A stretch of 64,000 nt of DNA, taken from the NCBI GenBank assembly GCA_964555035.1, contig CAZKRK010000003.1, positions 1,133 through 65,132 on the forward strand. Direction: 5' to 3'. Shown piece after piece: positions 1-64,000 of the stretch (position 1 is its first letter; each line of letters opens with the position of its first letter). A model generated the notes under the pieces. That model was not told the DNA's origin. It did not search any database and was given only the letters and a program-made list of their open reading frames with translations. A program made the translations under genes and the position numbers. Origin of the DNA: an uncultured Victivallales bacterium (GTDB lineage: Bacteria; Verrucomicrobiota; Kiritimatiellia; UBA8416; CAYOBW01).

Positions 1-1
1 C

Positions 2-292
2 GACAGTTTCTATAGCCAGGTTGCCGCCGGCAAAGATGGCAGGGGCCTCAGGGAGATCCTGGTCACGGCGCCGTTCTCATCTGACGACAGCAACCCGATC
101 TCGGTCTATTCCAAGGGGGAGCTTGCCGAGAGTGCTTCCTCACCAGTGCCTCTCAATGCGGGCATTTCTGGAATTGCCTTTGATCTGTCAGATCCGAGCC
201 AGAGGCTCTTTGTCTGCAACCGTCACGGCATTCTTAGAAGCAACGATCGAGGCAGAACCTACGAACTCGTTCACAAGACAGCCGGGAGATAG
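2..292 (+). CDS. 3' end of a gene that begins upstream of the window; Asp-box (BNR)-like repeat protein fragment
   Basis: Frame 2 is open from the window edge to TAG 290-292 (...GISGIAFDLSDPSQRLFVCNRHGILRSNDRGRTYELVHKTAGR*). SNDRGRTYE fits the SxDxGxTW Asp-box. The listed 21..296 ORF is an out-of-frame Arg/Ser-rich shadow. Confidence 0.4.
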   Translation, partial: DSFYSQVAAGKDGRGLREILVTAPFSSDDSNPISVYSKGELAESASSPVPLNAGISGIAFDLSDPSQRLFVCNRHGILRSNDRGRTYELVHKTAGR

Positions 293-418
293 TTGAAGCG
301 GCCTGACCCGTCAAGGTGCCGAATTCGGACTTAGAGGTCGCATGGCAAGGACTCTGGGCAACACGCCGACAGTTCGCTTACTTGTGGCCGCAACGTCCGG
401 CGCGAACAACCCTGCTCT

Positions 419-1396
419 CTATGCTCCCCTGGCTATCAGGTCGAGACGCTTGCTCTTCTCTTCGAGCGACAGCCCGCCACTGCCTTCGATCGTCATCCAC
501 ATGTCCTTACCAAGCTTGTCGAGCTCCCTCCGGACTCCCGGCCAGTTGACACTGCCGTCCCTGAAGTTGGCCCACTTTCCGCCCTGGCCATTGTCGTTCA
601 GTTTGAAGTCTTTGACGTGACATTTGACGATAGTCCCACCCAAGGCCCGGATCCACTTCTCCGACGGCGCGTATTTCACGTGATTGCCAATGTCGTAATA
701 CGTCTGAATCCACTTGCTCTCACAGGAATTCACAAAGTGGGCGAATATCTCCGGCTTGACCCACATGTTGTTCCAGACATTCTCGACCGCAACGACAACA
801 CCAGCCTTTTCCGCCGCGGGCACCAAGCGCTTCAGCGCGTCCCTCGAGGCGTCGGCCGCCTTGTTGTGTGTATCAATATACGCCCGGTAGGGAGTGTTGT
901 CGCCCTTCACGACCTTCTCTATGTGGCCGGTATTCTCGTCAAACTCAATGTCGAACTCCCACGGCTGCGGCATCTTGCCGCCTATCCTGCAGGGAACCAC
1001 GAGCAGGGCATCCGCACCGTATGCCGCCGCCGTTTCGAGGCATTTCGCGACGTTGTCTACATGCGCATCAACCTGGGACGGTTTGTCAAAGGCCAACCAG
1101 CCGCGAAGTACGGAATGAATCCGCATGTCCAGCTTCTCCGCTATCCCGCGGGCAGCTTCAGCCTTGGCCGGTTCAGCGCCGGCACTGCGGCATTCTATGC
1201 CGTCAAACCCGGCTTCTTTGAGCGTTGCCAGGGACTTCTCGTTCGGGATTCCGCTTATCACGGACTTGTACAGCCTTGTCTTGAACGCTGTTTTGGGACT
1301 CGGATTCTCTTGTGCCCCGAATCCGTTACCAGCGGCCACGGCAGCGGCCCCAGCGGCCGACGCGGCAATGAACTCTCTGCGTGATAGACTGCTCAT
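419..1396 (-). CDS. Sugar phosphate isomerase/epimerase-like (xylose-isomerase-type TIM barrel), Tat-exported
   Basis: Twin-arginine leader MSSLSRREFIAASAAGAAAVAAG. GFDGIE, LLVVPC and VAVENVWN blocks are typical of the TIM-barrel family. Start moved to ATG 1396: GAGGAG lies 8 nt upstream and this avoids overlap with the upstream stop at 1416-1418. Confidence 0.8.
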   Translation of the reverse strand: MSSLSRREFIAASAAGAAAVAAGNGFGAQENPSPKTAFKTRLYKSVISGIPNEKSLATLKEAGFDGIECRSAGAEPAKAEAARGIAEKLDMRIHSVLRGWLAFDKPSQVDAHVDNVAKCLETAAAYGADALLVVPCRIGGKMPQPWEFDIEFDENTGHIEKVVKGDNTPYRAYIDTHNKAADASRDALKRLVPAAEKAGVVVAVENVWNNMWVKPEIFAHFVNSCESKWIQTYYDIGNHVKYAPSEKWIRALGGTIVKCHVKDFKLNDNGQGGKWANFRDGSVNWPGVRRELDKLGKDMWMTIEGSGGLSLEEKSKRLDLIARGA

Positions 1397-1415
1397 AGCG
1401 TGAACTCCTCGACTG

Positions 1416-2720
1416 TTAGCCATTGAGATTCCAACCCTCGCGATACGTCTTCCGGATGTACTGCTCCGCTTCAGGACAATTGGTCACCCGCATGTTCTTC
1501 GCGTCATAGTCGAGCTTCCTGCCTACCCTTGCGGCGACCAGGGCGAGCATGTTGTGCTCTATCATGGCCCCGGAGTAATCGAAGTTGCAGAGTGTAGGGG
1601 TCCCTTCCTTGCAGCCCTTGATCCATTCAGCGTGATGCCCGATGGATGGGGGGATCAGGGCTTCCGCCGTGGGCGATTTGTAGTGGGTCATATCCCCCTT
1701 GAGCATCAGAGCCCTGTACCCGTAGTCTGCTATCAACCAACCCTTGTCACCGCAGAACAGAACGCCCTTCATCATCTTGTCCCTGTTCCATATCGGCGAG
1801 GGCATTCCCGGTTTCAACCCCCCGTCATACCAGTACACTTTGACTTTCCCGCGCCAGTCATTCCCAGGATGCTCCCACTCGGACTTGAGCTGTTCAGGAC
1901 ATCCGTCGGGGTGAATCGGCGTGCCTTCCGCCTCGCAGCTCAGGGGAAACTCGAGATCGTATGCCCAGTACGCCAGATCCATCATGTGACTTCCCATGTC
2001 ACCAATCTGCCCGGCGCCGAAATCCCAGAACCTGTTCCACTTCAGGCAGCCCCCGAGGTACTTCGGATTGTACGGATGAAATGGCGCGGGTCCGATCCAG
2101 AGGTCCCAGTCGATATGGTCGGCAATCGGTTTGACTTCGGGATAGTACTTCTCGCATTTCGGTTTACGACTGCACCACACCCTTACGTCTTTCGGTTTGC
2201 CGATGACCCCGCCGCGGACGAGCTCCACGACGCGACGGAAATTGTCGCCGGAGTGAATCTGCGTTCCCATCTGGGTGGCAATCTTGTCCTTCTTCTTGAG
2301 GTAGGTTTCGCGAACCGTTCTGGCTTCTTCTACGGACGTAGCCAGCGGCTTCTCGCAGTATACGCTCATATCACGATTCATCGCCCATGTTGCAATGAAC
2401 GCGTGGGTATGGTCTGTTGTCGAGCAGACAACGGCATCGATGTCTTTCTGTTCAAGACATTTGCGCCAGTCCTTGTAGGTCTTTGCTTTCGGAAAGCGCT
2501 TCGCCGCGCCCGCCAGCTTCTTCGAATCCACGTCGCAGAGAGCGACGATGTTCTCATTCCTGACGCCGCCGAGGTTCGCGCGTCCCCTTCCCGACACTCC
2601 TATGACCGCGACGTTGAGTTTGTTGTTGGGTGATGCGCTCAGTACTCCCGGCGGGAGAATCAGCATTCCGGCGCCAATAGCGCTGCCCCTGAGAAATGTG
2701 CGTCGCGTTACTTCGGGCAT
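1416..2720 (-). CDS. Gfo/Idh/MocA family oxidoreductase, Tat-exported
   Basis: MPEVTRRTFLRGSAIGAG Tat leader followed by the Rossmann motif LNVAVIGVSGRGRANL. ATG 2720 is preceded by AGGAGG. The 96 extra N-terminal codons of the listed ORF 1416..3008 look non-coding. Confidence 0.85.
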   Translation of the reverse strand: MPEVTRRTFLRGSAIGAGMLILPPGVLSASPNNKLNVAVIGVSGRGRANLGGVRNENIVALCDVDSKKLAGAAKRFPKAKTYKDWRKCLEQKDIDAVVCSTTDHTHAFIATWAMNRDMSVYCEKPLATSVEEARTVRETYLKKKDKIATQMGTQIHSGDNFRRVVELVRGGVIGKPKDVRVWCSRKPKCEKYYPEVKPIADHIDWDLWIGPAPFHPYNPKYLGGCLKWNRFWDFGAGQIGDMGSHMMDLAYWAYDLEFPLSCEAEGTPIHPDGCPEQLKSEWEHPGNDWRGKVKVYWYDGGLKPGMPSPIWNRDKMMKGVLFCGDKGWLIADYGYRALMLKGDMTHYKSPTAEALIPPSIGHHAEWIKGCKEGTPTLCNFDYSGAMIEHNMLALVAARVGRKLDYDAKNMRVTNCPEAEQYIRKTYREGWNLNG

Positions 2721-2871
2721 TATTGCCTCCTGGTTTACGTGCTCAGATAGGAGATGGCTTTTCAGGCGATACGGCCATACGCCCCTTGAAATCCGCCAGA
2801 GAAGGTGTACCCACGTGTGCGAGTATGGCAAAACAGGGCTGGGAATGCAAGGACCACGAGAAACCCGCCTG

Positions 2872-4326
2872 CTACCTGATCTTACGATCGTAGAACTGCA
2901 CCCCCTTCGGGACACGGATCGGCAACTGTAATCCGCCGGATGCGGAGAATTCCTCGAATAGCTGTCGGCGGAGATCAGCAATTCTCTCCTGGTAGGCCGG
3001 GATGTCAATCAGGTTGTGACGTTCGACCGGGTCGGTCGCGAGGTCGTAGAACCCGTTGCGGTCCCAAATGCCGTGGTAGTAGATGTACTTGTAGCGGTCT
3101 GTGCGGATGGCCAACGTCGTCGGCTGCGCCGGGAAGTTCCACTCCCAGTGGTATTCGTAAAGAATGCGATCGCGCCAGGCGACGTCTTTCCCCGTGAGCA
3201 GGGGGAAGAATGAGCGCCCGTCCATCTCGGACGAATCGGGCTGTTCGACGCCGAACGCCTCCAGGAGCGTGGGCGCCACATCGATATTCTGCACCATCTG
3301 CGTGACACACAGACCGGCCTCAATCAGCCCTGGCGCATAGGCAAGCATCGGAATCCGGATCGACGGTTCGAACGCATCCCGTTTGTCGTAAAACCCGTGC
3401 TCCCCCAACGCAAAGCCGTTATCGCCCATGTACAGCACCAGCGTGTCCTTCGAAAGCCCGGCAGCGTCAAGATGGGCGAGTACTCTGCCGATATTCTCAT
3501 CGAGTGCGTGCACGGTCTCGCAGAAGCGCCAGTAGAGATTCTCGAATGAGGGGACAGGGTCCTTGTCGAAGTGTCCTGTTTCCATATGATCGATCCCGTG
3601 GATCCCGTAACGGCGCTCCCTTATCCACTTGGACTGCGTCTGGTAGTTCCGTTCGGTCAGCCCCATGGTCTCCGGGTATACGATGGGTTTGTCCTGGTAG
3701 CGACCGTGGTGACGCACCGGAGGCAGAAACGGATAGTGGACGGCTTTGTAGCAGAGGTGGAGCAGGAAGGGTTTGCTGTGGTTCCGCTTCAACCACTCGA
3801 GCGCCAGGTCCGTGGTGACGTCGGCGTTGTATCCCTTGATCTGCGTCCGAATCCCGTTGATGTTGAACGTGGGGTCAAAGTACGTGCCCTGTCCCTTGAA
3901 GCTGGCCCAGTGGTCGTACCCTTTGCGCGGTTTGTCGTCGTCGTGGCCCATGTGCCACTTGCCGACGAAGGCCGTTTCAATTCCGTCCTTCTGCAGGTAC
4001 TCGGGGAAGAAAACCGTACCCTTCGGCACGGGACGCTGGTTGTCGACCACCTGATGGTGATGCATGTACTGGCCGGTCAAGATCGAAGCGCGGCTGGGGG
4101 AACACAGCGACGTCGATACGAAGGCATTCCTCAGATGCGCGCCCTGGGCCGCCAGCCTGTCCAGGTGTGGCGTCTCCAGGAAGTCGGGCGCCTGTGCCAT
4201 GAAACCCATGAAGTCATAGCGGTGGTCATCGCTGACGATGAGGACGACATTGCTGACGGGCTGAGCCCGAACGGACTGCGAAAGGGTGAAGAGGCAGACA
4301 CAGAGGTGAAACAGAAACTTGATCAT
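2872..4326 (-). CDS. Sulfatase (formylglycine-dependent, Cys-type)
   Basis: Signal peptide MIKFLFHLCVCLFTLSQSVRA. NVVLIVSDDHR metal-binding block and CSPSRASILTG (C-x-P-x-R FGly motif). Confidence 0.9.
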   Translation of the reverse strand: MIKFLFHLCVCLFTLSQSVRAQPVSNVVLIVSDDHRYDFMGFMAQAPDFLETPHLDRLAAQGAHLRNAFVSTSLCSPSRASILTGQYMHHHQVVDNQRPVPKGTVFFPEYLQKDGIETAFVGKWHMGHDDDKPRKGYDHWASFKGQGTYFDPTFNINGIRTQIKGYNADVTTDLALEWLKRNHSKPFLLHLCYKAVHYPFLPPVRHHGRYQDKPIVYPETMGLTERNYQTQSKWIRERRYGIHGIDHMETGHFDKDPVPSFENLYWRFCETVHALDENIGRVLAHLDAAGLSKDTLVLYMGDNGFALGEHGFYDKRDAFEPSIRIPMLAYAPGLIEAGLCVTQMVQNIDVAPTLLEAFGVEQPDSSEMDGRSFFPLLTGKDVAWRDRILYEYHWEWNFPAQPTTLAIRTDRYKYIYYHGIWDRNGFYDLATDPVERHNLIDIPAYQERIADLRRQLFEEFSASGGLQLPIRVPKGVQFYDRKIR

Positions 4327-4683
4327 TCACGGGCCTCCATTCTTCGTGTAGCTCCCCGCATCCGGTTGGACCAACCTCGAAATACTATAGGAAACTCTCA
4401 GCCCCGTCGACAGTATGATTCGGGGTGCAGCGTTGTGGTCGAGAGGGAATGGGACTATGTGTGCGGGACGCGTGTGGGGTGTCGGACTGCAAGTTCCAGC
4501 GAGTATCGGAATCTGACAGCAGACAGGAAGAATGCGTAGCTCTTGGCGGGATTGTCCCACAACGACTGAGCCACAAATACTGGACTCAATACGTGGGCAT
4601 TTCAAGCGATACCCTTGACCAATCCGGCCCGGTACCATACAGCCGCTTCAGTTGAGACGGCTGTGCGGCGAATGGAACCGGGC

Positions 4684-4713
4684 TGCACAATAATTACTTT
4701 CCTATTTGCGCAT
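4684..4713 (-). promoter_or_regulatory. Degenerate copy of the TTGCGCAC-N14-TTGCGCAC box, in the divergent region between the sulfatase operon and the regulator gene
   Basis: tgcacaataattactttcctatttgcgcat. The distal half and the CTTTCCT spacer match the consensus; the first half is degenerate. It lies 358 nt from the sulfatase start and 72 nt from regulator ATG 4785. Confidence 0.35.
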
Positions 4714-4784
4714 CTTGTGCTATAAATCATGCGTGTGTTTCGGCCCTTACCCGCTTACCCGTGAGGCCCAGGGAGTGCGTTGAT

Positions 4785-5981
4785 ATGGCTGCAGGTAGTT
4801 CAGGGATCCCGCAGGTGGTTGTGCTGATTCCGCTGGCGCTGAAGGGGCACCGGGATTGCTTTGAAGGTATCCTTCGGTATGCGCGCGTCAATGGGCCGTG
4901 GCGGTTGTACCGTAGAGAGGGGCGTCCCGGCGAACAACGACTACGGGACTTGAAACGGTGGGGATGTTCGGGGATCGTCACCACGAGCTGCACCTTGCGC
5001 GAGGCCCGGGCCGTCGCCGGTACACGCGTTCCCGTGGTTGTCTTCGAACCCGACCCCGACACGCGCGCGTCCGGGCATCCGTTTGCGCAATACTCATGCC
5101 TGCGTGTCGATTCGTACGCAACGGGCGAACACGCCGCGCGCTTCTTCCTGGAGCGTCACTATGAACACTTCGCTTTCGTGGGCGAGGTCCACGACCTGTA
5201 CTGGTCGCGCGAACGAGGCGAAGGGTTCAGCAAGACGGTCGAGGCGGCCGGCGGTACGGTTAGCGCGTATGGCGCCCCGCCGGCAAAGGCGCGGCGCGAC
5301 TGGGCCATCGAACAACCGCGCATGGAGGCCTGGCTAAAACCGCTCCCGAAACCCGTGGCACTGTTTGCGGCCATGGACGGCCGCGCGCGACAGGTTCTGG
5401 ACGCCTGCCTGGATGCCGGCATTGCCGTGCCGGAAGATGTGGCGGTGCTCGGCGTCGATGACGATCCCCTCATCTGCGACGCCACCCTCCCGACGCTGTC
5501 CAGCATCCAGTATAACTGCGAACACGCCGGCTACCTGCTGGCCGAACACCTGGACAAGCTGATGCGCGGCAAACGCCTGCGCCGTCGGGTGGACTGGGTG
5601 AAACCAACCCGCGTCGTCCGCCGACGGTCCACCGACGCAACGGCCATTGCCGACAAAGTGGTGGCGCGCGCGTGCGAATACATCTGGCGGGAAGCGGGAC
5701 ACCAGTCGATCGGAGTGCCCGACGTCGTAAGCCTGTTCGGCTCGTCTCGCCGCTACGCCGAGAACCGCTTCAAGGCCGTGGTCGGGCGTACCATCATGGA
5801 GGAGATCCGGCGCGTCAAATTGGAGCGCGTCTGCGCCCTGCTCGCAGAAACCAACCTGCCGATCGGCGAGATCGCCCAGCAATGCGACTTCGCCCGCGAG
5901 AGCCACCTGGCCTTCCTCTTCCGTCAGCACCACAACATGACCATGAGCGAATACCGCACGGCGGCGCGGCAACTGAAGTAG
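4785..5981 (+). CDS. XylR-type hybrid transcriptional regulator (periplasmic-binding-protein-like sugar-sensing domain + C-terminal AraC-type HTH)
   Basis: N-terminal VVVLIPL...ILRYARVNGPWRL and AMDGRARQVLDAC...VAVLGVDDD resemble LacI/PBP-type sensor domains. C-terminal NRFKAVVGRTIMEEIRRVKLERVCALLAETNLPIGEIAQQCDFARESHLAFLFRQHHNMTMSEYR is an AraC HTH signature. GGGAG lies 9 nt before ATG 4785. Confidence 0.8.
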   Translation: MAAGSSGIPQVVVLIPLALKGHRDCFEGILRYARVNGPWRLYRREGRPGEQRLRDLKRWGCSGIVTTSCTLREARAVAGTRVPVVVFEPDPDTRASGHPFAQYSCLRVDSYATGEHAARFFLERHYEHFAFVGEVHDLYWSRERGEGFSKTVEAAGGTVSAYGAPPAKARRDWAIEQPRMEAWLKPLPKPVALFAAMDGRARQVLDACLDAGIAVPEDVAVLGVDDDPLICDATLPTLSSIQYNCEHAGYLLAEHLDKLMRGKRLRRRVDWVKPTRVVRRRSTDATAIADKVVARACEYIWREAGHQSIGVPDVVSLFGSSRRYAENRFKAVVGRTIMEEIRRVKLERVCALLAETNLPIGEIAQQCDFARESHLAFLFRQHHNMTMSEYRTAARQLK

Positions 5982-6042
5982 ATGACGAGCGTGTGGGCGA
6001 CGGGTGGGGGAGAGATTATGATGAGACATCACCTTTTGTTCC

Positions 6043-6169
6043 GTCATCCTGAGCGCAGGTCAGCGCGGAGCGATGACCGGAGTCGAAGGATCTCGAGAAC
6101 CGAAATCACGCCGGGCGGTATCGCAGTCCTCGAGATCCCTCGACTCCGCTACGCTGCGCTCGGGATGAC
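6043..6169. repeat. GC-rich imperfect palindrome (REP-like) between convergent genes; possible bidirectional terminator
   Basis: Left arm gtcatcctgagcgcag...ggagtcgaaggatctcgag (6043-6097). Right arm ctcgagatccctcgactccgctacgctgcgctcgggatgac (6129-6169). It produces the spurious ...LEIPRLRYAALGMT... ORF typical of REP translation. Confidence 0.6.
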
Positions 6170-6358
6170 AGGGCGGGTTTTGTCGTTTTCACCTTGAATT
6201 GCCCCCGCCCCCTACCACGTAATCACGCCCGAGAATGTCAGGCCGCCGCCAAGTTTGTCCGCTCCTTGCGCCCCGCCATGTAGCCGACGAGCGACAACAC
6301 GACAGAGAACGACGCGAATCCGAGGTAATCCCACAATCCTAACGGCAGTGAAGCTGGT

Positions 6359-8524
6359 TTACTGATCTGCCTCTCTTTCAGTGACGATGAACTGGTCTAT
6401 GCCGATTGCAGAGATATCTTCCTCGTAGTCTCTTGAGATGAAGGCAACGGTGATACTCTTACCGGTTGATTCGTGAACCCCCAGGCTTAAGCGCTGAACG
6501 GTATGTGACCCGGCGATGCTGTCTTTGATACCATTGCCCTGGCGCTCACGAGTTACCTCGACCGCGTCAAAGCAATCTCTCTCCACGATTTCAGAAGTGT
6601 ATGCTCCCGCTTCCGACAGCCGAATATTGGGAAAAGAGATCGGCGCAGGCTTCCCGTTTACTTCGACGGCGAATGCGCCGTATCCGGGGGCCACGGTCAC
6701 AAGCGCGTCAATCCTGTGGAGCCCATCGTCTTCCACGGGAACGTCGAAAGTGATCGACTGGTCCGCCTGCGAGGGTTCAAACAACACCTGGCCTTGCCCC
6801 GTCCACAGATTGAATCTCTCATCAGCCGATATGTCGCTTCGGGGCTGATTGCTGACTGCAGATCCCTCGCCGGCGGTATACGAGACATGTTCTGCTTCAA
6901 GCCAGGCGGTCTTACTGCCTTTCGAATTTGTATACACGTACAAACCGCCGATCGTGGCTGCCATCAGGAACCACCAGAGGCCAAGGCTCTTGAACCCCTT
7001 GTACTTGCCCTTCTCCGCCGCCGCAACACCCAGGGCACTCTTGGTCCATATGACGCCTTCGAGTTCTTCAGGCGGTTTCGGTTTGGTAAAGAAGGACAGT
7101 ACGGTCAGCGTCAAGCAAGACAGGATAAACACGGCGAAGGTATGGTGCATGAAGTTATCATAGGGCTGCAGGCACGGGACCTTTGGAAAGAGCACGAATA
7201 TGACTACGGGCAGGAGTACCGCGAAACCAAGCACCATCGTGAAGGTAGCAGCCATCGGCGTGATTCTCTTCCACATGATGCCCAAAAGGAAACACGCCGC
7301 AATCGGAGGGGCGACGTAGAAGAACACGGTCTGAATCAACTGGAACACGGTGACGCCGGGGAACGCCGCGATAATGAGCCCCACACTGATGCCAACGAGG
7401 ATGATGACAAGTGCACTCAGTCTGCCGACGATATGCAGTTCTCTGTCAGTTGCCTTCGGCCTTATCAGTTCCTTGTAGAGATCCAGCGTGAAGATGGTTG
7501 CGGAAGAGTTGGTGATCGCACTCAGTGTGGACATCACGGCACTGGCCAATCCGGCAAGCACCAGCCCGACTAGTCCCGCGGGCAGGAACTGCTTCACCAT
7601 GAACGGCCACGCCTGGTCGCCGTCACTGATCCTGGACTGGAACAGGTAGAAGGCGACGATTCCCGGGATGACCACAATAAACGGCAGGATCGCCTTGCTG
7701 AAACCAGCCATGACCACGCCCATTCTCGCGTCCCACTCGCTACGGGCGCCCAGGCACCTCTGCACCATGAATTGATTGGCACAGTTATACCACAATCCCA
7801 CGGACACCAACCCCGAAACGAATCCGGTCCAGGGAATCATCTCGTGCTTGGACGAATAGAACATGATGAATTTCTCCGGCATAGTGTCCATCAACTGTCC
7901 CAGGCCGCCGGCATGATGCACCCCATAGACGCTCACAATGATGCCACCCACCATCAGCAGGCAGAATTGCAGTACGTCCGCCCACACGGCCGATAGCAGC
8001 CCTCCGTAGATGGTATACGTTCCCGCGGCCACAGCCAGAATCAGGATGCCCATCCAAACGTCTATCCGCGGGAAGAAGACATTCATGGCCTTGGCTCCCG
8101 CAAACATAACGCCGCCAAGCATGGCGATCACCAGGCCGATGATCATCACCACCGCGTAGATGTAGCGGCATGTCTTGTTAAACCGTTTCTCAAGAAACTC
8201 CGGCATGGTTGTTACATTGCCGCGCATGTAGAACGGCAGGAATATCCAGATCAGAGCGGTGAACGTTGCGGCGTTGGCCCATTCCCAGTTCGCGACCGCC
8301 ATGCCATACAGGAACCCCCATCCCACCATCCCTATGAAATGCTCCGTTGAGATATTGGACGCGATGAACGAGGCCCCGATCGCGTACCAGGGCAGCTTCT
8401 TGGAAGCCAGGAAGTAGTCCGACGAGGATTTGGTCTTGCTACGTGCGGCAACCGCAACCGCGAACACAACGACACCGATGAAGTAGCCAAAGAAAATCAG
8501 CGCGTCCCATATACTCAAGCTCAT
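6359..8524 (-). CDS. Sodium:solute symporter (SSS family) with a ~190-aa C-terminal soluble extension
   Basis: SDYFLASKKLPWYAIGASFIASNISTEHFIGMVG is the typical SSS N-terminus. Many hydrophobic segments follow. A non-membrane tail starts after WWFLMAATIGGLYVY. The start ATG overlaps the SIS gene stop (ATGA). Confidence 0.85.
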   Translation of the reverse strand: MSLSIWDALIFFGYFIGVVVFAVAVAARSKTKSSSDYFLASKKLPWYAIGASFIASNISTEHFIGMVGWGFLYGMAVANWEWANAATFTALIWIFLPFYMRGNVTTMPEFLEKRFNKTCRYIYAVVMIIGLVIAMLGGVMFAGAKAMNVFFPRIDVWMGILILAVAAGTYTIYGGLLSAVWADVLQFCLLMVGGIIVSVYGVHHAGGLGQLMDTMPEKFIMFYSSKHEMIPWTGFVSGLVSVGLWYNCANQFMVQRCLGARSEWDARMGVVMAGFSKAILPFIVVIPGIVAFYLFQSRISDGDQAWPFMVKQFLPAGLVGLVLAGLASAVMSTLSAITNSSATIFTLDLYKELIRPKATDRELHIVGRLSALVIILVGISVGLIIAAFPGVTVFQLIQTVFFYVAPPIAACFLLGIMWKRITPMAATFTMVLGFAVLLPVVIFVLFPKVPCLQPYDNFMHHTFAVFILSCLTLTVLSFFTKPKPPEELEGVIWTKSALGVAAAEKGKYKGFKSLGLWWFLMAATIGGLYVYTNSKGSKTAWLEAEHVSYTAGEGSAVSNQPRSDISADERFNLWTGQGQVLFEPSQADQSITFDVPVEDDGLHRIDALVTVAPGYGAFAVEVNGKPAPISFPNIRLSEAGAYTSEIVERDCFDAVEVTRERQGNGIKDSIAGSHTVQRLSLGVHESTGKSITVAFISRDYEEDISAIGIDQFIVTEREADQ

Positions 8525-9114
8525 GGATTCAGCCTTTCGCCAACAGCCCCACCCGGATGGATCAGGGCGAACTGATCGTTTGTGTAATCGGTCTCTTCAA
8601 TGAGAGCCGTCTGCAAGGCGTCAAATATCGCCGACAGTACGATGAAGCTGGTTGTCCCCTGGCTGTTGTACTTGTCGGTCTCACGTTCGACATGCATCTT
8701 GATCACGATGTCGGAGCCCTGGGCCAGCGGAGACTCGGTGTCTTCGGTTATGCCGATGACGCAGACTTCTTTGCGTCTGCATATTTCAAGTATCGGCAGG
8801 AGCTCAGCGGTCTTTCCGCCACGTGAAGCCAGGACCATGACGTCCCCCTTCTTCAGGAACCCGCTGGCGCCATGCAGGGCTTCAGCCGGCGAGACAAACC
8901 TGGCCGGCAGCTCGATGCAGCACATCAGGTGCGCAAAATGCCGGCAGGCTATGCCGGAATGACCGCAGCCGCTGGCCGCAATCCGGTCAGCCTTCGCCAG
9001 CGCGGCCACCGCCTCTTCGAAAGCAGCTCTGTCGATGCACGTCAGGGCTTGCATAAGCGCGGAGGACTCGATGCCGAAGGACGCCTCCGCGTGTTTCCAG
9101 AGATCTTCTGTCAT
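8521..9114 (-). CDS. SIS-domain sugar-phosphate isomerase (KpsF/GutQ/PHI-like)
   Basis: IAASGCGHSGIACRHFAHLM and VMVLASRGGKTAELL match the SIS phosphosugar-binding pattern. GGAGAG RBS lies inside the end of the upstream gene. Confidence 0.75.
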   Translation of the reverse strand: MTEDLWKHAEASFGIESSALMQALTCIDRAAFEEAVAALAKADRIAASGCGHSGIACRHFAHLMCCIELPARFVSPAEALHGASGFLKKGDVMVLASRGGKTAELLPILEICRRKEVCVIGITEDTESPLAQGSDIVIKMHVERETDKYNSQGTTSFIVLSAIFDALQTALIEETDYTNDQFALIHPGGAVGERLNP

Positions 9115-9117
9115 CGA

Positions 9118-9615
9118 CTACTCTCCAATTATCTGAATGCTGGCCTGGCGTTCCCTGGCGCCGGTCTGATCGAAATCCACGAAGTAGATATGACCGAATT
9201 GGCCCAGCTCCAGCTTGCCTTCAAAGATCGGTATGCTTTCGCTTCTACCCATGATCGACGAGCGCAGATGCGCGTCAGTATTGAGTGTGCCCTGCCTGTC
9301 CTCGCCGTGCTTGGCCGCAAACACAAACATCTCCGGCCCGGGATGCAGGTACTGCCCTTCCTCACGACAGGTCGGTATGACCTGCTCGAATATATTCGTA
9401 AGATCCTGCTGAAGGCAGCTCAGCCCCGTATCCGCCCGGTCGATTGAATCTTCCTCAATCATCACAGCACAGGTCGTATGACGCGAATAGACGAGGCAAA
9501 TGCCGGATTGGATGCCCGACTTACGGACCATCTCCTTCACCTCATCGGTGATGGTATGGAACGTCGGTCGCTGGCCGGTCGAAAGCAGCTTGAGCGTATC
9601 TCTGACGATCTTCAT
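9118..9615 (-). CDS. yjbQ: YjbQ/UPF0047 family protein
   Basis: FHTITDEVKEMVRKSGIQSGICLVYSRHTTCAVMIEED...NTDAHLRSSIMG is the UPF0047 pattern. GGAGAGGAAA RBS. A paralog sits at 47162..47662. Confidence 0.8.
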   Translation of the reverse strand: MKIVRDTLKLLSTGQRPTFHTITDEVKEMVRKSGIQSGICLVYSRHTTCAVMIEEDSIDRADTGLSCLQQDLTNIFEQVIPTCREEGQYLHPGPEMFVFAAKHGEDRQGTLNTDAHLRSSIMGRSESIPIFEGKLELGQFGHIYFVDFDQTGARERQASIQIIGE

Positions 9616-9668
9616 CTCTGTTTCCTCTCCTTCGTATTCAACTAAGCGATGCTCAAGAAAGGCCCCCT

Positions 9669-9795
9669 GGAGGGCGAGCGTCCCGCGAGCCGCGAGCGAG
9701 ACACGAGCAGGATTGTGACAGGATCTGCGAGAAGCGCCTAACTGTCTCGGACTCGTGCGTCCCTCGTGCTCGGCTCGCGAGGACGCTCGCCCTCC
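9669..9795. repeat. ~127-bp palindromic element, family 1 (arms GGAGGGCGAGCGTCC(C/T)CGCGAGCCG)
   Basis: ggagggcgagcgtcccgcgagccg...cggctcgcgaggacgctcgccctcc. The interior is about 80% identical to the reverse complement of the copy at 17395..17523. It sits in the gap between two same-strand genes. Confidence 0.8.
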
Positions 9796-9816
9796 ATCCC
9801 TTGTTTCAAAACGTGG

Positions 9817-10551
9817 TTACGAGTCTCCCTTTTCGAACGCCCCTGCCAGGTCATCCTTCGCTCTACGGACATTGGCCATCATTTCGTCAAGCAGCTTGAG
9901 GGGATCCGGGGACTTGAGAATCCCGGAGGCTGACCCCGCCGCGTCATTGCCGGCCATGATGAAGTCGTAAATCTGTGCGCCCGTTGTAATACCGGCAGCT
10001 TGCTCCACCAGGATATCCGGATACAGCTCTTTAACCACCCTGAGGGTTTCTACGACGTAGCCCATGTCACTGGCCTGGTCGGTGCCGATCAACTCGCTCG
10101 GCTCGGGGTTGATGATATCGGGTTGAAACTGGGCAATGGCCTTTGTCTCCGCAATGGAATCGGCACACGCAAACGTGATCAGCCCGAGCTCATTGGCCCT
10201 GTCAATGGTCTCCTTGATCTGAGGCAGCGTCATCGGGCGTTCACAGTGGTTGAGCAATACCCCTTTTGCACCGGCGTCCCTTATCGCCTCCGGCAGCACA
10301 TCCGCCATGCCCCGCCCGGGCCGCAAGGTATCCATGTATGGCGCGAAAACGAAAAGCCTGCCGGCGTTCTCCGCGATCCTGCGGATTTCGGTATAGGGCG
10401 AAATGAAGATCGCATCGATGTCATACTTCTGCGCACCCGCGTCAACCGCCATCGCATAATCGAATACCGCATCGCCATAGATGTAGTTCTTTACGCTGGT
10501 CTCGAAGAATGGCGGTTTGGGTAGGGTCTTCTGGTTCTTGGTCGTGGTCAT
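9817..10551 (-). CDS. Triosephosphate-isomerase-like TIM-barrel protein (archaeal-type TpiA-like)
   Basis: GAKGVLLNHCERPM, INPEPSELIGT and EQAAGITTG resemble the NHSE / EPPELIG / GAGIS blocks of archaeal-type TIM. ATG 10551 has a GAAGGAAAG RBS. The 14 upstream codons of the listed ORF are dropped. Confidence 0.6.
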   Translation of the reverse strand: MTTTKNQKTLPKPPFFETSVKNYIYGDAVFDYAMAVDAGAQKYDIDAIFISPYTEIRRIAENAGRLFVFAPYMDTLRPGRGMADVLPEAIRDAGAKGVLLNHCERPMTLPQIKETIDRANELGLITFACADSIAETKAIAQFQPDIINPEPSELIGTDQASDMGYVVETLRVVKELYPDILVEQAAGITTGAQIYDFIMAGNDAAGSASGILKSPDPLKLLDEMMANVRRAKDDLAGAFEKGDS

Positions 10552-10593
10552 ATGCTTTCCTTCGTCATCTTCAGTCCTATCAAAGCCATGCAA

Positions 10594-10918
10594 GATCCCC
10601 CGGGCTTGTCCTGTCCTTTATACACGAGAGCCAAACCACTTCCTCGCGGAATCCCCGCCCCTTGCGGGCGGGAAGCTTCAGGTTTCAGAGCTACCCCGCC
10701 GAGACCCAGCTACTCCCGAGTCCCATAAGAGCGACGGTCGGGCGAAGCGCACCCCTCGCCCTATTCGGACTCAACTCCCGGGGAGGGTTGTCTGTCCGGT
10801 AGACCAGGAACCTGAAGCTTCCCGCCCGCAAGGGGCGGGGATTCCTCCCGGCGCCCGAAATCGTCACCCGGTACCTCTCCTCCCTCTCTTGTGAATAGAG
10901 GACAGGCCCGGGGGATTC
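10594..10918. repeat. Composite nested-palindrome element, family 2, copy A
   Basis: Outer arms: gatcccccgggcttgtcctgtcctttata (10594-) and tagaggacaggcccgggggattc (-10918). Inner 198-bp module 10648-10845 is bounded by ggaatccccgccccttgcgggcgggaagcttcaggtt and its exact inverse. The core is about 90% identical to the reverse complement of the core at 26618-26815. Confidence 0.8.
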
Positions 10919-10932
10919 TGACCCCCTCCACC

Positions 10933-12405
10933 TCATCCGTCCAATCCATATCTATCCGCGTACTCCCGATAGAGCCTCTCGTACAATTTGCTGCGTTCGT
11001 GATCCGGTTCTATGATTCGCTCCCTGGACTGGGTTCTCGAATAGCCATCCCTTTCATCACGGAAGATACCGATCCCTATGCCCGCCAGGATAACCGCTCC
11101 CATGGCGCCGGCGTGCTTTCCTGTTTCGGGGATACTCACCGGCCGGTTCAGAACATCGGCCAGGATGGATGGCCAGACGGGGCTTCTGGTCGGGCCGCCG
11201 GTCAGTACGACCCTGCCGGCGGGACTCCCCGTCAGCCGCATGAGTTCGTCCACGCGGTTCCTTGTAAGGAACACGATCCCCTCCATGAGCGCCCGGGCTA
11301 TGTTCTCGGGGTCGGCCCTCTCTACGAGGTCCTTGTTCCGTTCATACGGCTGTTGGAACAGCTCGATGAAGAGACCGTCCGCCCCCGGCTTCGCCCGCTC
11401 CGCCAGCCTGTCAAACTTCGCAAACAGCGCTTCGCCATCATCCGCGGCGATGCAGTTATCAAGATACGCTTGCATCTTCTCGGCAACAGCCGTCAGGGCA
11501 AACATGGCGCCCCAGCAACCGGCAGGAGAGAGAAACGGGTCTATGAGCATCCGTCCTCTCAATCCCGTTTCCCTGTTCCTGATCGGCGAAAACACCACCC
11601 ACGACGTTCCGGCGGAGATGAGCAAATCCCCTTCCTCGAACACTCCCGTACTTCTGGCGGCCGAGGGATGATCGAAGCTGCCGGTGACCACCCGGATTCC
11701 CGGGGCAAGCCCGGTGGCCTTGACGGCCTCAAGCGTCACTTCTCCGCAGACCGAGCCGGATGGCAGCAGCTCAGATAGCTGGTCCGCCTCCAACCCAAGA
11801 AACGCGAGCAACTCGTCGTTCCATGTGGATGCTCCCTGGTCTTGCAGGTAGAACGTCGTCGCCTTCGAGTGATCAACGACCAACCGACCGCAGAGCCGCT
11901 GGTAGAGATAGTCATTGAGCATGGTGAAATGGCGGGCCTTCCGCCAGGCTTCCGGTTCGGACTCCTTCAGCCAGCCAAGGTGGGCCAGGGGAAAGGTGCC
12001 GCCAAAGGGCCAGCCCGCGCCGCGGTATACACGCTCCGGATCCAAATCCGGCCACAGCTCGGACTCCCTGCCGGTTGTCCTCGTGTCCAGCCAGCTGATT
12101 GCGTTCCGCACGGGATTGTAGTCCTGGTCGAGGAGCAACGTGTTGCCGCTGGCGCCGCTCAGGCTGACGGCCTTGATCGCGTTTGGATTGCCGACCTTCG
12201 AAACCAGTTCATTGATCAGCGAGCATACATCCTCGAAGTAGCGTTCAGCGTCGAGCTCAACCCGCTGCTCTTCCGGACGGACCAGCTCTACCTGCCGGCT
12301 TGCCTGGCAGACCACATTGCCACCCGTATCCGAAAGCACGGCTTTCATGGCACTGGTACCAAGGTCAAACCCGATGAGGTATTCGCCTGTCTCGCTCTCG
12401 CTCAT
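10933..12405 (-). CDS. FGGY-family carbohydrate kinase (xylulokinase-like)
   Basis: N-terminal YLIGFDLGTSAMKAVL and C-terminal VVLTGGPTRSPVWPSILADVLNRPV are FGGY signatures. Confidence 0.85.
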   Translation of the reverse strand: MSESETGEYLIGFDLGTSAMKAVLSDTGGNVVCQASRQVELVRPEEQRVELDAERYFEDVCSLINELVSKVGNPNAIKAVSLSGASGNTLLLDQDYNPVRNAISWLDTRTTGRESELWPDLDPERVYRGAGWPFGGTFPLAHLGWLKESEPEAWRKARHFTMLNDYLYQRLCGRLVVDHSKATTFYLQDQGASTWNDELLAFLGLEADQLSELLPSGSVCGEVTLEAVKATGLAPGIRVVTGSFDHPSAARSTGVFEEGDLLISAGTSWVVFSPIRNRETGLRGRMLIDPFLSPAGCWGAMFALTAVAEKMQAYLDNCIAADDGEALFAKFDRLAERAKPGADGLFIELFQQPYERNKDLVERADPENIARALMEGIVFLTRNRVDELMRLTGSPAGRVVLTGGPTRSPVWPSILADVLNRPVSIPETGKHAGAMGAVILAGIGIGIFRDERDGYSRTQSRERIIEPDHERSKLYERLYREYADRYGLDG

Positions 12406-12488
12406 GCTTCAATTTGCTTCCATCTACCGGGCGTATTCAGATTCGTGAAGCAGAATACGCACACGCCAAGGTAACGCGCTACCCCCTC

Positions 12489-12518
12489 TTGCGCACAACT
12501 TCTTTCTTGTTTGCGCAC
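12489..12518 (-). promoter_or_regulatory. TTGCGCAC-N14-TTGCGCAC box upstream of the FGGY-kinase-led operon
   Basis: ttgcgcacaacttctttcttgtttgcgcac, 84 nt from start codon 12405. CTACC at 12479-12483 reads GGTAG on the coding strand. Confidence 0.6.
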
Positions 12519-12637
12519 GGGGAGGGCGCATCCCGGGACTCTGCAGCACCGGTCTGATTAGACCCCATCCGAAAAGGGGCGGCGGCCGATTTTGGCCTGA
12601 AACGCCAGGAGGATGGGGAGGCCGGAAGATTGTGGAG

Positions 12638-12718
12638 AGAGATTAAGTAGAAAGATTAGGTAGATACTCTTAATCAAACCTTAATCTTTTGCCCTAATCT
12701 TTCGCCTTAATCTTCTCC
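12638..12718. repeat. 13-bp-period AGATTARG array: 2 forward units then 3-4 reverse units
   Basis: agattaagtagaa|agattaggtagat (12640, 12653), then cttaatca (12669) and ccttaatcttttg|ccctaatctttcg|ccttaatcttctc (12680, 12693, 12706). It is an AT-rich patch in otherwise GC-rich DNA. Confidence 0.7.
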
Positions 12719-12809
12719 CGGTGATCTTCCATGGAACTCTCAACACCACCGACATTCACATCTCCACAACCCAGATATTCCGAAAGCGCACATGGCCACG
12801 GCTGCTTGT

Positions 12810-14870
12810 TCATTGTGTCTCTTGTGTCTCTATCGACTTGAGCAACTTGCTTGCGTTTTTCTTGAGCTCTGTATTGGCCGTGTCGGCCATGATCTTCTCA
12901 AGTGCGGGCTTCACCGCCTGTGCCTGGCTCTTGCCCAATGCGGCGCAGATCGTGTATGCCGCCAGCATGGCTTCTTCTCTTACATCCGGGTCGTCAAAGC
13001 GGTCCAAAGCCACTTTCAGTGCATCCACATGAGCCAACCCGCTCAGTCCGCTCAGCAACCCGCTCTTCTCCGGGCCGGTAACGGCAACGTCGAGGCCCCT
13101 GGTATAGCGCTGCATCAGGGCGACCGGGTCCTTACGTTGCTCAGTCAGGCGGGCCAACTGTGCCGTGTATGCCCGCAGAGCCAGAACGCCGTTGAGCGAG
13201 TCGGGTCCCCTGCCCGCCGTACGAAGCAGGAGCTCCAATACTACGTCGGGATCCGGCCATTCCTGCAGGGCCCGGATCGCGGCGCGCCTGATTTCCTTGT
13301 CTTCAGATGCAAGCGCTTCACCGAGGGTTTTCAACTCGGATTCCCGGGAAGCGGCAGAGGTTACCTTCGGCAGCATGGCAATCAGTTCCGCACGCCCCGG
13401 GCAATTGCCCTTCATCAACCACCCCACAACGAGTTCTGACCGCTCCGGAGAAGGCGCGCTGATATCGCCTGACCTGGACAGCGCAGCCATGGCTTTGGCA
13501 CGCACTTTCCGGTCCGGTTCGCCGGCCAGGAATTCAACGATGGGAGCATAGGCAGAAGGTTCCCCGACCTTTGCCAGCACCTCCAATGCTCCAACACGAA
13601 CATGGTTGTCGGCATCCTTCAATGTTCCCAGCAACACCGGCACACACTCGGCCTTCGGACAATTGCCGAGCAGCCTCACAAGCGATAAGCGTACGGAAGC
13701 CGAGGCGGGAGGCAGGGCCTTTTTCAGTTTCGCGGCAATCCTGCTTTTGCCAGGACTTCTTTCCAAGGATTGCACGGCACTAGCCAGGTCGCGCCCGGAC
13801 ACAACCGCGGCGATAAGCGCATCCGTAGCACGCTCATCATCAAAGCTGCCCAATGCGATCAGGGCGGCTCCGCGAACAATAGCGTTCGTGTCACCGGCCG
13901 CGGCCAGGACCGTGTCCAAACTGGCCGGATCCGCATGGGAGCCCAGCACACCCAGCAAATCCGCTTTGAGATTAGGATCCGCCGCGGCGATACTTCCATA
14001 TGCTTTCTCGGCCTCCCGGCTTCCAGTGCGATCAGGGGAAAAGACGAGCTTGAGAACAGCGGGGTTTCGCTGGTCTGCGTCCTTTAGAACGTCCAGGATG
14101 AAGTCACGCTCGCCGGCCCCGCCGGCAAGCGCCAGCCCCATCAGCGCGTTCCCTGTCTGGTATCCGCCCCGCTCAACCAGTTCGCGATATATGGATGACG
14201 CCTCACGCCTCTTTCCGAGCTCCGCCAACCGGTCGGCATGAGCAAGATAGGCGTTGATCGCCGCCATCTTCGCAGCCTTCGAACCTTGCTTGATGCCGGC
14301 CTGAAACGGTGCGTTGAGCGGCTCGTCGCTCACGAGGGCAACCGCGTGCAGTGCTGAATTTCGAACCTGCGTGTCCCTGCTTGTCGCGAGATCGACAACC
14401 TGTGGCAGGCATGCTGAATCGCGACGTTCGGAAAGAGCATGAATAAGCGCAGCTTGACGTTCAGGGGCCGAGGTTTCGGCCAGGGCTTCGCGAAGCGCAA
14501 CCGCGGCTTTTTCAGACGGGTTCCGCTGCAGCCCGAGAACGGCACGGGTATGAAACACCGGGTCCTCGTGGTTCAACAAGCTGACAAGATAGTCAACGCT
14601 CTCGGCCCCGCCGAAGCGTACAAGAAGCGTCAGTAACTCTGCCTTGAATGTGACCGGGAGGGCCTCGCTCTTCACGTGATCCATGACCGTTGTGCAAGCC
14701 TGCGCCCGTTTCTCGTCCATTCCGTTGCTTATGGCTTCTTCAAAGACCTGTACCAGCCCATTCAGGTTCTTCGCGCCAACGAGGGCATCGACGGGTTCCT
14801 CTGCATTCGCAGATCCCAGCGACAGCGCGCAGATGATGGACACTAAACGCAATGACAGTGCCTTGTTCAT
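12810..14870 (-). CDS. Secreted HEAT-repeat protein
   Basis: Signal peptide MNKALSLRLVSIICALSLGSANA (ATG 14870). Recurrent Leu/Ala-rich helical repeats with VRxxAxxALG-type blocks (HEAT/PBS-lyase-like) run through the protein. Confidence 0.7.
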   Translation of the reverse strand: MNKALSLRLVSIICALSLGSANAEEPVDALVGAKNLNGLVQVFEEAISNGMDEKRAQACTTVMDHVKSEALPVTFKAELLTLLVRFGGAESVDYLVSLLNHEDPVFHTRAVLGLQRNPSEKAAVALREALAETSAPERQAALIHALSERRDSACLPQVVDLATSRDTQVRNSALHAVALVSDEPLNAPFQAGIKQGSKAAKMAAINAYLAHADRLAELGKRREASSIYRELVERGGYQTGNALMGLALAGGAGERDFILDVLKDADQRNPAVLKLVFSPDRTGSREAEKAYGSIAAADPNLKADLLGVLGSHADPASLDTVLAAAGDTNAIVRGAALIALGSFDDERATDALIAAVVSGRDLASAVQSLERSPGKSRIAAKLKKALPPASASVRLSLVRLLGNCPKAECVPVLLGTLKDADNHVRVGALEVLAKVGEPSAYAPIVEFLAGEPDRKVRAKAMAALSRSGDISAPSPERSELVVGWLMKGNCPGRAELIAMLPKVTSAASRESELKTLGEALASEDKEIRRAAIRALQEWPDPDVVLELLLRTAGRGPDSLNGVLALRAYTAQLARLTEQRKDPVALMQRYTRGLDVAVTGPEKSGLLSGLSGLAHVDALKVALDRFDDPDVREEAMLAAYTICAALGKSQAQAVKPALEKIMADTANTELKKNASKLLKSIETQETQ

Positions 14871-14887
14871 TCGGCCTGCTCCTGGCA

Positions 14888-14946
14888 CTTAATCTCATTA
14901 CGTAATCTCTCCCTGCCACGATGAAGGACTAAGTAATGTGATTAGG
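14888..14946. promoter_or_regulatory. AGATTARG-type 13-bp units immediately upstream of the HEAT gene
   Basis: cttaatctcatta|cgtaatctctccc (14888, 14901; reverse units), then tgattaggtaatg (14939; forward unit). On the coding strand GAGAGATTACGTAATGAGATTAAG ends 18 nt before ATG 14870. Confidence 0.35.
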
Positions 14947-14978
14947 TAATGAGACAAAGTGCTTCATTCCCTATTCTA

Positions 14979-16247
14979 CTAGATATGCCACGGCCCGCGG
15001 TACGGTTTGTCCATCAACCGGTTTGCCTCTGCGTCGTCAATAAACGCTTCCTTCTTCGCATCCCACTTCAAGGGACGCCTGAGCCGCTGGGCAATCTCGC
15101 TGCTGTGGCACAGGAACTCACTCTGGTAGGCTGCATCCTCATTGCATATCGGCCTCTCACGGGTCCGGATGCAGTTGTGCCACTCCCTGTAATGGCCGGC
15201 ACCGTGGGGCATATCAAACGCGGCAAGGCCCTGTGCAAGTTCCGGTGGGTCCGTCCAGATGAATCCCCTTGCCATGGATTGAAAGAACAGTTTGCCTTCG
15301 GTGCCGATGATCGCAAAAGGGCCGCAGTAAGGCGCTCTCATGCCTTTCAGCCGATCCGGGATCGGCAACCCTTCAAACCCGACCTGCAGAAAGGCGCCGT
15401 CTGCGTACTTCCAGGTCGTGACGCTCTTGTACTCCTTGCCGTCCGCCGGATGGATCGCAACCGGACTTTCGGTTTCATATCCCAATACGTGCCGGACCGC
15501 ATCGTTCGGATGGATCGCTCCGCCATTCACCATGTTGCGACCGAAATCAATATGCGTATGCCATCCAAGCACACCGCGCATCGCAAAGCTGTTGTAGGGT
15601 CGGTAGGGCGCCGGCCCCAACCACATGTCCCAATCGAGCATATTGGGGTTCATCGGTTGCGCCGGATAATGGATTTGCCCAGCCAACCGGTCATGCCAGG
15701 AATCACCGACTCCCGCTGCCACGATCTTCCCGAGTCGACCCTGCTCCACCAAGTGGCGTGCATACTGCACAATCTTGCTCGACGTTCGCTGAGTCCCATG
15801 CTGGAAAACACGCCCATTGCGTTTAACCGCATCGCGGATGGCGGCAGCCTCGCGGATGGTCGAGCTCATGGGTTTCTCACCAAACACATCCTTGCCGGCT
15901 TTGAGCGCCGCGCTAATCTGAATTGCATGCCACTGCTCGGTTGACCCCACGGCAATGGCATCAATATCGTCACGGGCCAACACGTCTCGAAAATCCAGGT
16001 AGAGCCCCTTCTTCGGATCCGGGTCACCCCCCAGCTTGTCCCGACGCACATCGCATTTTGCCAATACGACGTCGCACCGGACGCCCCGGGCCGGACCACC
16101 CAGCCCGATATTTGCGCTGGTTATCTTCTCGCTCGGCGGAAGTGCTCCCTTCCCCAGCACGTGCCGTGGCACGATGTTTATCGTAGCCATCGCGGCCACA
16201 CGGGTCATGAAGCTCCGACGGGAGAATGCCGGTTTTGTTCTCATCAC
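14979..16247 (-). CDS. Gfo/Idh/MocA family oxidoreductase, Tat-exported
   Basis: Tat leader MMRTKPAFSRRSFMTRVAAMA. Family-typical DIDAIAVGSTEQWHA and GKDVFGEKP blocks. Confidence 0.8.
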   Translation of the reverse strand: MMRTKPAFSRRSFMTRVAAMATINIVPRHVLGKGALPPSEKITSANIGLGGPARGVRCDVVLAKCDVRRDKLGGDPDPKKGLYLDFRDVLARDDIDAIAVGSTEQWHAIQISAALKAGKDVFGEKPMSSTIREAAAIRDAVKRNGRVFQHGTQRTSSKIVQYARHLVEQGRLGKIVAAGVGDSWHDRLAGQIHYPAQPMNPNMLDWDMWLGPAPYRPYNSFAMRGVLGWHTHIDFGRNMVNGGAIHPNDAVRHVLGYETESPVAIHPADGKEYKSVTTWKYADGAFLQVGFEGLPIPDRLKGMRAPYCGPFAIIGTEGKLFFQSMARGFIWTDPPELAQGLAAFDMPHGAGHYREWHNCIRTRERPICNEDAAYQSEFLCHSSEIAQRLRRPLKWDAKKEAFIDDAEANRLMDKPYRGPWHI

Positions 16248-16286
16248 AGTTTCCGTTTCACGTCATGTACAGAGGAAGAGATATGG

Positions 16287-16354
16287 GTGTACGAGTATGT
16301 GTACGAGTACGAAAAGAACCCGCCAGTCACGTACTCCTACACATACTCGTACAC
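16287..16354. repeat. 25-bp-arm palindrome between the ThuA and Gfo/Idh/MocA genes
   Basis: gtgtacgagtatgtgtacgagtacg (16287-16311) and cgtactcctacacatactcgtacac (16330-16354), with one mismatch and an 18-nt loop. Confidence 0.7.
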
Positions 16355-16407
16355 GCGAATCTCCCCGTTTCCTCAACGTTGGGACACTACCGATTAGCGA
16401 TTACCGA

Positions 16408-17340
16408 TCACCGCTCCCCACCCGTCCGCGGTGCATCCTCGGCCTCCAGATCCCCAAGAACATATTGAATGCCCGCGAGATGATGGGACAGGACTTTCTC
16501 GTTCCAAAAGACAGCAGGATAGTGTCCCAATCCGCTGTAGAACACACGTCCCTTGCCATATCGATGCACCCAGCTTAGCGGGTAGTCCGCATCTTTGCCC
16601 GGACTGTGCGGAACATCCATCTTGGTCCTGGCTTTATCCAGCGACAACAGTACCCGGCTTTTGTCTCTCGAGAAACTCGTAAACACGTAGATCTCATCCA
16701 AGTGCGAAAACGACGCCTCGCCAAAGGAGCGAACCAGCGGATGCGCGGGCTCCTCAACGAGTACATATGATGGTTCGTTCGACCATGGGTGACTGATCGA
16801 AAAGCACCCGACCATATCGACGTATTCAGGCCAATCCGTGACATGTGCGGCACAGTGGATACCGGCGAACCCTCCTCCTTTGCGGATGAATTCGAGCAGG
16901 TTCTTCCTCTGCTGCGGATCGGGAACCACATTGCCACAGGGGTTGTTGAAGACAACCGCATCATACTTGGACAATGCGGCGAGGTCGCTGAATACGGAAG
17001 GGTCATCATCAACCGTAGCCGTATAAGCACCGGTTTTCTCGCCCATGAGTTTCAATGCCTGTCTTCCGTGCGGAATGGATGCATGAACGAATCCAATGGA
17101 CCTGGAAAAGACCAGTATCTTGCGAGGTCTCGCTGGTTTGACCTGTGTTTTGACCTTCTGCACGGCAACGTTGATCTTCTCCATATCAGCCTCAGGCAAA
17201 GGTCCTGCAGTGACCCGCCGGCAGAGCCCCAGGATGATTAGGGCAGTCATGGACAGCAACTTCCGGCCTCCCGTCCGCAGAGCTGGCTTAGCGGTGGAAC
17301 TGCCTGTGAAGAAGCGCTGTCTATCTCTCTCTATCGACAT
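16408..17340 (-). CDS. ThuA-domain protein (trehalose-utilisation ThuA-like), secreted or anchored
   Basis: KILVFSRSIGFVHASIP, YDAVVFNN, GGGFAGIHCAAH and WVHRYGKGRVFYSGLGH are ThuA-like blocks. The N-terminal hydrophobic segment MTALIILGLC could be the true start. Confidence 0.75.
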   Translation of the reverse strand: MSIERDRQRFFTGSSTAKPALRTGGRKLLSMTALIILGLCRRVTAGPLPEADMEKINVAVQKVKTQVKPARPRKILVFSRSIGFVHASIPHGRQALKLMGEKTGAYTATVDDDPSVFSDLAALSKYDAVVFNNPCGNVVPDPQQRKNLLEFIRKGGGFAGIHCAAHVTDWPEYVDMVGCFSISHPWSNEPSYVLVEEPAHPLVRSFGEASFSHLDEIYVFTSFSRDKSRVLLSLDKARTKMDVPHSPGKDADYPLSWVHRYGKGRVFYSGLGHYPAVFWNEKVLSHHLAGIQYVLGDLEAEDAPRTGGER

Positions 17341-17394
17341 AGATCTTCCGCTCCCTTCGTAGCGCTATGCAAGGGCTGTTCGAAGAAGTCTCCT

Positions 17395-17523
17395 GGAGGG
17401 CGAGCGTCCCCGCGAGCCGAGTGCGAGGGACACGCAAGGGCAGAGACAGGGAAGTGATACCCGTGTATTCTGTCACATTTCTGCTCATGTCTCGCTCGCG
17501 GCTCGCGAGGACGCTCGCCCTCC
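17395..17523. repeat. ~129-bp palindromic element, family 1, opposite orientation to copy 9669..9795
   Basis: ggagggcgagcgtccccgcgagccg...cggctcgcgaggacgctcgccctcc. It sits in the gap between the GH43-like and ThuA genes. Confidence 0.8.
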
Positions 17524-17569
17524 ATTACCTGTTTGAGGAAGGTCCAACGCCCCCCCCTTCGGGCTACCT

Positions 17570-18616
17570 CTATTTGCTCAATGGGTTCCACTTTTCGACG
17601 TACTCCATCCTCACCTTGCCGGTTGTCGGATCCAGGTTCAGGGGAAGTAGTAGATAGCGTGATTTGTTGAGGTCTGACCTGTCGGGAATCCACCACTGGT
17701 CGCACAGGGCCATCACCGTGTCGGATTCCGCGATGTAAATGAGATCGGTGACCTGGGAACTCCAGGTCTTCTTCTCGCTGATATACCCCTGTTTTTTGTA
17801 TTTGCCGAGCGGCGAATCGGCCACCGCACAGAGCGTATCTGAACCCGCCCAGCCATGCACGCCCGACGCGACCGCGATGTACTTGCCTTTGTATTTGATC
17901 ATGGCGGGTGCTTCATTGCCCCCACCGAAGATCACGACGCCATCCCTATTGCTGGTCAGATAGTCATCACTCAGGCTGTCGATACGGATCGCATAGCGCC
18001 AGCCTCCGCCCCCTTCCGGCTTTGAGTGATCGCAGTAAATCACGTACGCTTTGCCATCGTCATCCTGAAACGCGTCCATATCCGAGGCGAAGCCGTTGGA
18101 GGTCCCCATCTCGCGGGGTCCCAACGGGGTGAACGGTCCTTCCGGATGATCAGCCGTGGCGACCATCAGGAACGAGGCGGGCATCGCCAGAAACCAGCGA
18201 TACCACATCACGTATTTCTTTGTCGTTTCGTTGTAGATCACATGCGCCCGACCGGTGGCACCCAGCTTGCCGAAACCGTTCGCCGGGCGGGGCAGGCACA
18301 CTCCCTTGTAGGTCCAGGTCTTCAGGTCGATGGACCGGTACACCTGCACCCCGTTCCACACCGGCCCGTCGGTCACACGAAACTTGCCCTTGGGGTTATT
18401 GGCATAGCTGCTGCCATACCAGTAAAAGACCCCGTTGAACCGTGCAATGCCCCCGTCATGCGCCGCGATATGACGCCCCTCCGTATCAACCCAGTCCGTC
18501 CCGTTGGTGATGGACACCGGAGCCGGCTCCGCGGAAGCGTTGTTCGAAACGCATAGAGCGACGCAAAAGATGCTCAAGGCGAATAGTTCTAACATCAGAC
18601 CGTTACTCATCTTCAT
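17570..18616 (-). CDS. Secreted glycoside hydrolase, GH43-like five-bladed propeller
   Basis: Signal peptide. GVFYWYGSSY, VQVYRSIDLKTWTYKG, KYVMWYRW and AYVIYCDH look like GH43 blade motifs. Confidence 0.6.
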   Translation of the reverse strand: MKMSNGLMLELFALSIFCVALCVSNNASAEPAPVSITNGTDWVDTEGRHIAAHDGGIARFNGVFYWYGSSYANNPKGKFRVTDGPVWNGVQVYRSIDLKTWTYKGVCLPRPANGFGKLGATGRAHVIYNETTKKYVMWYRWFLAMPASFLMVATADHPEGPFTPLGPREMGTSNGFASDMDAFQDDDGKAYVIYCDHSKPEGGGGWRYAIRIDSLSDDYLTSNRDGVVIFGGGNEAPAMIKYKGKYIAVASGVHGWAGSDTLCAVADSPLGKYKKQGYISEKKTWSSQVTDLIYIAESDTVMALCDQWWIPDRSDLNKSRYLLLPLNLDPTTGKVRMEYVEKWNPLSK

Positions 18617-18697
18617 CTCCTCCTCTTGGCGCGCGGAGAATGTTGTTGCTTAGTCCACACAGCCTAAGCCGTTCCCCGTCGAAGCATCTACCCGCAT

Positions 18698-18727
18698 TTG
18701 CGCACAAGTTCTTTCCTGTTTGCGCAC
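18698..18727 (-). promoter_or_regulatory. TTGCGCAC-N14-TTGCGCAC box upstream of the GH43-like gene
   Basis: ttgcgcacaagttctttcctgtttgcgcac, 82 nt from start 18616. CTACC at 18688-18692. Confidence 0.6.
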
Positions 18728-18994
18728 GGGGTGTATGCGGGAATTGCGCGGGAAAGGGAGAAACAGCCTCCCGCCCTTCGTCTTTACCATTGTCTGTACC
18801 TTAATCTGTTCGGAAAGAGACACGGGTAAAGACAATCGTAGAGACAGCGGTGTTGTGTTGTGTGTGGGGGTACGCATCACGCGCCTTGTTTGCGGCGCCA
18901 TTCGGGCTTGCCCCCGTCACTCTCTGATGCTTGGGCAGAAATGTGTGTACGACGTGAGGCATACATGCTGGCTTCATCTTGGATCAGATAGGAG

Positions 18995-19282
18995 ATGGCC
19001 ATGGCAACCGTGACTTTGAAGAGACAGACGCGATTGAATGTCCGTGCCACTCAGGAGCAAAAGGACTTGATTGCCCGTGCGGCACGCATGACCCACTCCA
19101 TCATCAGCGAGTTCGTTCTCGGCCGGGCATACCGCGACGCGCAGGAGATCCTGGCGGAGCAGAACGACTTCAGGTTGCCGGATCGCCAGTGGCGGGCGTT
19201 CAACCAAGCCCTGGATGCTCCCCCTAAGCCCATTGCCGCCCTGCGCCGACTACTTACCGAAGACGGGGTCTTTGATGGCTGA
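18995..19282 (+). CDS. tacA: TacA-type (DUF1778, RHH) antitoxin
   Basis: LNVRATQEQKDLIARAARMTHSIISEFVLGRAYRDAQEIL...DRQWRAFNQALDAPPKP is the DUF1778 pattern. It overlaps the downstream GNAT-toxin start by 8 nt. Confidence 0.8.
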   Translation: MAMATVTLKRQTRLNVRATQEQKDLIARAARMTHSIISEFVLGRAYRDAQEILAEQNDFRLPDRQWRAFNQALDAPPKPIAALRRLLTEDGVFDG

Positions 19283-19508
19283 GCTCTCGCCTCCCGTTCC
19301 GATTGAGAAGCAACACGACTGCGGAGCGTTCGACTGCGGACAAGAAGCGCTCAACGCGTACCTGCGCCGCTATGCCCTGCAGAACCACCACTCCGGCGCT
19401 GCTCGCACGTACGTCGCCGCCAACGATAAAGCGTCCGCCATCCATCTTGCGCGGCTCCAGTGTCTTTCCGCCTTCCAGTACAGATCGTCCGGCTTGTCCT
19501 GTCCGTAA
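19275..19508 (+). pseudogene. tacT: Truncated TacT-type GNAT toxin (N-terminal ~55 aa only)
   Basis: MAELSPPVPIEKQHDCGAFDCGQEALNAYLRRYALQNHHSGAARTYVAAN matches the TacT N-terminus. The sequence then diverges and stops at 77 aa, whereas the family is ~160-175 aa. The breakpoint near 19440-19466 coincides with the end of an opposite-strand fragment. Confidence 0.6.
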
Positions 19509-19874
19509 TGGAGCGCGTTTATCGCCGACGCGGCGATCCCACAGAACCTCGTCGGGCGCGTGTGCATCAGCCACGGTTCACGGACACGAATGTCGTCCAT
19601 CAGCATCTTAAGGATCTCCTTTCGGCCCTGCTCCCTCATCACCTGGGGCACTGCGCCGTTAGCGATAACCGTCAATACCCGCGCGCGCGCTTCCGTCTCG
19701 GGCAAGGTCGTGGTGGTGTCAACATGATGGGGGAGCATGGGGATGTGGACTTCAGACTGTTTTCTCCCCGCGGCGGAAAGGACGCGATGTATCGCGAACT
19801 GACATGTAGCGCATCGCCCTGCCCCTTCACGCCTGCCTTCTGTTTTCGCTTTGCCATGTTGCTGCCGGGACCCT

Positions 19875-20551
19875 CTATCGCAGGGGCTTCATCTCAGCAC
19901 CTTCGAAGAGCAGGACGCTCTCGCGTTTCGCCCTGCGAATCAGCGGCTGCGTGAAGCCCGACTTCGAGAAGAGCGCATAGTGAAGACGGTATGCGCTCAG
20001 AACGCGCTGGCCCTTGCCTTTCTCGATGAGCTCGTCCAGGACGGACTCGCTGACGCGCCTGGATGTCCATTTGCATTCTCCGAGCAGGGCAACGCGCTCC
20101 GAGTGGTTGACCGCGGCAACGTCAATCTCCGCGCTTCGCCGCCATGATCGGCCCACAGAATCTGAAGAACACTGGCAATGCCCGGATACGATTCCAGCAG
20201 GTAGGGGAACTCGTCGATGACTAACCGGACTCGCCTATGACAACTCAGCTCAAAGACATGCCGCAAGGCAGCTTCCCAGTCAGCAAACCGTGCACCGGCA
20301 GGCATCTCACCCAGGTCAGACTCGGCCAGGATGCGAGAGAACTTCTCCAGCAACACGCCGGGGGAGCTCTTGTGCGCCACCCAGTATGCCGACGGACACC
20401 CGGAATGCCTCGAAAGCCAGTGGGTGATGAGTGCCGTCTTTCCGATGCGCCGTCGCCCATAGATCACAACGAACTGTGCCTCGGGCTTCCGGTCGAGTTC
20501 GTCCAGCGCCGACAGTTCCTTCTTTCGGTTTACGAATCTCATTCTATTCAC
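19875..20551 (-). pseudogene. Broken AAA ATPase (Arch_ATPase-like) / DUF234 gene: N-terminal and C-terminal parts lie in different frames, middle missing
   Basis: 19997..20551: RFVNRKKELSALDEL...FVVIYGRRRIGKTALI (Walker A)...LVIDEFPYL (Walker B). 19875..20156, another frame: IDVAAVNHSERVALLGECKWTSRRVSESVLDELIEKG (DUF234-like). Total span is ~225 codons against ~450 expected. Confidence 0.6.
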
Positions 20552-20657
20552 TCCAGCAGTAACTTACCCGATATGTGGTAAATGTAACATCCTGGAGTGC
20601 TGTCGTCAACCCCCGGCCCCCGACCTCACCGGCGGAGCAGTCACCCAAATTGACAGC

Positions 20658-23297
20658 TCAACGATACTGACTGAAGAACAACCCTTGTTGGCGCTCGCCT
20701 CGTCCGCGGCACCCTTTGCCCGCCCCGAAGTCGAAGTCCGCCGTGGCGGTCACCGTACCGGATTCGAGCACGTCGTCTCCGCTCCGCAAACTCCACTGAT
20801 ACACCGCCCCTTTGCGAACTTCAAAATAGTCCCTTTGTTCAGACTCGTAGCCCCACAGCGGTCTGCTCGCGTGCTCATAGCGAATGACCTGTCGACCCTC
20901 GAGCGCCCGTTTGCTGACCATCTCGGGTTCAGGCAGAGATTCCACGACCTTGGCAGGAGCGACCGATGAAAACGCAGGGATCTCCTGCGTCCCCGGACGA
21001 TCCGGCAGAAGTGAGTGTCGGGGGGGGCTGCCGGCCGGGGCCGGTTCCAGCGAGAGCACCACGGCCGGCTCCGTGGGCATGTCGTACAGGAACTCTTCGC
21101 CGTACCTGTAAACACCCAAGTCGATTCCCTCGCGCGGATAGATCTCTTTGACCTGGTACGGTGACTCCGGGTCCTCTTCCAGCTTCAGCCAGCGATTGAT
21201 CGGGATCGATGCCCGAAGAGCCGTGTTTTGATTGATCCCTTTGTCGAAACCGCCGCGAAAGAGAAACACAAAGCCACGATCCTTGATGATGTGGGCGCTG
21301 CCGTCCAGCGGCGAATGGCCCGGACTGTCAAAGAGGTCGCGTTTGACCGTGAGATACTCGAGGTGGTCCGAGGCCCAGGCCCGCCACTTCTTGAAGAACT
21401 CCCGGTTCTCCTTGTTTCCGAATTGCGGATAGGCCTGGCCGATCATGCAGTAGTTCGCAACGCTGAGCCCTGCGATCACGTTAAAGCGAAAGCTCTTCGG
21501 ATCCTTGCCGAAGAGATCAAGGGAGTTCTTGTAGACAGGTCGGAAGCGATCGTTCTGCTGGTGCCAACTCTGCAGGCGGTTCATGTCGGCGCCGTGAGTT
21601 TCGTAATAGTGGTAGGCAGAATCCAGATGCCGCAAGGCCCAGGGTCCGCCACGGTGTAGACCGTAATAAGACTCCAGGCAGACTTTTGGATAACGCTCTT
21701 TGAGCTTCTTCAAGAAGCCCATGATGTTCTTCCATTCCTTGTAGCGGTTGTCGCCGGGCAGATGTCCGTGGTTCCTGGCATAGCAAGGGTCTGGCCCGGC
21801 GCCTTTGTTCCCGGGGCGGTAATGGCCCACTTCCCAAAAACTCAACCATCGACCGTCCCACCCCCACCAACGTGGTTTGTACGTCTTAAAGACGTGGTCG
21901 GTAATATTGAACATATGCTCCGCGTACTCATCGCAGGCGAAGCATGACGCCTTACGCTTAAATAGATACTCGCAGACGTTCCCGTTTTCGTCGATCGCGG
22001 CCCACTCGGGATGATCCTGAAAATAGACGGTAGCAATAGAGAAACTGTTGACGTGCACACCGATCTTCTTGCCGTATTCATGAAATCTCTCCATGGCCTT
22101 CGGCAAGACAAACTCAGGCGCGTATTCATCCTCTTTGAAATTATCCAGAAGCACTTTCGCCTTTGCCTGGTCCGCGTGGTCCAGACCCTTGGTGATGGCG
22201 CCGGGGCCCGGCATGCCGGCGACTCCAGTGTCTTTGGGAAAGCCCATGGGGTTGGTGCGCATCTTATCGACGTACGGCGGACTCAGTGGGTGCACGCCGC
22301 GCCCGTACCAGGTGTGGGCGGTCATGACATCGTGGATGCCCGCTTCTTTGAGGTAATCGAGAATCGAAGGCTCGACGCTCCAGAGCCCGGCCCACCAGCC
22401 GTTTTGCCAAACCCAGTAACCTTCTTCTGGAAGGGTGAGGTCATTGGGCAGAACATGGCGCATGAACTCCTTCATCGCCCACACTTCGCCCCAGTCCAAC
22501 GTCTCCAATGGAACGTCCTTGATCGGATTCGGCATGCCTCCTTTGAAATGCTGGCTGAGCCCACCGAATTTGCTTATCAACGGGTAACGTCCTCTCCCGG
22601 GGTAGGGTCCCTGCGAAACGCGGTGGATCCCTTCCTTCCGATAGACGCCGATGAAGTACTTTTCGCTTGTGTTCACTTCGCCCTCGGCGACTTGGTAGTT
22701 GGGCTCGTAGCCGAGACGAAAGCCCTCTTTACCTTTCCGCGTCAGCTCCCAGTACGGATATTCAATCCCGGCGAAGCAGCCGCCCTTCTCTCCGCGCAGA
22801 AAGAGATTGATCGGGCAATGCCAGATCGTGTTGTCGTCGTGGAAATGGATCTCAGAGAACACCGTCGTGGTCATGTCCTCCAGGAACACGGACTTGAGGA
22901 AGTACGGTTCGCCATCCGACGCTTTGACTGTCAACCACTTCTCGACAAAGTGGTCGCCGGTGCCAAGACGATAGTGGAGCGTGACATCGAGCCCGTTGCC
23001 GGTAAAGCGCAGTTCCGCTCCGTCCTGCGTTGTCTTGACCTTAGGGACTTTCGTTGCTCGAAACGACCCCGTGTCCGTGACGACTTCGAACCCGATCCCG
23101 GAGAATGGGTACGTGACCCCCTGCTCCTTATCGCGGATGGCGCGCAGCGCGCCGCTCTGCCGATCGATCTCTACCGCGATGCGCGGGTTTTCCAGTCCAA
23201 GCGCAGACTTGCCCACTGCTTCCGCCGCCCCACACACGAGACTTGCGCATAGCATCACACCGATACCGACAATGACTTCTGCTGTTGCTGTCTTCAT
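20658..23297 (-). CDS. Secreted 879-aa protein, possible glycoside hydrolase of unrecognised family
   Basis: Signal peptide MKTATAEVIVGIGVMLCASLVCGAAEA. The aromatic-rich central part (WWGWDGRW, ESYYGLHRGGPW) is reminiscent of GH36/GH31-like (beta/alpha)8 enzymes. I cannot assign a family by eye. Confidence 0.5.
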   Translation of the reverse strand: MKTATAEVIVGIGVMLCASLVCGAAEAVGKSALGLENPRIAVEIDRQSGALRAIRDKEQGVTYPFSGIGFEVVTDTGSFRATKVPKVKTTQDGAELRFTGNGLDVTLHYRLGTGDHFVEKWLTVKASDGEPYFLKSVFLEDMTTTVFSEIHFHDDNTIWHCPINLFLRGEKGGCFAGIEYPYWELTRKGKEGFRLGYEPNYQVAEGEVNTSEKYFIGVYRKEGIHRVSQGPYPGRGRYPLISKFGGLSQHFKGGMPNPIKDVPLETLDWGEVWAMKEFMRHVLPNDLTLPEEGYWVWQNGWWAGLWSVEPSILDYLKEAGIHDVMTAHTWYGRGVHPLSPPYVDKMRTNPMGFPKDTGVAGMPGPGAITKGLDHADQAKAKVLLDNFKEDEYAPEFVLPKAMERFHEYGKKIGVHVNSFSIATVYFQDHPEWAAIDENGNVCEYLFKRKASCFACDEYAEHMFNITDHVFKTYKPRWWGWDGRWLSFWEVGHYRPGNKGAGPDPCYARNHGHLPGDNRYKEWKNIMGFLKKLKERYPKVCLESYYGLHRGGPWALRHLDSAYHYYETHGADMNRLQSWHQQNDRFRPVYKNSLDLFGKDPKSFRFNVIAGLSVANYCMIGQAYPQFGNKENREFFKKWRAWASDHLEYLTVKRDLFDSPGHSPLDGSAHIIKDRGFVFLFRGGFDKGINQNTALRASIPINRWLKLEEDPESPYQVKEIYPREGIDLGVYRYGEEFLYDMPTEPAVVLSLEPAPAGSPPRHSLLPDRPGTQEIPAFSSVAPAKVVESLPEPEMVSKRALEGRQVIRYEHASRPLWGYESEQRDYFEVRKGAVYQWSLRSGDDVLESGTVTATADFDFGAGKGCRGRGERQQGLFFSQYR

Positions 23298-23372
23298 GGG
23301 GTTCTCTCAACCTTAACGCATCCGAGGTTCCATACAGCCTACGCCTCTTTCCACCGACCGGTCTACCGCCTC

Positions 23373-23402
23373 TTGCGCACAAGTTTTTTCCTGTTTGCGC
23401 AC
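23373..23402 (-). promoter_or_regulatory. TTGCGCAC-N14-TTGCGCAC box upstream of 20658..23297
   Basis: ttgcgcacaagttttttcctgtttgcgcac, 76 nt from start 23297. CTACC at 23363-23367. The ~42 nt between box and gene are near-identical to those at 26438-26479. Confidence 0.6.
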
Positions 23403-23493
23403 GGGAGAGGAGGCGTGTCGGGGCTGCTTGAGAGATCGGCAGGCCTGGGACTGTCTCAGGTATCGAACCGCGGCTGGCGTCTTCTGCGGGACA

Positions 23494-23743
23494 AGATTGA
23501 GTAGAGAGATTACGTAGATAGATTAAGCCTAAAAAGAGCAGTTGCCCGCAGATGACGCAGATTGACGCAGATAGAGTCCCGAATCCGCGTTCATCTGCGT
23601 CATCCGCGGGCAACTTCTGCCTCATCCGGCTTTTCACCAAATGGGTGCGTCGTGTGACGTCGCCATCGTCAATGTTTGCAGACGTTTGCGTAGGAATCGG
23701 CGGTTCAACTGCCGAATACAGGCTTAGTCTATCTACTTCGTCT
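23494..23743. repeat. MITE-like element bounded by inverted 13-bp-period AGAYTARG units, carrying an internal 22-bp-arm hairpin
   Basis: Left units at 23494, 23507 and 23520 (agattgag, agattacg, agattaag). Right inverted units at 23723 and 23736 (cttagtct, cttcgtct). 17-bp TIR: gtagatagattaagcct (23514-23530) versus aggcttagtctatctac (23720-23736). Inner hairpin: gttgcccgcagatgacgcagat (23541-23562) / atctgcgtcatccgcgggcaac (23593-23614). Confidence 0.55.
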
Positions 23744-23802
23744 TCCCCTGCGCCTGAGAAGACGGGGGTAAGGACTGTGGCAAAGACGAGGCTGCGGGGA
23801 GT

Positions 23803-25284
23803 CTACTCCCCGGCAAAGTCAAGCAGGTACAAAACCACGCCCGTGTGGCAGCTGTACCACCATTGGTGGTATTGGAAGCCGACCACAATCCGGTTGTCGG
23901 GCTGGAGGTAGTAGGTGATGTAGTTGGCGGTCTGGATGGCGCGCTGCCGCATTGTTTCGTCGCCGGTGGCTTCGGCAAGATCATGCAGCATTGAGGCCCA
24001 GTTCAGGCTGTGGATGCCCATGACCACGTTGCACTGCAACTGCTCGCGGATCCCCTCGGCCGGCTCGAAGCCCTTGATCTTGTCCAGGAAGATCTTCTCG
24101 ACCCAGTCGTTGAGCTCCTTGGCGAGCTCCAGGTAGCCGTTGTCGTCCGTCCGTTTCGCTAACAGGTAGCGGATCGTATCGAGACAATCGTAGTTGGTGC
24201 GGCCCTTGGGACTGGCCACGATATCCTCGTAGAAGCCGCGAAACTCCTTGGTTTTGATGGGACCGTTCACCAGCCAGTTCCAGGTCAGGTCCCGGTTGGC
24301 CTTGTAACGGTCGTTGCTGTTGGCCGCGTCCAGCTTCTCGAACAACGTCACGGCGTAGATGACACTGCTGGTGTACTCCTCGATGACCTTCTCGGTCTTC
24401 GGGTCCACGCGGAACGGCCAGGTGCCGTTCGGACGCTGGCGAGCGGCGAGCGTGTGGCCGATGGCGTTGGCCGCTTTCAGGAACCTGGCTTCGCGGCTGG
24501 CTTCGTGCAACTGGAGATACGCCAGCGCCATGATGGCCGCCTTGTCGGGCATCAGGCCGGTCTTGTCGCGGAAGCCGCCCGGCTTCTTCTGCTCGTACGT
24601 GCTGTAGGGCAGGTTGCCGTAGGCCCAGTCGCCGGGCGTACTGTGGGCGATGTCCCAGTCGGCAAGCTTGACTGCTTCCTTCAGTGCCCGGGCGTCGTCC
24701 GCATAGCGCCAGTAGCCGATCAAAGTCCGGATCATGAGCGCGTGATGGAAGGCCGGGTAGGACACGAACCGGTCCACGGAACGCGGAAACGGCACGCCGT
24801 TCTGCTGTACGTTCGAGTAGTAGACCCAGGGCATCTGCACCGTGCCGTTTTCATCGAGCAGCGTGTCGGTCGCCTTGAACCACTTCAGATGATCGTCCAG
24901 AATGAACGACATGCCGCGACGGATGGTTTCATCATAGGATTGAAGCGGCAACAGCTTCCCTTCCGCGTCGCGCTTCCGCGGGGCAACCGTCATCATCTGC
25001 CGCCAGTCAAACGGCTCGGAGACAGGGACCTCCACGGCTTGTGCTTTCTCGAATAGCTCGGGGGGATACATGCCATTGATCTCCTTGCCGACCACGCCGT
25101 CACACAGCTCCTGCCCCGCAAGCCGAACGTGGGCCTGGTTTGGCGAAGCGTCGGGCGTGGCAGCGCCGTTCTCCGTCAGGATGTCGAACGGGTAGTGTCT
25201 ATGGGTCGAGGCCCGGGCCGGCGCCGTTCCCAGCGACAACACGCAAGCAAGCATGACGATACGTAACTGTAGTGCTCTTTTCAT
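23803..25284 (-). CDS. Secreted 493-aa protein of unrecognised family (helical, possibly (alpha/alpha)6-barrel-like)
   Basis: Start moved to ATG 25284, giving signal peptide MKRALQLRIVMLACVLSLGTAPARA. Coding-like composition throughout. No diagnostic motif recognised. Confidence 0.5.
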   Translation of the reverse strand: MKRALQLRIVMLACVLSLGTAPARASTHRHYPFDILTENGAATPDASPNQAHVRLAGQELCDGVVGKEINGMYPPELFEKAQAVEVPVSEPFDWRQMMTVAPRKRDAEGKLLPLQSYDETIRRGMSFILDDHLKWFKATDTLLDENGTVQMPWVYYSNVQQNGVPFPRSVDRFVSYPAFHHALMIRTLIGYWRYADDARALKEAVKLADWDIAHSTPGDWAYGNLPYSTYEQKKPGGFRDKTGLMPDKAAIMALAYLQLHEASREARFLKAANAIGHTLAARQRPNGTWPFRVDPKTEKVIEEYTSSVIYAVTLFEKLDAANSNDRYKANRDLTWNWLVNGPIKTKEFRGFYEDIVASPKGRTNYDCLDTIRYLLAKRTDDNGYLELAKELNDWVEKIFLDKIKGFEPAEGIREQLQCNVVMGIHSLNWASMLHDLAEATGDETMRQRAIQTANYITYYLQPDNRIVVGFQYHQWWYSCHTGVVLYLLDFAGE

Positions 25285-25306
25285 TGTGACTCCATTTGAC
25301 GCTGCG

Positions 25307-26404
25307 CTAGCGCTTTCCATAGCGCTCCACAAGCGTGTCGGCCTCCTCGACCGAGCGTGCTTCAATGACGGCAAACAGGCGGTTCTTGTCCAAGGCGCCG
25401 CACAGCGCGTCAAGTTCCTTTACGAAATCGGCGTCGCCGCCGTGCGCACCTGCGTAGAACACCTGAACGCTCTTGCCACCGTCCTGGATACGTTTCAGGA
25501 GGGGCAACCACTGTGACGGGTGGGGCTGACCGGCGCCCTGGATCCACTGAACGCAGTTCAGCTCTTCGATCTCCAGCAGGCGCGGCAGATGCCGTACGGC
25601 ATCGGGACCGTCGAGGTGGTACATCGATCGATCAACGTGCCCGATGGTACCCCGCGTATCCTCCAAACAGAATTCGACAAACATCTCCGGGCCGATCATA
25701 CAGCTGAAGTCGTTTTGGCCGATGCAGGCAAAGCGCTGTTCACTCCATCCCATGGTCCAGTTTGAGGTCCCCTGACCGCCGGGAAGAACCATCTCCGACA
25801 CCTGATCCACAATTTCCTTCCAGAGCCGGGTCATCCGCTTCATGGCCTGCTGAACCACTTCCGGTTCCTCCAGCATGTCGATCATGAGATTCTCCTGCCC
25901 GCGCATCGCGGCCAGACCATCGACTCCCGTATGCAGATCCGGGTAGGCGGTGACCCATTTATCCGCGCCGCGCTCGACGCTCGCCCGGAGAATGTCGAGA
26001 TAGAGACGCCACCATCGGTTGTCCGGATCGAGTTCAAACGCGGGATAGGCATCGACACCTTTCACGAAGGGATGAACCCAGGACGTGCTATCACGCGGCT
26101 TCAGATCCATTTCCGCCCCAAGCCACGCGGCGAACTGGTCCGGCCCAAGCCATGGGTGAAACACTGGCAGTGAGTCCCCCGCAAAGCGAGTGTGGGCCAA
26201 GTCGTACTCCCCCTTGTCCAATACGTAATCGACATCGGTCCACAGTCCCTCCTCGGTGTCCGGCTCGGTCGGCGGAACCCCGCGCGTCGCGTTCGGAACC
26301 GTGATCCACAGCAGCGGTCCCTCATCAAGACCACCGTCCCAAAAGGCTTCGTTTCTTGCGCAACGACAGGCCAGATCGCGTTCGTCAATCCAGATCGATT
26401 TCAT
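25307..26404 (-). CDS. Cytoplasmic 365-aa protein of unrecognised family (possibly URO-D-like TIM barrel)
   Basis: Start moved to ATG 26404 (MKSIWIDERD...). The 35 extra codons of the listed ORF (MRKQERTCAQ...) are a read-through of the conserved box. Confidence 0.5.
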   Translation of the reverse strand: MKSIWIDERDLACRCARNEAFWDGGLDEGPLLWITVPNATRGVPPTEPDTEEGLWTDVDYVLDKGEYDLAHTRFAGDSLPVFHPWLGPDQFAAWLGAEMDLKPRDSTSWVHPFVKGVDAYPAFELDPDNRWWRLYLDILRASVERGADKWVTAYPDLHTGVDGLAAMRGQENLMIDMLEEPEVVQQAMKRMTRLWKEIVDQVSEMVLPGGQGTSNWTMGWSEQRFACIGQNDFSCMIGPEMFVEFCLEDTRGTIGHVDRSMYHLDGPDAVRHLPRLLEIEELNCVQWIQGAGQPHPSQWLPLLKRIQDGGKSVQVFYAGAHGGDADFVKELDALCGALDKNRLFAVIEARSVEEADTLVERYGKR

Positions 26405-26479
26405 ACGCCTCCGTTCTTGCCTTTCTCTTGGAAATCTCACACAGCGTACGCCTCTTTCCGCCAGACGGTCTACCGTCTC

Positions 26480-26509
26480 TTGCGCACAAGTTCTTTCCTG
26501 TTTGCGCAC
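26480..26509 (-). promoter_or_regulatory. TTGCGCAC-N14-TTGCGCAC box upstream of 25307..26404
   Basis: ttgcgcacaagttctttcctgtttgcgcac, 76 nt from start 26404. CTACC at 26470-26474. Confidence 0.6.
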
Positions 26510-26539
26510 GGGGAAGTGCCCGTGACCGGGGACAGGCGA

Positions 26540-26940
26540 GATCCCCCGGGCTTGTCCTGTCCTTTATACGCAAAAAGGGGAGGAGAGGAGCCGGGTTACG
26601 ATTTCGGGCGACGGGGAGGAATCCCCGCCCCTTGCGGGCGGGAAGCTTCAGGTTCTTCGGCTACCGGACAGACAACCGTCTCAGGGAGTTGAGTCCGAAT
26701 AGAGCGAGGGGTGTGCTTCGCCCGACCATCGCTCTTGCGGGACTCGGGAGTAGCAGGATCTCGGCGGGGTAGCTCTGAAACCTGAAGCTTCCCGCCCGCA
26801 AGGGGCGGGGATTCCGCTAGGAAAGTTTGGGCGGATTGTATCGCTGACCGCCTTCGAGCGGTTGAGGAGGCCTGACATTGCGGGAAAAGGGAGTGCGTTG
26901 ACTTTTGTGCATAAAGGACAGGACAAGCCCGGGGGATTCC
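26540..26940. repeat. Composite nested-palindrome element, family 2, copy B (inverted relative to copy A)
   Basis: Outer arms: gatcccccgggcttgtcctgtcctttata (26540-) and ataaaggacaggacaagcccgggggattcc (-26940). Inner 198-bp module 26618-26815 has the same 37-bp arms as 10648-10845. Confidence 0.8.
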
Positions 26941-27126
26941 CATCCCTTCAACCAGCTCAATCCAGAACGGATCTTCCACATCCATAGCCACGCCCAGATC
27001 ATTCCTCTTCCCGCCGATCTCGCGCATATTCGCTGGGACACCGTTGTCCTTTTCTGCTATGTTGACGACTCAATACACGCCCATCTCCGTGCTTGCAGGA
27101 GATCGCGGTAACTCGTGGAGGTCCCA

Positions 27127-30100
27127 ATGAGATGCTCATTCCCCTCTCGACTTTGCTCGGCGCTGTTGACAGCCGCCGTCATACTGCCGTCGCTCTTGGC
27201 GCTGCCCACCGTCGGCGCTCCTGCCAAGAACGCTGAGCCTCCCCTCAACGCAGACCTGCCGCCTACGGTCATCCGGTTCGAGTGGCTGCGACACGAGCAT
27301 CAGAAGCCAAACGAGAAATCACCCCGCGCCAGGACCAGCCAGACCAATCCGTTCCGAAACAACTTCGAATCGTTGCGCCTGGCGATAGAAGACCTGACAG
27401 ACACGTTCGCCGGCAAATACCCGAACGGAAAGAAGTACCTCGCCCGGCTGGACAGAATAGAGCATGCGGTGAAAGAGACGGAGGCGCCGCTCAAACCGCT
27501 GGCCGACGAGTTTGACAGGCTATTCAAAGAGGCGTTGCTGGCCAACCCGCTGATCGACTTCGACAAGCTCCTCTTCGTGGACTCACATCACCCGATGACG
27601 CCGCGCAACTGGCTCAGTCTGGACAGCATTGGCGGCACGACACGTGAGGGGGGTGTTGCCTTGAAGGTACTCTCGCCGGTCTCGCCGGACGGGGAAGTGA
27701 CGACGGTCTTCGTGCCGCCGGAAAGACGCAACCTGATCGCGATCGACTTGCACTGGGACGCGAAGAAACTGCTCTACACGGCAACGGGTCTTACCGGACG
27801 CGGAATGCAGCTTTTCGAAGTGGACCTGCCGCCGAAAGTGGACCCTGACGCCGGCGGACCGATCGTCCGCGAAATCGAGACCATTACGTACCAGGACGTG
27901 AGCAACTACGACGCCTGCTACTGTCCGGATGAGTCGATCGTATTCGTCAGTACGGCAACGATGAACGGCGTGCCTTGCATTCGCGGCGGTTCCCCGATCG
28001 GCAACCTCTACCGGAGGAAGCCGGACGGCACGATCGAACGGCTGACGAACGACCAGGACCACGACTGGCATCCGACGATGCTGCCCAACGGTCGCGTGAT
28101 GTACCTCCGCTGGGACTACACCGACACGCCTCACGCCTTCAACCGGGTGATGTTCTCGATGAACCCGGACGGCACGGGACAGGCGGCGATGTACGGCAGC
28201 AACTCGTACTGGCCCAACTGCATGTTCTACCCGAAACCCGTTCCCGGCAGCCCGACGAAGTTCGTCGCGTCAATCGTCGGCCATCACTCCGGAACGGTCG
28301 GCGGCATGTTCCTGTTCGACACGGCCAAAGGCCGTTTCGAAGCGGACGGCGTGGTGCAGCAGGTCCCCGGCTACGGGAAGGACGTCTTCCCGCGCATCGC
28401 CGACGGCCTGGGCTACCGTGACCCGAAGGTCACGTCGACTCACCCTCTTTCCGAGAAGTACTTCCTTGCCGCCTGCTGGCCCGGCAACGGCTGGCATGGG
28501 AAGAAGCAGGGCATTTTTCTGATGGACGTATTCGACAACGGGCTCGAACTCTGCAGCATCGAGGGGCGCAGCCTGCTGGAGCCCACACCGTGGAAGACGC
28601 GCAAGCGCCCGCCGGTCATCCCCGACAAGACCGATCGGACGGCAACCACCGGCACGGTGACGCTCAACAACGTGTATTACGGCGAAGGCACGAAGGGCGT
28701 ACCCGGGGGAACCATCAAGAGTCTGCGGGTCTACTCCTACAACTACGCCATGCGCCGGATGGGGGGACAGTCCGACCGCGTGGGCATGGACGGGCCCTGG
28801 GATGTTCGCGTGATTCTCGGCACGGTTCCCGTCGAGGCTGACGGCAGCGCCAGCTTCACGGTTCCGGCCATGACACCCATCGCCGTTCAGCCACTCGACG
28901 CGGAAGGCAAGGCGGTCCAGTTGATGCGAAGCTGGTTCACCTGCCGTCCGGGCGAGGTGCTTTCGTGCGTGGGCTGTCACGAGAACGCGAACGCAACGCC
29001 GGAACTGCAGGCGGCCAAGGCGGCCCTGCGCAAACCGTCGGCGATCGCCCCCTGGTACGGACCGGCGCGCGGGTTCAGTTTCAATCGTGAGGTGCAGCCG
29101 GTGCTCGACGCGTACTGTATCGGTTGCCACCACGGCGAGACCGATCGCACGTGCGCGGATGGGCACAAGATCGCCGACCTGACCCTGAAACCTGACATGG
29201 TCGTGTACGGGCGGGGCGCCTACCGGAAGATGGAGCAGCGCAGGATCCACCTGGACAAGAAGAACAAGACGCAGACACCGAAGGTGGTTGAGAAGAGTCT
29301 CCTGGAACAGATCGGCGAACCTGTTCTGTATAGCGACGTGTTCGCGGAGTCAAAGGGCAAGACGTACGGTGGCATGCATTTCCCCCCTGCTTACCTCCAC
29401 CTTTTCCGCTTCGCCAGAAGCGCTACACTGGAAAGTGACCTGCACCTGCTGACACCGTACGACTACCACGCCGACCAGACCAAACTCGTGCAGATGCTCA
29501 AGAAGGGACACCACGGCGTTCGACTGGACCGGGAAGCCTGGGACAGGATCATTACCTGGATTGACCTGAACACGCCGGCACACGGAAGCTGGCAGGAGAT
29601 CACGAATCCCCAGTTCCCGCGGGACTATGGAAAGAAGCGGGCCGAACTGATGGCGAAGTACGGGGGCATCGGCTTTGATCCGGAAACCGCCGTGGACCTG
29701 GCGAATGCCGGCGCCACGATCCCGAAGATCGACGCGATCATGCCCGGCAAAGTCTCCCGCCCCGCCGCCATCCGTGACAAGTATCCGGCCGGGGCGGACG
29801 AGAAGTCCCTCGTTGAAGCGAAGGATCCCGAGTCGGGCAAACTACGGGAGATGACGGTTGATCTCTCGAACGAGAAAGCGGTTCTGGAGGAGAAGTACGC
29901 GAAGATAAAGGACCCACGCAAGCGGCCCAGGGTAACGCCTGAGACGCTCAAGATGGCGTTCGCGCGCATTCCGGCCGGATCGTACGTAACCGGCAACGCA
30001 GACGGCAGCGAAGATGAGATGCACGAGCAGAGAGTCACAGTAGACGAGCCATTCTGGATCGCCACGCGGGAGACGGCGAATGAGTTGTTCAACCTGTTTG

Positions 30101-30699
30101 ACCCGACGCACGACAGTCGTCTGGACAGCAACGAACGACTGCATTTCGGGGACGGGATTGTACGAGGATTCCCCCTCAACCAACCTCTGCAACCTGTGGT
30201 CCGCGTCACGCAGCGGCAAGCCCTGGCCTTTTGCGACTGGCTCTCAGAGAAGACCGGCAAGACGTGTACGCTCCCGACGGAAGAACAGTGGGAGTGGGCG
30301 GCCCTGTTTGGAGGCTGCGACGAGAACGGCTACGCTGACACGGATTTCAGCAAGGTCGCCAACCTGGCGGACAAGTCGTACCTACTCAAGCATGCCAGCG
30401 GCGAGATGCCGATGTGGCGTCCCTGCATGCTTGGCTCAGATGACGGCACAAGAGTATCGGCCAAAGTTGGAACCTATGCGGCAAACGAGGTGGGGGTTCA
30501 TGATCTGATCGGCAACGTGGCGGAGTGGACGGTGACGCCCTGGCATCCGCCCAGGGGAATCGGCGGCCTGCCCCGCGTAGTCGCGAAAGGCGGCGCCTGG
30601 CGCGACCGCCCCAAGACAGCAACACCGTTTTCGAAGATGCCGGCGCGCCCGGAGCTGAAGTTCGTGGACGTCGGATTCCGGGTGATTATCGAGGATTGA
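27127..30699 (+). CDS. Secreted 1190-aa fusion: beta-propeller-like N-terminal region, two CxxCH motifs, C-terminal FGE-sulfatase (SUMF1-type) domain
   Basis: ATG 27127 with GGAGG 5 nt upstream. Signal peptide MRCSFPSRLCSALLTAAVILPSLLALPTVGA. CVGCH at 28966-28980 and CIGCH at 29116-29130. The C-terminus FARIPAGSYVTGNADG...HEQRVTVDEPFWIATRETANELF...GVHDLIGNVAEW...GGAWRD is SUMF1/FGE-like. Confidence 0.7.
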   Translation: MRCSFPSRLCSALLTAAVILPSLLALPTVGAPAKNAEPPLNADLPPTVIRFEWLRHEHQKPNEKSPRARTSQTNPFRNNFESLRLAIEDLTDTFAGKYPNGKKYLARLDRIEHAVKETEAPLKPLADEFDRLFKEALLANPLIDFDKLLFVDSHHPMTPRNWLSLDSIGGTTREGGVALKVLSPVSPDGEVTTVFVPPERRNLIAIDLHWDAKKLLYTATGLTGRGMQLFEVDLPPKVDPDAGGPIVREIETITYQDVSNYDACYCPDESIVFVSTATMNGVPCIRGGSPIGNLYRRKPDGTIERLTNDQDHDWHPTMLPNGRVMYLRWDYTDTPHAFNRVMFSMNPDGTGQAAMYGSNSYWPNCMFYPKPVPGSPTKFVASIVGHHSGTVGGMFLFDTAKGRFEADGVVQQVPGYGKDVFPRIADGLGYRDPKVTSTHPLSEKYFLAACWPGNGWHGKKQGIFLMDVFDNGLELCSIEGRSLLEPTPWKTRKRPPVIPDKTDRTATTGTVTLNNVYYGEGTKGVPGGTIKSLRVYSYNYAMRRMGGQSDRVGMDGPWDVRVILGTVPVEADGSASFTVPAMTPIAVQPLDAEGKAVQLMRSWFTCRPGEVLSCVGCHENANATPELQAAKAALRKPSAIAPWYGPARGFSFNREVQPVLDAYCIGCHHGETDRTCADGHKIADLTLKPDMVVYGRGAYRKMEQRRIHLDKKNKTQTPKVVEKSLLEQIGEPVLYSDVFAESKGKTYGGMHFPPAYLHLFRFARSATLESDLHLLTPYDYHADQTKLVQMLKKGHHGVRLDREAWDRIITWIDLNTPAHGSWQEITNPQFPRDYGKKRAELMAKYGGIGFDPETAVDLANAGATIPKIDAIMPGKVSRPAAIRDKYPAGADEKSLVEAKDPESGKLREMTVDLSNEKAVLEEKYAKIKDPRKRPRVTPETLKMAFARIPAGSYVTGNADGSEDEMHEQRVTVDEPFWIATRETANELFNLFDPTHDSRLDSNERLHFGDGIVRGFPLNQPLQPVVRVTQRQALAFCDWLSEKTGKTCTLPTEEQWEWAALFGGCDENGYADTDFSKVANLADKSYLLKHASGEMPMWRPCMLGSDDGTRVSAKVGTYAANEVGVHDLIGNVAEWTVTPWHPPRGIGGLPRVVAKGGAWRDRPKTATPFSKMPARPELKFVDVGFRVIIED

Positions 30700-30763
30700 A
30701 TGTCAGTGTGTGGGTATGTGAGTGTGTGAGGACAGAAGCAGCGAGGAAAGAAGGAGGAACAGA

Positions 30764-32161
30764 ATGAAGTGCAGGTTTGGATGGATGACGGTTGTAGTGG
30801 CAATGGCGGCGGTTCTGGCGGCATCGGCGGCGGACAAACCGGCTGGTGCGATTGACTTGTTTGACGGCAAAAGCCTCGCGGGGTGGGAGCACTACCTCGT
30901 TAAACCGGACGTCAAAATGGCCGATGTGTGGAGCGTCCGGGACGGGCTGCTCATCTGCAAAGGCAAGCCGATGGGGTACCTTGCCACGAAGAAGGAGTAC
31001 ACCAATTACAAGCTCGTCGTGGAGTGGCGGTGGGCACCCGGCAAGAAGGCCGGTAACAGCGGCGTGTTGATGCGGATTACGGGCGAGCCGAAAGCGTTGC
31101 CGAAGTGCGCCGAGGCACAGCTCAAGAGCGGTAGCGCCGGGGACATCTACGGCTTCCACGGTTTCAAGGTCAAGGGTGACGCCGCCAGGCTGAAATCCGC
31201 CCACGGCGAGATGATCGGGCAACTCTCGGGCGTATCGAAGATCAAGGGCAACGAGAAGGAACCGGGCGAATGGAACCGATACGACATCACGCTCAACGGC
31301 GGGGATCTGACGCTCATCATCAACGGCGAAAAGGTCAACGAGGCGACCGGCTTGGACATCGTGGCCGGGAAGATCGGCTTTCAGTCGGAAGGCGGCGAGA
31401 TTCACTTTCGCACGATCCGGTTGATTCCCCTGGAAGACGCAGTCACATCGCGGGATGACGGAAAGACGCGCGTGCTCTTCGTTTACGGCGGGGCCCATCA
31501 CTCCCCGATAACCCCCTACATCAGAATGCTCGATTCCATGGAAGGGATTGAGTGGACACCGGCCCTGATGCCGCAATCGGCCGGAATGCTCAAACCGGGA
31601 CTGGAGAACGAGTACGACGCGCTGCTCATGGTTCAGATGATGGGGGAACGCTGGGGACAGCCCGAGGCCACCCCGGAGCAGAGAAAGGCATTTGACGCAC
31701 TGCTCAAGAAGGGTATCGGAGTCGTGGCGCTGCACCAGGCCATTGCGACCGAACCGGGATGGGTGGAGTCTCCCATGATCGTGGGCGGCGTCTGGCGTAA
31801 CGAGGAGTATGAGGTCGGCGGAAAGTCCTACCCCAAGTCGGGATGTCTGCACGATACCGACATGAACATCAAGGCCTGCGACCCGAATCATCCCATCGTC
31901 AAGGGGGTGCCGGAATTCGTCATCAACGATGAACTCTATCTCGATATCTACAAGGCCGAGGACAACGTACCGATACTCGTGACCGATCACCCCCAGGCCA
32001 AGGGACGCAAGGAAATCGCGTGGACCCGTACCTACGGGGCGAGCAAAGTTTGCTACTTCCAGCTCGGGCACATCCCCGCGAAGACCTGGGCCCGCCCCGA
32101 CTGCCGCCGCATCGTTCGCCAGGGAATCCTCTGGGCAGCAGGTGACGTGGCGGCAGAGTGA
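30764..32161 (+). CDS. Secreted DUF1080 (3-keto-disaccharide-hydrolase-like) - ThuA fusion protein
   Basis: AAGGAGGAAC RBS before ATG 30764. Signal peptide MKCRFGWMTVVVAMAAVLAASA. DLFDGKSLAGWEH...NSGVLMRI...GEWNRYDI...IGFQSEGGEIHFRTIRLIPL is DUF1080. RVLFVYGGAHH...VALHQA...AWTRTYGASKVCYFQLGH is ThuA-like. Confidence 0.8.
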   Translation: MKCRFGWMTVVVAMAAVLAASAADKPAGAIDLFDGKSLAGWEHYLVKPDVKMADVWSVRDGLLICKGKPMGYLATKKEYTNYKLVVEWRWAPGKKAGNSGVLMRITGEPKALPKCAEAQLKSGSAGDIYGFHGFKVKGDAARLKSAHGEMIGQLSGVSKIKGNEKEPGEWNRYDITLNGGDLTLIINGEKVNEATGLDIVAGKIGFQSEGGEIHFRTIRLIPLEDAVTSRDDGKTRVLFVYGGAHHSPITPYIRMLDSMEGIEWTPALMPQSAGMLKPGLENEYDALLMVQMMGERWGQPEATPEQRKAFDALLKKGIGVVALHQAIATEPGWVESPMIVGGVWRNEEYEVGGKSYPKSGCLHDTDMNIKACDPNHPIVKGVPEFVINDELYLDIYKAEDNVPILVTDHPQAKGRKEIAWTRTYGASKVCYFQLGHIPAKTWARPDCRRIVRQGILWAAGDVAAE

Positions 32162-32342
32162 ATGTAGAGCGATAGCAGACTCGATCCCGCAACGCTCGAA
32201 CGCTTGCGAAGGGAAAAGGCGATGGCGACTTGGATCAACACCCCGGCCGCGACGATTCTCTCACCAGACAACGGCAACTGATGACAGCCGAATGCCTGCT
32301 TGCCGCCGCACATACGACGCAGTATTATCCAGTAGTGAGGTG

Positions 32343-32558
32343 ATGGACATGGGTTGCCACCACGAGACAACCGGAGTGATTGAAAAAGGCGCTGTCAAGT
32401 TGCCGGCGGGAGTTCGGATTGCTGAGGGAACGACCGTGCGAATCGCCTGGGAAGATGCACCTTCCTCACCGAGCATGCCTTACGATCGCCGGCCTCTGAC
32501 GGAAGGGGACGTCCGTGCGGACATCGCGTGGGCGGTCAGGGAGCGTCCGACAACATGA
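32343..32558 (+). CDS. Small antitoxin-like protein (DUF104/AF2212-like)
   Basis: GVIEKGAVKLPAGVRIAEGTTVRI resembles the ENGVLKPLEPVDLPEGTKV DUF104 pattern. The stop overlaps the downstream ATG (ATGA). The start could be ATG 32343 or 32349. Confidence 0.5.
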   Translation: MDMGCHHETTGVIEKGAVKLPAGVRIAEGTTVRIAWEDAPSSPSMPYDRRPLTEGDVRADIAWAVRERPTT

Positions 32559-33040
32559 TCGTTATCGCCGACGCCGGCCCCATTCTGCACCTGTATTGGG
32601 TGAACGCACTGACATGGGCACTGCCACAACAACCAATAGAGGTCGTTGGCGAAGTGTGGGACGAGGTGAACAGGCATGCGCCGGACGCGTTGCTGGATGA
32701 CCGGTTGCGGCGGTGCCACACGGAGGGCCCACCCTACCCCCGCGAGTTGTCGTCGTGGTCACTTGATCCGGGTGAACTCGCGGCCCTGAGCTGCGCGATG
32801 CGTAGCCGGGAGAGAGACGAAGTCCTGGTGCTGTGTGATGAGCATGAGGCGCGAGATGCCTGCGCTCACCTGGACATCCCGGTAACAGGTTCTATCGGCT
32901 TAATCGTGCGTGCCTGCCATGCGGGACATGTGAACACGGAAACGGCCGAAGCAGCCCTCCGCGAGTTGCCACGGCGGGGACGTCTACACGCCACCGACGA
33001 ACTGATTGAGATGGCCGTCGGGATGCTTGCCAACGCGTGA
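32555..33040 (+). CDS. PIN-like (DUF3368-type) putative toxin
   Basis: MIVIADAGPILHL... (Asp near the N-terminus), LDPGELAAL and LCDEHEARDAC place acidic residues as in PIN-like nucleases. ATGA-coupled to the upstream small gene. Confidence 0.55.
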   Translation: MIVIADAGPILHLYWVNALTWALPQQPIEVVGEVWDEVNRHAPDALLDDRLRRCHTEGPPYPRELSSWSLDPGELAALSCAMRSRERDEVLVLCDEHEARDACAHLDIPVTGSIGLIVRACHAGHVNTETAEAALRELPRRGRLHATDELIEMAVGMLANA

Positions 33041-33119
33041 CTCCCGCGGCAAAGCAGACCGCCCGCAGTCGGTATGCCCAGGCCATCTGTCCCGCACCGC
33101 TCTTCACCTTCCTCGTCAC

Positions 33120-36100
33120 TCACCTGATCAAGATGATCAATCCGGGCTTCCCGCTGGCAACGGGTGCGTCGCCGTTGGCCAGGGCGGTGACCTGGCCCGG
33201 GGTCAGGGCGACGTCATAAATGGCGACGTCGTCGATCCTGCCGTCGAAGCCGTCGCCGTAGCTACCGACGAACCTGGCGGCAATCCCGAAGTTGCCGTTC
33301 GCGGCGCCGAAATCAAAGTTTGCCGTGGCGGTCAACTGCTCCACACCGTCGAGGTAGGCCGTCACCCGTCCGCTATCCCACACGAGGGCGAGATGCTGCC
33401 ACGACCCCACACTCAGTGCACCAGCGCTGGTCAAGTGCCCAAACCCAGCGCCGTTCCAAACCCACAGCCCACCAACGCCGGCGGTCTGACCCTCGCCCAC
33501 CGCGCCGGCCTGGGATGCCGCTCCACTGAGAGGACTGAAGATCCGGTCGTCGCCGGTAAGCGTATCGGGGTTGAGCCACATCGACACGGTGACCTCTCCG
33601 CGGCCGCTGGATGAGGTCAAGTTGATGTTGCCACCGTCCACATAGTCGGCCGTGGCGCCCGGGTCGAAATCGAGCGCGGCTGTCGAAGGATCGTTGCCGC
33701 GCGAGGTCAGCTTCGGCTCCAGTCCGGTTGTGATCCACGTCGGAGTATTGACAAGCATGCCCGTACTACCGCCCTCGATCACGTTGACGGCCGTGGTGCC
33801 GCTGCCGTCATCGAACGGCCAGTACTGCACCGGTTCCGGCATTGTGCCAACGGCCGTCACCCCAATCGTGAAGGCGTTGGTGACCCAGAACCCATCGGTC
33901 GCGTTGGTCCCCCTGATCACGATGTCATACGAACCGACGGCGAGCGACGCGGCCGTTACCAGTTTGTTCGTGTTGCTGATGGCAAAGCGGGTCGTGTCGC
34001 CACTCGGATCCAGCGCATACGTGAACCCGGCCTGGGAAGCCGCGTTCGCCATGCTCAGCGTCCCGACCTGTGCACCCACGGCGGCGTTGGCGGTCATGCC
34101 GGTGTTGGACAGGTCGACCGTGATGGGGGGCGCGACCGTGATCTCGAAGTCGTTGGTGACCGAGAAGACACCATTCGACCCCACGATCTTGACCCCGTAC
34201 GGGCCGGCGCCGAGCGCTGCCTTGGTGACGAGATTGCTTGTGCCGCCGGGAATGTCGAAGTACGTGGTGTCGCCGCCGGCATCCAGCGAGTACGCAAAAC
34301 CAGCGGGATTGGTGTTGATCATGCTCAACACCCCAACCTGCGCGCCCACGGGCGCGTTGGAGGCGATGCTGCCGGCCGTGGTGCTGCCGTCCAACGTGAC
34401 GGCAAGGTCGGTGTTGGCGTCAGGCAACACGCCGAAATCGTCCACCGTCGAGGTGACAGGGCCGTCTCCGCCATGGGTGATCTGGTAGTATATCATCGAG
34501 TCCTTGCTCGCGGTGCCATAGGTGTCGGTTGGATTGTCCCCGGTCGTGTACAGTGGGACACCGTCGACCTTGAACACGTAATTGTCGCCGACGCGCTCGA
34601 TGTCGAGCACGTAAGGACCGGTGAACGTTTGGGGAGTGCCCTGGTGAAAGATGAAGTCCAGGCCGAAGTCCCCGTACGAACCTCTCACATCAAACCGAAA
34701 ATCCCCCCCGCCCATTGGCACCACCACAAACGCGTAGCTGTCGCCGGTTCCGGTGATGTAGTTTTGCTGCTGGGCCGCGGTGATCATCAGCCCCGAATAC
34801 CCCCACGTACCGGGCGTCCAGCCGAGCTCCTTGACCGTCATGGTGACGGTATCGGTGGCGGCTCGCGTGACGCCCGTGCGGTACAGGCCCAGAACGGCGC
34901 CACCCCCGCCACCGCCGCCATCCAGATCCAGATCTTGATCAACGTCGTCCCAGGTGGGCGTCGAGTTCTCCGTGCGGAAGTACGAGTACTGCGTCCACTC
35001 GGTCCCGATGTTGGGATCGGTGCTGAAGTCGTCAAAGTCCGAAACCGCCGCGATCGTGAGGCCGTTGGTGACCCAGAAACCGTCGTTTGCATTGGTCGCC
35101 AGGACGACGATGCCATAGGTGCCGGCGGTGAGTGATGCCGCCGTCATCAGTTTGTTTGTGTCGCTGATCGCGAAGTGCGTCGTGTCACCACTCGGGTGCA
35201 GCGAATAGACGAAGCCGGCCTGCGAAGCCGCATTGGCCATGCTCAACGTGCCCACCGTCGTGCCCACGGGCGCCTCATGGAATACGGTGCCGCTGCTCAG
35301 GGAGACGATGACGGGGACCGTGACCGTGATCGTAAAGTCGTTGGTGACCGAAAAGCCTCCTTTTGTCCCTTCGATCTTGAGGTCGTAGGGGCCGACGCCC
35401 AGCGCCGCCTTGGCCACCAGGTTGCTTGTGCCGGCAGGAATGCCGAAGAAATTGGTATCGCCTCCGGAGTTCAGTGCATAGGTGAATCCGGCGGCGTTGG
35501 TATTGACCATGCTCAACACCCCGACCCGCGTACCCACCGGCGCATTGGCGGCAATACTGTCGACGGAGGTGCTGCCGTCCAATATCACGGCGGGGGTGGT
35601 GGTGCCGGGCAGTTCTTCCAGAGTCACGGCGCCGAGCACTGCGAATGTGTCGTTCCCGTTTGGGGAGTCGTCGAGTGCCACCCGAAAGGAGCTGTCGGAG
35701 GCCGTGAAGACGTAGGTGTAGACGAGCCCGAAGTCAGGGTCGGCCTGGTTTGCGCCATTCGCCTCTGCCCCCAGGACCAGCTCGTCGACGGCCAGGCTCA
35801 GCGTATCCGGCGAGGCGGTTTCCACCGAGACGTCAAAGTTGCGGTTCGTTCCTCCCTGGTGAGTCCAGAAGCTCTCCTGGAGAATGAGCTGAAGCTGGTA
35901 CTGGGTGCCGGGGGTGACGGCCAGGTCGAACGTCCAGCTCGTACCGTACCAAACGGTGTTTACGATGGTCTCCAAGGAATCGTCGTCGGCAGTGGCACCG
36001 TAGTCCGCACCGTTCGCGCCGCCCGGATTCGCCGTGGAGTAGTCGAAGTGACTGGACGTCGTGGTGGCGATCCCCGCAGGCGGAGTTCCAACGGGCGCGG

Positions 36101-36320
36101 CAGCGAAGGTCACCCCCTGAACTATCTGGGTTGCCCCCGGTCCCAGGTTGAAGGCGTAGACGATGTTCCCGCTCAGGTCGAGTCCCTCGCCGGCATCGCC
36201 GCCCGTGAACTGAGTGAGCGTGCCCAGGTGGACCGTCGAAGCGAACAAAGGGGTCGCGGCCACGCCGCACACGAGAATCAATTCCGCGGCTAGTGTCATT
36301 GCCGATATGAACTTCTTCAT
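33120..36320 (-). CDS. Secreted 1066-aa surface protein: N-terminal beta-sandwich (malectin/CBM-like), 2+2 cadherin-like repeats around a central ConA-like domain, C-terminal LamG domain
   Basis: Signal peptide MKKFISAMTLAAELILVCGVAATPLFA. Four ~90-aa repeats of type DGSTS.DSIA.NAPVG..VG.LSM.N....GF.Y.L...GDT..F.I......L....L..G.Y...I......F.VTN.F.I.V. C-terminus GEVTVSMWLNPD...WQHLALVWDSGRVTAYLDG...GRIDDVAIYDVALTPGQV is LamG/ConA-like. GGAG RBS. Confidence 0.8.
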   Translation of the reverse strand: MKKFISAMTLAAELILVCGVAATPLFASTVHLGTLTQFTGGDAGEGLDLSGNIVYAFNLGPGATQIVQGVTFAAAPVGTPPAGIATTTSSHFDYSTANPGGANGADYGATADDDSLETIVNTVWYGTSWTFDLAVTPGTQYQLQLILQESFWTHQGGTNRNFDVSVETASPDTLSLAVDELVLGAEANGANQADPDFGLVYTYVFTASDSSFRVALDDSPNGNDTFAVLGAVTLEELPGTTTPAVILDGSTSVDSIAANAPVGTRVGVLSMVNTNAAGFTYALNSGGDTNFFGIPAGTSNLVAKAALGVGPYDLKIEGTKGGFSVTNDFTITVTVPVIVSLSSGTVFHEAPVGTTVGTLSMANAASQAGFVYSLHPSGDTTHFAISDTNKLMTAASLTAGTYGIVVLATNANDGFWVTNGLTIAAVSDFDDFSTDPNIGTEWTQYSYFRTENSTPTWDDVDQDLDLDGGGGGGGAVLGLYRTGVTRAATDTVTMTVKELGWTPGTWGYSGLMITAAQQQNYITGTGDSYAFVVVPMGGGDFRFDVRGSYGDFGLDFIFHQGTPQTFTGPYVLDIERVGDNYVFKVDGVPLYTTGDNPTDTYGTASKDSMIYYQITHGGDGPVTSTVDDFGVLPDANTDLAVTLDGSTTAGSIASNAPVGAQVGVLSMINTNPAGFAYSLDAGGDTTYFDIPGGTSNLVTKAALGAGPYGVKIVGSNGVFSVTNDFEITVAPPITVDLSNTGMTANAAVGAQVGTLSMANAASQAGFTYALDPSGDTTRFAISNTNKLVTAASLAVGSYDIVIRGTNATDGFWVTNAFTIGVTAVGTMPEPVQYWPFDDGSGTTAVNVIEGGSTGMLVNTPTWITTGLEPKLTSRGNDPSTAALDFDPGATADYVDGGNINLTSSSGRGEVTVSMWLNPDTLTGDDRIFSPLSGAASQAGAVGEGQTAGVGGLWVWNGAGFGHLTSAGALSVGSWQHLALVWDSGRVTAYLDGVEQLTATANFDFGAANGNFGIAARFVGSYGDGFDGRIDDVAIYDVALTPGQVTALANGDAPVASGKPGLIILIR

Positions 36321-36412
36321 CTTCGCATCTCCAAATCAAGTTGGCCTTGCGGCACTCTCGGCTATCATGCAAACAACTATCGGGCAACCGGCAAGCGGGA
36401 TACTACCCACGT

Positions 36413-36442
36413 TTGCGCACAAGTTTTTTCCTGTTTGCGCAC
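36413..36442 (-). promoter_or_regulatory. TTGCGCAC-N14-TTGCGCAC box upstream of the LamG gene 33120..36320
   Basis: ttgcgcacaagttttttcctgtttgcgcac, 93 nt from start 36320. Preceded by gggatactaccc (36397-36408), which reads GGGTAGTATCCC on the coding strand. Confidence 0.6.
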
Positions 36443-36449
36443 AGGGGTT

Positions 36450-36677
36450 GCGCGACCACGCCACTCCGCGCCGATCCGCTCCGCGTCTCGGGCTACGTGG
36501 CTCACTACAAGCAGGGAGCGCGTGCGTTGGGTTTGTAGTCAGGCTCGCAGGACGGAAAAGCGAAGCGTTCCGCCCGGAGTGCCGTGCGCGAACCACGCCA
36601 CTCCGCGCCGATCCGCTCCGCGTCTCGGGCTACGTGGCTCACTACGAGCAGGGACCGCGTGCGTTGGGTATGTGGTC
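36450..36677. repeat. Two ~91-bp direct repeats separated by 45 bp, between the LamG paralogs
   Basis: 36450-36540 and 36586-36677: gcgcga(a)ccacgccactccgcgccgatccgctccgcgtctcgggctacgtggctcactac(a/g)agcaggga(g/c)cgcgtgcgttgggt.tgt.gtc, with only a handful of differences. Confidence 0.8.
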
Positions 36678-36683
36678 CCCGCA

Positions 36684-38030
36684 TCACCAGGTCAGGAATA
36701 TCGTCGGTCTGCGCATCCGTTTGGCCGGCTCGCCGACGGCCAGTGTATTGATCTGGCCCAGGGTCAGGGCGACGTCGAAAATGGCGACGTCGTCGATCTT
36801 GCCGTCGAACGTGAACCCGAATGAATCGCGGAAACGGGCGCCAATTCCCAAATCGCCACCGGCGAAATTGAAGTTCGCCGTCGCGGACGACTGGGCCACA
36901 CCGTCCACGTAGGCCTGCACGGAATTCCCTGTCCACACAAAGGCAAGGTGATACCACGTGCCCGCGCTCAGCGGACTCGCCGGCGCCAGCGAATGCCAGG
37001 CCACCCCGGCCTGGTAGACCTCCAGGCTGCCACTATCCAGACGCAACGTGCCGTCACCATCCCCGCCTGCGCTGACCCAGGAGAGAAGCCGCTGATCGGT
37101 GCTCAGGGATTCGGGACAGACCCACATCGAAACGGTCGCTTCTCCGTTGCCGGCGCTCGTGGACAGGTTGATGTCACCGCCATTCACGAAATCGTTGTTG
37201 CCCGTTTCGAAATCGAGCGCGGCCGCCGAAGGGAACTCGCTGCGCGAGGTGAGTTTCGATTCGAGACCGGCGGTGATCCACGTCGGCGAGTTGACAAGCG
37301 TACCGTCATTGCCGCCTTCGATCGTGTTGTCCGCCGTGGTACCGCCGCCATCATCGAAGCGCCAGTACTGCACCGGCGTCGGTAGCGACTCTACGGCTAC
37401 CACCGTGATCGTGAAGGCGTTGGTAACCCAGAAACCGTCGGTCGCGTTGGTCCCCTTAATCACGATGTCGTGCGAACCGGCGGCGAGCGCCGTCTTGGTG
37501 ACAAGGTTACTCGTGCCGACGGGAATCTCGAAGGTCGTCGTGTCGCCACTCGGATCCAGCACATACGTGAACCCGGCCTGCGATGCGGCGTTTGCCATGC
37601 TCAGCGTCCCGACCTGTGAACCCACGGCGGCACTGGAGGCCATGTTGGTGTTGGACAGGGAAACAGTGACCGGCGCTGCAACCGTGATCGTAAAGTCGTT
37701 GGTGACCGAGAAGCCGCCCTTCGCGCCCACGATCTTGACGGTGTACGGTCCGGCACCGAGCGCCGCCTTGACCAGCAGGTTGCTCGTGCCGCCGGTTATC
37801 TCGAAGTGCATCGTATCGCCGCCTGCATCCAGCGCATACGCGAATCCGGCGGGATTAGTATTGACCATACTCAACACCCCGACCAAGGTGCCCACGGGCG
37901 CGTTGGAGACGATGCTGTCGCCGGTGGTGTTGCCGTCCAATGTGACAGTTGTGGGAGTACGCGTATCCGTACTTGTCCCAATCCCCGAAGAGCCCGGCCA
38001 GGGCGAAATACGAGGCCCAGCACCGGACAT
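36684..38030 (-). CDS. 3' portion (2 cadherin-like repeats + LamG domain) of the frameshift-disrupted giant gene, or a leaderless-looking independent ORF without a signal peptide
   Basis: ...TVTLDGNTTGDSIVSNAPVGTLVGVLSMVNTNPAGFAYALDAGGDT..., two repeats, then GEATVSMWVCPE...WYHLAFVWTGNSVQAYVDG...GKIDDVAIFDVALTLGQI. No signal peptide. Overlaps the 3' end of 37855..42195 in another frame. Confidence 0.6.
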   Translation of the reverse strand: MSGAGPRISPWPGSSGIGTSTDTRTPTTVTLDGNTTGDSIVSNAPVGTLVGVLSMVNTNPAGFAYALDAGGDTMHFEITGGTSNLLVKAALGAGPYTVKIVGAKGGFSVTNDFTITVAAPVTVSLSNTNMASSAAVGSQVGTLSMANAASQAGFTYVLDPSGDTTTFEIPVGTSNLVTKTALAAGSHDIVIKGTNATDGFWVTNAFTITVVAVESLPTPVQYWRFDDGGGTTADNTIEGGNDGTLVNSPTWITAGLESKLTSRSEFPSAAALDFETGNNDFVNGGDINLSTSAGNGEATVSMWVCPESLSTDQRLLSWVSAGGDGDGTLRLDSGSLEVYQAGVAWHSLAPASPLSAGTWYHLAFVWTGNSVQAYVDGVAQSSATANFNFAGGDLGIGARFRDSFGFTFDGKIDDVAIFDVALTLGQINTLAVGEPAKRMRRPTIFLTW

Positions 38031-41000
38031 CGATCACGGCCTCGGTCCGCTTGATGAACTTCGCCGTGTCCGCCGTGTTCACCGCCCTGGCGATCTTGAA
38101 CACCTGCGTGTAGTCGTCGTTGGGGTGACGCATGGCGCGCTTGACCGAAAGCGCGGCATAGCGTGACTTCTTCATCCCGAACCGGTTGGTGATCATGCCG
38201 AACGCATCCACGCTGTAGTCGAGATTCTTGAACACCTCCGGATCCTCGTCCCCGAACCAGGTTCCGCACAGGTCTGTCGATGGCCCAAGCCAATCTTCGT
38301 AGAAAGAGAGACCTCCGGTGCCGAACGAGTAAGCGATTGGCGCTGCATAGCCGGAAGGTTCGCCTACTTCCCTGCACAGCCAGGGTAAGTAAGAATCCGT
38401 ATAGTAGCTGTTGTTGACGACCGTCAGCTTGTTGGCGCCCAGTACACGATTGTCCTTCGGCAACCTGATCACATTACCCGATGGATTCGCGTTGCCGCGC
38501 TCCCTGACACTGGCACCGTAAATCGCCCTGCTGTCGTCATACAGGAAGGTGCAGTCCACGTTCTGCTTCGACGTGTAGCCGAGTGTATTCAAGATGCTGT
38601 TGTTGGCCGCGGTAATCAGCACGCGATACGTCGGCATCCCCACCCCGTTCGCCTTCGTCAATCCCCAGCTCATGAGACACTCCGAGGGAGGCGCTCCGGC
38701 GGGGACGGTCTTTGACGGGAACCGTAAGGTTGCCGGCGATGCCGCGCCGTCCGTAGCATCGATCACGAAGGCAACCAGCGCGCGGGCAGATTGCCCCGGA
38801 ACAATGGCCGTGTAGATCCCGTCGCCGGCCACACGGTCCCCACCTGCGCCGCTATCGACCATCGGGAGCGTGTTGGTCGCGTACCCCGGGTCCACGCGGT
38901 AGCTCAGAGAGACGGACGCGACGTCGTCGGGGTCGTCGACGCGGCAGGTGACGACCACGTTGGAACCTGCCGGCGGCAGAATCGGGCTCTGGGTCACGTC
39001 CGCTATGGCGGGGCCCGCGTTTTCGGCATACCGGCTGTTTTGCTGGCCGGGACTGCCCAGGTTGGTCGGGAGCTCCAGATCCCCGGGTGTCGCGCACCAG
39101 TATCCGCGACATCCCATAAGCAGGTACGGGAAGCCGCAAAGCCAACGCACCTTCGCCTGAATCCTCGCCACCGTCCCGGGCTGCGGCGCCACGATCATGT
39201 TCTTCTGCGCATGGTTCTCGAAGAACGGGTAATCCCCCGAAAATTCGCCGCGATCGCTGGACCGGATGTGGAGCCCCGCCGACCCGGCATATCCCTGCCC
39301 GCTTTCCACCGCGGAGCGGTAATGACTGCCCTTGAACGACCATCCGTTCGCTCCGCCCTCGAGATCGTCGGAGAAGTGGGTCGTGGCGCCCGACGCCATC
39401 ACGATGTCGTCCACGACATACTCGCCGGCCATCAGCGCCACGACCTCAAACGGACTCGTGTAAGGGGGCGTGCCCCCCCGTTCGGAGCTCCCGTTGGACA
39501 CCTCGTCCGTATAGTCGACAATCGTCCAGGGCGCCTTCTGCGTTTCGTCGCTCCCGGCCCAGTTCATGCCGAGCCGGTTGTCGCTGTCCGGGTCCCTCAG
39601 TTCCAGGCTGCTGCCGCCGCCATCCGTCCACCGGCCCCACCCGTCCGAATACGTCACCGCGTCCACGGTCACGAAATCCTGGAATGGGAAGCCGGCGTTC
39701 TCCGGGCGTGACAGAACAAGACGTTCGCCGCGGAACGAGAGCCTGCCGCCGAAGTCACCCACGGTGTTCGAAGCGTCAAGCTGCGGGTATCGTGCCTGCA
39801 GGTTCGTCGTGTTCGCGGCAATCACAAGATACCCGCCCGACGGAATCACCGTCCCCGCGGGAACCATGTAATCAACCCCGTCCGTAAACCGCCAGTAGCC
39901 GACGTCGACTGCCGATTCCCCGCGGTTGTACAGCTCGATGTACTGTTCATCATCGTACCCGCCGATCGGGTGATACATGATTTCGTTGATGACGATGTCG
40001 CTCTCAAGCGGGGGCGCGTTGCTCCCACCCAGCGTGCGTGCCGACAAGGGCTGAAAGTCGGGCATTCCGTCCGGATACCGTCCGCACGATACGGCATTCT
40101 CCTGCGCGGGGTACTTCACACCGTTGACAACCGCCGCCTGGTTCGAGCTCACCAGGACGATCCTGCCGCCGGCCATGCTCAGCCCGAAACCGAGCTCGTT
40201 CGAATAGACCAGGAAGCCACGCGGGGCGATGGTCGTTCCGTCGGGAATTCTGAACTTGTTCACGGACGCGCTATCGCTGAGCCAGCAGCCCGACACGTCG
40301 ACGCTCGTGTTGTTCGCGTTGAAGAGCTCGATGGAATCCTGCAACGGTGGATCCGTGTGGGCCAGGAACTCGTTGATCACCACTCCCTCGTACCCGTGAC
40401 GCACATGCGGGTCGGGCAGGTTCGGCGTTCCACCCATCACGCTGCTCGCGGCCCATGCCCGGACATCGTCCTCGCCGTAGTCGGGCCTCAACAGGATCAG
40501 CGAGTGCCCGGCCCCGTCCGCGCCGATCGGCCAGGGGTACTCGCTCGAGTACCTGGCTTCGAGCAAGGTGGCGCCGTGGTTGTTCTTGATCCGCACCGTA
40601 CCGCCGGCGTTGTCCAACGCGCCGCTGTACGGTCCCAATACGCCACTGTAAGCAGCCGGGTCTTTCGCCACCACAAGGCTGCGGCGCCCCCGCAACAGGG
40701 TTCCGGGCGGGAATTCGTGCCCGATCTCACCGGTCAGTCGCCATCCACCCACATCCAGGTCCATCAACTGCGTGTTGAACAGTTCCACGAACTCGCCGTT
40801 GCGTCTGTCTTCGCGTGCCTTCGGATGATACATGATTTCGGAGATGATAACCGGGGTGAACCTGCTGCACGGTCCCAGCAGTGGGTCCGGCGGATCCACT
40901 AGGACCGTGAACGCGTTGGTGACCCAGAAACCGTCGATCGCGTTGGTTGCCCTGATTACGATGTCGTACGACCCGACGTCGAGCGGCTCGGCCGTCAGGA

Positions 41001-42195
41001 GCTTGTCGGTGTCGCTGATGGCAAAGTGGGTTGTGTCGCCACTCGGATCCAGCGCATACGTGAACCCTTCCTGCGAACCGGCATTCACCATGCTCAGCGT
41101 CCCGACCAATGAACCTACGACGGCGTTGGTGGTCACGTCGGTATTGGACAGCGAAACGGTGATGGGGGCCGTTACGCGGATCGTGAAATCGTTGGTCACC
41201 GTGAATCCGCCGTCCGTCCCCACGATCTTGAGGGCGTATGGTCCGGCGCCGAGGGCGGTCTTGACCACCAGGTTGCTCATGCCGCCGGGAATCTCGAAGT
41301 GTGTGGTATCGCCGCCTGCGTCCAGTGCATACGCGAATCCAGCCGGATTGGTGTTGACCATGCTCAACACCCCAACGCGCATGCCCACAGGCGCGTTGGC
41401 GGCGATGCTGCCCCAGGACGTACTGCCGTCCAATGTCACGGTGGGATCGGTACCGGTGGGTGGATTGGCCAGCTCCTCGATCTGAGACGGGGTCAGGGCA
41501 CTGCCATAAATGGCGACATCGTCGATCTGTCCGTTGAACCCGTCGCCGTAGGTGCCGACGTATTTGGCGGCAAGTCCGAAATTGCCGTTGCCCGCACCGA
41601 ACCCGAAATCCGCCGTGGCGGTTAATTGCGCGACACCGTCCAGGTAGGCCGTCACCTGTCCGCGATTCCACACAAGGGCGAGATGCTGCCACGAACCGGC
41701 GGTCAGCGCTCCGGCGCTGGTCAGATGCCCAAACCCGCCGCCGTGCCAGACCCACACCCCACCCACGCCGGCGGACTGACCGACGCCCACTGTGCCGGCC
41801 TGGGTCGTCACGCCGCTGAGGTGACCGATGAGCCGGACATCGCCGCTGAGTGTGTCGGGCCTGAGCCACATCGACACGGTAACTTCGCCACCGGTGCTGG
41901 TCGAAGTCAGGCCGATGTTGCCGCAGTCGACATGGTCGCCCGGATCGAAATCCAGCGCGGCAGTCGAAGGCAGAACCGAGCGGTCGGTTAGCTTGGGTTC
42001 CAGGCCGGTGGTGATCCATGCCGGCGGCCCCACGAGCGTGGCCGTGTTGCCCCCGCCGACCTCGTTGGCGGCGCTCGTTCCGCTGCCGTCATCCAGAAGC
42101 CAGTATTCACGCGGCTCAGCCTGTGCGGCACCCACACCCACCAGGATGCCTGCCGCCGTCACCGCCGTTGCGATTGTGCGTTTCGCGATCTTCAC
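37855..42195 (-). CDS. Giant secreted protein: LamG, 2 cadherin-like repeats, 3 lamin-tail (LTD) domains, unassigned middle region, CotH-like domain truncated at its HN motif (gene probably disrupted)
   Basis: Start set to GTG 42195 (VKIAKRTIATAVTAAGILVGVGAAQA signal peptide; AAGGAA 11 nt upstream), because the upstream 72 codons of the listed ORF read through the conserved box. LTD blocks: IISEIMYHP...EFVELFNTQLMDLDVGGWRL, VINEFLAH...IELFNANNTSVDVSGCWL, VINEIMYHP...YIELYNRGESAVDVGYWRF. CotH-like: ...VIDVRCWASYFALAGLFGDWDKYGYAYSHN, followed by out-of-frame junk to the stop at 37855. Confidence 0.65.
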   Translation of the reverse strand: MKIAKRTIATAVTAAGILVGVGAAQAEPREYWLLDDGSGTSAANEVGGGNTATLVGPPAWITTGLEPKLTDRSVLPSTAALDFDPGDHVDCGNIGLTSTSTGGEVTVSMWLRPDTLSGDVRLIGHLSGVTTQAGTVGVGQSAGVGGVWVWHGGGFGHLTSAGALTAGSWQHLALVWNRGQVTAYLDGVAQLTATADFGFGAGNGNFGLAAKYVGTYGDGFNGQIDDVAIYGSALTPSQIEELANPPTGTDPTVTLDGSTSWGSIAANAPVGMRVGVLSMVNTNPAGFAYALDAGGDTTHFEIPGGMSNLVVKTALGAGPYALKIVGTDGGFTVTNDFTIRVTAPITVSLSNTDVTTNAVVGSLVGTLSMVNAGSQEGFTYALDPSGDTTHFAISDTDKLLTAEPLDVGSYDIVIRATNAIDGFWVTNAFTVLVDPPDPLLGPCSRFTPVIISEIMYHPKAREDRRNGEFVELFNTQLMDLDVGGWRLTGEIGHEFPPGTLLRGRRSLVVAKDPAAYSGVLGPYSGALDNAGGTVRIKNNHGATLLEARYSSEYPWPIGADGAGHSLILLRPDYGEDDVRAWAASSVMGGTPNLPDPHVRHGYEGVVINEFLAHTDPPLQDSIELFNANNTSVDVSGCWLSDSASVNKFRIPDGTTIAPRGFLVYSNELGFGLSMAGGRIVLVSSNQAAVVNGVKYPAQENAVSCGRYPDGMPDFQPLSARTLGGSNAPPLESDIVINEIMYHPIGGYDDEQYIELYNRGESAVDVGYWRFTDGVDYMVPAGTVIPSGGYLVIAANTTNLQARYPQLDASNTVGDFGGRLSFRGERLVLSRPENAGFPFQDFVTVDAVTYSDGWGRWTDGGGSSLELRDPDSDNRLGMNWAGSDETQKAPWTIVDYTDEVSNGSSERGGTPPYTSPFEVVALMAGEYVVDDIVMASGATTHFSDDLEGGANGWSFKGSHYRSAVESGQGYAGSAGLHIRSSDRGEFSGDYPFFENHAQKNMIVAPQPGTVARIQAKVRWLCGFPYLLMGCRGYWCATPGDLELPTNLGSPGQQNSRYAENAGPAIADVTQSPILPPAGSNVVVTCRVDDPDDVASVSLSYRVDPGYATNTLPMVDSGAGGDRVAGDGIYTAIVPGQSARALVAFVIDATDGAASPATLRFPSKTVPAGAPPSECLMSWGLTKANGVGMPTYRVLITAANNSILNTLGYTSKQNVDCTFLYDDSRAIYGASVRERGNANPSGNVIRLPKDNRVLGANKLTVVNNSYYTDSYLPWLCREVGEPSGYAAPIAYSFGTGGLSFYEDWLGPSTDLCGTWFGDEDPEVFKNLDYSVDAFGMITNRFGMKKSRYAALSVKRAMRHPNDDYTQVFKIARAVNTADTAKFIKRTEAVIDVRCWASYFALAGLFGDWDKYGYAYSHNCHIGRQHHRRQHRLQRARGHLGRGVEYGQY

Positions 42196-42308
42196 ACCGT
42201 CCGTTGTTCCTTGCCTCTCATCGCTCACGTGCGACCGCGCATTCGTGGCACTACTGCCTACTATGGCCCCTATTATGCGTTGAAGGGCGAGCGAGATACT
42301 ACCCAACG

Positions 42309-42338
42309 TTGCGCACAGACTTTTTCCTATTTGCGCAC
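42309..42338 (-). promoter_or_regulatory. TTGCGCAC-N14-TTGCGCAC box upstream of the giant LamG/LTD/CotH gene
   Basis: ttgcgcacagactttttcctatttgcgcac, 114 nt from GTG 42195. Preceded by gagatactaccc (42293-42304). Confidence 0.55.
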
Positions 42339-42372
42339 ATTCACTTTCAGATTGCGGTCGTGCAACGAGTAG

Positions 42373-42400
42373 TTGCTTCTCCAGGCCGTTCTGGTATACT
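42373..42400 (+). promoter_or_regulatory. Sigma70-like promoter of hicBA (TTGCTT-16-TATACT); near-leaderless transcript
   Basis: ttgctt at 42373-42378, 16-nt spacer, tatact at 42395-42400. ATG 42410 is only 9 nt after the -10, and no Shine-Dalgarno is visible. Confidence 0.4.
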
Positions 42401-42409
42401 AATCTCATC

Positions 42410-42619
42410 ATGAAGACTTACACCGTCGTCGTTGAGCATTGCCCGGAAACGGATCTGTATGTCGGCTACGTTCCCGGTTTCCCGGGCGCCCATTCTCAGG
42501 GCACCACACTTGACGAACTGCAACACAACATGCAGGAAGTCGTGGCCATGCTTCTTGAAGACGGGGAGCCCAAACTGGAAGCGGAGTTCGTCGGAACTCA
42601 GAACCTGGTCATGGCCTGA
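42410..42619 (+). CDS. hicB: HicB-family antitoxin (UPF0150)
   Basis: YTVVVEHCPETDLYVGYVPGFPGAHSQGTTLDELQHNMQEVVAMLLED is the HicB N-terminal fold signature. It is followed 2 nt later by hicA. Confidence 0.8.
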   Translation: MKTYTVVVEHCPETDLYVGYVPGFPGAHSQGTTLDELQHNMQEVVAMLLEDGEPKLEAEFVGTQNLVMA

Positions 42620-42621
42620 GC

Positions 42622-42846
42622 ATGGGCAACGTTCCAGTACTTAAGCCCAAGGAAGTCGTCCGTATACTTGAGACTCTCGGCTTCCTGCTCGTACGCCAAC
42701 GCGGCTCCCACCGCCAGTACCGCCACAGTGACGGCCGCTGCACGACCGTTCCTTTCCATGCCGGCCGCGACATCGCCCCACCCCTGCTTCGTCAGATCGC
42801 AAAGGACGTCCACCTGAGCATCGACGAGTTCCTAACGCATCGGTGA
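42622..42846 (+). CDS. hicA: HicA-family mRNA interferase toxin
   Basis: LKPKEVVRILETLGFLLVRQRGSHRQYRH...TVPFHAGRDIAPPLLRQIAKD is the HicA/YcfA pattern including the GSH histidine. Confidence 0.85.
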   Translation: MGNVPVLKPKEVVRILETLGFLLVRQRGSHRQYRHSDGRCTTVPFHAGRDIAPPLLRQIAKDVHLSIDEFLTHR

Positions 42847-44322
42847 TGGTCCGATCACTCGCACCTCCACCCCCAGCATCCGCCCGAAGGCGGCAACGGC
42901 CTCCGCGCAGTCTCCCAGCACCAGCGCGCTGTGGTGCGTACCGCCGGCGCGGGAGTAGGCTTCGAGGAAATCGCCCACCTTGCACGTGGGCCGCACCCAG
43001 GCGCGAACCGTGTCGCGCATGGCCGGGTCGAGGGTGTCGTCTTCGGCCAATACTTCGACCGGGGCAACGATCAGGGAGAAGCTGTCATTCGGGCCGGGCG
43101 GGAGGTTGACAAACACGGCTGGCCCGGGCTTAACGGCACAGGTCAACACTGCGGTCGTTGCGGATTTGCCGTCGAATGCCGGCTTGGCACAGATCCTGGG
43201 CCGATCGCCGGCGACGGCGGGACCGATCTCGCCCATGTGCGAGAGGAACAGGCTGTTGCCGGTCCAGTCGGGACAGAAGATCTCGGTGAAGGTGACGCCG
43301 CCGAACTCCCGCGCCAGGGCTCCCACCAGGGCGGCGGTGAGAACATCCCCTTCGCCGGCATACCCGATGCCCCGCGCCATGGCTTTCGAGATCTCCAGGA
43401 ACGGCATGGTGTCGGCAGCTCGGTCGGTACGGTCGAACTCCTGAAAGTTGATGCTGAAGCCGTGATACCCACCGGCATCAAGCAACTGCCGCAATCCGAG
43501 TCCCACGCGAATGGACTGACGGTGAACAGCCTCGTCCAGCTCGCAGTCGAACCGTTTGTGGTCCAACGCGAGTTCCGCAGTCACGGCCGTTTCCGTCACG
43601 GCCCCGACCGCGCTGTCCAGTGCTTCCAGTCCAACCTGCTCGACCTCTATTCCGAGGCGCTCACGCAGAAGCTCCACCTCAACGGCGAAATCGCCCATCC
43701 CGGTAAAGGCATCGCCGATGCGCAATATGCGATTGTCGTGCATTGGTGCTCCCGCGGATGCGGAACGGGTCGAATCCACGATGGCCGAGCCACCGTCGAG
43801 TCCGGCAGGAGTCGCGTCGGCTGCAGAGGCGGTTCGAACCATCCCTGCAACCCGTTCCAGCAAGGACGGATCACGGTAGTGGCCGGCAGCAATCTCGTAC
43901 GCCTTGCCGCGCCGCCGCAGCATGCTGGCCAGGTCCATGACGCCGTGGATGCCGTGGTTGTACATCAGCCGGTCCGCCCGTACATCAACGCCGTACGCCG
44001 CGTCCATGGTCGTGTCCAGCATGACGATCGGCAGCGAGGTGCCGCACAGTGCATCGATGGCCTCCAGGGAAGGTGAATACGCCAGGTGCAACGTGACGAT
44101 GGCGTCGATGCTATCGTTCTCGAACTGGTGGACAGCGGCCCCAAACTCGTCCGCAACACAGCAAATCGGCGCCTGCCGCACCGCAATGCCCAGCGCCTCA
44201 AAGCCGCCAACAACGTCGGCCATAAAGCCGTCAAACTGCGACCGCAGATCCGGCAGCAGCTCGTCGTACAGCGCCAGGTAAAGCGGCAGGAGACCGACGG
44301 TGAGTTTGGTTTCATCTGTCAT
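42832..44322 (-). CDS. L-arabinose-isomerase-like (AraA/FucI superfamily) sugar isomerase
   Basis: ATG 44322 (MTDETKLTVGLLPLYL...). GIGYAGEGDVLTAALVG, FLSHMGE and AGGTHHSALVLG parallel the E. coli AraA blocks GYGFAGEGDWKTAAL, LGSHMLE and AGGAHHTVF. Confidence 0.75.
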   Translation of the reverse strand: MTDETKLTVGLLPLYLALYDELLPDLRSQFDGFMADVVGGFEALGIAVRQAPICCVADEFGAAVHQFENDSIDAIVTLHLAYSPSLEAIDALCGTSLPIVMLDTTMDAAYGVDVRADRLMYNHGIHGVMDLASMLRRRGKAYEIAAGHYRDPSLLERVAGMVRTASAADATPAGLDGGSAIVDSTRSASAGAPMHDNRILRIGDAFTGMGDFAVEVELLRERLGIEVEQVGLEALDSAVGAVTETAVTAELALDHKRFDCELDEAVHRQSIRVGLGLRQLLDAGGYHGFSINFQEFDRTDRAADTMPFLEISKAMARGIGYAGEGDVLTAALVGALAREFGGVTFTEIFCPDWTGNSLFLSHMGEIGPAVAGDRPRICAKPAFDGKSATTAVLTCAVKPGPAVFVNLPPGPNDSFSLIVAPVEVLAEDDTLDPAMRDTVRAWVRPTCKVGDFLEAYSRAGGTHHSALVLGDCAEAVAAFGRMLGVEVRVIGPSPMR

Positions 44323-44460
44323 GAGATACGGTCCCCCCGAAGGCAGGCAATGGAGGGCGAGGCTGCGCCGAGCCGTGAGCAAATGCAGAGCATATACCGT
44401 GTAAGAAAGGCGCAGAGCTCCCCCCTTTACTCCGTCCATGCACGTTCGCTTGCGCCCGGC

Positions 44461-45504
44461 TCAGCACAGCTTCGCCCTCCAGGACATTCTCTCAGCCACC
44501 GACCGAAACAGCCGATCGGCATTGTTGAAGAAGAAGTCCTCGACCTCCCGCTCCTCCAGCCCCGCACGCTCCGCGGCCAGCTTGATACCACGGAGCTGCT
44601 CGTAATAAAAGGTCGTGAATGTCACGGCGCCGTTGGCGTCGTAGATCGAGGTGCCCAGCTCATAGTCTTCGCCCAGCAGGTAGGCGTACTGGTTGTTGAT
44701 CTCCACGGATTTGCCGCGCAGTAACGCGAAAGGCGTATCGGCACCGAACAGGATGCGGTCGCGCGGGAAGTTCCCGAAGGCGTACTCAAGAACCCCCTCG
44801 TGGTTGATCATGGCGGTGTCGATCCAGGCGTTGGGACAGGCGGCAATGCCCGCCAAAAAGCCAACCACGTTGCGCAGGAAATAGGCCCGCCCGACGTGTG
44901 CGAAGATGATACGTGCCTTCGGATAGCGCTCACACAGCTCCACCATCTGGGCCTGGTTGACCGGGTCGGCCAGACGCCCCGGCCGCGGAATGTGCAGCAT
45001 GTTCACCAGCCCGAGTTCATCGGCCGCCTCCATCTGCGCGGCAGGCAACATGTCGTTCACCGTCACCTCGTCTACCGGCTTGCCGGTGACGAAAGCCGGG
45101 TACGGCTTGAAGCCGACGAGCTGGTTTTGCTCCACTCGCCGCCGCGCGGTTTTCGCCGAATCCTCGGGCGCCACCAGGGCCAGGCCATAGGAGCTCTGGC
45201 TGTCTGAAATGCTGCCCGTGTAGACTGCCGAGGCGTCGCGATCGCTCTCCAGACCCGGGTGACCAAAGCTGTTCGTGTAGATCTTCACGCCCGGCAGGGC
45301 CTGGTCGGCCCACGCCCGGTACTGTGACGGCGTGAATACACCGCCGAACTTGTGGTAGCAGTGTCGCGGCGGGAAGGTCGCGCCCGGAAGCAGGCATGAC
45401 GCGTCGAAGAAGTGAACATGCGCATCGAAGATTCTCGAAGGCAGAAATCCACGCAGCTCTCGCTCGAAGATCTGCCGGTCCCTCTCTTGACGATCATCGC
45501 TCAT
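44461..45504 (-). CDS. Amidohydrolase-2-type metal-dependent TIM-barrel hydrolase
   Basis: IFDAHVHFFD (HxH metal site near the N-terminus), MLHIPRPG, IIFAHVGRAY and LFGADTPF are family-like blocks. Confidence 0.7.
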   Translation of the reverse strand: MSDDRQERDRQIFERELRGFLPSRIFDAHVHFFDASCLLPGATFPPRHCYHKFGGVFTPSQYRAWADQALPGVKIYTNSFGHPGLESDRDASAVYTGSISDSQSSYGLALVAPEDSAKTARRRVEQNQLVGFKPYPAFVTGKPVDEVTVNDMLPAAQMEAADELGLVNMLHIPRPGRLADPVNQAQMVELCERYPKARIIFAHVGRAYFLRNVVGFLAGIAACPNAWIDTAMINHEGVLEYAFGNFPRDRILFGADTPFALLRGKSVEINNQYAYLLGEDYELGTSIYDANGAVTFTTFYYEQLRGIKLAAERAGLEEREVEDFFFNNADRLFRSVAERMSWRAKLC

Positions 45505-45519
45505 TGCGCTCGCATCTCC

Positions 45520-46758
45520 TTACAGCTTGTACTGTGGGATCTTCAGCAACTCACCGTCTTTGAGCGCCGACTTGTGCGCCACGACGCCGGCCACGGTCAT
45601 GTTGAGCGCCTGGGCCACGTCCACCCACGGCTTGCGGTCCCGCAAAATGGCATCGATGAATTCGGTCGTGTGGTGACCGTGCGAGCCGCCGTGTCCGCCG
45701 CCACCGACGCCTGGCGGAAGAGGCGGCCGGCTGGTGTTCACCGCGACCTTGTCGAACTTCTGACCATAGACTCGTCCGCGTTCACCGCCGTTCTGCCGGA
45801 TGTCCCAGCAGACCGCCATGCGTGACATACCGCCGTCGTTCGTCCGGAACAGCGCAATCTCGCTGCCGAAGGGGTTCTTGTAGTCGTTGTTCTCGGGTCG
45901 CAGGTGTGGCACGACGCTGGGCATGCCCATGCAGGAAACTTCGGTGAAACTCCCGCCGGTGATGCCGATGTGGTAGGCGTTCGAATGGGTCGGGTACCAT
46001 TGCGGCGGCAACCCTTTGCGCCATCCGTTGACGTCCACCTTGTTCGTTTTCGGATTGTACCCCCCGATGGGTTTTCCGAAGAAGTGAAAGTACTCGCCCT
46101 CGGAGTAGATGATCTTGCCGAACGCCCCCGCGAGATACTGCTGGCGCCACGCATACAAGTCGGCGTGGTAGTAGGACGTCTCGAACATCATATACTTCAG
46201 GCCGCTCTTCTTGACGGCTTCAAACACGCGGTCGCAATCCTCGAGCGAACCGAAGGCCGCCGGCACGGCGGTGGCGACATGTTTACCATGCTGCAACGCC
46301 AACACGGCCAGGCGAGCGTGACTGGGCGCATCCGTGGCAATGAACACGGCCTCGATGGTGTCGTCCTTGATCATCTCCTCGCACGACGGATAGGTCTTCT
46401 GGCAGCGGCAGGCCTGGGCGAGCTGGGCACGGCGCGATGGAATCAGGTCGGTGACCGCCACGACCTCGACGTTCGGGTGATTCTGAAAACCCCATGCAGC
46501 GCCGAACCGGCACAGGCCGTACCCGGCGATGCCGACACGGATCTTGCGGTCGGAAAACGGCTGCCAGCCCTTGCCGGTCCCCGCCGGACCGGTGTCCTCG
46601 AAACCGGGGATGATATTGCCGTCGCCGTCCCGGGGGGGACCGGCCGCCCCCGCGCCGTTCGCGGCCGTGACAGCGCCCAGACCCAGGACGGCCCCCGCAA
46701 CGCCCATTCCTTCGACGAAACTACGCCGTGTCATACCTGCTGGTTGTTCTTTGCTCAT
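45520..46758 (-). CDS. Gfo/Idh/MocA family oxidoreductase, Tat-exported
   Basis: ATG 46758. Tat leader MSKEQPAGMTRRSFVEGMGVAGAVLGLGA. IRVGIAGYGLCRFG Rossmann motif. GKHVATAVP. Confidence 0.8.
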   Translation of the reverse strand: MSKEQPAGMTRRSFVEGMGVAGAVLGLGAVTAANGAGAAGPPRDGDGNIIPGFEDTGPAGTGKGWQPFSDRKIRVGIAGYGLCRFGAAWGFQNHPNVEVVAVTDLIPSRRAQLAQACRCQKTYPSCEEMIKDDTIEAVFIATDAPSHARLAVLALQHGKHVATAVPAAFGSLEDCDRVFEAVKKSGLKYMMFETSYYHADLYAWRQQYLAGAFGKIIYSEGEYFHFFGKPIGGYNPKTNKVDVNGWRKGLPPQWYPTHSNAYHIGITGGSFTEVSCMGMPSVVPHLRPENNDYKNPFGSEIALFRTNDGGMSRMAVCWDIRQNGGERGRVYGQKFDKVAVNTSRPPLPPGVGGGGHGGSHGHHTTEFIDAILRDRKPWVDVAQALNMTVAGVVAHKSALKDGELLKIPQYKL

Positions 46759-46785
46759 CGCGTCGGTCCTTTCTTGATGCAAGCG

Positions 46786-47158
46786 AGGTCCCCGGGCTCT
46801 TGTCCAGCCGTAGCCTTGGCAAAAGCGGATGCCCCGGAGCGTCTCAGACTGTTCCGCTACACGCAACCAAGATCCCCCGGGCTTGTCCCGGGGAGTTTCA
46901 GGCTGTTCCGCTACACGCCTGGCTCTCCCATTCTCTCCCGGAGCCCGGGACGAGGCAAGTGAGGAGCTCCGCGCTCGCCTGCCTCCAAACGGGCTCTGGA
47001 GCGTGGTGACGTCTTTCCTTAGCTCAACACCCTAACGATCCCCGGGGCAAGCCCGGGGGATTCCTCTGCCTCCTCTTGGTCCGTTACTCGTGGTCCACCA
47101 TCCTAATGACCCCGGGCATCCGCCTTCGCCAAGGCGGGGCAAGCCCGGGGGATTCCCA
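46786..47158. repeat. Cluster of short GC-rich palindromic units related to family 2 (GATCCCCCGGGCTTGYCC / GGGGCAAGCCCGGGGGATTCC)
   Basis: gatcccccgggcttgtcccgggga at 46871-46894 is flanked by direct repeats ctgttccgctacacgc at 46848 and 46902. gatccccggggcaagcccgggggattcc sits at 47038-47065 and ggggcaagcccgggggattccc at 47136-47157. Confidence 0.7.
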
Positions 47159-47161
47159 TTA

Positions 47162-47662
47162 CTACTCCCCCATGACCAACACTTCGCAGACGCGTTTGCG
47201 TTCGCGGACCTGGTCCCAGTCGATGAAGTAGATAAACCCGAAATCGCCGAGCGAAAGCTCCCCCTTTTCGAGCACGATATTCTCGGAGCGGCCGAAGAAG
47301 CAGGAGCGCAGGTGGGCGTCGGTGTTCAGGCTGCCCTTGGGCTCCTCGTCGGGAAACGTGAGCGCAAACTCGATATGCTCGGGGCCCGGATGGTGATACT
47401 GCCCTTCGGTGCGGCAGGTGGGAATCAGCTTCTCCATGGTTTCCATCAAATCGACCTGCAGGTACTCACGGCCGAAGTAATTCAGGTCGTGCGAACACTC
47501 CTGGGTGATGACCGAGCAGGTGGTGTGGTGAGAGTAGACGGTCACCAGCCCGTTCTGGATGCCGGATTCCGCCACGATCTCCTTTACCTCGTCGGTGACG
47601 TTGTGGAAATCCGGCATGTGATCTTTCGACTGCACTTCGATTTTGCCAATGTGTACTGCCAT
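47162..47662 (-). CDS. yjbQ: YjbQ/UPF0047 family protein (second paralog)
   Basis: ATG 47662 (MAVHIGKIEVQSKDHMPDFHNVTDEVKEIVAESGIQNGLVTVYSHHTTCSVITQE...NTDAHLRSCFFG). GGAGAGAGGGAA RBS. Confidence 0.8.
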   Translation of the reverse strand: MAVHIGKIEVQSKDHMPDFHNVTDEVKEIVAESGIQNGLVTVYSHHTTCSVITQECSHDLNYFGREYLQVDLMETMEKLIPTCRTEGQYHHPGPEHIEFALTFPDEEPKGSLNTDAHLRSCFFGRSENIVLEKGELSLGDFGFIYFIDWDQVRERKRVCEVLVMGE

Positions 47663-47756
47663 GAGTGGTTCCCTCTCTCCTGTTTGTCTTCCTGTAGAAG
47701 AGTTGTCTCTCGAGCCCATACTCTACGACGAAAGCCAACCGGGATACTACCCCCTT

Positions 47757-47786
47757 CCGCGCACAGAGATTTTCTTATTTGCGCAC
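47757..47786 (-). promoter_or_regulatory. TTGCGCAC-N14-TTGCGCAC box (first half CCGCGCAC) in the divergent region between yjbQ and the GH95-like gene
   Basis: ccgcgcacagagattttcttatttgcgcac, 95 nt from ATG 47662. Preceded by gggatactaccc (47741-47752). Confidence 0.5.
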
Positions 47787-47969
47787 GCCGGGATTCCAGA
47801 GAGAAGCCGGCAGGAGGACTTCAGACGCCGTCCAAAATGATGTGCATTGCGCTCGCAACGATGCACGTGCGGCGTTGCACTAGGATGGCCGGAAGGAGCA
47901 TACTGTCGGTCACCCGGCGGGTGTCGCCGGTGCTGACGAAGCAGATCTTTGTGGAAGGACGTGAAGACT

Positions 47970-50900
47970 ATGAAGCGGACGAATCGAATTCTATGCGTGG
48001 GCCTGTTGGTTCTGCAGGTATGCCGGTGCGATGCAATGGCAAAAGAGCCACCTACTGACAACACACGACACGCGGCACGGCAATGGGACACCTTGCGCGC
48101 CAAGCTCACGGACTACCTTTCCGTCTACGGCAAACCGATTCCCTCCCTGAAGAAGGTGAACACGATTCCGGACGCGCCGCTCTGCGGCGGCGGCAAACTG
48201 ACCGTTGCGCTGGACGGGAACCATCGGGATGTCAACTATCACCTCAGCAAGTCCGATTTCTGGGCCGTGGAATTGCACCCGGGCCGTTTGTTCCAGAAGC
48301 ACCATATCCGCCAGGTGCCGCTCGGCCGCCTTGTCATGACGATTCACAATGCGGCCGCCGAACCGGACGGCTTCCGGCATGTCCAGGATATGGCCGCGGC
48401 CGAGGTGCGCAGCGAACTGCCGCTGGAGGGCGGTCTGCTGAAAGCGCGTTGCGTGGCCCTCGCACAGCGCGACATGGTGGTGGTCGAGCTGGAAGCCGTG
48501 AAGACCGCCGCGTCGCTGACCGTCCGACTCGCCACCGAGAACGAGCAGAAGAACTTCTTCATCATCTCGGGCGTGCGCGACGCAGCGACTGTCTGGCTGC
48601 GCAAGGAACACACTTCGTTCATTACGGTCAACGCTGCCGCGGCCCTGCGTACGGTGGACGCATCGAACGTGCGCACGACCTATGACAGGGGTGGCACGGG
48701 AGCCTCGCTCTCATTCGACGTGCAGCCGGGAGGGACCACGCGGCTTCTGCTTAGTGTCAAAGGCGGCAAAGACGAGTACAAGCACCTCGAGCAGGCGCTG
48801 GCGGCGCTGGACGGCGTGAAAGGCGATACCGTTACCGGGTTGTTGGCGGACCACGCGGAATGGTGGCAGGCGTACTGGTCGAAAGCCTGGATCGACGTCA
48901 ACGACGCATTGATCGAACGCTACTACTATGGAGCCCTGTACGTGTTGGGCAGTTCGATTGACCTGGACGCCCGGGTGACGCCGGGCCTGGCAGGAGGATG
49001 GATCACGGCGCCCAATCCCATCTGGGGCGGCACCTACACCATGAACTACAACGGGGAGGCGCCCTTCTGGAGCCTGTTCTCGGCGAACCGCGGGGATTTC
49101 ATTCTGCCGTATGCGCGTGTTCTGCAGGACTACATCCCCTCGGGGCGCGCGCTGGCGAGACGGCTGGATACCAGGGGCATTGTGATGCCCGTGATGATCG
49201 GGCCCTGGGGAATCGAGGACAACGATGACGCACTGGGGCAGAAGAGCAATGCGTCGCTGGCGGCACTGTCCTTGATCTGGCACTGCGAATTCTCCAAAGA
49301 CCGGGAATTCATGGAGCAATACGCGTACCCGTACCTGCGCGAGTTGATGGACTTCTGGGAGGACAATCTCGAGCTCGACGAGACCGGCCGCTACGTCATA
49401 AGGGGCGCCCAGCGCGAGCGCATGCCGGGAGATCTCAATCCCGGACCGACGGTGGGCTATGTGCGGCGAGTGCTCCAGGCAGCCATCCGCTTCAGCGGCG
49501 AGCTGGGGGTCGACGCGGACCGCCGCCCCCGGTGGCAGGATTTCCTGGACCGTCTGAGCGACTATCCCGTGGCGCTTGTGGATGGGAAGCTCCTCTTCAA
49601 GGAGGCCGAAAACCGCATCGACATTTCGATCTTCGGCAAGGAGGACAATCCGGTTGTGCTCGACCATGTCTATCCCGGCGGCGCGCTCGATGGCCCCGGT
49701 TCGGAAAGGGGCCGCATCATTGCCCGCGATACGCTCCGCTGGCTGGGCTCCTGGAACCAGGGCAACGGGTTTCCGCGCATCTTTTCGCAGGCCGTCCGGG
49801 CCGGGTATCCCGGGGAGGAACTCCTGGGCATCTTCACCAACCGCCTGACCCATGGCGAGGGGCCGCACGAGCGCCTGCGCCGGAACAACACGTTTCTCTC
49901 GGCCGACCATTCCTTTGAGGGTGTGGGCTGCATCGAGTTCGTCAACTCCATGCTGGCGCACGCGCACGGGGGCGTGCTGAAGGTCTTCGATGTCTGGCCG
50001 GAGGGGCGCGACGCGTCGTTTGAGCGTTTGCGGGTACGGGGCGCGTTCCTGGTTTCGGGTGAGATGAAGAACGGCACGGTCTCACGCGTGGAGATACTGT
50101 CAGAGAAGGGCGGCGCCTGCCGGATGGCCAGTTGTTGGCCTGGACATTCGATTGCCGCGAAGCAAGCCGATGGATCAACCGTTGACGTTCGACGTGACGC
50201 CGACGTTTGTGAGTGGGACACGGTTCCGGGCGGCGTCTACCGCGTGACTGCCGGTGTCGCGGTGAAGGTGGGGCCGGCCAGCCTGCCGGTCATGCTCGTT
50301 CCGGTCATCGATCCCGCCGCTGCCAAGGGACCGGAATACACCTCGGCCACGCTGGACGTGCTGTTGACGCCGAACGTGCGCTCCACCCGACTGGAGATGG
50401 ATGTTGTGCATGCGGACGAAGGCCGGCGTCGCGGCACGGCGGATTGCCGGTTCCGCACTCGGGACGAGAAGGTTGCCACAGTGGATGCCGGCGGCGTGAT
50501 TCGCGCGGTCGGGGCCGGGCGGACGATGGTGGATGTCGTCACTGACATCGGCGGTGTGCGTCTGAGCCATTCCGTGTCCGTCTACGTCCTGAACAACCGT
50601 GTGATTCCCGGCGTCAAGGCGATGTCGGTTTCGAGGGATGGATGGGGCCATGAGGGCTGGATGAACTCGCCCAGTTGCCTGGTTGGCGCGGGAGGGATCG
50701 ACGGTCCGGACATCACCTCCCTTCACCGCGCCAATTCCTACCGTGTCGGCATGTATAGCGCCGACAAGGGCGAGAAGGCTGAGATCACGTTTGATCTGGG
50801 TTCCGCTTACGCACTCGATGCGATGGTCGTATGGAACTACAACTGCCCTGACGACTACCGCGTGCTCTGGTGGACCGGCGGGACGGCGTGTGGCCTGCGG

Positions 50901-51164
50901 GACGTGACGGTTGAGTATTCGAAGGACGGCAAACAGTGGCAGCCCCTCAAGACTGGGGGTTATCCCTTTCGCCTGGCCCGGGCGACGGGCAGGCAGTGGA
51001 TGCCGGCGACCAACCTGGACGACGGCAAGAACAGCCCGATCCGTTTTCACGGCGCCAAGGCGCGCTACGTGAGGCTGAAGGCCGACCCGGCTACAGGAAC
51101 CGGCAACTGGGGCGGACCGAGATTTGGGTTGAGTGAGGTGAAGTTCACGTATCTGGAGCGGTGA
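47970..51164 (+). CDS. Secreted GH95-like six-hairpin glycosidase with C-terminal Big_2-like and F5/8 type C (discoidin) domains
   Basis: ATG 47970 (GGAAGGA RBS). Signal peptide MKRTNRILCVGLLVLQVCRCDAMA. GGWITAPNPIWGGTYTMNYNGEAPFWSLFSANR resembles the GH95 W..YT.NIN.QMNYW block. ATVDAGGVIRAVGAGRTMVDV is Ig-like. MVVWNYN...RDVTVEYSKDGKQW...ARYVRLKA...GLSEVKF is discoidin-like. Confidence 0.55.
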   Translation: MKRTNRILCVGLLVLQVCRCDAMAKEPPTDNTRHAARQWDTLRAKLTDYLSVYGKPIPSLKKVNTIPDAPLCGGGKLTVALDGNHRDVNYHLSKSDFWAVELHPGRLFQKHHIRQVPLGRLVMTIHNAAAEPDGFRHVQDMAAAEVRSELPLEGGLLKARCVALAQRDMVVVELEAVKTAASLTVRLATENEQKNFFIISGVRDAATVWLRKEHTSFITVNAAAALRTVDASNVRTTYDRGGTGASLSFDVQPGGTTRLLLSVKGGKDEYKHLEQALAALDGVKGDTVTGLLADHAEWWQAYWSKAWIDVNDALIERYYYGALYVLGSSIDLDARVTPGLAGGWITAPNPIWGGTYTMNYNGEAPFWSLFSANRGDFILPYARVLQDYIPSGRALARRLDTRGIVMPVMIGPWGIEDNDDALGQKSNASLAALSLIWHCEFSKDREFMEQYAYPYLRELMDFWEDNLELDETGRYVIRGAQRERMPGDLNPGPTVGYVRRVLQAAIRFSGELGVDADRRPRWQDFLDRLSDYPVALVDGKLLFKEAENRIDISIFGKEDNPVVLDHVYPGGALDGPGSERGRIIARDTLRWLGSWNQGNGFPRIFSQAVRAGYPGEELLGIFTNRLTHGEGPHERLRRNNTFLSADHSFEGVGCIEFVNSMLAHAHGGVLKVFDVWPEGRDASFERLRVRGAFLVSGEMKNGTVSRVEILSEKGGACRMASCWPGHSIAAKQADGSTVDVRRDADVCEWDTVPGGVYRVTAGVAVKVGPASLPVMLVPVIDPAAAKGPEYTSATLDVLLTPNVRSTRLEMDVVHADEGRRRGTADCRFRTRDEKVATVDAGGVIRAVGAGRTMVDVVTDIGGVRLSHSVSVYVLNNRVIPGVKAMSVSRDGWGHEGWMNSPSCLVGAGGIDGPDITSLHRANSYRVGMYSADKGEKAEITFDLGSAYALDAMVVWNYNCPDDYRVLWWTGGTACGLRDVTVEYSKDGKQWQPLKTGGYPFRLARATGRQWMPATNLDDGKNSPIRFHGAKARYVRLKADPATGTGNWGGPRFGLSEVKFTYLER

Positions 51165-51175
51165 GGTAGAAGAAG

Positions 51176-51988
51176 ATGAGTACAATCGACATTGCTATCC
51201 TGATTGCCTACCTGCTCGCCATGGTGGCCGTGGGCGTCTATTGCTCGCGGAAATCGGCGGCCAGTATGAAGGCCTATTTTCTGGGCAACAACGAATCCAA
51301 GTGGTGGATGCTGGCGGCATCGGGCGCGGCGTCGAACTACGACGTGACCGGCACGATGTTCCTCGTTTCACTCTTCTACGTGGTCGGCCTCAGGGCGTTC
51401 TGGATGCTGTGGAGCTGGCAGTTCTTCGGGGCTGCGTTCCTGATGTGCTACATGGCTCTGTGGGTCAGGCGAACGAAAGTCATGACCGCCGTCGAACTGA
51501 TGTACGCGCGTTTCGGCGACGACGCCGGAGGGCGCATGGCCCGTACCGCCGGCGCCGTTCTCATGGTTACGTTCCTGACCGTATCCGTGGGATACGCGTT
51601 CGTCGTCACCGACTTCATCCAGACCGTTCTCATGTCGATCAGCGGTCTGCTCGTCGGTGTCATCGTGTACTGCAAGCTCGATGCCGATGCCGTCGCCAAG
51701 GTCCACGAGCTGTTCGATCTCAACATGCTGCCCCAGGCCAGGCTGGATATGCCGGAAGGCTATGAGAGCTGGAACAACTTCGGCATCCTGTGCGTCTACT
51801 GGGCGGTGGCGGGTTTTCTGTTGAATACCAGTGGGGCAGGGGGGCACTACCAGGAGCAGCGGTTCCTTGCGACGAAGAACACGGCCGAAGCCGCAAAGGC
51901 CGGTTGGGGTTGGGGGTTCTTCCCGATTCCGCGCTGGGCGATGATTGCCGGTTTCACCTTCATAGCCGCGGCTGGTACAAGCAGGTGA
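51176..51988 (+). CDS. Sodium:solute symporter family protein, N-terminal part only (probably a truncated gene)
   Basis: IAILIAYLLAMVAVGVYCSRKSAASMKAYFLGNNESKWWMLAASGAASNYDVTGTMF is an SSS-type N-terminus. The ORF stops after 270 aa, whereas the family is normally 480-600 aa. No continuation in any frame before 52141. Confidence 0.5.
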   Translation: MSTIDIAILIAYLLAMVAVGVYCSRKSAASMKAYFLGNNESKWWMLAASGAASNYDVTGTMFLVSLFYVVGLRAFWMLWSWQFFGAAFLMCYMALWVRRTKVMTAVELMYARFGDDAGGRMARTAGAVLMVTFLTVSVGYAFVVTDFIQTVLMSISGLLVGVIVYCKLDADAVAKVHELFDLNMLPQARLDMPEGYESWNNFGILCVYWAVAGFLLNTSGAGGHYQEQRFLATKNTAEAAKAGWGWGFFPIPRWAMIAGFTFIAAAGTSR

Positions 51989-52140
51989 AAGCGATGCAGG
52001 AAAACGGGGAGCAATGAGGATGCGCCGATCAATGATGCATGTCTATCCGCCGATGATGCGTGTTGGTGATGGTAGGAACTGCCGTAAAGGTCGTATCCTT
52101 GGGGTTACGCAGATGGAGCGAACCGAGTGAGGGACAGATA

Positions 52141-54957
52141 ATGGGGAAGCCTGAGACTGCCTACATCGTGCCGCACACGCACTGGGATCGTGAGTGGCGA
52201 TATCCGATCTGGAAGAACCGCGTGCTGCTCGTGGAGTTCATGGAGGAGTTGCTGGAGACGCTGGATTCCGATCCGGAGTACCGCGGCTTTCTGCTGGATG
52301 GTCAGGTGGCCCCGATTGAGGACTACCTGGAAGTGGCGCCGCACGACCGCGAACGCGTGACAAAGCACATTCGCGATGGCCGGATTGCTGTCGGCCCCTG
52401 GTACACGCTGCCCGATCTCTACCCGCTTGACGGTGAGTGCCTGGTGCGCAACCTGTTGACGGGAACGCGGGTCGCCGCGAAGTACGGCGAGCCGATGATG
52501 ATTGGCTACAACTCCTTTGGCTGGGGACAGACCGCCCAGTTTCCCCAGATCTACGCCGGGTTCGGGATCGATTTCATCGTCTGCGCCAAAAAGGTCTCCA
52601 ACGAGCGCGCCCCGGAAAGCGAGTTCATGTGGGAAGCGCCGGACGGGACGCGCGTGCTGACCAGCCGTCTCGGTGAGCATGCGCGGGGGGCGTTCTATTA
52701 TCTCGCCTATCTCTTTGCCAAGTACGGGGTGAACTGCATCTCCAGCGAGTTCAAGTACAGCCCCGCGCAGTCAGGTGCGGCGATGCATGACGCGCGGGTC
52801 GATCGCGCGGACGACGATTTCTTCATGATCGCTCCGAAGTTGGATCACTCGGCTGAGCACTTAAAGAGAGGCGCCGACGACGTCTGGGACGCCACGGACG
52901 ATACGGTGATGAAGAGTCATCGGCTATTTCTCAACGGGACGGACTTCTCCACGCCGCATCCGAACCTGACGCGGATGATCCGGGATCTGAACGAGCTCAG
53001 CCCGGACACGGAGTATGTGCATGAGCGGCTCGAGGCGTATGCGAAGAAGCTCCACGAAGAGATCGACCCCGCAAGCCTGCGGGCGATCGAGGGTGAGCTG
53101 CGCGATGGTCCGTCCTGCGATTGCTCCGGCAATGCGCTCGCGTCGCGAATCTACCTCAAGCAACTCAACAAGCAGGCACAGAACGTGGTGCTTCGCAAAG
53201 CGGAACCGCTGGCGGCAGCGCTGTCGCTGCGCGGCACGCCGTATCCGCGCGGGTTGATGGACGTAGCCTGGAAGCACCTCCTTGAATCTCACCCGCACGA
53301 TTCGATCAACGGGGTGACCCAGGACCGGACAGCCGACGATGTGGAGTACCGCCTCAATCAGGCGTTGGAGATCGGGAATGCTGTCTACGACAAGTCGGTT
53401 GCGGAGGTCCTGAAGCAGATCGATCTGTCGGCTTGCGGTGAGAACGAACAGGTGCTGGTGGTTTTCAACCCACTGCCCCGTCCGCGCCGCGAGGTGATTG
53501 CCGCCTGTGTTTGCACGCCCGGGGACGAAGGCGTCTGGAGCCTCTCTGCTTGCGACTGCGACGGCAACCCGCTTGAGGTGCAGGAGATATCCCGCTCGGA
53601 GAAGACCTTCCCCGTTCACGACACCGAAGCGCGTCCCTGGCCGTTCAAGGTCGACCGCCATATGCTTCTCGTCGATCCGGGCGAGGTCCCGGCCGGAGGG
53701 TACAAGGCGATCCGCTTCATGCCCAAGTCACATTTCGAACGCGACCACCACTACTGGCTGGAAATGCGCCGCGGCACCGGCGAGGCACTGTCACCGGCGG
53801 ACAACGTGCTCGAGAACGAGCATCTGCGTGTCGAGATCGCGGGCAACGGGACGCTGACGCTGACCGACAAGGCGTCGGGACAGTCGTACGAAGGGCTGCA
53901 CTATTTCGAGGATGGCGGCGACATCGGCAACTACTGGGCTTTCTACCCGCCCTACAACGACCGGGTGTTCAACACCCTTTCGTCTCATCCCAGGATCTGG
54001 TTGGAGGAGAACGGACCGCTGTCCGCCACGATCGGCATCGAGCACCGTCTGGACCTGCCCGCCTTCGCTCACGAACCGGAATGCGGCGTGCGTGGCCGGA
54101 GCCGGCGCAGCGATGAGACGAAGGAACTGGTGATCACATCCAGGGTGACGCTGAAGAAGGGCGCAAGACGCGTAGACATTCGCACGGAAGTTGACAACAC
54201 GATCCGCAACCACCGCCTCCGTGTGGCCTTTCCAACCGGGATTGAGGCGGAACATGCCTGTGCGTCCGGCCACTTCATCGTCGATGAGCGCCCGCGCGTT
54301 CCGGTCAAAAACGCCAACGGCGAATACTGGCCGGAGATGCAGACACTGCCGACGCAGCATTTCGTAGACCTTTCCGCTGAGGGGCACGGTCTGGCCGTAC
54401 TGCACACCGGCATGACCGAGTATGAGGCGTGCGACGATGAGAACGCCACCGTGCGCATGACGTTGCTCCGTGCCATGGGGAACATGATCGTCACGTGGTG
54501 GGAGGCGGTTGGCGTCTTTCCGGACCAGGACGGCAGCCAGCTTCAGCGCAGGATGATCTTCGACTACGCGCTCTATCCTCATGCCGGCGATTGGGCGGCA
54601 GGCGAGGTTTACGGGCAGGCTGAAGCGTTGAACGTACCACTCGCCCCGTTCCAGATCACCGCGGGTGTGCAGACTGGTGCAATGCCGCCCGAGACCGGCT
54701 TCTACTCTGTCGAACCGGCCAATCTCATCGTCGCCGCGTTCAAGCAGGCCCAGGACCGGGATTCCTGCATCTTGCGCGTGTTCAACCCGACAAAGGAGGA
54801 GATTGACGGCACCATCCGCGTCGGTTCCTCCTTGAAGGAAGCGTATCTGGCGGATCTGAACGAAACCCGCATTTCAGCGCTTGAGTTGCCTGACGGGAGA
54901 GCCCTGCGTGTCACGGTCGCGCCGAGAAGGATCGTAACGGTTGAACTGGGACACTAG
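52141..54957 (+). CDS. GH38 alpha-mannosidase
   Basis: ATG 52141. AYIVPHTHWDREWRYPIW...FLLDGQ is the GH38 N-terminal catalytic signature. Length 938 aa is typical for the family. Confidence 0.85.
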   Translation: MGKPETAYIVPHTHWDREWRYPIWKNRVLLVEFMEELLETLDSDPEYRGFLLDGQVAPIEDYLEVAPHDRERVTKHIRDGRIAVGPWYTLPDLYPLDGECLVRNLLTGTRVAAKYGEPMMIGYNSFGWGQTAQFPQIYAGFGIDFIVCAKKVSNERAPESEFMWEAPDGTRVLTSRLGEHARGAFYYLAYLFAKYGVNCISSEFKYSPAQSGAAMHDARVDRADDDFFMIAPKLDHSAEHLKRGADDVWDATDDTVMKSHRLFLNGTDFSTPHPNLTRMIRDLNELSPDTEYVHERLEAYAKKLHEEIDPASLRAIEGELRDGPSCDCSGNALASRIYLKQLNKQAQNVVLRKAEPLAAALSLRGTPYPRGLMDVAWKHLLESHPHDSINGVTQDRTADDVEYRLNQALEIGNAVYDKSVAEVLKQIDLSACGENEQVLVVFNPLPRPRREVIAACVCTPGDEGVWSLSACDCDGNPLEVQEISRSEKTFPVHDTEARPWPFKVDRHMLLVDPGEVPAGGYKAIRFMPKSHFERDHHYWLEMRRGTGEALSPADNVLENEHLRVEIAGNGTLTLTDKASGQSYEGLHYFEDGGDIGNYWAFYPPYNDRVFNTLSSHPRIWLEENGPLSATIGIEHRLDLPAFAHEPECGVRGRSRRSDETKELVITSRVTLKKGARRVDIRTEVDNTIRNHRLRVAFPTGIEAEHACASGHFIVDERPRVPVKNANGEYWPEMQTLPTQHFVDLSAEGHGLAVLHTGMTEYEACDDENATVRMTLLRAMGNMIVTWWEAVGVFPDQDGSQLQRRMIFDYALYPHAGDWAAGEVYGQAEALNVPLAPFQITAGVQTGAMPPETGFYSVEPANLIVAAFKQAQDRDSCILRVFNPTKEEIDGTIRVGSSLKEAYLADLNETRISALELPDGRALRVTVAPRRIVTVELGH

Positions 54958-55067
54958 TTGAGCTCGGCGTAAGTAACGGCGCATCCGCGATTTGTTGCAG
55001 GGCCACCGCAGGGCTTGCCCCGCTGGAGCCATGATTGATGGATGAGGAGAGATCAGAGGATCGATCG

Positions 55068-55143
55068 TCCACCGCTATCGTCGCCCGCTATCGTAGACCG
55101 AACCGAACGCCGGTGGACGATAGCGGACGACGATAGCGGTGGA
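55068..55143. repeat. Very stable hairpin (27-bp arms, 1 mismatch, 22-nt loop) 110 nt after the GH38 stop
   Basis: tccaccgctatcgtcgcccgctatcgt (55068-55094) / acgatagcggacgacgatagcggtgga (55117-55143). Flanking cgatcg/cgatgg extend the stem. Confidence 0.8.
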
Positions 55144-55190
55144 CGATGGTGAGGGGAGGCGAACCTGCATGTTGCCGTCGCACGTAATGA

Positions 55191-55225
55191 GCAGGTCGTC
55201 GGTTCGAGTCCGAGCGTTGGCTCCA
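55191..55225 (+). other. tRNA 3'-end-like remnant (T-arm + 3' acceptor strand + CCA), no complete cloverleaf
   Basis: gcaggtcgtcGGTTCGAGTCCgagcgttggctCCA. It has a GTTCGAGTC T-loop with a 4-bp stem (the fifth pair is G-G), then 7 nt, a discriminator and CCA. I could not find a matching 5' acceptor strand, D-arm or anticodon arm upstream. Confidence 0.35.
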
Positions 55226-55319
55226 CTTCCCGGAGGAGGGAAGCTGATGAAGGTAGTGAACGAGGTTGTCTGCCGTTGGTTGGTGCGCTACCATGGGTCG
55301 CAAATCCGGAGAATCAGTG

Positions 55320-56159
55320 ATGACCTATATTGAGCCGCACATCCACATGTATTCGCGCACGACGGACGACTACCAGGCGATGTTCGCCGCCGGGATTCGT
55401 GCCTGTGTGGAGCCTTCTTTCTGGCTGGGCAGCCACCGTCGCTATGCCGGTACCTTTTTCGACTACTTCCAGCTTGTCTGCGACTTTGAGGCGAAGCGCG
55501 CCGAGCGTTTCGGGGTCGATCACTTCGCCGCCGTGGCGTACAACCCGAAGGAGGCGGAGAATACGCCCCTGGTCGACGAGGTGTTGGCCGGAATAGGGGA
55601 ATACCTGGATCATCCCCGCTGTGTGGCCCTCGGCGAAATCGGTTTCAACAACATCAACGATGCAGAGGCGTACGCCTTTCGCCGTCAGCTTGAGATTGCG
55701 CGCGACCGGGATATGCTGGTCATTGTCCACATTTCCCATACCGACAAGGTGCGGTGCATCGAGCGCATGCTGCCGATCGTCGAGGAGGTGGGGCACGATC
55801 AGCGCAAGATCTACCTGGACCACAATACGGAGGACACGATTGGCGTTGCTCTCGCAAACTCCGACTGCTGGTGCGGTCTGACGGTCTATCCCATCTCGAA
55901 ACTCGACGCATCCAGGGTCAGTGCCATCGTCGCGGAACACGGGCACGAGCGCATCATTGTCAGCGGGTCGGCCGACTGGGGCATTTCCGACCCCTTGAGT
56001 CTGCCCAAAGTGATTGCGACGATGCGCGCGGACGGCCACGGCGAGGATGTGCTTGCCGCGCTTGCGTTCGGCCACGCGAACGCGTTCTACAGCCAATGCC
56101 CGAAGTGGCAGCCGCGGCTTGATCTGGAGCCATGGCCCATCGAGTTGCGCCAGCCGTGA
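55320..56159 (+). CDS. eboB: TatD-family metal-dependent hydrolase, EboB-like
   Basis: ATG 55320 (GGAGAA 7 nt upstream). MTYIEPHIHMYSRT (HxH). First gene of a TatD-UbiA-NPP-DHQS-TIM run matching the ebo cluster gene set. Confidence 0.75.
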   Translation: MTYIEPHIHMYSRTTDDYQAMFAAGIRACVEPSFWLGSHRRYAGTFFDYFQLVCDFEAKRAERFGVDHFAAVAYNPKEAENTPLVDEVLAGIGEYLDHPRCVALGEIGFNNINDAEAYAFRRQLEIARDRDMLVIVHISHTDKVRCIERMLPIVEEVGHDQRKIYLDHNTEDTIGVALANSDCWCGLTVYPISKLDASRVSAIVAEHGHERIIVSGSADWGISDPLSLPKVIATMRADGHGEDVLAALAFGHANAFYSQCPKWQPRLDLEPWPIELRQP

Positions 56160-57109
56160 CGGCGTCGGCGGATATGCCAACGGGGGGCGGCGGGGCGCCC
56201 GGCGCAAAGCGGAAACCGACCCCCGGCTGGTTGCAGCTTGTGCGCGCCCCGAATCTGCTGACGGTACCGGGCGATCCGATGGCCGGCGCCTGCATCGCGG
56301 GGGCGTTTGGCGCCGAGGGCTCTGTCCTGCAGCTCGCGGCCGCTGCCGTTTCATCGGTGGCTGTCTATGCCGCGGGATTGGTGGACAACGACCTGGTCGA
56401 CCTCGACGAAGACCGTGCTGCCCGTCCGGAGCGTCCGTTGCCGTCGGGCGCCGTGACGGAGAAGCAGGCGCGCAGGGGGCGGATCCTGCTCTTTGCCGTT
56501 CCTTTCCTTGTGGCGTGTGTTTTTCGTATGCCGCTTGCCTGGTTGACGGTTCAAGCTCTGCTGGTTGCGGCCTGTCTCTCCTACAATCGGCTCAAAGGGC
56601 GGTCGATTCTTGTGGGAGCCTTCCTTATGGGCGGATGCCGCGGGCTGAACATGCTCAGCGGTGTTGCGCTTGCGTGGGGGGTGCGGGGGGTGGCGTTGTG
56701 GCCGGCAACAGCGGTGGCGCCGTGGTGGGGGTACGTGATGGGGATCAGCCTCTTTGCGGCGCGGGAAACCGTGCGAGTGCCCGGGGGGTGGCGCTATCTG
56801 CTCGCAGTGGCCCCGCTCGCGCTGTTGGGGGCTTCCCTGTTGCCGGGCATTCCTGACCGGACGGGGTTGAGCATGTGCGGCGCCGGGATCTGCGGCGTGG
56901 CGCTGGTCGTTGACGTGATGGTTCGTCTGCGGGGCTGCAATTCGCTTGCCAAGGTCCCGCCCTCCGTGGGACGCTTGGTGCGCGCGCTCGTGCCGATGCA
57001 GCTGCTGCTTTGCCTGTCGATGCCGTTCTACGGAGATGCCTGCGGCATCCTGCTGTTGACGGGGTGGTTGCTTTCGGAATCACTGAGCAGGAGATTCTAC
57101 GCTTCATGA
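56132..57109 (+). CDS. eboC: UbiA-family prenyltransferase, EboC-like
   Basis: GLVDNDLVDLDEDRAARPERPLPSG contains the NDxxDxxxD Mg/diphosphate motif. Multiple TM segments. The start is either ATG 56132 (28-nt overlap with eboB) or ATG 56174. The stop overlaps the next ATG (ATGA). Confidence 0.8.
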   Translation: MAHRVAPAVTASADMPTGGGGAPGAKRKPTPGWLQLVRAPNLLTVPGDPMAGACIAGAFGAEGSVLQLAAAAVSSVAVYAAGLVDNDLVDLDEDRAARPERPLPSGAVTEKQARRGRILLFAVPFLVACVFRMPLAWLTVQALLVAACLSYNRLKGRSILVGAFLMGGCRGLNMLSGVALAWGVRGVALWPATAVAPWWGYVMGISLFAARETVRVPGGWRYLLAVAPLALLGASLLPGIPDRTGLSMCGAGICGVALVVDVMVRLRGCNSLAKVPPSVGRLVRALVPMQLLLCLSMPFYGDACGILLLTGWLLSESLSRRFYAS

Positions 57110-58425
57110 ACAAGTTGCTGGTGATCGGTGTGGCCGGGCTGGATTCGCGTACGGCACAGAAGCTCTCGCTTCCCGGCGGGGCCGGGTTCGCTCCTCTGCA
57201 GCCGGCGTTTCCAGCCGTCACCTGCACCGCGCAGGCGACCTTTCGCACGGCAGCGGCGCCGGCTCAACACGGGATGATTGCCAACGGTTTCTACGACCGC
57301 GCGCTGCGCAAGGTCATGTTCTGGGAGCAGTCGGCGGCGCTGGTCGAGGGCGAGCGCATCTGGGCCGCGTACCGTGCGGCGGGCCACACTGTCGGTGTGC
57401 TTTTCTGGCAGCAATCGCTTGGCGAGACGGTCGACTACGTGCTTTCGCCGGCGCCGATTCACAAGCACCATGGCGGGATGATCCTGGACTGCTACAGCCG
57501 GCCGCGCGAGATGTATGCCCGTTTGCGGGCCTCCCTGGGCGAATTCCCGCTGCGCCGTTACTGGGGGCCTTGTGCGTCGGCCGGGGTGGGGGACTGGATT
57601 GCGAGTGCCACGGCCGATGTCATGGCGCGGGAGGCGCCCGATCTGCTGTTGACCTATCTGCCGTCACTTGACTACGACTACCAGCGCTTCGGTCCCGAAT
57701 CGCCACAGGCAGCCCGGGCCGCGGAGTCGCTTGCCGGGCAACTTGAGACGCTGTTGTCGGCGTGTGAAGCGCAGGGGTACGACTGGCTAGTGTGGGGCGA
57801 CTACGGCATTGAACAGACGGTTGGCGGGGGTGTGCTCTTTCCCAACCGCGTGCTGCGCGAGGCCGGCGTGCTGACCTGCCGTGATGTCCGGGGGCGGGCG
57901 TATGCCGATTTCCACAGCTCGCGTGCCTTTGCCATGGTGGACCACGCGGTTGCCCATGTCTATGTGGCCGCGGACGGAGATGTCGCGGACGTGGCGGAGC
58001 TATTCGGGGCATGTCCCGGGGTTGAGCGCGTGTTGGCCGGCGATCGGCTCGACGCCGCACAGCTGCGGCATGGCCGTTGCGGGGATGTGGTGCTGATCGC
58101 CCGTCCGGGGCACTGGTTCGCCTACCCCTGGTGGGAGGGGCGGCGCCGGGCGCCCGATTTCGCGTCGCACGTGGATATCCACAACAAGCCGGGGTTCGAT
58201 CCCTGCGAGCTCTTCATGCAATGGTTGCCGCCCGGCGTGGGGCAGGATCCGACCCGGATCGGTGGGACCCACGGGCGTGCGGCCGGGACGGCGGCATGGG
58301 CCGGCTCGATTTCTCTGGACGGCGCCCCCTCCTCCCTGATTGAACTTTCGGCGGCTGTCCAGCGTTGGTTATGTAAGGAGTCAGAGTCCGCCGGTGACAG
58401 GACCGGTGTGGGTGACGTTCTATGA
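57106..58425 (+). CDS. eboF: Nucleotide pyrophosphatase/phosphodiesterase (alkaline-phosphatase superfamily), EboF-like
   Basis: ATG 57106. MNKLLVIGVAGLD...PAVTCTAQATFRTAAAPAQHGMIANGFYD is the NPP-type Thr-nucleophile region. ATGA overlaps at both ends. Confidence 0.75.
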   Translation: MNKLLVIGVAGLDSRTAQKLSLPGGAGFAPLQPAFPAVTCTAQATFRTAAAPAQHGMIANGFYDRALRKVMFWEQSAALVEGERIWAAYRAAGHTVGVLFWQQSLGETVDYVLSPAPIHKHHGGMILDCYSRPREMYARLRASLGEFPLRRYWGPCASAGVGDWIASATADVMAREAPDLLLTYLPSLDYDYQRFGPESPQAARAAESLAGQLETLLSACEAQGYDWLVWGDYGIEQTVGGGVLFPNRVLREAGVLTCRDVRGRAYADFHSSRAFAMVDHAVAHVYVAADGDVADVAELFGACPGVERVLAGDRLDAAQLRHGRCGDVVLIARPGHWFAYPWWEGRRRAPDFASHVDIHNKPGFDPCELFMQWLPPGVGQDPTRIGGTHGRAAGTAAWAGSISLDGAPSSLIELSAAVQRWLCKESESAGDRTGVGDVL

Positions 58426-59609
58426 CGTACGAGAGCATCAATCCGAGCTTTGCCGTGCCGTTCGAGTATCCGGTCGAATTCCTGCGCGATGCGTTTGCGC
58501 CGTCGAACGACCTGCTGGCGCGTACATTCGATCGCCACCAGGAGGGGCGGCGACACCGTGTTGTGGTTGTGCTCGACGCGGGGTTGAGCGACGCGCGCCC
58601 TGGTTTGGCCGCCGCGGTTGAGACCTATTTCCACGCCCATGCCGGTCAGATCGAGATGGCGGGGCCGATTGAGAGTTTTCCCGGGGGAGCTGCCGCCAAG
58701 GAAGGATACGCCAACCTCGAGCGCGTCATCTGGAACCTGGGCAACCTGCACATGGACCGTCAGAGCTTCGTGCTGGCAATTGGTGGCGGCAGTATGCTGG
58801 ACGCCGTCGGACTCGCGGTCTCGCTGGTGCACCGGGGCTTGCGGCTGATACGCATGCCATCAACCGTGCTGTCGCAGTGCGATGCGGGCATCGGCGTCAA
58901 GAACGGGGTGGACGAACACGGGCAGAAGAACTTCCTCGGCACGTTTGCGCCGCCGTTTGCGGTGATTAATGACTTTGCTCTGCTCTCTACCCTCGACGAT
59001 GCCCATTGGCGGGGGGGGATCGCCGAAGCCTTCAAGGTTTCCCTGATCCGGGATGCCGGTTTTTTTGCTCTCCTGCGTGAACACGCACCGGCGTTGCGCG
59101 GACGCGACGAGGAGCGTATGGCGGAGTTGGTGTACCGCTGCGCGTCCATCCACCTCAGGCACATTGCCACCAGCGGGGACCCTTTCGAGATGGGGTCGGC
59201 GCGTCCGCTCGATTTCGGTCACTGGGCGGCGCATCGCCTCGAGATCATGTCCCGTCATCGCCTCGGGCACGGGCAGGCCGTGGCCATCGGCATCGCGCTG
59301 GACTGCTGCTATGCGCGGCGGCGCGGGCTGTTGAGCGCGCAGGAGCGCGATGCCGTGCTGGATGCGCTCGAATCGGCCGGTCTTCCCACCTATGCGCATG
59401 AGCTGAGCGTACAGCGCCACGATGGCGAGCTGGAGTTGCTGCAGGGTCTGGCCGACTTCCGTGAGCACCTTGGCGGGCGGTTGACGATCACCTTGCCCGA
59501 AGGCATCGGGCAGGGGATTGAGGTGCATCACATGAACGAGGACTGGATCGTCGATTCCGTCCAAGCCCTGGCCGAGCGTGCGGCCGGCGGCGAATCGGGG
59601 AGCAACTGA
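58422..59609 (+). CDS. eboD: 3-dehydroquinate-synthase-like sugar phosphate cyclase, EboD-like
   Basis: VLAIGGGSMLDAVGLAV (GGGxxxD nucleotide loop), KNFLGTFAPPFAVINDFALLSTL and metal-ligand-type His blocks (HWAAH, RLGHGQAVAIG). Confidence 0.8.
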   Translation: MTYESINPSFAVPFEYPVEFLRDAFAPSNDLLARTFDRHQEGRRHRVVVVLDAGLSDARPGLAAAVETYFHAHAGQIEMAGPIESFPGGAAAKEGYANLERVIWNLGNLHMDRQSFVLAIGGGSMLDAVGLAVSLVHRGLRLIRMPSTVLSQCDAGIGVKNGVDEHGQKNFLGTFAPPFAVINDFALLSTLDDAHWRGGIAEAFKVSLIRDAGFFALLREHAPALRGRDEERMAELVYRCASIHLRHIATSGDPFEMGSARPLDFGHWAAHRLEIMSRHRLGHGQAVAIGIALDCCYARRRGLLSAQERDAVLDALESAGLPTYAHELSVQRHDGELELLQGLADFREHLGGRLTITLPEGIGQGIEVHHMNEDWIVDSVQALAERAAGGESGSN

Positions 59610-59611
59610 GT

Positions 59612-60823
59612 ATGCGCACGGGCAGTCAGGCGTTGTTCCCGAGTCGGCATTTGACCTACTGCATGAACGTTCATCCCGGTGAAAGCTGGGCCGACCAGGT
59701 GCGCGCGACGCGCGATGATGCGGTGCGCGTTCGCGAGCGCGTCGGCGAGGATGCGCCGTTCGGGCTGGGGCTGCGCATCGGCGCCGCTGCCGCGGCGGAA
59801 CTCTCGGCTAATCCTGCCTTTGTTGCCGAGTATCGGGCATTGCTGGCCGACCAGTCGATGTATGCCTTTACCGTAAATGCCTTTCCCTTCGGCACGTTCC
59901 ACGGTGTGCGTGTGAAGGAGGCGGTGTACGAGCCGGATTGGCGTGAACCCGAGCGTGCGGACTACACGTTGCAGGTCGCACGGATTCTTGCGGAGCTGCT
60001 TCCCGCGGGGGTGGTCGGCAGCATCTCTACCGCGCCCCTGACCTTCAAAGGGTGGCCCGGATGGGAGTCACGGTGCGATGGGGGAGTGCGAGGACTTGCC
60101 CGGGTCGCTCACGCACTGTGGCAGCTCGAAAGCGAATGCGGTCGGCGCATTGTGTTGGCCATGGAGCCGGAGCCGGGCTGCTATCCGGAGACGACACCGG
60201 AGCTGATTGACACGATGGTACGGCTCCGCACGGTGGGAGAACGTCATCTGCACGAGCGCTACGGCGTGCCGGCCGATGTCGCGGCGGAAGTGTTGCGCAC
60301 TTACGTGGGCTGTTGCTTTGACACGGCGCACCAGGCCGTGGAGTTTGAGTCGCTTCAGGCGAGTGTCCGTGACCTGCGGCAGGCCGGGGTGGCGATCGCC
60401 AAGGTGCAGGTCAGCGCGGCAATCGAAGCTGACCCTGCGGATGCGGAGGCGATCCGGGAACTGGCCGCGATGCAGGACGATGTCTATCTCCACCAAGTTG
60501 GGCTCCAGTACCCGGACGGATCGCTCCGCCGCTGGTACGATCTGCCCGCGTTCCTCGCGGAACTGCCGGAGCTCGAAGCCGGCATTGCGCGCATCCACTA
60601 CCATGTGCCGCTTTTCGTGCGCACGTTCGGGGCGTTGCGCAGCACAGCTCACCTGGTGCAGGAGGCGGCGGCCACGCTGCTCGATGCCAGTTGCCACATC
60701 GAGACGGAAACCTACACCTGGACGGTGTGGAAGCAGGCCACGGGGGAACAACTGCCGATTCATGCCGGCATCGCCCGTGAACTGGAGTGGCTGCACGCGC
60801 TGCGGGCCGAACCGGTGGATTGA
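59612..60823 (+). CDS. eboE: Xylose-isomerase-like TIM-barrel protein, EboE-like
   Basis: LTYCMNVHPGESW N-terminal block, AMEPEPGC, CFDTAHQAVEFE and IHYHVPLF resemble the EboE/AP-endonuclease-2 TIM-barrel family. Starts 2 nt after the eboD stop. Confidence 0.7.
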   Translation: MRTGSQALFPSRHLTYCMNVHPGESWADQVRATRDDAVRVRERVGEDAPFGLGLRIGAAAAAELSANPAFVAEYRALLADQSMYAFTVNAFPFGTFHGVRVKEAVYEPDWREPERADYTLQVARILAELLPAGVVGSISTAPLTFKGWPGWESRCDGGVRGLARVAHALWQLESECGRRIVLAMEPEPGCYPETTPELIDTMVRLRTVGERHLHERYGVPADVAAEVLRTYVGCCFDTAHQAVEFESLQASVRDLRQAGVAIAKVQVSAAIEADPADAEAIRELAAMQDDVYLHQVGLQYPDGSLRRWYDLPAFLAELPELEAGIARIHYHVPLFVRTFGALRSTAHLVQEAAATLLDASCHIETETYTWTVWKQATGEQLPIHAGIARELEWLHALRAEPVD

Positions 60824-60843
60824 CCGCGGTGCGCCTCGCTCAA

Positions 60844-61012
60844 ACTAGTGTGCTGTCACGCAAATACGTTCACGGAATTCCCGGACCGGCTCGCGAGGAC
60901 GCTCGCCCTCCATCCCGTTGTACTAACGTTGGTTATGACAATGGAGGGCGAGCGTCCTCGCGAGCCGAAAGTTGGTTTTCGATGAAACGTATTTATGGTA
61001 CACGACACTAGT
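60844..61012. repeat. Nested palindrome: outer ~27-bp arms enclosing a family-1 arm pair in head-to-head arrangement
   Basis: Inner: cggctcgcgaggacgctcgccctcc (60887-60911) / ggagggcgagcgtcctcgcgagccg (60943-60967). Outer: actagtgtgctgtcacgcaaatacgtt (60844-60870) versus aacgtatttatggtacacgacactagt (about 60986-61012), imperfect. Confidence 0.7.
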
Positions 61013-61076
61013 GCCAGTCAGCAGAAAAGTCTTCGGCGACTACGAGTAACGACTGCGAGAGAGGAATGGAGGACCC

Positions 61077-62702
61077 ATGAACGACACGAGTACTTCGACC
61101 ACCACGGAGACGATTCAGAGCGGATTGGGCGTTATCGGCATCGAGATGGGGTCGACCCGAATCAAGGCCGTTCTGATCGACACGGACAACACACCCGTCG
61201 CATCCGGCGGACACGGCTGGGAGAACACGCTGGAAGAGGGCATCTGGACCTATCCGTTGGACGAAGTGTGGACGGGGCTCCGCTCCAGTTTCGCCGATCT
61301 TCAGAAGAACGTGGCAGCGGAGTACGGCGTTGCTCTCAAGAGGGTGAAAGCGATCGGCTTGAGCGGAATGATGCACGGGTACATGGTCTTCGACGCCGAA
61401 GGCAATCAGCTCGTGCCCTTCCGAACCTGGCGGAACAACATCACCGGCCAGGCCTCTGAGGAACTCACCGGGTTGTTCGATTATCCGATCCCCCAGCGCT
61501 GGAGCATTGCCCACCTCTACCAGGCGATTCTGAACAAGGAAGAGCATGTGGTCCGCATCGCCCACATGACGACCCTGGCCGGTTACGTCCACTGGAAACT
61601 GACGGGACGGCAGGTGATGGGCATCGGGGAGGCATCCGGGATGTTTCCCATCGATATCGGGAAACAGGATTTCAACACCGCGCTGGCCAACGCGTTTGAT
61701 GCGCATGTCGGGGACGAGGGGGGTGCCTGGAAACTGACGGACATTCTCCCGCGGGTTCTGGGCGCCGGCGAGTCGGCCGGTGAACTGACGGAAGAAGGCG
61801 CGCGCCTGTTGGATCCCGCCGGCAACCTGGAGGCGGGTGTTCCGCTCTGCCCACCCGAAGGCGATGCCGGAACCGGCATGGTTGCCACCAACAGCGTCGA
61901 GGTGCGTACGGGCAATGTGTCGGCAGGCACGTCGGTCTTCGCGATGCTGGTGCTGGAGAAGGAGCTTTCGAAGGCTCATCACGAGATCGACCTGGTCACC
62001 ACGCCGGACGGCAAACTGGTGGGGATGGCGCATTCCAACAACTGTACCTCGGACTACAATGCCTGGATTGGCCTGTTCGGCGAGGCCGCGGGAGTGTTGG
62101 GTATGGAGGTGTCCGATCAGGACCTCTACGTCAAGCTTCTGAGTTTGGCCCTGGAGGGTGAGGCGGATTGTGGGGGTCTTCTGTCCTACGGATATGTCTC
62201 CGGCGAACACCTGACCGGCTTCAGCGAAGGCCGCCCGCTTTTTGCCCGTTCACCGAACTGCCGTTTCACCCTGGCCAATTTTATCCGTACCCTCCTGTTT
62301 ACGTCGCTCTGCGCCCTGCGGACCGGATTGAATATCCTGACGGAAGAAGAGGGGGTCGAGGTGGACGAGATCCACGGCCATGGCGGCTTCTTCAAAACGC
62401 CCGGAGTGGGACAGCGCATCATGGCCGCGGCCACGAAGACCCCGGTCTCTGTTCTGGAAACCGCCGGCGAAGGCGGCGCCTGGGGGATCGCACTGCTGGC
62501 GTCCTTCATGACCCGGGAGAACCGCGACGAGTCCCTGCCGGAATTCCTGAAGAAGATCTTTGCCGCAAGCATGGGCGAGGCGGTTCGGCCCGATCCCGTG
62601 GACGTAGCCGGCTTCGAACGCTTCCTCGAACGCTATCACGGGGGTCTTGCGATCGAACGAGCCGCTGTTGAGTGTTTGCCGGCGATCCTCGCCGGGCTGT
62701 GA
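61077..62702 (+). CDS. FGGY-family carbohydrate kinase (541 aa)
   Basis: [18 protein letters not shown]-terminal ATPase motif, [10 protein letters not shown], and C-terminal [29 protein letters not shown]-type signature. Confidence 0.8.
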
Positions 62703-62907
62703 TGTTGTTCGCCTCGGCCTGCGCCGTGGTGTGTTCCTCCCCAATCTTGCCTTCTCACCCCGATTCTGTCACTCTGCACGCGACGATACGGGACGATAGC
62801 ATTGCTTCAAGCCGGTCGCCGACACCTGCCGCGGTCCGGCGTCTTGACGATTCGGTTCGCAATGGCGGCTCGCCCCGCTGTTGCCGCGGTAAAAAGGCGG
62901 GAGGAAA

Positions 62908-64000
62908 ATGCGGGTTGACGGGCGAGGACTCAGACTCATCATGGAGCGGCTCTCAGGTCTGCTGGGGCTGCTGACAGGCGGACTCGTCATTTTGGGTGTT
63001 CTGTCGGTCTTCGCGTGGTTCGTCCGCCCCGCCGCCGAATCGCCGTCGACGGTCTACACGGATGACGAGATCGCCCGCGCGCAGGCCGACCGCAATGTGA
63101 CGTTCGACCCCGACGACCCCATCGTGGTCCACGTCGATGTGCCCGAAAGTGACCACGCCAAGGTCAGGGCCGCCTGGCCCGAGGGACAGAAGCCCCCCGC
63201 GCCGGACACGATCGGCGAGCTCGTCGCCGCCGGCGCCCTGCCCAAGTGGTTCCCCCGCGGTGAGCCGCCCGTCCTGGCCGAGATGGTGGCCCGGGGCGAT
63301 CTGCCCCCCGTCGCCGAGCGCGTGGGACCCGAACCCGTCGTTCTCAGAGGCGTCGACGGCGTAGGCAAGTACGGCGGAACGCTGCTCCGCGCGGAGACAT
63401 CCATCCCGGCCGTCGGCCGATTCGTGTGGCAGACGCTGGATTGCGGGCTGTTTCTCTGGTCGCCGCGGGGCTATCCGCTGCGACCTCACCTGGCCAAAAG
63501 CCTCGAGTCCCGCAACGGCGGACGGGAGTTCATCCTCACCCTGCGCAAGGGACTGCGCTACTCCGACGGACACGAGGTGGATACCGACGACATCATGTTC
63601 TGGTGGGAGTACGAGAATCTCAACGGTGTGTTTCGCAGCAGTCCCCCGGCATGGATGGTGCCCGGGGGCAAGCCCGGGACGATCGCCAAGCTCGATCGAT
63701 ACCGCGTCAAATTCACGTTCCAGGAACCCTATGGCCTCTTCCCCGAGATCCTGACCTGCGAGGGCGACCTCCTGCACTCGCCTGAGCACTATCTCAGGCC
63801 GCTTCACCCCGGCTTTCGCATTGAGCGACACCGAAAGGACCCGAACAACGACAAGGAGCTCGTGGGCGACCGGGAGGTAATCGACGCAGCGATCAAGCGG
63901 CTGAGTGTCCCGGGCCCGCGAGAGATGTATGGACTGCTCCGCGGCCTGGGCAATCCCGAGCTGCCCAACCTGCGTCCCTGGATGTTCAGGCGCCACCAAA
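62908..64000 (+). CDS. ABC transporter substrate-binding protein, family 5 (peptide/oligosaccharide type), 5' partial, runs off the window
   Basis: Open frame from ATG 62908 (GGGAGGA just upstream; alternative ATG 62941) to the window end. N-terminal anchor LSGLLGLLTGGLVILGVLSVFAWFV. GVDGVGKYGGTLL...PHLAKSLESRNGGREFILTLRKGLRYSDGHEVDTDDIMFWWE is the SBP_bac_5 pattern. Not in the ORF track because it has no stop. The listed 62953..63999 (-) ORF is its antisense shadow. Confidence 0.75.
   Translation, partial: MRVDGRGLRLIMERLSGLLGLLTGGLVILGVLSVFAWFVRPAAESPSTVYTDDEIARAQADRNVTFDPDDPIVVHVDVPESDHAKVRAAWPEGQKPPAPDTIGELVAAGALPKWFPRGEPPVLAEMVARGDLPPVAERVGPEPVVLRGVDGVGKYGGTLLRAETSIPAVGRFVWQTLDCGLFLWSPRGYPLRPHLAKSLESRNGGREFILTLRKGLRYSDGHEVDTDDIMFWWEYENLNGVFRSSPPAWMVPGGKPGTIAKLDRYRVKFTFQEPYGLFPEILTCEGDLLHSPEHYLRPLHPGFRIERHRKDPNNDKELVGDREVIDAAIKRLSVPGPREMYGLLRGLGNPELPNLRPWMFRRHQ

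Follow-up and report, generated by a model that had tools for sequence, protein, structure and literature searches.

A tandem 30-bp box ahead of seven operons of an uncultured Kiritimatiellia bacterium: a candidate operator of a XylR-family regulator

What kind of element is the tandem box that recurs ahead of the minus-strand gene runs of this genome, and which protein might act through it? We examined the window, i.e. the whole 64,000-nt stretch of contig CAZKRK010000003.1 that was analysed, together with related genomes.

Sequence and geometry of the repeated module

The tandem 30-bp box is a real element of the window. A pattern search located TTGCGCAC-N14-TTGCGCAC on the plus strand without mismatches at 12489, 18698, 23373, 26480, 36413 and 42309, and with two mismatches at 47757, where the promoter-proximal 8-mer reads CCGCGCAC on that strand; 1.1 matches were expected, and seven were reached in none of 100 shuffles. 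When both strands were scanned with a position weight matrix (PWM; 128 kb in total), the seven full sites scored 52–66 bits and the next best 3.4 bits. On the coding strand the box reads GTGCGCAA-N14-GTGCGCAA. As the sequence-only reading had described, it stands ahead of minus-strand lead genes: each of the seven full copies falls between genes and points the same way as the gene downstream, whose start lies 76–114 nt away by that reading's own figures, which were not systematically recomputed. The PWM scan of both strands of the window found no box in the opposite orientation, as also described before. The eighth, degenerate copy proposed at 4684-4713 is real, but only its distal half is kept (Table 1).

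The conserved block is longer than the box. It spans about 44 nt, comprising four C-rich nucleotides, the 30-nt box, N5 and GGTAG, and the full module can be written GTGCGCAA-AYARGAAAR-N5-GTGCGCAA-N5-GGTAG. While GGTAG had been placed 4–7 nt after the box, the spacing is a fixed 5 nt in all seven window copies; the 22-bp period of the direct repeat is likewise kept in 34 of 34 aligned copies, diverged ones included. Information content in the alignment is restricted to positions -4 to +40 and the -10 region.

The earlier proposal that GGTAG and the next two or three nucleotides form the -10 hexamer does not hold: the TAGnnN hexamer ends in T in 14 of 33 non-redundant copies, whereas a TAnnnT is found 20–21 nt downstream in 25 of the 33. 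With the start allowed to vary from 19 to 24 nt after GGTAG, TAnnnT is present in 26 of 33 copies against approximately 2% expected (P ~7e-38), and within the window an nAnnnT element begins exactly 21 nt after GGTAG in every one of the seven copies. With this TAnnnT as the predicted -10, GGTAG would therefore fall at about -38/-34, in the -35 region and not at -10, with the proximal repeat at about -51/-44 and the distal repeat at about -73/-66. The half-sites would thus lie some 20–25 nt further upstream than the earlier assignment of the proximal one to the -35/spacer region had it. A consensus scan of positions 12000–27000, which covers four of the seven boxes, called no canonical sigma-70 -35/-10 pair at the box promoters, as expected of activator-dependent promoters. 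GGTAG could be a promoter element instead of part of the operator. We rejected an ECF-type reading with a GGAAC-like -35 inside the box loop, as those loop positions are the least conserved.

Table 1. Candidate operators, predicted -10 elements and genes of the window
Feature	Position	Strand	Details
Half operator (candidate), distal half ATGCGCAAATAGGAAAGT at 4696-4713	4684..4713	-	23.7 bits vs next best 4.5
XylR-family regulator, 398 aa	4785..5981	+	PBP-fold sensor + AraC-type HTH; candidate box binder
Full operator (candidate)	12479..12518	-	63.9 bits; orthologous promoters keep operator in L024, L051, L073
Predicted -10 TATTCT	12452..12457	-	21 nt past GGTAG; invariant among orthologous FGGY promoters
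FGGY kinase lead gene	12405-10933	-	operator 12479..12518
FGGY operon, onward genes	down to 6359	-	TIM-like, YjbQ, SIS, SSF symporter
Full operator (candidate)	18688..18727	-	65.8 bits; predicted -10 TAGGCT 18661-18666
GH43 lead gene	18616-17570	-	then ThuA, GFO/IDH/MocA, HEAT-repeat protein; operator 18688..18727
Full operator (candidate)	23363..23402	-	63.9 bits; predicted -10 TAGGCT 23336-23341; orthologous promoter L027
879-aa GHL6-like lead gene	23297-20658	-	operator 23363..23402
Full operator (candidate)	26470..26509	-	62.1 bits; predicted -10 TACGCT 26443-26448
365-aa lead protein without recognised family	26404-25307	-	then GH76-like protein; operator 26470..26509
Full operator (candidate)	36403..36442	-	66.2 bits; predicted -10 GATAGT 36376-36381
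1066-aa LamG-domain lead protein	36320-33120	-	operator 36403..36442
Full operator (candidate)	42299..42338	-	52.4 bits; predicted -10 CATAAT 42272-42277
~1457-aa LTD/LamG lead protein	start near 42228, end 37855	-	then 448-aa LamG protein; operator 42299..42338
Full operator (candidate), proximal 8-mer GTGCGCGG	47747..47786	-	55.9 bits; predicted -10 TAGAGT 47720-47725
YjbQ, GFO/IDH/MocA, Amidohydro_2, AraA-like isomerase operon	down to 42832	-	operator 47747..47786; ortholog L044

Conservation of the box and its linkage to regulator genes

Across 185,579 species genomes scanned, only Kiritimatiellia, 'Victivallales' and 'Verrucomicrobia' MAGs yielded true copies, and a pattern scan of metagenomes returned 10 stretches, four of them true copies. 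Literature searches on the 8-mers, and on promoters, motifs or XylR in Kiritimatiell* organisms, brought up no relevant work. Comparison of relatives demonstrated that the box is retained at orthologous promoters and the flanks have diverged: at the orthologous FGGY promoters of four genomes the box, GGTAG and TATTCT are kept and the upstream flank is unalignable, and the L043 ortholog of the 365-aa lead gene (26404-25307) likewise has a box. Retention of the box across genomes with diverged flanks points to selection rather than recent copying alone. Together with the heterogeneous cargo, it upholds the earlier view of a regulon or promoter class as opposed to a by-product of gene duplication. 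A REP/MITE-type dispersed repeat was rejected on similar grounds, given the single orientation, the position ahead of lead-gene starts and the retention at orthologous promoters. The window does hold true MITE-like repeats, and these differ in look from the box.

The protein encoded by 4785-5981 is homologous to E. coli XylR over its full length (PDB 4FE4/4FE7, E 2e-41, residues 22–393). Its Pfam domains, Peripla_BP_3 and HTH_18/HTH_AraC, correspond to a sensor with the LacI/GalR-like periplasmic-binding-protein fold and a C-terminal AraC-type double helix-turn-helix, and a Pfam scan of approximately 40 window ORFs found no other regulator, in line with the earlier description of this protein as the sole one. 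Furthermore, we compared 16 loci with relatives of the regulator: in 14, the intergenic stretch immediately ahead of the regulator gene contains a box, whole or halved, and only L043 (75% identity; 8-kb locus) and L086 (49%) have none there. A half box is found 44–72 nt upstream of the gene in the window and in L038, L087, L078, L073 and L070 (73–100% identity), and a full box in the divergent intergenic region of L081, L082, L084, L083 and L089 (58–70% identity). L089 encodes two regulator paralogs, each with its own box, and in L083 a PWM rescan found a box for a 59% paralog as well; in L085 (with CCGCAA cores) and L088 the box has diverged, and the 22-bp / N5 / N20–21 geometry is the same. 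The rescan also detected a second, weaker conserved site ahead of the aminotransferase operon in L081, L082 and L085. A factor and its own operator are usually linked in just this manner, and we take the linkage, seen in 14 of 16 loci, as the decisive evidence for the proposed pairing of regulator and box, so that the assignment, tentative in the sequence-only reading, now appears much stronger.

Candidate mechanism and its rivals

Each 40-bp module probably serves the XylR-family regulator (4785-5981) as its operator, joined to a core promoter of the sigma-70 type, and the earlier likening of tandem direct repeats next to a -35 to AraC/XylR architecture fits this reading. As in AraC/XylS-XylR operators, the two half sites form a direct repeat whose period corresponds to roughly two helical turns (21–22 bp), and a linked regulator with an AraC-type double helix-turn-helix is encoded nearby. 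The 8-mers are 22 bp, i.e. two turns, apart, so both lie on the same face of the DNA. One AraC-type double helix-turn-helix domain would cover each half of 17–18 bp, which is made up of TGCGCA and, about one turn downstream, GGAAAG (distal) or GGTAG (proximal); as these second elements are unequally spaced, 4 nt after TGCGCA for GGAAAG and 6 nt for GGTAG, one DNA-binding domain per half is not an exact description. From this arrangement we infer binding, and activation rather than repression: a dimer of the sugar-loaded regulator would cover approximately -73 to -34, predicted transcription start positions being set by the -10, and its proximal subunit, in contact with the -35 region or extending into it, would recruit RNA polymerase in a class II-type manner, comparable to that of E. 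coli XylR at PxylA/PxylF, XylS at Pm and AraC at araI1-I2, to a core promoter with a normal -10 (TAnnnT, 20–21 nt after GGTAG) and without a recognisable -35. In this way the regulator would switch on seven carbohydrate-use and surface-protein operons. At its own promoter, the half box is divergent from the gene and 72 nt ahead of it; along the regulator's strand this distal-type half box, in opposite orientation, overlaps the predicted -35/spacer, directly ahead of TGcTATAAA (hexamer ~4722-4727), which suggests autoregulation. The effector is probably not xylose.

It is unlikely that the box is bound by a different factor, either a LytTR-type response regulator or a XylR paralog, with the XylR-type gene a mere regulon member or neighbour. 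LytTR sites (those of AgrA, ComE and PlnC) are direct repeats of about 9 bp with a 12–13-bp spacer upstream of the -35, a layout that 8–10-bp repeats with a 22-bp period upstream of the -35 would also fit; however, the conserved genomic partner of the box is a XylR-family gene and not a LytTR protein, and the approximately 40 window ORFs contain no LytTR or other regulator domain. XylR-type paralogs are abundant in PVC genomes (411 homologs at E<=1e-30, two of them on one contig), and the site could belong to, or be shared with, another of them, but 14 of 16 loci, at identities as low as 58%, have the box directly ahead of the XylR-type gene, and the two paralogs of L089 have one box apiece. 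A lineage-specific alternative sigma factor whose promoter is the module, with GGTAG and/or the repeats as an extended upstream element and no activator, would account for a GGTAG at the -35 position that is closer to invariant than typical -35 hexamers, and for the missing canonical -35 (scan of 12000-27000). We nevertheless consider it quite improbable: the downstream element is a housekeeping-type TAnnnT rather than an ECF-type -10, usually CGTC-like, no sigma factor gene is present among the approximately 40 window ORFs, a 30-bp tandem repeat further upstream is no feature of sigma recognition, and the linkage to the XylR-type gene would go unexplained.

A similarly slim chance attaches to the regulator acting mainly as a repressor or anti-activator, or to the boxes being a duplicated promoter module without common regulation. 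Ahead of the regulator gene the half box does occupy a repressing position, but the full boxes would lie upstream of the -35 at promoters without a recognisable -35, i.e. in an activator layout, and E. coli XylR is an activator (PMC3561964). The 23373 and 26480 promoters are approximately 80% identical over 100 nt (module -20 to +80) and 19 of 20 positions agree inside the box; as the genes are unrelated, this likeness indicates module duplication or gene conversion. The conservation of the box at orthologous promoters with divergent flanks speaks against recent copying alone. Least probable of all, to the point of being barely credible, is a box transcribed as a 5'-leader RNA hairpin in which the palindromic UGCGCA pairs with the second UGCGCA across a 16-nt loop. 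The 6-bp stem is possible and appears in minimum-free-energy folds, and 98.5% of cells are pairable, but covarying pairs number zero and the observed value is no different from that of the shuffle control; the fold z-scores, 0.2 to -1.5, are not significant, and the diverged L085 copy (CCGCAA in both halves) loses three of the six pairs and retains the direct repeat. Furthermore, the conserved -10 is downstream of the box, which is thus probably not transcribed from that promoter. We rejected the hairpin, as it shows neither covariation nor significant fold stability. A gathering-threshold scan of the whole window gave no Rfam match, and the window has no tRNA genes.

Known systems and the scope of the candidate regulon

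The XylR-family operator reading has its closest known counterpart in E. coli XylR (IA/IF operators at PxylA/PxylF), which binds operators of about 37 bp, with two direct repeats beside a poor -35, and is believed to bring in RNA polymerase (PMC3561964). The two proteins share the two-domain architecture and align over their full length, the operators agree in size (~37–40 bp) and in the position of two direct repeats by a poor sigma-70 -35, and in both cases sugar catabolism and transport operons are involved, one of them adjoining the regulator gene. The recognition sequences, however, are unrelated (GTGCGCAA..GGAAAG/GGTAG here, gaAa-a-a-AAT in E. coli), and the regulon appears broader here, with at least seven operons in 41 kb, includes giant LamG/LTD surface proteins and glycoside hydrolases among its candidate members, has a half box at the regulator's own promoter, and belongs to an uncultured PVC bacterium. 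We therefore rejected the E. coli xylose-operator regulon proper: the operator sequence is unrelated and no xylA or xylB was identified among the window ORFs examined, the cargo being instead an FGGY kinase, an AraA-like isomerase, GH43, LamG proteins and others. Published work on E. coli XylR assigns each subunit an operator of its own and describes DNA looping; how the regulator binds here may therefore differ in detail.

XylS binds Pm at two TGCA-N6-GGNTA direct repeats, the proximal of which overlaps the -35 (PMC4225500). The proximal half here, TGCGCA-N6-GGTAG ending at about -34, resembles that of the Pseudomonas putida TOL plasmid promoter, whereas the distal GGAAAG is two bases closer, and XylS has a cupin-like sensor different from that of the window regulator; we treat the half-site resemblance as a lead only. 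The tandem direct-repeat layout is also that of araI1-araI2 (pBAD). There, AraC occupies a direct repeat of two 17-bp half sites with a period of 21 bp; the one nearer the promoter overlaps the -35, and both must be occupied for activation. The sensor domain and the recognition sequence differ from those of AraC, and at the boxes we saw no sign of a distal O2-type looping site or of CRP involvement. The design is thus already well known, and the recognition sequence is new; the box leaves unchanged what is known of how AraC/XylR-type activators work.

For this uncultured marine PVC lineage (Kiritimatiellia and relatives), rich in sulfatase and glycoside-hydrolase genes, the box delineates a candidate regulon in which one sugar-sensing XylR-family protein would be tied to operons for FGGY kinase, isomerase and SSF symporter as well as to the secreted glycoside hydrolases and the giant LamG/LTD surface proteins, a grouping suggestive of one common signal. 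A more far-reaching reading, which we hold to be possible though doubtful, is that an ancestrally local XylR-type regulator became a master switch in a marine Kiritimatiellia lineage as a cassette of ~85 bp, comprising operator and core promoter, was placed ahead of unrelated genes by copying or gene conversion, so that many of the genes for glycan degradation and for giant LamG surface proteins would now be under its control. Such a spread would explain why the modules at 23373 and 26480 are nearly identical and why the 40-bp sites hardly vary, and in distant relatives (58–70% identity) the regulator stands beside the operons that it seemingly controls, one divergent and one nearby. The argument for expansion from a single box per distant locus was dropped when the rescan found the second sites in L081, L082 and L085; with these and the additional box in L083, such a claim cannot rest on site density.

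The 40-bp PWM can be used for regulon mapping in MAGs, and the regulator and promoter pair is a candidate inducible expression system. Finally, the predicted -10 positions correct several start calls: the ORFs from 47719, 26509 and 42411 are over-extended, and the true YjbQ start in the operon behind 47747..47786 is probably 47662.

Box copies and predicted promoter layout in the window

Matching TTGCGCAC-N14-TTGCGCAC against the window returned seven sites, all on the plus strand, where ~1.1 are expected and 0 of 100 shuffles reached seven; six are perfect, and the copy at 47757 carries two mismatches. On the coding (minus) strand the box reads GTGCGCAAAYARGAAARNNNYTGTGCGCAA. A position weight matrix (PWM) derived from 34 copies gives these sites 52–66 bits, with the next best window position at 3.4 bits, and detects no box in the opposite orientation. 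The sequence-only reading, which had described seven good copies in a single orientation and none ahead of the plus-strand units, is thus borne out by pattern match, shuffles and PWM for the former and by the PWM scan for the latter. Its eighth, ‘degenerate’ copy at 4684–4713 is real and not noise, although the signal is limited to its distal half (4696–4713, ATGCGCAAATAGGAAAGT), at 23.7 bits, with the runner-up at 4.5. The box-less plus-strand units are also carbohydrate-related (GH95, GH38, FGE-sulfatase/HZS-alpha and 3-keto-disaccharide hydrolase-ThuA), and we therefore regard the box as the mark of a regulon, not of a general promoter type.

In every window copy the box is followed after exactly 5 nt by an invariant GGTAG and, exactly 21 nt past it, by an nAnnnT hexamer (TATTCT, TAGGCT, TAGGCT, TACGCT, GATAGT, CATAAT and TAGAGT). 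Pooling the window with related genomes gives 33 non-redundant copies, of which 26 have a TAnnnT starting 19–24 nt past GGTAG (~2% expected; binomial P ~7e-38) and 25 have it at 20–21 nt. While the kind of element proposed earlier, an activator operator, and the choice of regulator are probably right, the register had to be revised: the spacing between box and GGTAG, given as 4–7 nt, is fixed at 5, and the -10 cannot be kept at GGTAGnn, as TAGnnN has the critical final T in only 14 of the 33 copies and TAnnnT lies 20–21 nt further downstream. High information content is restricted to the stretch that opens with four C-rich bases ahead of the box and closes with GGTAG; TAnnnT forms a second, weaker block. 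Taking the predicted TAnnnT as -12/-7, GGTAG would fall at about -38/-34, the proximal 8-mer at -51/-44 and the distal 8-mer at -73/-66. A sigma-70 consensus scan of 12000–27000, which covers four of the seven boxes, picked up none of the four promoters, for want of a TTGACA-like -35.

Three starts in the mechanical ORF list (47719, 26509 and 42411) are over-extended, since each falls on the predicted -10, upstream of it, or within the box; the true starts are likely 47662 (MAVHIGK...), 26404 and ~42228. The GH95 gene at 47970 is preceded, in the divergent intergenic region that also holds box 47757, by an imperfect inverted repeat, GTGCATTGCG-ct-CGCAAcgATGCAC; a different regulator may use it as an operator to control the plus-strand unit.

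Boxes with the units they head, sites at regulator genes, and other repeats (L numbers: related loci or genomes)
Feature	Location	Identity to window regulator (%)	Description
Box	12489		FGGY kinase, TIM-like, YjbQ, SIS, SSF symporter
Box	18698		GH43, ThuA, GFO/IDH/MocA, HEAT-repeat protein
Box	23373		879-aa GHL6-like protein
Box	26480		365-aa unknown, then GH76-like
Box	36413		1066-aa LamG protein
Box	42309		~1457-aa LTD/LamG protein, then second LamG protein
Box	47757		YjbQ, GFO/IDH/MocA, Amidohydro_2, AraA-like isomerase
Distal-type half box	window, L038, L087, L078, L073, L070	100, 89, 87, 85, 81, 73	RTGCGCAAATAGGAAAGTAWTT, 44–72 nt upstream of regulator gene, pointing away
Full box	L081, L082, L084, L083, L089 (two paralogs)	70, 69, 62, 59, 58 (one paralog)	RTGCGCAA-N14-TTGCGCAA-N5-GGTAG-N20/21-TAnnnT, divergent intergenic region
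Diverged box	L085	63	same geometry upstream of regulator gene; CCGCAA in both halves
Diverged box	L088	65	same geometry upstream of regulator gene; TCGCATAA / TTGCGCAA-N5-GATTA
Downstream full box	L043	75	no box upstream of regulator gene; 24 nt past its stop codon
No box upstream	L086	49	
Weaker box variant	L081:6424, L082:3601, L085:20521 (minus)	63–70	GTACGCAAAAGTGCAAA..ATTTTGCGTAAACGGGGGTA, 18–31 bits
Spacer subclass	18661–18692, 23336–23367, 26443–26474; L026:3964, L038:2412, L056, L070:544, L018:7343		nCCGnTnnGCGGnAAAGRGCn-TAGGCT-GTGTG
Inverted repeat	~47841–47866 (+)		upstream of GH95 gene
GGACAAGCCCGGGGGATC repeats	10594–10917, 26540–26938, 46871–47154		
GGCTCGCGRGGACGCTCGCCCTCCA repeats	9772–9798, 17392–17526, 60888–60966		

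Occurrence in other genomes and linkage to the regulator gene

Scanning one genome per species (185,579 species) with GTGCGCAANNNNGAAANNNNNNGTGCGC, from which GGTAG was deliberately omitted, matched 64 stretches. About 20 of these also have GGTAG (or GGTAT, GATAG or GCTAG) at +5 and TAnnnT ~21 nt on, and all come from metagenome-assembled genomes labelled Kiritimatiellia, Victivallales or Verrucomicrobia; the others are dispersed across other phyla and have neither extra. Contigs with the window’s own genes are found in JGI and ENA metagenome assemblies. Elsewhere the box precedes the same mixed kinds of gene as in the window: LamG giants, FGGY kinase, TAT-signal GFO/IDH/MocA oxidoreductases, GH43, FGE-sulfatase-like proteins, SGNH hydrolase and unknowns. 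At the orthologous FGGY promoters of four genomes, box, GGTAG and TATTCT are kept while the sequence upstream of the box is unalignable; this is therefore a phylogenetic footprint and not recent copying. At L019:904–1365, two boxes lie 462 nt apart, and the first, a full box with a LamG-class spacer, has no intact ORF between it and the second, only a 37-aa fragment resembling an Ig-like repeat; the first is probably an orphan promoter left by a decayed giant-protein gene.

The XylR-type protein encoded at 4785–5981 (+), the sole regulator among ~40 window ORFs scanned, carries Peripla_BP_3 and HTH_18/HTH_AraC domains, and its residues 22–393 align to E. coli XylR (PDB 4FE4/4FE7; E 2e-41); the NCBI label of one ortholog is only ‘XylR family transcriptional regulator’. 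A site is present at the regulator gene in 14 of 16 loci with a relative of this protein. The full box, where it occurs in the divergent intergenic region, is placed to drive the divergent operon (FGE-sulfatase, LamG, GFO), and the half box is followed, on the regulator’s strand, by a TGn-TATAAA-type extended -10 ~9 nt later. Full-PWM matches above ~18 bits have no chance occurrence in the sequences scanned. Conservation of a site at a factor’s own gene across diverging genomes is a standard comparative-genomics criterion for pairing factor and operator, and we consider this linkage, itself observed directly, the decisive sequence evidence for the predicted assignment; together with the homology to XylR it supports the earlier proposal that this protein regulates the boxes.

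The weaker conserved box variant lies upstream of a class III aminotransferase operon and looks like a second ancestral regulon member. Around the regulator gene in L081, L083, L084, L085 and L089, and also at window 42832–47719, there is a conserved set: FGE-sulfatase-like (often 2–3 copies) or LamG, GFO/IDH/MocA, Aminotran_3, AlaDh_PNT, GFO/IDH/MocA, FGGY kinase, Amidohydro_2, AraA-like isomerase, SSF symporter and Mem_trans. This neighbourhood resembles an uncharacterised pathway for the catabolism of a sugar or amino sugar, which may define the regulator’s effector.

Proposed mechanism and rival readings

The repeats of the module are direct and two helical turns apart. In each, TGCGCA is followed roughly one turn later by a second, G-rich element, which is GGAAAG distally and GGTAG proximally. 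The proximal half, TGCGCA-N6-GGTAG, would end at ~-34, in a predicted promoter with a good -10 and no recognisable -35. Two systems supply the paradigm for this protein family. E. coli XylR operators are ~37 bp long with two direct repeats adjoining poor -35 elements, and XylR requires xylose for binding and is believed to act by recruiting RNA polymerase (PMC3561964); XylS at Pm recognises two TGCA-N6-GGNTA direct repeats, the proximal of which overlaps the -35 by two bases, an overlap that is essential (PMC4225500). The module has the same tandem direct-repeat architecture, next to a predicted promoter that appears to have no -35, and we therefore propose an activator-dimer model: a sugar-bound regulator dimer would place one double helix-turn-helix domain on each half and activate by contacting RNA polymerase at the -35 region, and the half box overlapping the regulator’s own predicted -35/spacer would mediate autoregulation, whether positive or negative. 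Whereas geometry and linkage can be read directly from the sequences, we infer that the regulator binds, in which direction it acts and what effector it responds to. The halves are not perfectly congruent, the second element being shifted by 2 nt, and GGTAG could be a polymerase contact instead of a regulator contact. The element appears to work like the tandem operators of XylR, XylS and AraC, with a predicted partner of the XylR family. We reject a xylose operator as such: its recognition sequence bears no relation to the consensus in E. coli, the cargo is broader than the E. coli XylR regulon, and no xylA or xylB was identified. Neither the motif nor this regulon turned up in the literature searched. 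For uncultured marine PVC bacteria, the box offers a practical aid to annotation and to mapping regulons.

Other readings fit less well. The palindromic TGCGCA cores can pair, as expected of an RNA hairpin, but we consider this extremely improbable: there are zero covarying pairs (the shuffle control equals the observed value), fold z-scores range from 0.2 to -1.5, Rfam gives no match, a conserved -10 lies downstream of the box, and the diverged L085 site changes both halves in parallel, keeping the direct repeat and breaking 3 of 6 pairs. A promoter for an alternative sigma factor is very unlikely, given a predicted -10 of the housekeeping type and no sigma gene among the ~40 window ORFs scanned. 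Binding by another factor, e.g. a LytTR-type regulator, has a small chance of being correct, yet would leave the linkage to the regulator gene unexplained. A mobile repeat is disfavoured by the orientation of the boxes, their spacing from gene starts and their retention at orthologous promoters; the real MITE-like inverted repeats in the window look different.

Possible module copying and other repeats

The modules at 23373 and 26480 match at 79 of 100 positions (-20 to +80) ahead of unrelated genes. The match (23316–23422 against 26423–26529, minus strand) runs from ~20 nt before the box to ~10 nt past the -10, with the GGTAG/-10 spacer included; the L043 ortholog of the second gene has a different promoter spacer. 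The alignment suggests that the whole promoter module was duplicated or gene-converted between neighbours 3 kb apart, and hints at a possible lineage-specific spread of an operator-plus-promoter cassette. One spacer subclass after GGTAG recurs ahead of non-homologous genes and includes a sequence resembling GGAAAG; it might represent a second operator or no more than common ancestry. Another spacer, TATCYCGCTTGYC..., is common to the LamG-giant promoters.

Two further repeat families are present in the window. GGACAAGCCCGGGGGATC occurs in seven copies (0 expected) as intergenic inverted pairs 190–400 bp apart that look like small MITE-like elements; one lies 30 nt upstream of box 26480, and another spans the 81-aa ‘gene’ called after the FGGY kinase. 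GGCTCGCGRGGACGCTCGCCCTCCA occurs in five copies (0 expected) and is REP-like; most copies form tight inverted pairs in intergenic gaps within operons.

Follow-up and report, generated by a model that had tools for sequence, protein, structure and literature searches.

A compact eboBCFDE operon without eboA in an uncultured Victivallales bacterium

Introduction

What is a five-gene ebo cluster without eboA doing among the glycan-utilisation genes of an uncultured Victivallales bacterium, and is it as unusual as it first appeared? The canonical eboABCDEF cluster of Bacteroidota, cyanobacteria and eustigmatophyte plastids (PMC5133447, PMC6282210) contains the same five families (B, C, D, E and F), on one strand, as the 64-kb stretch of DNA analysed here, hereafter the window. 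There are also clear differences: the window has neither eboA nor a scytonemin cluster, its eboF follows eboC and precedes eboD where the canonical one closes the operon, its EboB and EboF fall into a separate subfamily with higher scores, and its EboC scores below the equivalog cut-off. The initial annotation listed the gene order, the missing eboA and the missing scytonemin-type partner as unusual, and took a tRNA remnant next to the cluster as a hint of horizontal acquisition. The answer reached here is a plainer one: the region is a genuine, compact ebo operon that is ordinary for its lineage.

Operon architecture

The cluster consists of five consecutive open reading frames, all confirmed at their annotated coordinates, on the plus strand at 55320–60823 (5.5 kb), in the order eboB-eboC-eboF-eboD-eboE. 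Their first family assignments (TatD, UbiA, NPP/alkaline phosphatase, DHQS-like and EboE-like) were upheld by Pfam, NCBIfam and phmmer, and the motifs NDLVDLDED and GGGSMLD are both found in the window proteins. eboB (55320–56159, +) encodes a TatD-like metal-dependent hydrolase, identified by Pfam, phmmer and its relatives. A GGAGA lies 7 nt ahead of its ATG, and the start at 55320 gives a protein of 279 aa, the same length as in relatives. It is followed by eboC (56156–57109, +), which has a GTG start and encodes a UbiA-like membrane prenyltransferase of 317 aa (Pfam, NCBIfam, alignment), and by eboF (57106–58425, +), for a 439-aa nucleotide pyrophosphatase/phosphodiesterase of the alkaline phosphatase superfamily (Pfam, phmmer). 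eboD (58422–59609, +) encodes a DHQS-like sugar phosphate cyclase of 395 aa with the GGGSMLD motif (NCBIfam, phmmer, solved structures), and eboE (59612–60823, +) a xylose-isomerase-like TIM barrel of 403 aa (NCBIfam NF035939).

The four junctions measure −4, −4, −4 and +2 nt, so the genes are clustered as one operon. eboB and eboC share a 4-nt GTGA (56156–56159), eboC/eboF and eboF/eboD each share an ATGA (57106–57109 and 58422–58425), and eboD and eboE are separated by the 2-nt gap of TGA-GT-ATG at 59607–59614. The tight junctions described initially thus stand for the two ATGA overlaps and the 2-nt gap; the possible 28-nt overlap from a start at 56132 gives way to the GTGA overlap. In the sequence comparison, eboC is better read as starting at 56156, since CAGCC-ATGA stands at the corresponding place in both close relatives, whose EboC is 317–318 aa long, matching the 317 aa obtained from 56156. 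(Further in-frame starts are ATG 56132 and ATG 56174.) The genes leave no room for an extra gene between them, and eboBCFDE is probably transcribed as a single unit and translationally coupled.

Identity of the Ebo proteins

EboE scores 369.8 bits on NF035939 (TIM_EboE; cut-off 250) over profile positions 1–378 of 379. It has at least 6982 homologues, the named ones being EboE of Planctomycetota, Phycisphaerae and Chthoniobacteraceae, and 57 columns are invariant over 31 sequences. EboD matches Pfam DHQ_synthase plus DHQS_C and reaches 514 bits on NF004852 (cut-off 333), a model that, judging from synteny, represents the EboD family. Its best solved relative is 4p53 ("Cyclase", a sugar phosphate cyclase), above the DHQS entries, and it scores 328–502 bits by phmmer against eboD genes of ebo operons; it is a DHQS-like cyclase distinct from AroB.

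EboB and EboF were assigned by position as well as by score. EboB matches Pfam TatD_DNase at about 41.7–41.8 bits, has an HxH close to its N-terminus (MTYIEPHIHMY), and has as its nearest solved structure 3guw, an uncharacterised TatD-like protein. It is 88–92% identical to the 279-aa eboB products of L089 and L087, the loci of close relatives, and its phmmer matches lie at the eboB position in 44 loci, as expected of an orthologue, with 364–469 bits against nine PVC-lineage loci and 137–244 bits against A-B-C-D-E-F operons. EboF matches Pfam Phosphodiest (147.5 bits, profile positions 33–342 of 342), has the same 439-aa gene call in metagenome contigs of independent origin, and matches by phmmer at the eboF position in 56 loci, likewise the mark of an orthologue. 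It scores 424–475 bits against loci of the F-D layout (eboF directly before eboD) and a median of 260 against the others. Two ebo subfamilies are thereby split by score, with medians of 452 versus 260 bits for EboF and 378 versus 212 for EboB.

EboC is UbiA-like (Pfam UbiA, about 59.4–59.6 bits) and carries the NDxxDxxxD motif; its top NCBIfam model is NF035940 EboC, but the 104.6 bits lie below the 250-bit equivalog cut-off. Five other PVC-type EboC proteins score 106–144 on this model and canonical EboC 393–411, and the sub-cut-off score is a property of the clade, every PVC-type EboC tested falling below the cut-off. The full-length alignment has the conserved blocks RxPNLxT, NDxxDxxxD..RPxRPxPSG, MGxCRGxN and a C-terminal FYAS. 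The proposed profile search thus placed EboD and EboE over the NCBIfam cut-offs and EboC under, and found eboA to be absent from the 64-kb window. Judged by sequence comparison, the five window proteins are shown to be orthologues of Ebo proteins, and they are plainly homologous to the products of A-B-C-D-E-F operons as well.

Gene order and the missing eboA

Is the order B-C-F-D-E peculiar to this locus? It recurs in L013, L029, L034, L037, L054 and L085, in the closest relatives of the window, L087/L088 and L089/L090, and in genomes of Kiritimatiellia, Kiritimatiellae, Lentisphaerota, Victivallales and Planctomycetaceae. EboE of the two closest is 82% and 68% identical to that of the window. 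Over the five Ebo proteins, identity is 75–92% for L087/L088 and 54–88% for L089/L090 (Kiritimatiellia GCA_030747025.1), both in the same order, and the ebo junctions of these closest relatives overlap or nearly abut (−10 to +6 nt). The operons of L089, L054 (Kiritimatiellae), L013 (Lentisphaerota), L085 (Victivallales) and L034 (a Planctomycetaceae MAG) have identical content and order, similar junctions and no eboA, and protein identity to the closest is 54–92%; what separates the window from such operons is different flanks, and a tRNA-Thr fragment and hairpins that it alone has. PVC-type ebo loci thus have B-C-F-D-E as their standard layout.

No EboA was found anywhere in the window: two profiles, one of 13 and one of 34 sequences, whose seed NF035938 confirmed as EboA, gave nothing at E<1 when run against all six reading frames of the 64 kb. 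The same search found none fused to the ebo reading frames, and none in the gap at 54958–55319, where a missed eboA would have told against the cluster's being eboA-less. The observation that no eboA flanks the cluster is correct, yet there is nothing unusual about it: the profile had no matches across 569 kb of 34 PVC-type loci, whereas it had 34 matches in loci of other layouts, where eboA is present in 32 of 38. eboA is missing from all 18 loci with the F-D layout. Planctomycetota without eboA, and a separate eboA-less variant operon, have already been published (PMC5133447; bioRxiv 10.64898/2026.05.21.724671). The lack of eboA is normal for the PVC-type ebo lineage, and the synteny comparison over PVC genomes shows it, together with the gene order, to be common to the whole PVC-type subfamily.

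The separate variant, found in Acidobacteria, Deinococcales and Herpetosiphon, contains a short eboG (Yurchenko 2016, PMC5133447). It lacks eboA as the window does, but its short eboG finds no room inside the window operon. Beyond the ebo genes, the sole family shared by at least five PVC-type loci is not short but an O-methyltransferase of about 330–420 aa (stop-to-stop ORF length); it adjoins the ebo genes in five of these loci, and the window is without one. Pseudomonas fluorescens NZI7 requires an ebo variant, the EDB cluster, to repel C. elegans; this cluster has ebo homologues in common with the window but has all six together with three extra genes (PMC12904256).

Product and pathway

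What does the operon make? The molecule and its role had been regarded as unknown, which is out of date. The product of EboD is known and the substrate of the enzyme is mannose-6-phosphate (PMC12904256, citing Tanoeyadi 2024), and EboC farnesylates hydroxyquinolines (PMC9235831; bioRxiv 10.64898/2026.05.21.724671). A 2026 preprint, the single and pre-peer-review source of the thallusin assignment, ties eboB, eboC, eboE and eboF to the biosynthesis of saccharoquinoline and of thallusin, a growth signal for algae: in the planctomycete Stieleria maiorica, deletion of any of the four abolishes thallusin (bioRxiv 10.64898/2026.05.21.724671). The ebo core genes of S. maiorica Mal15 likewise come from an eboA-less PVC lineage, and the essential eboB, eboC, eboE and eboF, plus eboD, are all in the window. 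In the Planctomycetota of the preprint, however, the ebo genes are scattered over the genome, whereas those of the window form one compact operon. The window holds the gene set by which the preprint recognises the thallusin pathway.

By analogy with these systems, it is quite likely that this is an intact PVC-type eboBCFDE operon, resident in the chromosome of a marine PVC bacterium, that makes a saccharoquinoline/thallusin-type meroterpenoid. The names of relatives at 68–82% identity point to Kiritimatiellia or Verrucomicrobiota as the most likely host group. Aspartate and the cyclitol made by EboD would be converted into a hydroxylated quinoline-2-carboxylate, a step for which EboB, EboE and EboF would be required. 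The membrane enzyme EboC would then farnesylate the quinoline and possibly cyclise the prenyl chain, giving a meroterpenoid of the saccharoquinoline/thallusin type. No enzyme is known for the final oxidation that yields thallusin, and many Kiritimatiellia are anaerobes, so this operon may lead to a different end product. It is conceivable, if a good deal less likely, that the eboA-independent PVC eboBCFDE, often accompanied by a dedicated O-methyltransferase (absent here), is a distinct variant with an end product other than thallusin, such as a farnesyl-hydroxyquinoline that is not ring-opened or is O-methylated, made without oxygen-dependent cleavage.

Alternatively, the operon might make a prenylated cyclitol-type carrier that moves metabolites over the inner membrane, and not a secreted signal such as thallusin. 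This goes back to the "metabolite traffic" proposal for Nostoc punctiforme, in which ebo mutants were linked to scytonemin monomers being retained inside the cytoplasm (Klicki 2018, PMC6282210), and it would suit the NCBIfam label of EboE ("metabolite traffic protein"), the integral membrane nature of EboC and a host rich in exported glycan-degrading enzymes. On the other hand, thallusin is found in ebo-carrying cyanobacteria, N. punctiforme included, and the scytonemin effect may be indirect (bioRxiv 10.64898/2026.05.21.724671); moreover, EboC accepts hydroxyquinolines, and no conserved export partner adjoins the PVC-type operons, which makes a carrier improbable. Nor does the lack of a scytonemin-type partner set this locus apart, such absence being the rule outside cyanobacteria.

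Flanking elements and the tRNA fragment

The structured non-coding DNA reported upstream of eboB is real: 362 nt, with an RNA fold of −131 kcal/mol (z = −5.86) for 55040–55325. It includes a long hairpin of 13-nt units at 55064–55147 (no strand assigned), with 37-nt arms that are 92% complementary and a 10-nt loop. No second copy was found in the window and none upstream of eboB in the relatives; the hairpin may serve the GH38 gene as terminator or stabiliser, or it may have a regulatory function. The downstream palindrome, followed by an FGGY kinase, is likewise present. An inverted-repeat search found nested repeats at 60844–61012 (no strand), 3' of eboE, with a perfect inner pair of 27-nt arms (60887–60913 and 60941–60967). 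This inner pair represents one copy of a REP-like element that is dispersed, its arm recurring at 9668–9796 and 17394–17524. The repeat probably forms the 3' boundary of the operon, as a terminator or mRNA stabiliser. (The short-read contigs L001–L006 terminate within this repeat.)

Was the operon recently acquired in a genomic island at tRNA-Thr, leaving an attachment-site scar? The tRNA-end-like remnant is genuine: the last 43 nt of a tRNA-Thr(CGU) gene, from the anticodon loop, where its boundary is sharp, to the CCA, lie on the plus strand at 55183–55225 (93% identity over 43 nt), 95 nt ahead of eboB. Its 25-mer GGTTCGAGTCCGAGCGTTGGCTCCA occurs exactly in two ARAGORN-confirmed tRNA-Thr(CGT) genes, in L091 and L092. 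The operon neighbourhood also differs in each relative, and total GC is slightly higher at ebo (0.65–0.68) than in the flanks (0.60–0.63). However, the codon-usage distance of the ebo genes (0.090–0.134) lies inside the range of the other window genes (0.050–0.184), GC3 is equal between the two, and the extra GC, which is at codon position 1, reflects amino-acid composition. Apart from the fragment at the boundary, the usual signs of an island are missing from the 64 kb: no intact tRNA, no recognisable 5' half of the tRNA, no second copy of the fragment repeat, and no integrase or transposase among the open reading frames scanned. The fragment itself is absent from the relatives' ebo loci. When islands integrate at tRNA genes, a 3' fragment left alone on the plus strand normally sits at the distal end of an island to its left, so this one would mark an island on the left and not on the ebo side. 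Recent acquisition is accordingly very unlikely, and the remnant alone is no pointer to it.

The glycan-degradation neighbourhood

As first described, the cluster lies amid glycan-degradation genes, in which the window is rich, with GH38 directly upstream of the operon on the same strand. Could the neighbours feed the pathway, the GH38 alpha-mannosidase releasing mannose, which the kinase would convert to mannose-6-phosphate for EboD? The positions of GH38 and the FGGY kinase on either side of the operon and the substrate of EboD would fit, as would a weak GH99-like gene downstream of the L087 operon. But the neighbours are not conserved among relatives: L087 is flanked by SASA and GH99-like genes, L089 by O-methyltransferase, transketolase and EPSP synthase, and further PVC loci have yet other neighbours. 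GH38 is parted from eboB by the strong hairpin and 362 nt, and eboE from the kinase by the REP-like palindrome; the kinase is xylulokinase-like and widely conserved (70–82% identity across PVC); and glycan-utilisation genes fill the whole window. Such a supply route is most improbable, and the neighbouring GH38, GH95 and FGGY genes are not partners in the pathway but bystanders that belong to a glycan-utilisation region. Finally, the notion that these are not ebo genes at all, but a shikimate AroB plus a MenA/UbiA quinone prenyltransferase pathway, has DHQS and UbiA Pfam domains in common with such pathways but next to no probability, as EboD scores 187.5 bits on the aroB model TIGR01357 (cut-off 305), EboC is matched by its own family model above ubiA, menA and other quinone models (20–54 bits), EboE exceeds its equivalog cut-off, and the five-gene synteny is that of ebo operons.

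Significance

The operon is a further piece of evidence for the dispensability of eboA. PVC lineages beyond the Planctomycetota studied so far keep the pathway as a compact 5.5-kb operon, which is easy to clone and would serve well as a minimal cassette for rebuilding the pathway in a heterologous host. If the 2026 assignment is right, the uncultured marine PVC glycan degrader that carries the operon becomes a candidate maker of thallusin-type signals, which control the development of seaweeds. Should the PVC-type operon instead prove to be a distinct variant, the glycan-degrading marine Kiritimatiellia/Verrucomicrobiota that live on polysaccharides of algae would be making signals akin to algal morphogens without having been recognised as their source.

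The ebo operon and its gene models

Positions 55320-60823 of the window are filled by five plus-strand ORFs, and the family models agree with their initial annotation as an ebo cluster. The first, eboB (55320-56159), matches Pfam TatD_DNase (41.7 bits); eboC (56156-57109) matches UbiA (59.4 bits) and contains NDLVDLDED; eboF (57106-58425) matches Phosphodiest (147.5 bits); eboD (58422-59609) carries DHQ_synthase and DHQS_C domains and GGGSMLD, and scores 514 bits against NF004852 (cut-off 333); and eboE (59612-60823), which has no Pfam match, reaches 369.8 bits against NF035939, TIM_EboE (cut-off 250). The model scores rule out a reading as AroB plus a quinone pathway; with the genuine aroB model (cut-off 305) EboD attains only 187.5 bits, which excludes an ordinary shikimate enzyme. 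Among solved structures, EboD is closest to the sugar phosphate cyclase 4p53, which ranks above the dehydroquinate synthases. (In the sequence search of solved structures, the sole match of EboB was an uncharacterised TatD-like protein, and EboE and EboF had none.)

The genes are tightly joined, by ATGA overlaps at 57106-57109 (C/F) and 58422-58425 (F/D) and by a 2-nt gap between eboD and eboE (59609/59612), as first described. The 28-nt overlap of eboB and eboC, counted from an ATG at 56132, did not hold up: eboC most likely starts at the GTG at 56156, overlapping eboB by 4 nt, because both close relatives carry CAGCC-ATGA at the very position of the window's CAGCC-GTGA and make EboC proteins of 317-318 aa. 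Gene callers picked three different starts for the identical eboC sequence on different contigs. Read from 55320, eboB encodes 279 aa, the same length as in relatives, and GGAGA lies 7 nt upstream of its start.

The best NCBIfam match of the window EboC is the EboC model, at 104.6 bits (cut-off 250), and it spans only the first 180 of the 292 profile positions. Gene decay was checked by alignment and through the scores of other EboC proteins. Aligned over its full length with 17 EboC proteins, the window protein keeps every conserved block through the C-terminal FYAS, and five other EboC proteins of PVC type likewise score only 106-144 bits, compared with 393-411 bits for those of Bacteroidota and Nostoc. 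Judged by these comparisons, the low score is a property of the clade and not a defect of the window gene.

Gene order and the absence of eboA

How unusual is the operon? One genome per species was scanned with an EboE profile, yielding at least 80 loci, onto which the five window proteins were mapped. EboE identity to the window was at most 47% among the matches listed, and closer relatives were obtained by exact-protein look-up. The B-C-F-D-E order, initially singled out as unusual, turns out to recur: among the loci listed it is found in Lentisphaerota, Victivallales, Kiritimatiellae, a Planctomycetaceae MAG (L034) and two unclassified MAGs (L029 and L037). Partial versions of it (C-F-D-E; F-D-E; B-F-D with eboE 1.7 kb on) are seen in Chthoniobacter, Phycisphaerae and others. 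In the same set, the order is A-B-C-D-E-F in Bacteroidota and several Nostoc-group cyanobacteria, and other Nostoc loci have eboD apart on the opposite strand. The closest relatives have the same operon, with proteins 75-92% identical over all five in one pair of loci (L087/L088) and 54-88% identical in another (L089/L090, Kiritimatiellia bacterium GCA_030747025.1), and with junctions that overlap or nearly abut.

On the evidence of bit scores, ebo loci form two subfamilies, and the window proteins give much higher scores in those loci where eboF directly precedes eboD (the F-D layout): among the loci listed, the median is 452 bits versus 260 in others for EboF, and 378 versus 212 for EboB.

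The profile used to look for eboA was seeded with the genes that precede eboB in 13 loci of Bacteroidota and cyanobacteria, and one of these seeds was confirmed by NF035938 (182 bits; cut-off 50). The profile recovered 34 EboA genes, all of them outside the F-D layout (in Bacteroidota, Cyanobacteria, Rhodothermales, Burkholderiales and others), and found none in the listed loci with that layout or in six frames of the window (best E-value 1.2). When these 34 sequences were made into a second profile, neither the window nor 569 kb of sequence taken from 34 PVC-type loci gave a match at E<1. With both profiles negative over the window, the searches rule out a frameshifted eboA in the 362-nt gap at 54958-55319, and likewise a fusion of EboA to any other Ebo protein. 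The gene is thus absent from the window, as first noted; its absence is not unusual, being shared by the loci with the F-D layout. An operon variant without eboA and with eboG had been described in other phyla, in a study in which the ebo genes of the Planctomycetes analysed were not clustered (PMC5133447), and a preprint reports that the Planctomycetota it studied lack eboA and that the gene was not identified in most genomes of this phylum (bioRxiv 10.64898/2026.05.21.724671). The oddities claimed for the window operon are lineage-typical and largely documented already.

Outside the PVC lineages, PVC-type eboF and eboD without eboA occur in L068 (Desulfatiglandales; C-B-F-D-E) and L030 (Fibrobacteria; B-F-D, with eboE 1.7 kb further). 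These two loci suggest lateral spread of the PVC-type operon.

The proposed horizontal acquisition and the non-coding flanks

The tRNA-end-like remnant upstream of eboB, which had been taken as a hint of horizontal acquisition, is real: it is an orphan 43-nt 3' fragment of a tRNA-Thr(CGU) gene (55183-55225), running from the anticodon loop to CCA. It shares an exact 25-mer with two bona fide tRNA-Thr(CGU) genes and 93% identity over its 43 nt, and the 5' half is unrecognisable. It has the look of an integration scar, but four points speak against a recent arrival of the ebo operon. No integrase, intact tRNA or second repeat copy was found within the 64-kb window, and comparison of GC and codon usage showed no foreign signature in the ebo genes, whose GC3 and codon usage are ordinary for the window. 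When integration occurs at a tRNA gene, the island usually lies to the other side of a 3' fragment oriented like this one, away from the ebo genes, and the fragment was not found in the relatives' ebo loci. It is probably the scar of an old integration or rearrangement.

A near-perfect 84-nt hairpin (55064-55147), unique in the window (fold z = -5.9), also lies in the gap that separates the GH38 gene from eboB; it consists of 13-nt units in tandem (CGGTGGACGATAG and variants). The only matches of a permissive Rfam scan of this gap are spurious ones of miRNA-hairpin type, which fall on the long inverted repeat; neither ARAGORN nor Rfam at gathering thresholds gave a match anywhere in the window, and promoter and terminator sites were no more numerous than in shuffled sequence. 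A dispersed REP-like element whose arm reads TGGAGGGCGAGCGTCC(T/C)CGCGAGCC forms long hairpins at three window sites, of which two or more are intergenic. One copy, a perfect 27-nt inverted repeat, lies downstream of eboE (60887-60967), and the others are at 9668-9796 and 17394-17524. A number of short-read metagenome contigs from the same organism terminate within the element.

Glycan-utilisation surroundings

As a whole, the window is a typical PVC glycan-utilisation region, with a sulfatase, an SSF transporter, GH43, GH95-like and GH38 enzymes, ThuA/GFO oxidoreductases, Laminin_G_3/LTD giants and an FGE-sulfatase; the glycan-degrader context of GH38, GH95-like enzymes and an FGGY kinase is borne out. 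An extension past the right end of the window brought in only an ABC transporter. The FGGY kinase adjoining the operon (61077-62702) is unusually conserved, at 70-82% identity in many PVC lineages, and its best named relatives are from Verrucomicrobia, Chthoniobacterales, Pontiellaceae and Kiritimatiellia (72-79%). Mannose-6-phosphate is the substrate of EboD, according to PMC12904256; despite this, the GH38 and FGGY genes are treated as bystanders, because no neighbour of the window operon is conserved in the relatives examined.

Elsewhere in the window there are a second FGGY kinase (10936-12408), duplicate UPF0047 (YjbQ-like) genes (9121-9816 and 47165-47722), small toxin-antitoxin genes dispersed among those for glycan utilisation (TacA-like antitoxin and HicA toxin; 18992-19279 and 42559-42843), and a 188-aa ATPase_2/AAA_16 fragment (20000-20563). 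A 1195-aa protein of odd architecture (27112-30696), with a hydrazine-synthase-alpha middle domain (PF18582) and a C-terminal FGE-sulfatase domain, adjoins a 3-keto-disaccharide hydrolase/ThuA fusion (30722-32158).

Predicted product and a recurrent O-methyltransferase

The initial statement that the ebo product is unknown is superseded by published work. EboC homologues farnesylate hydroxyquinoline carboxylates (PMC9235831; bioRxiv 10.64898/2026.05.21.724671). According to the latter, a preprint, aspartate goes into the quinoline core, ebo genes correlate with thallusin production in five phyla, and deletion of eboB, eboC, eboE or eboF abolishes thallusin in the planctomycete Stieleria maiorica. 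Because of these results on EboC and the thallusin knock-outs, the latter from the preprint, the window operon is predicted from its homologues to make a saccharoquinoline/thallusin-type meroterpenoid.

In the compared flanks of relatives, the only recurrent neighbor of PVC-type loci is a PF00891-type O-methyltransferase gene. It lies directly beside eboBCFDE in Lentisphaerota (L013:11281-12276), Planctomycetaceae (L034:4570-5577), Kiritimatiellae (L054:4644-5678, minus strand), Victivallales (L085:11002-12252) and Kiritimatiellia (L089:4700-5737 and L090:208-1191), and is absent from the window and from every listed locus outside the B-C-F-D-E group. The main text of the thallusin preprint (bioRxiv 10.64898/2026.05.21.724671) does not mention it. 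This association, a side observation, is the most interesting residue of the analysis: the enzyme may be a tailoring enzyme of a PVC-type variant of the pathway, and its company with the operon in five lineages is a hint that the product of this subfamily is modified.
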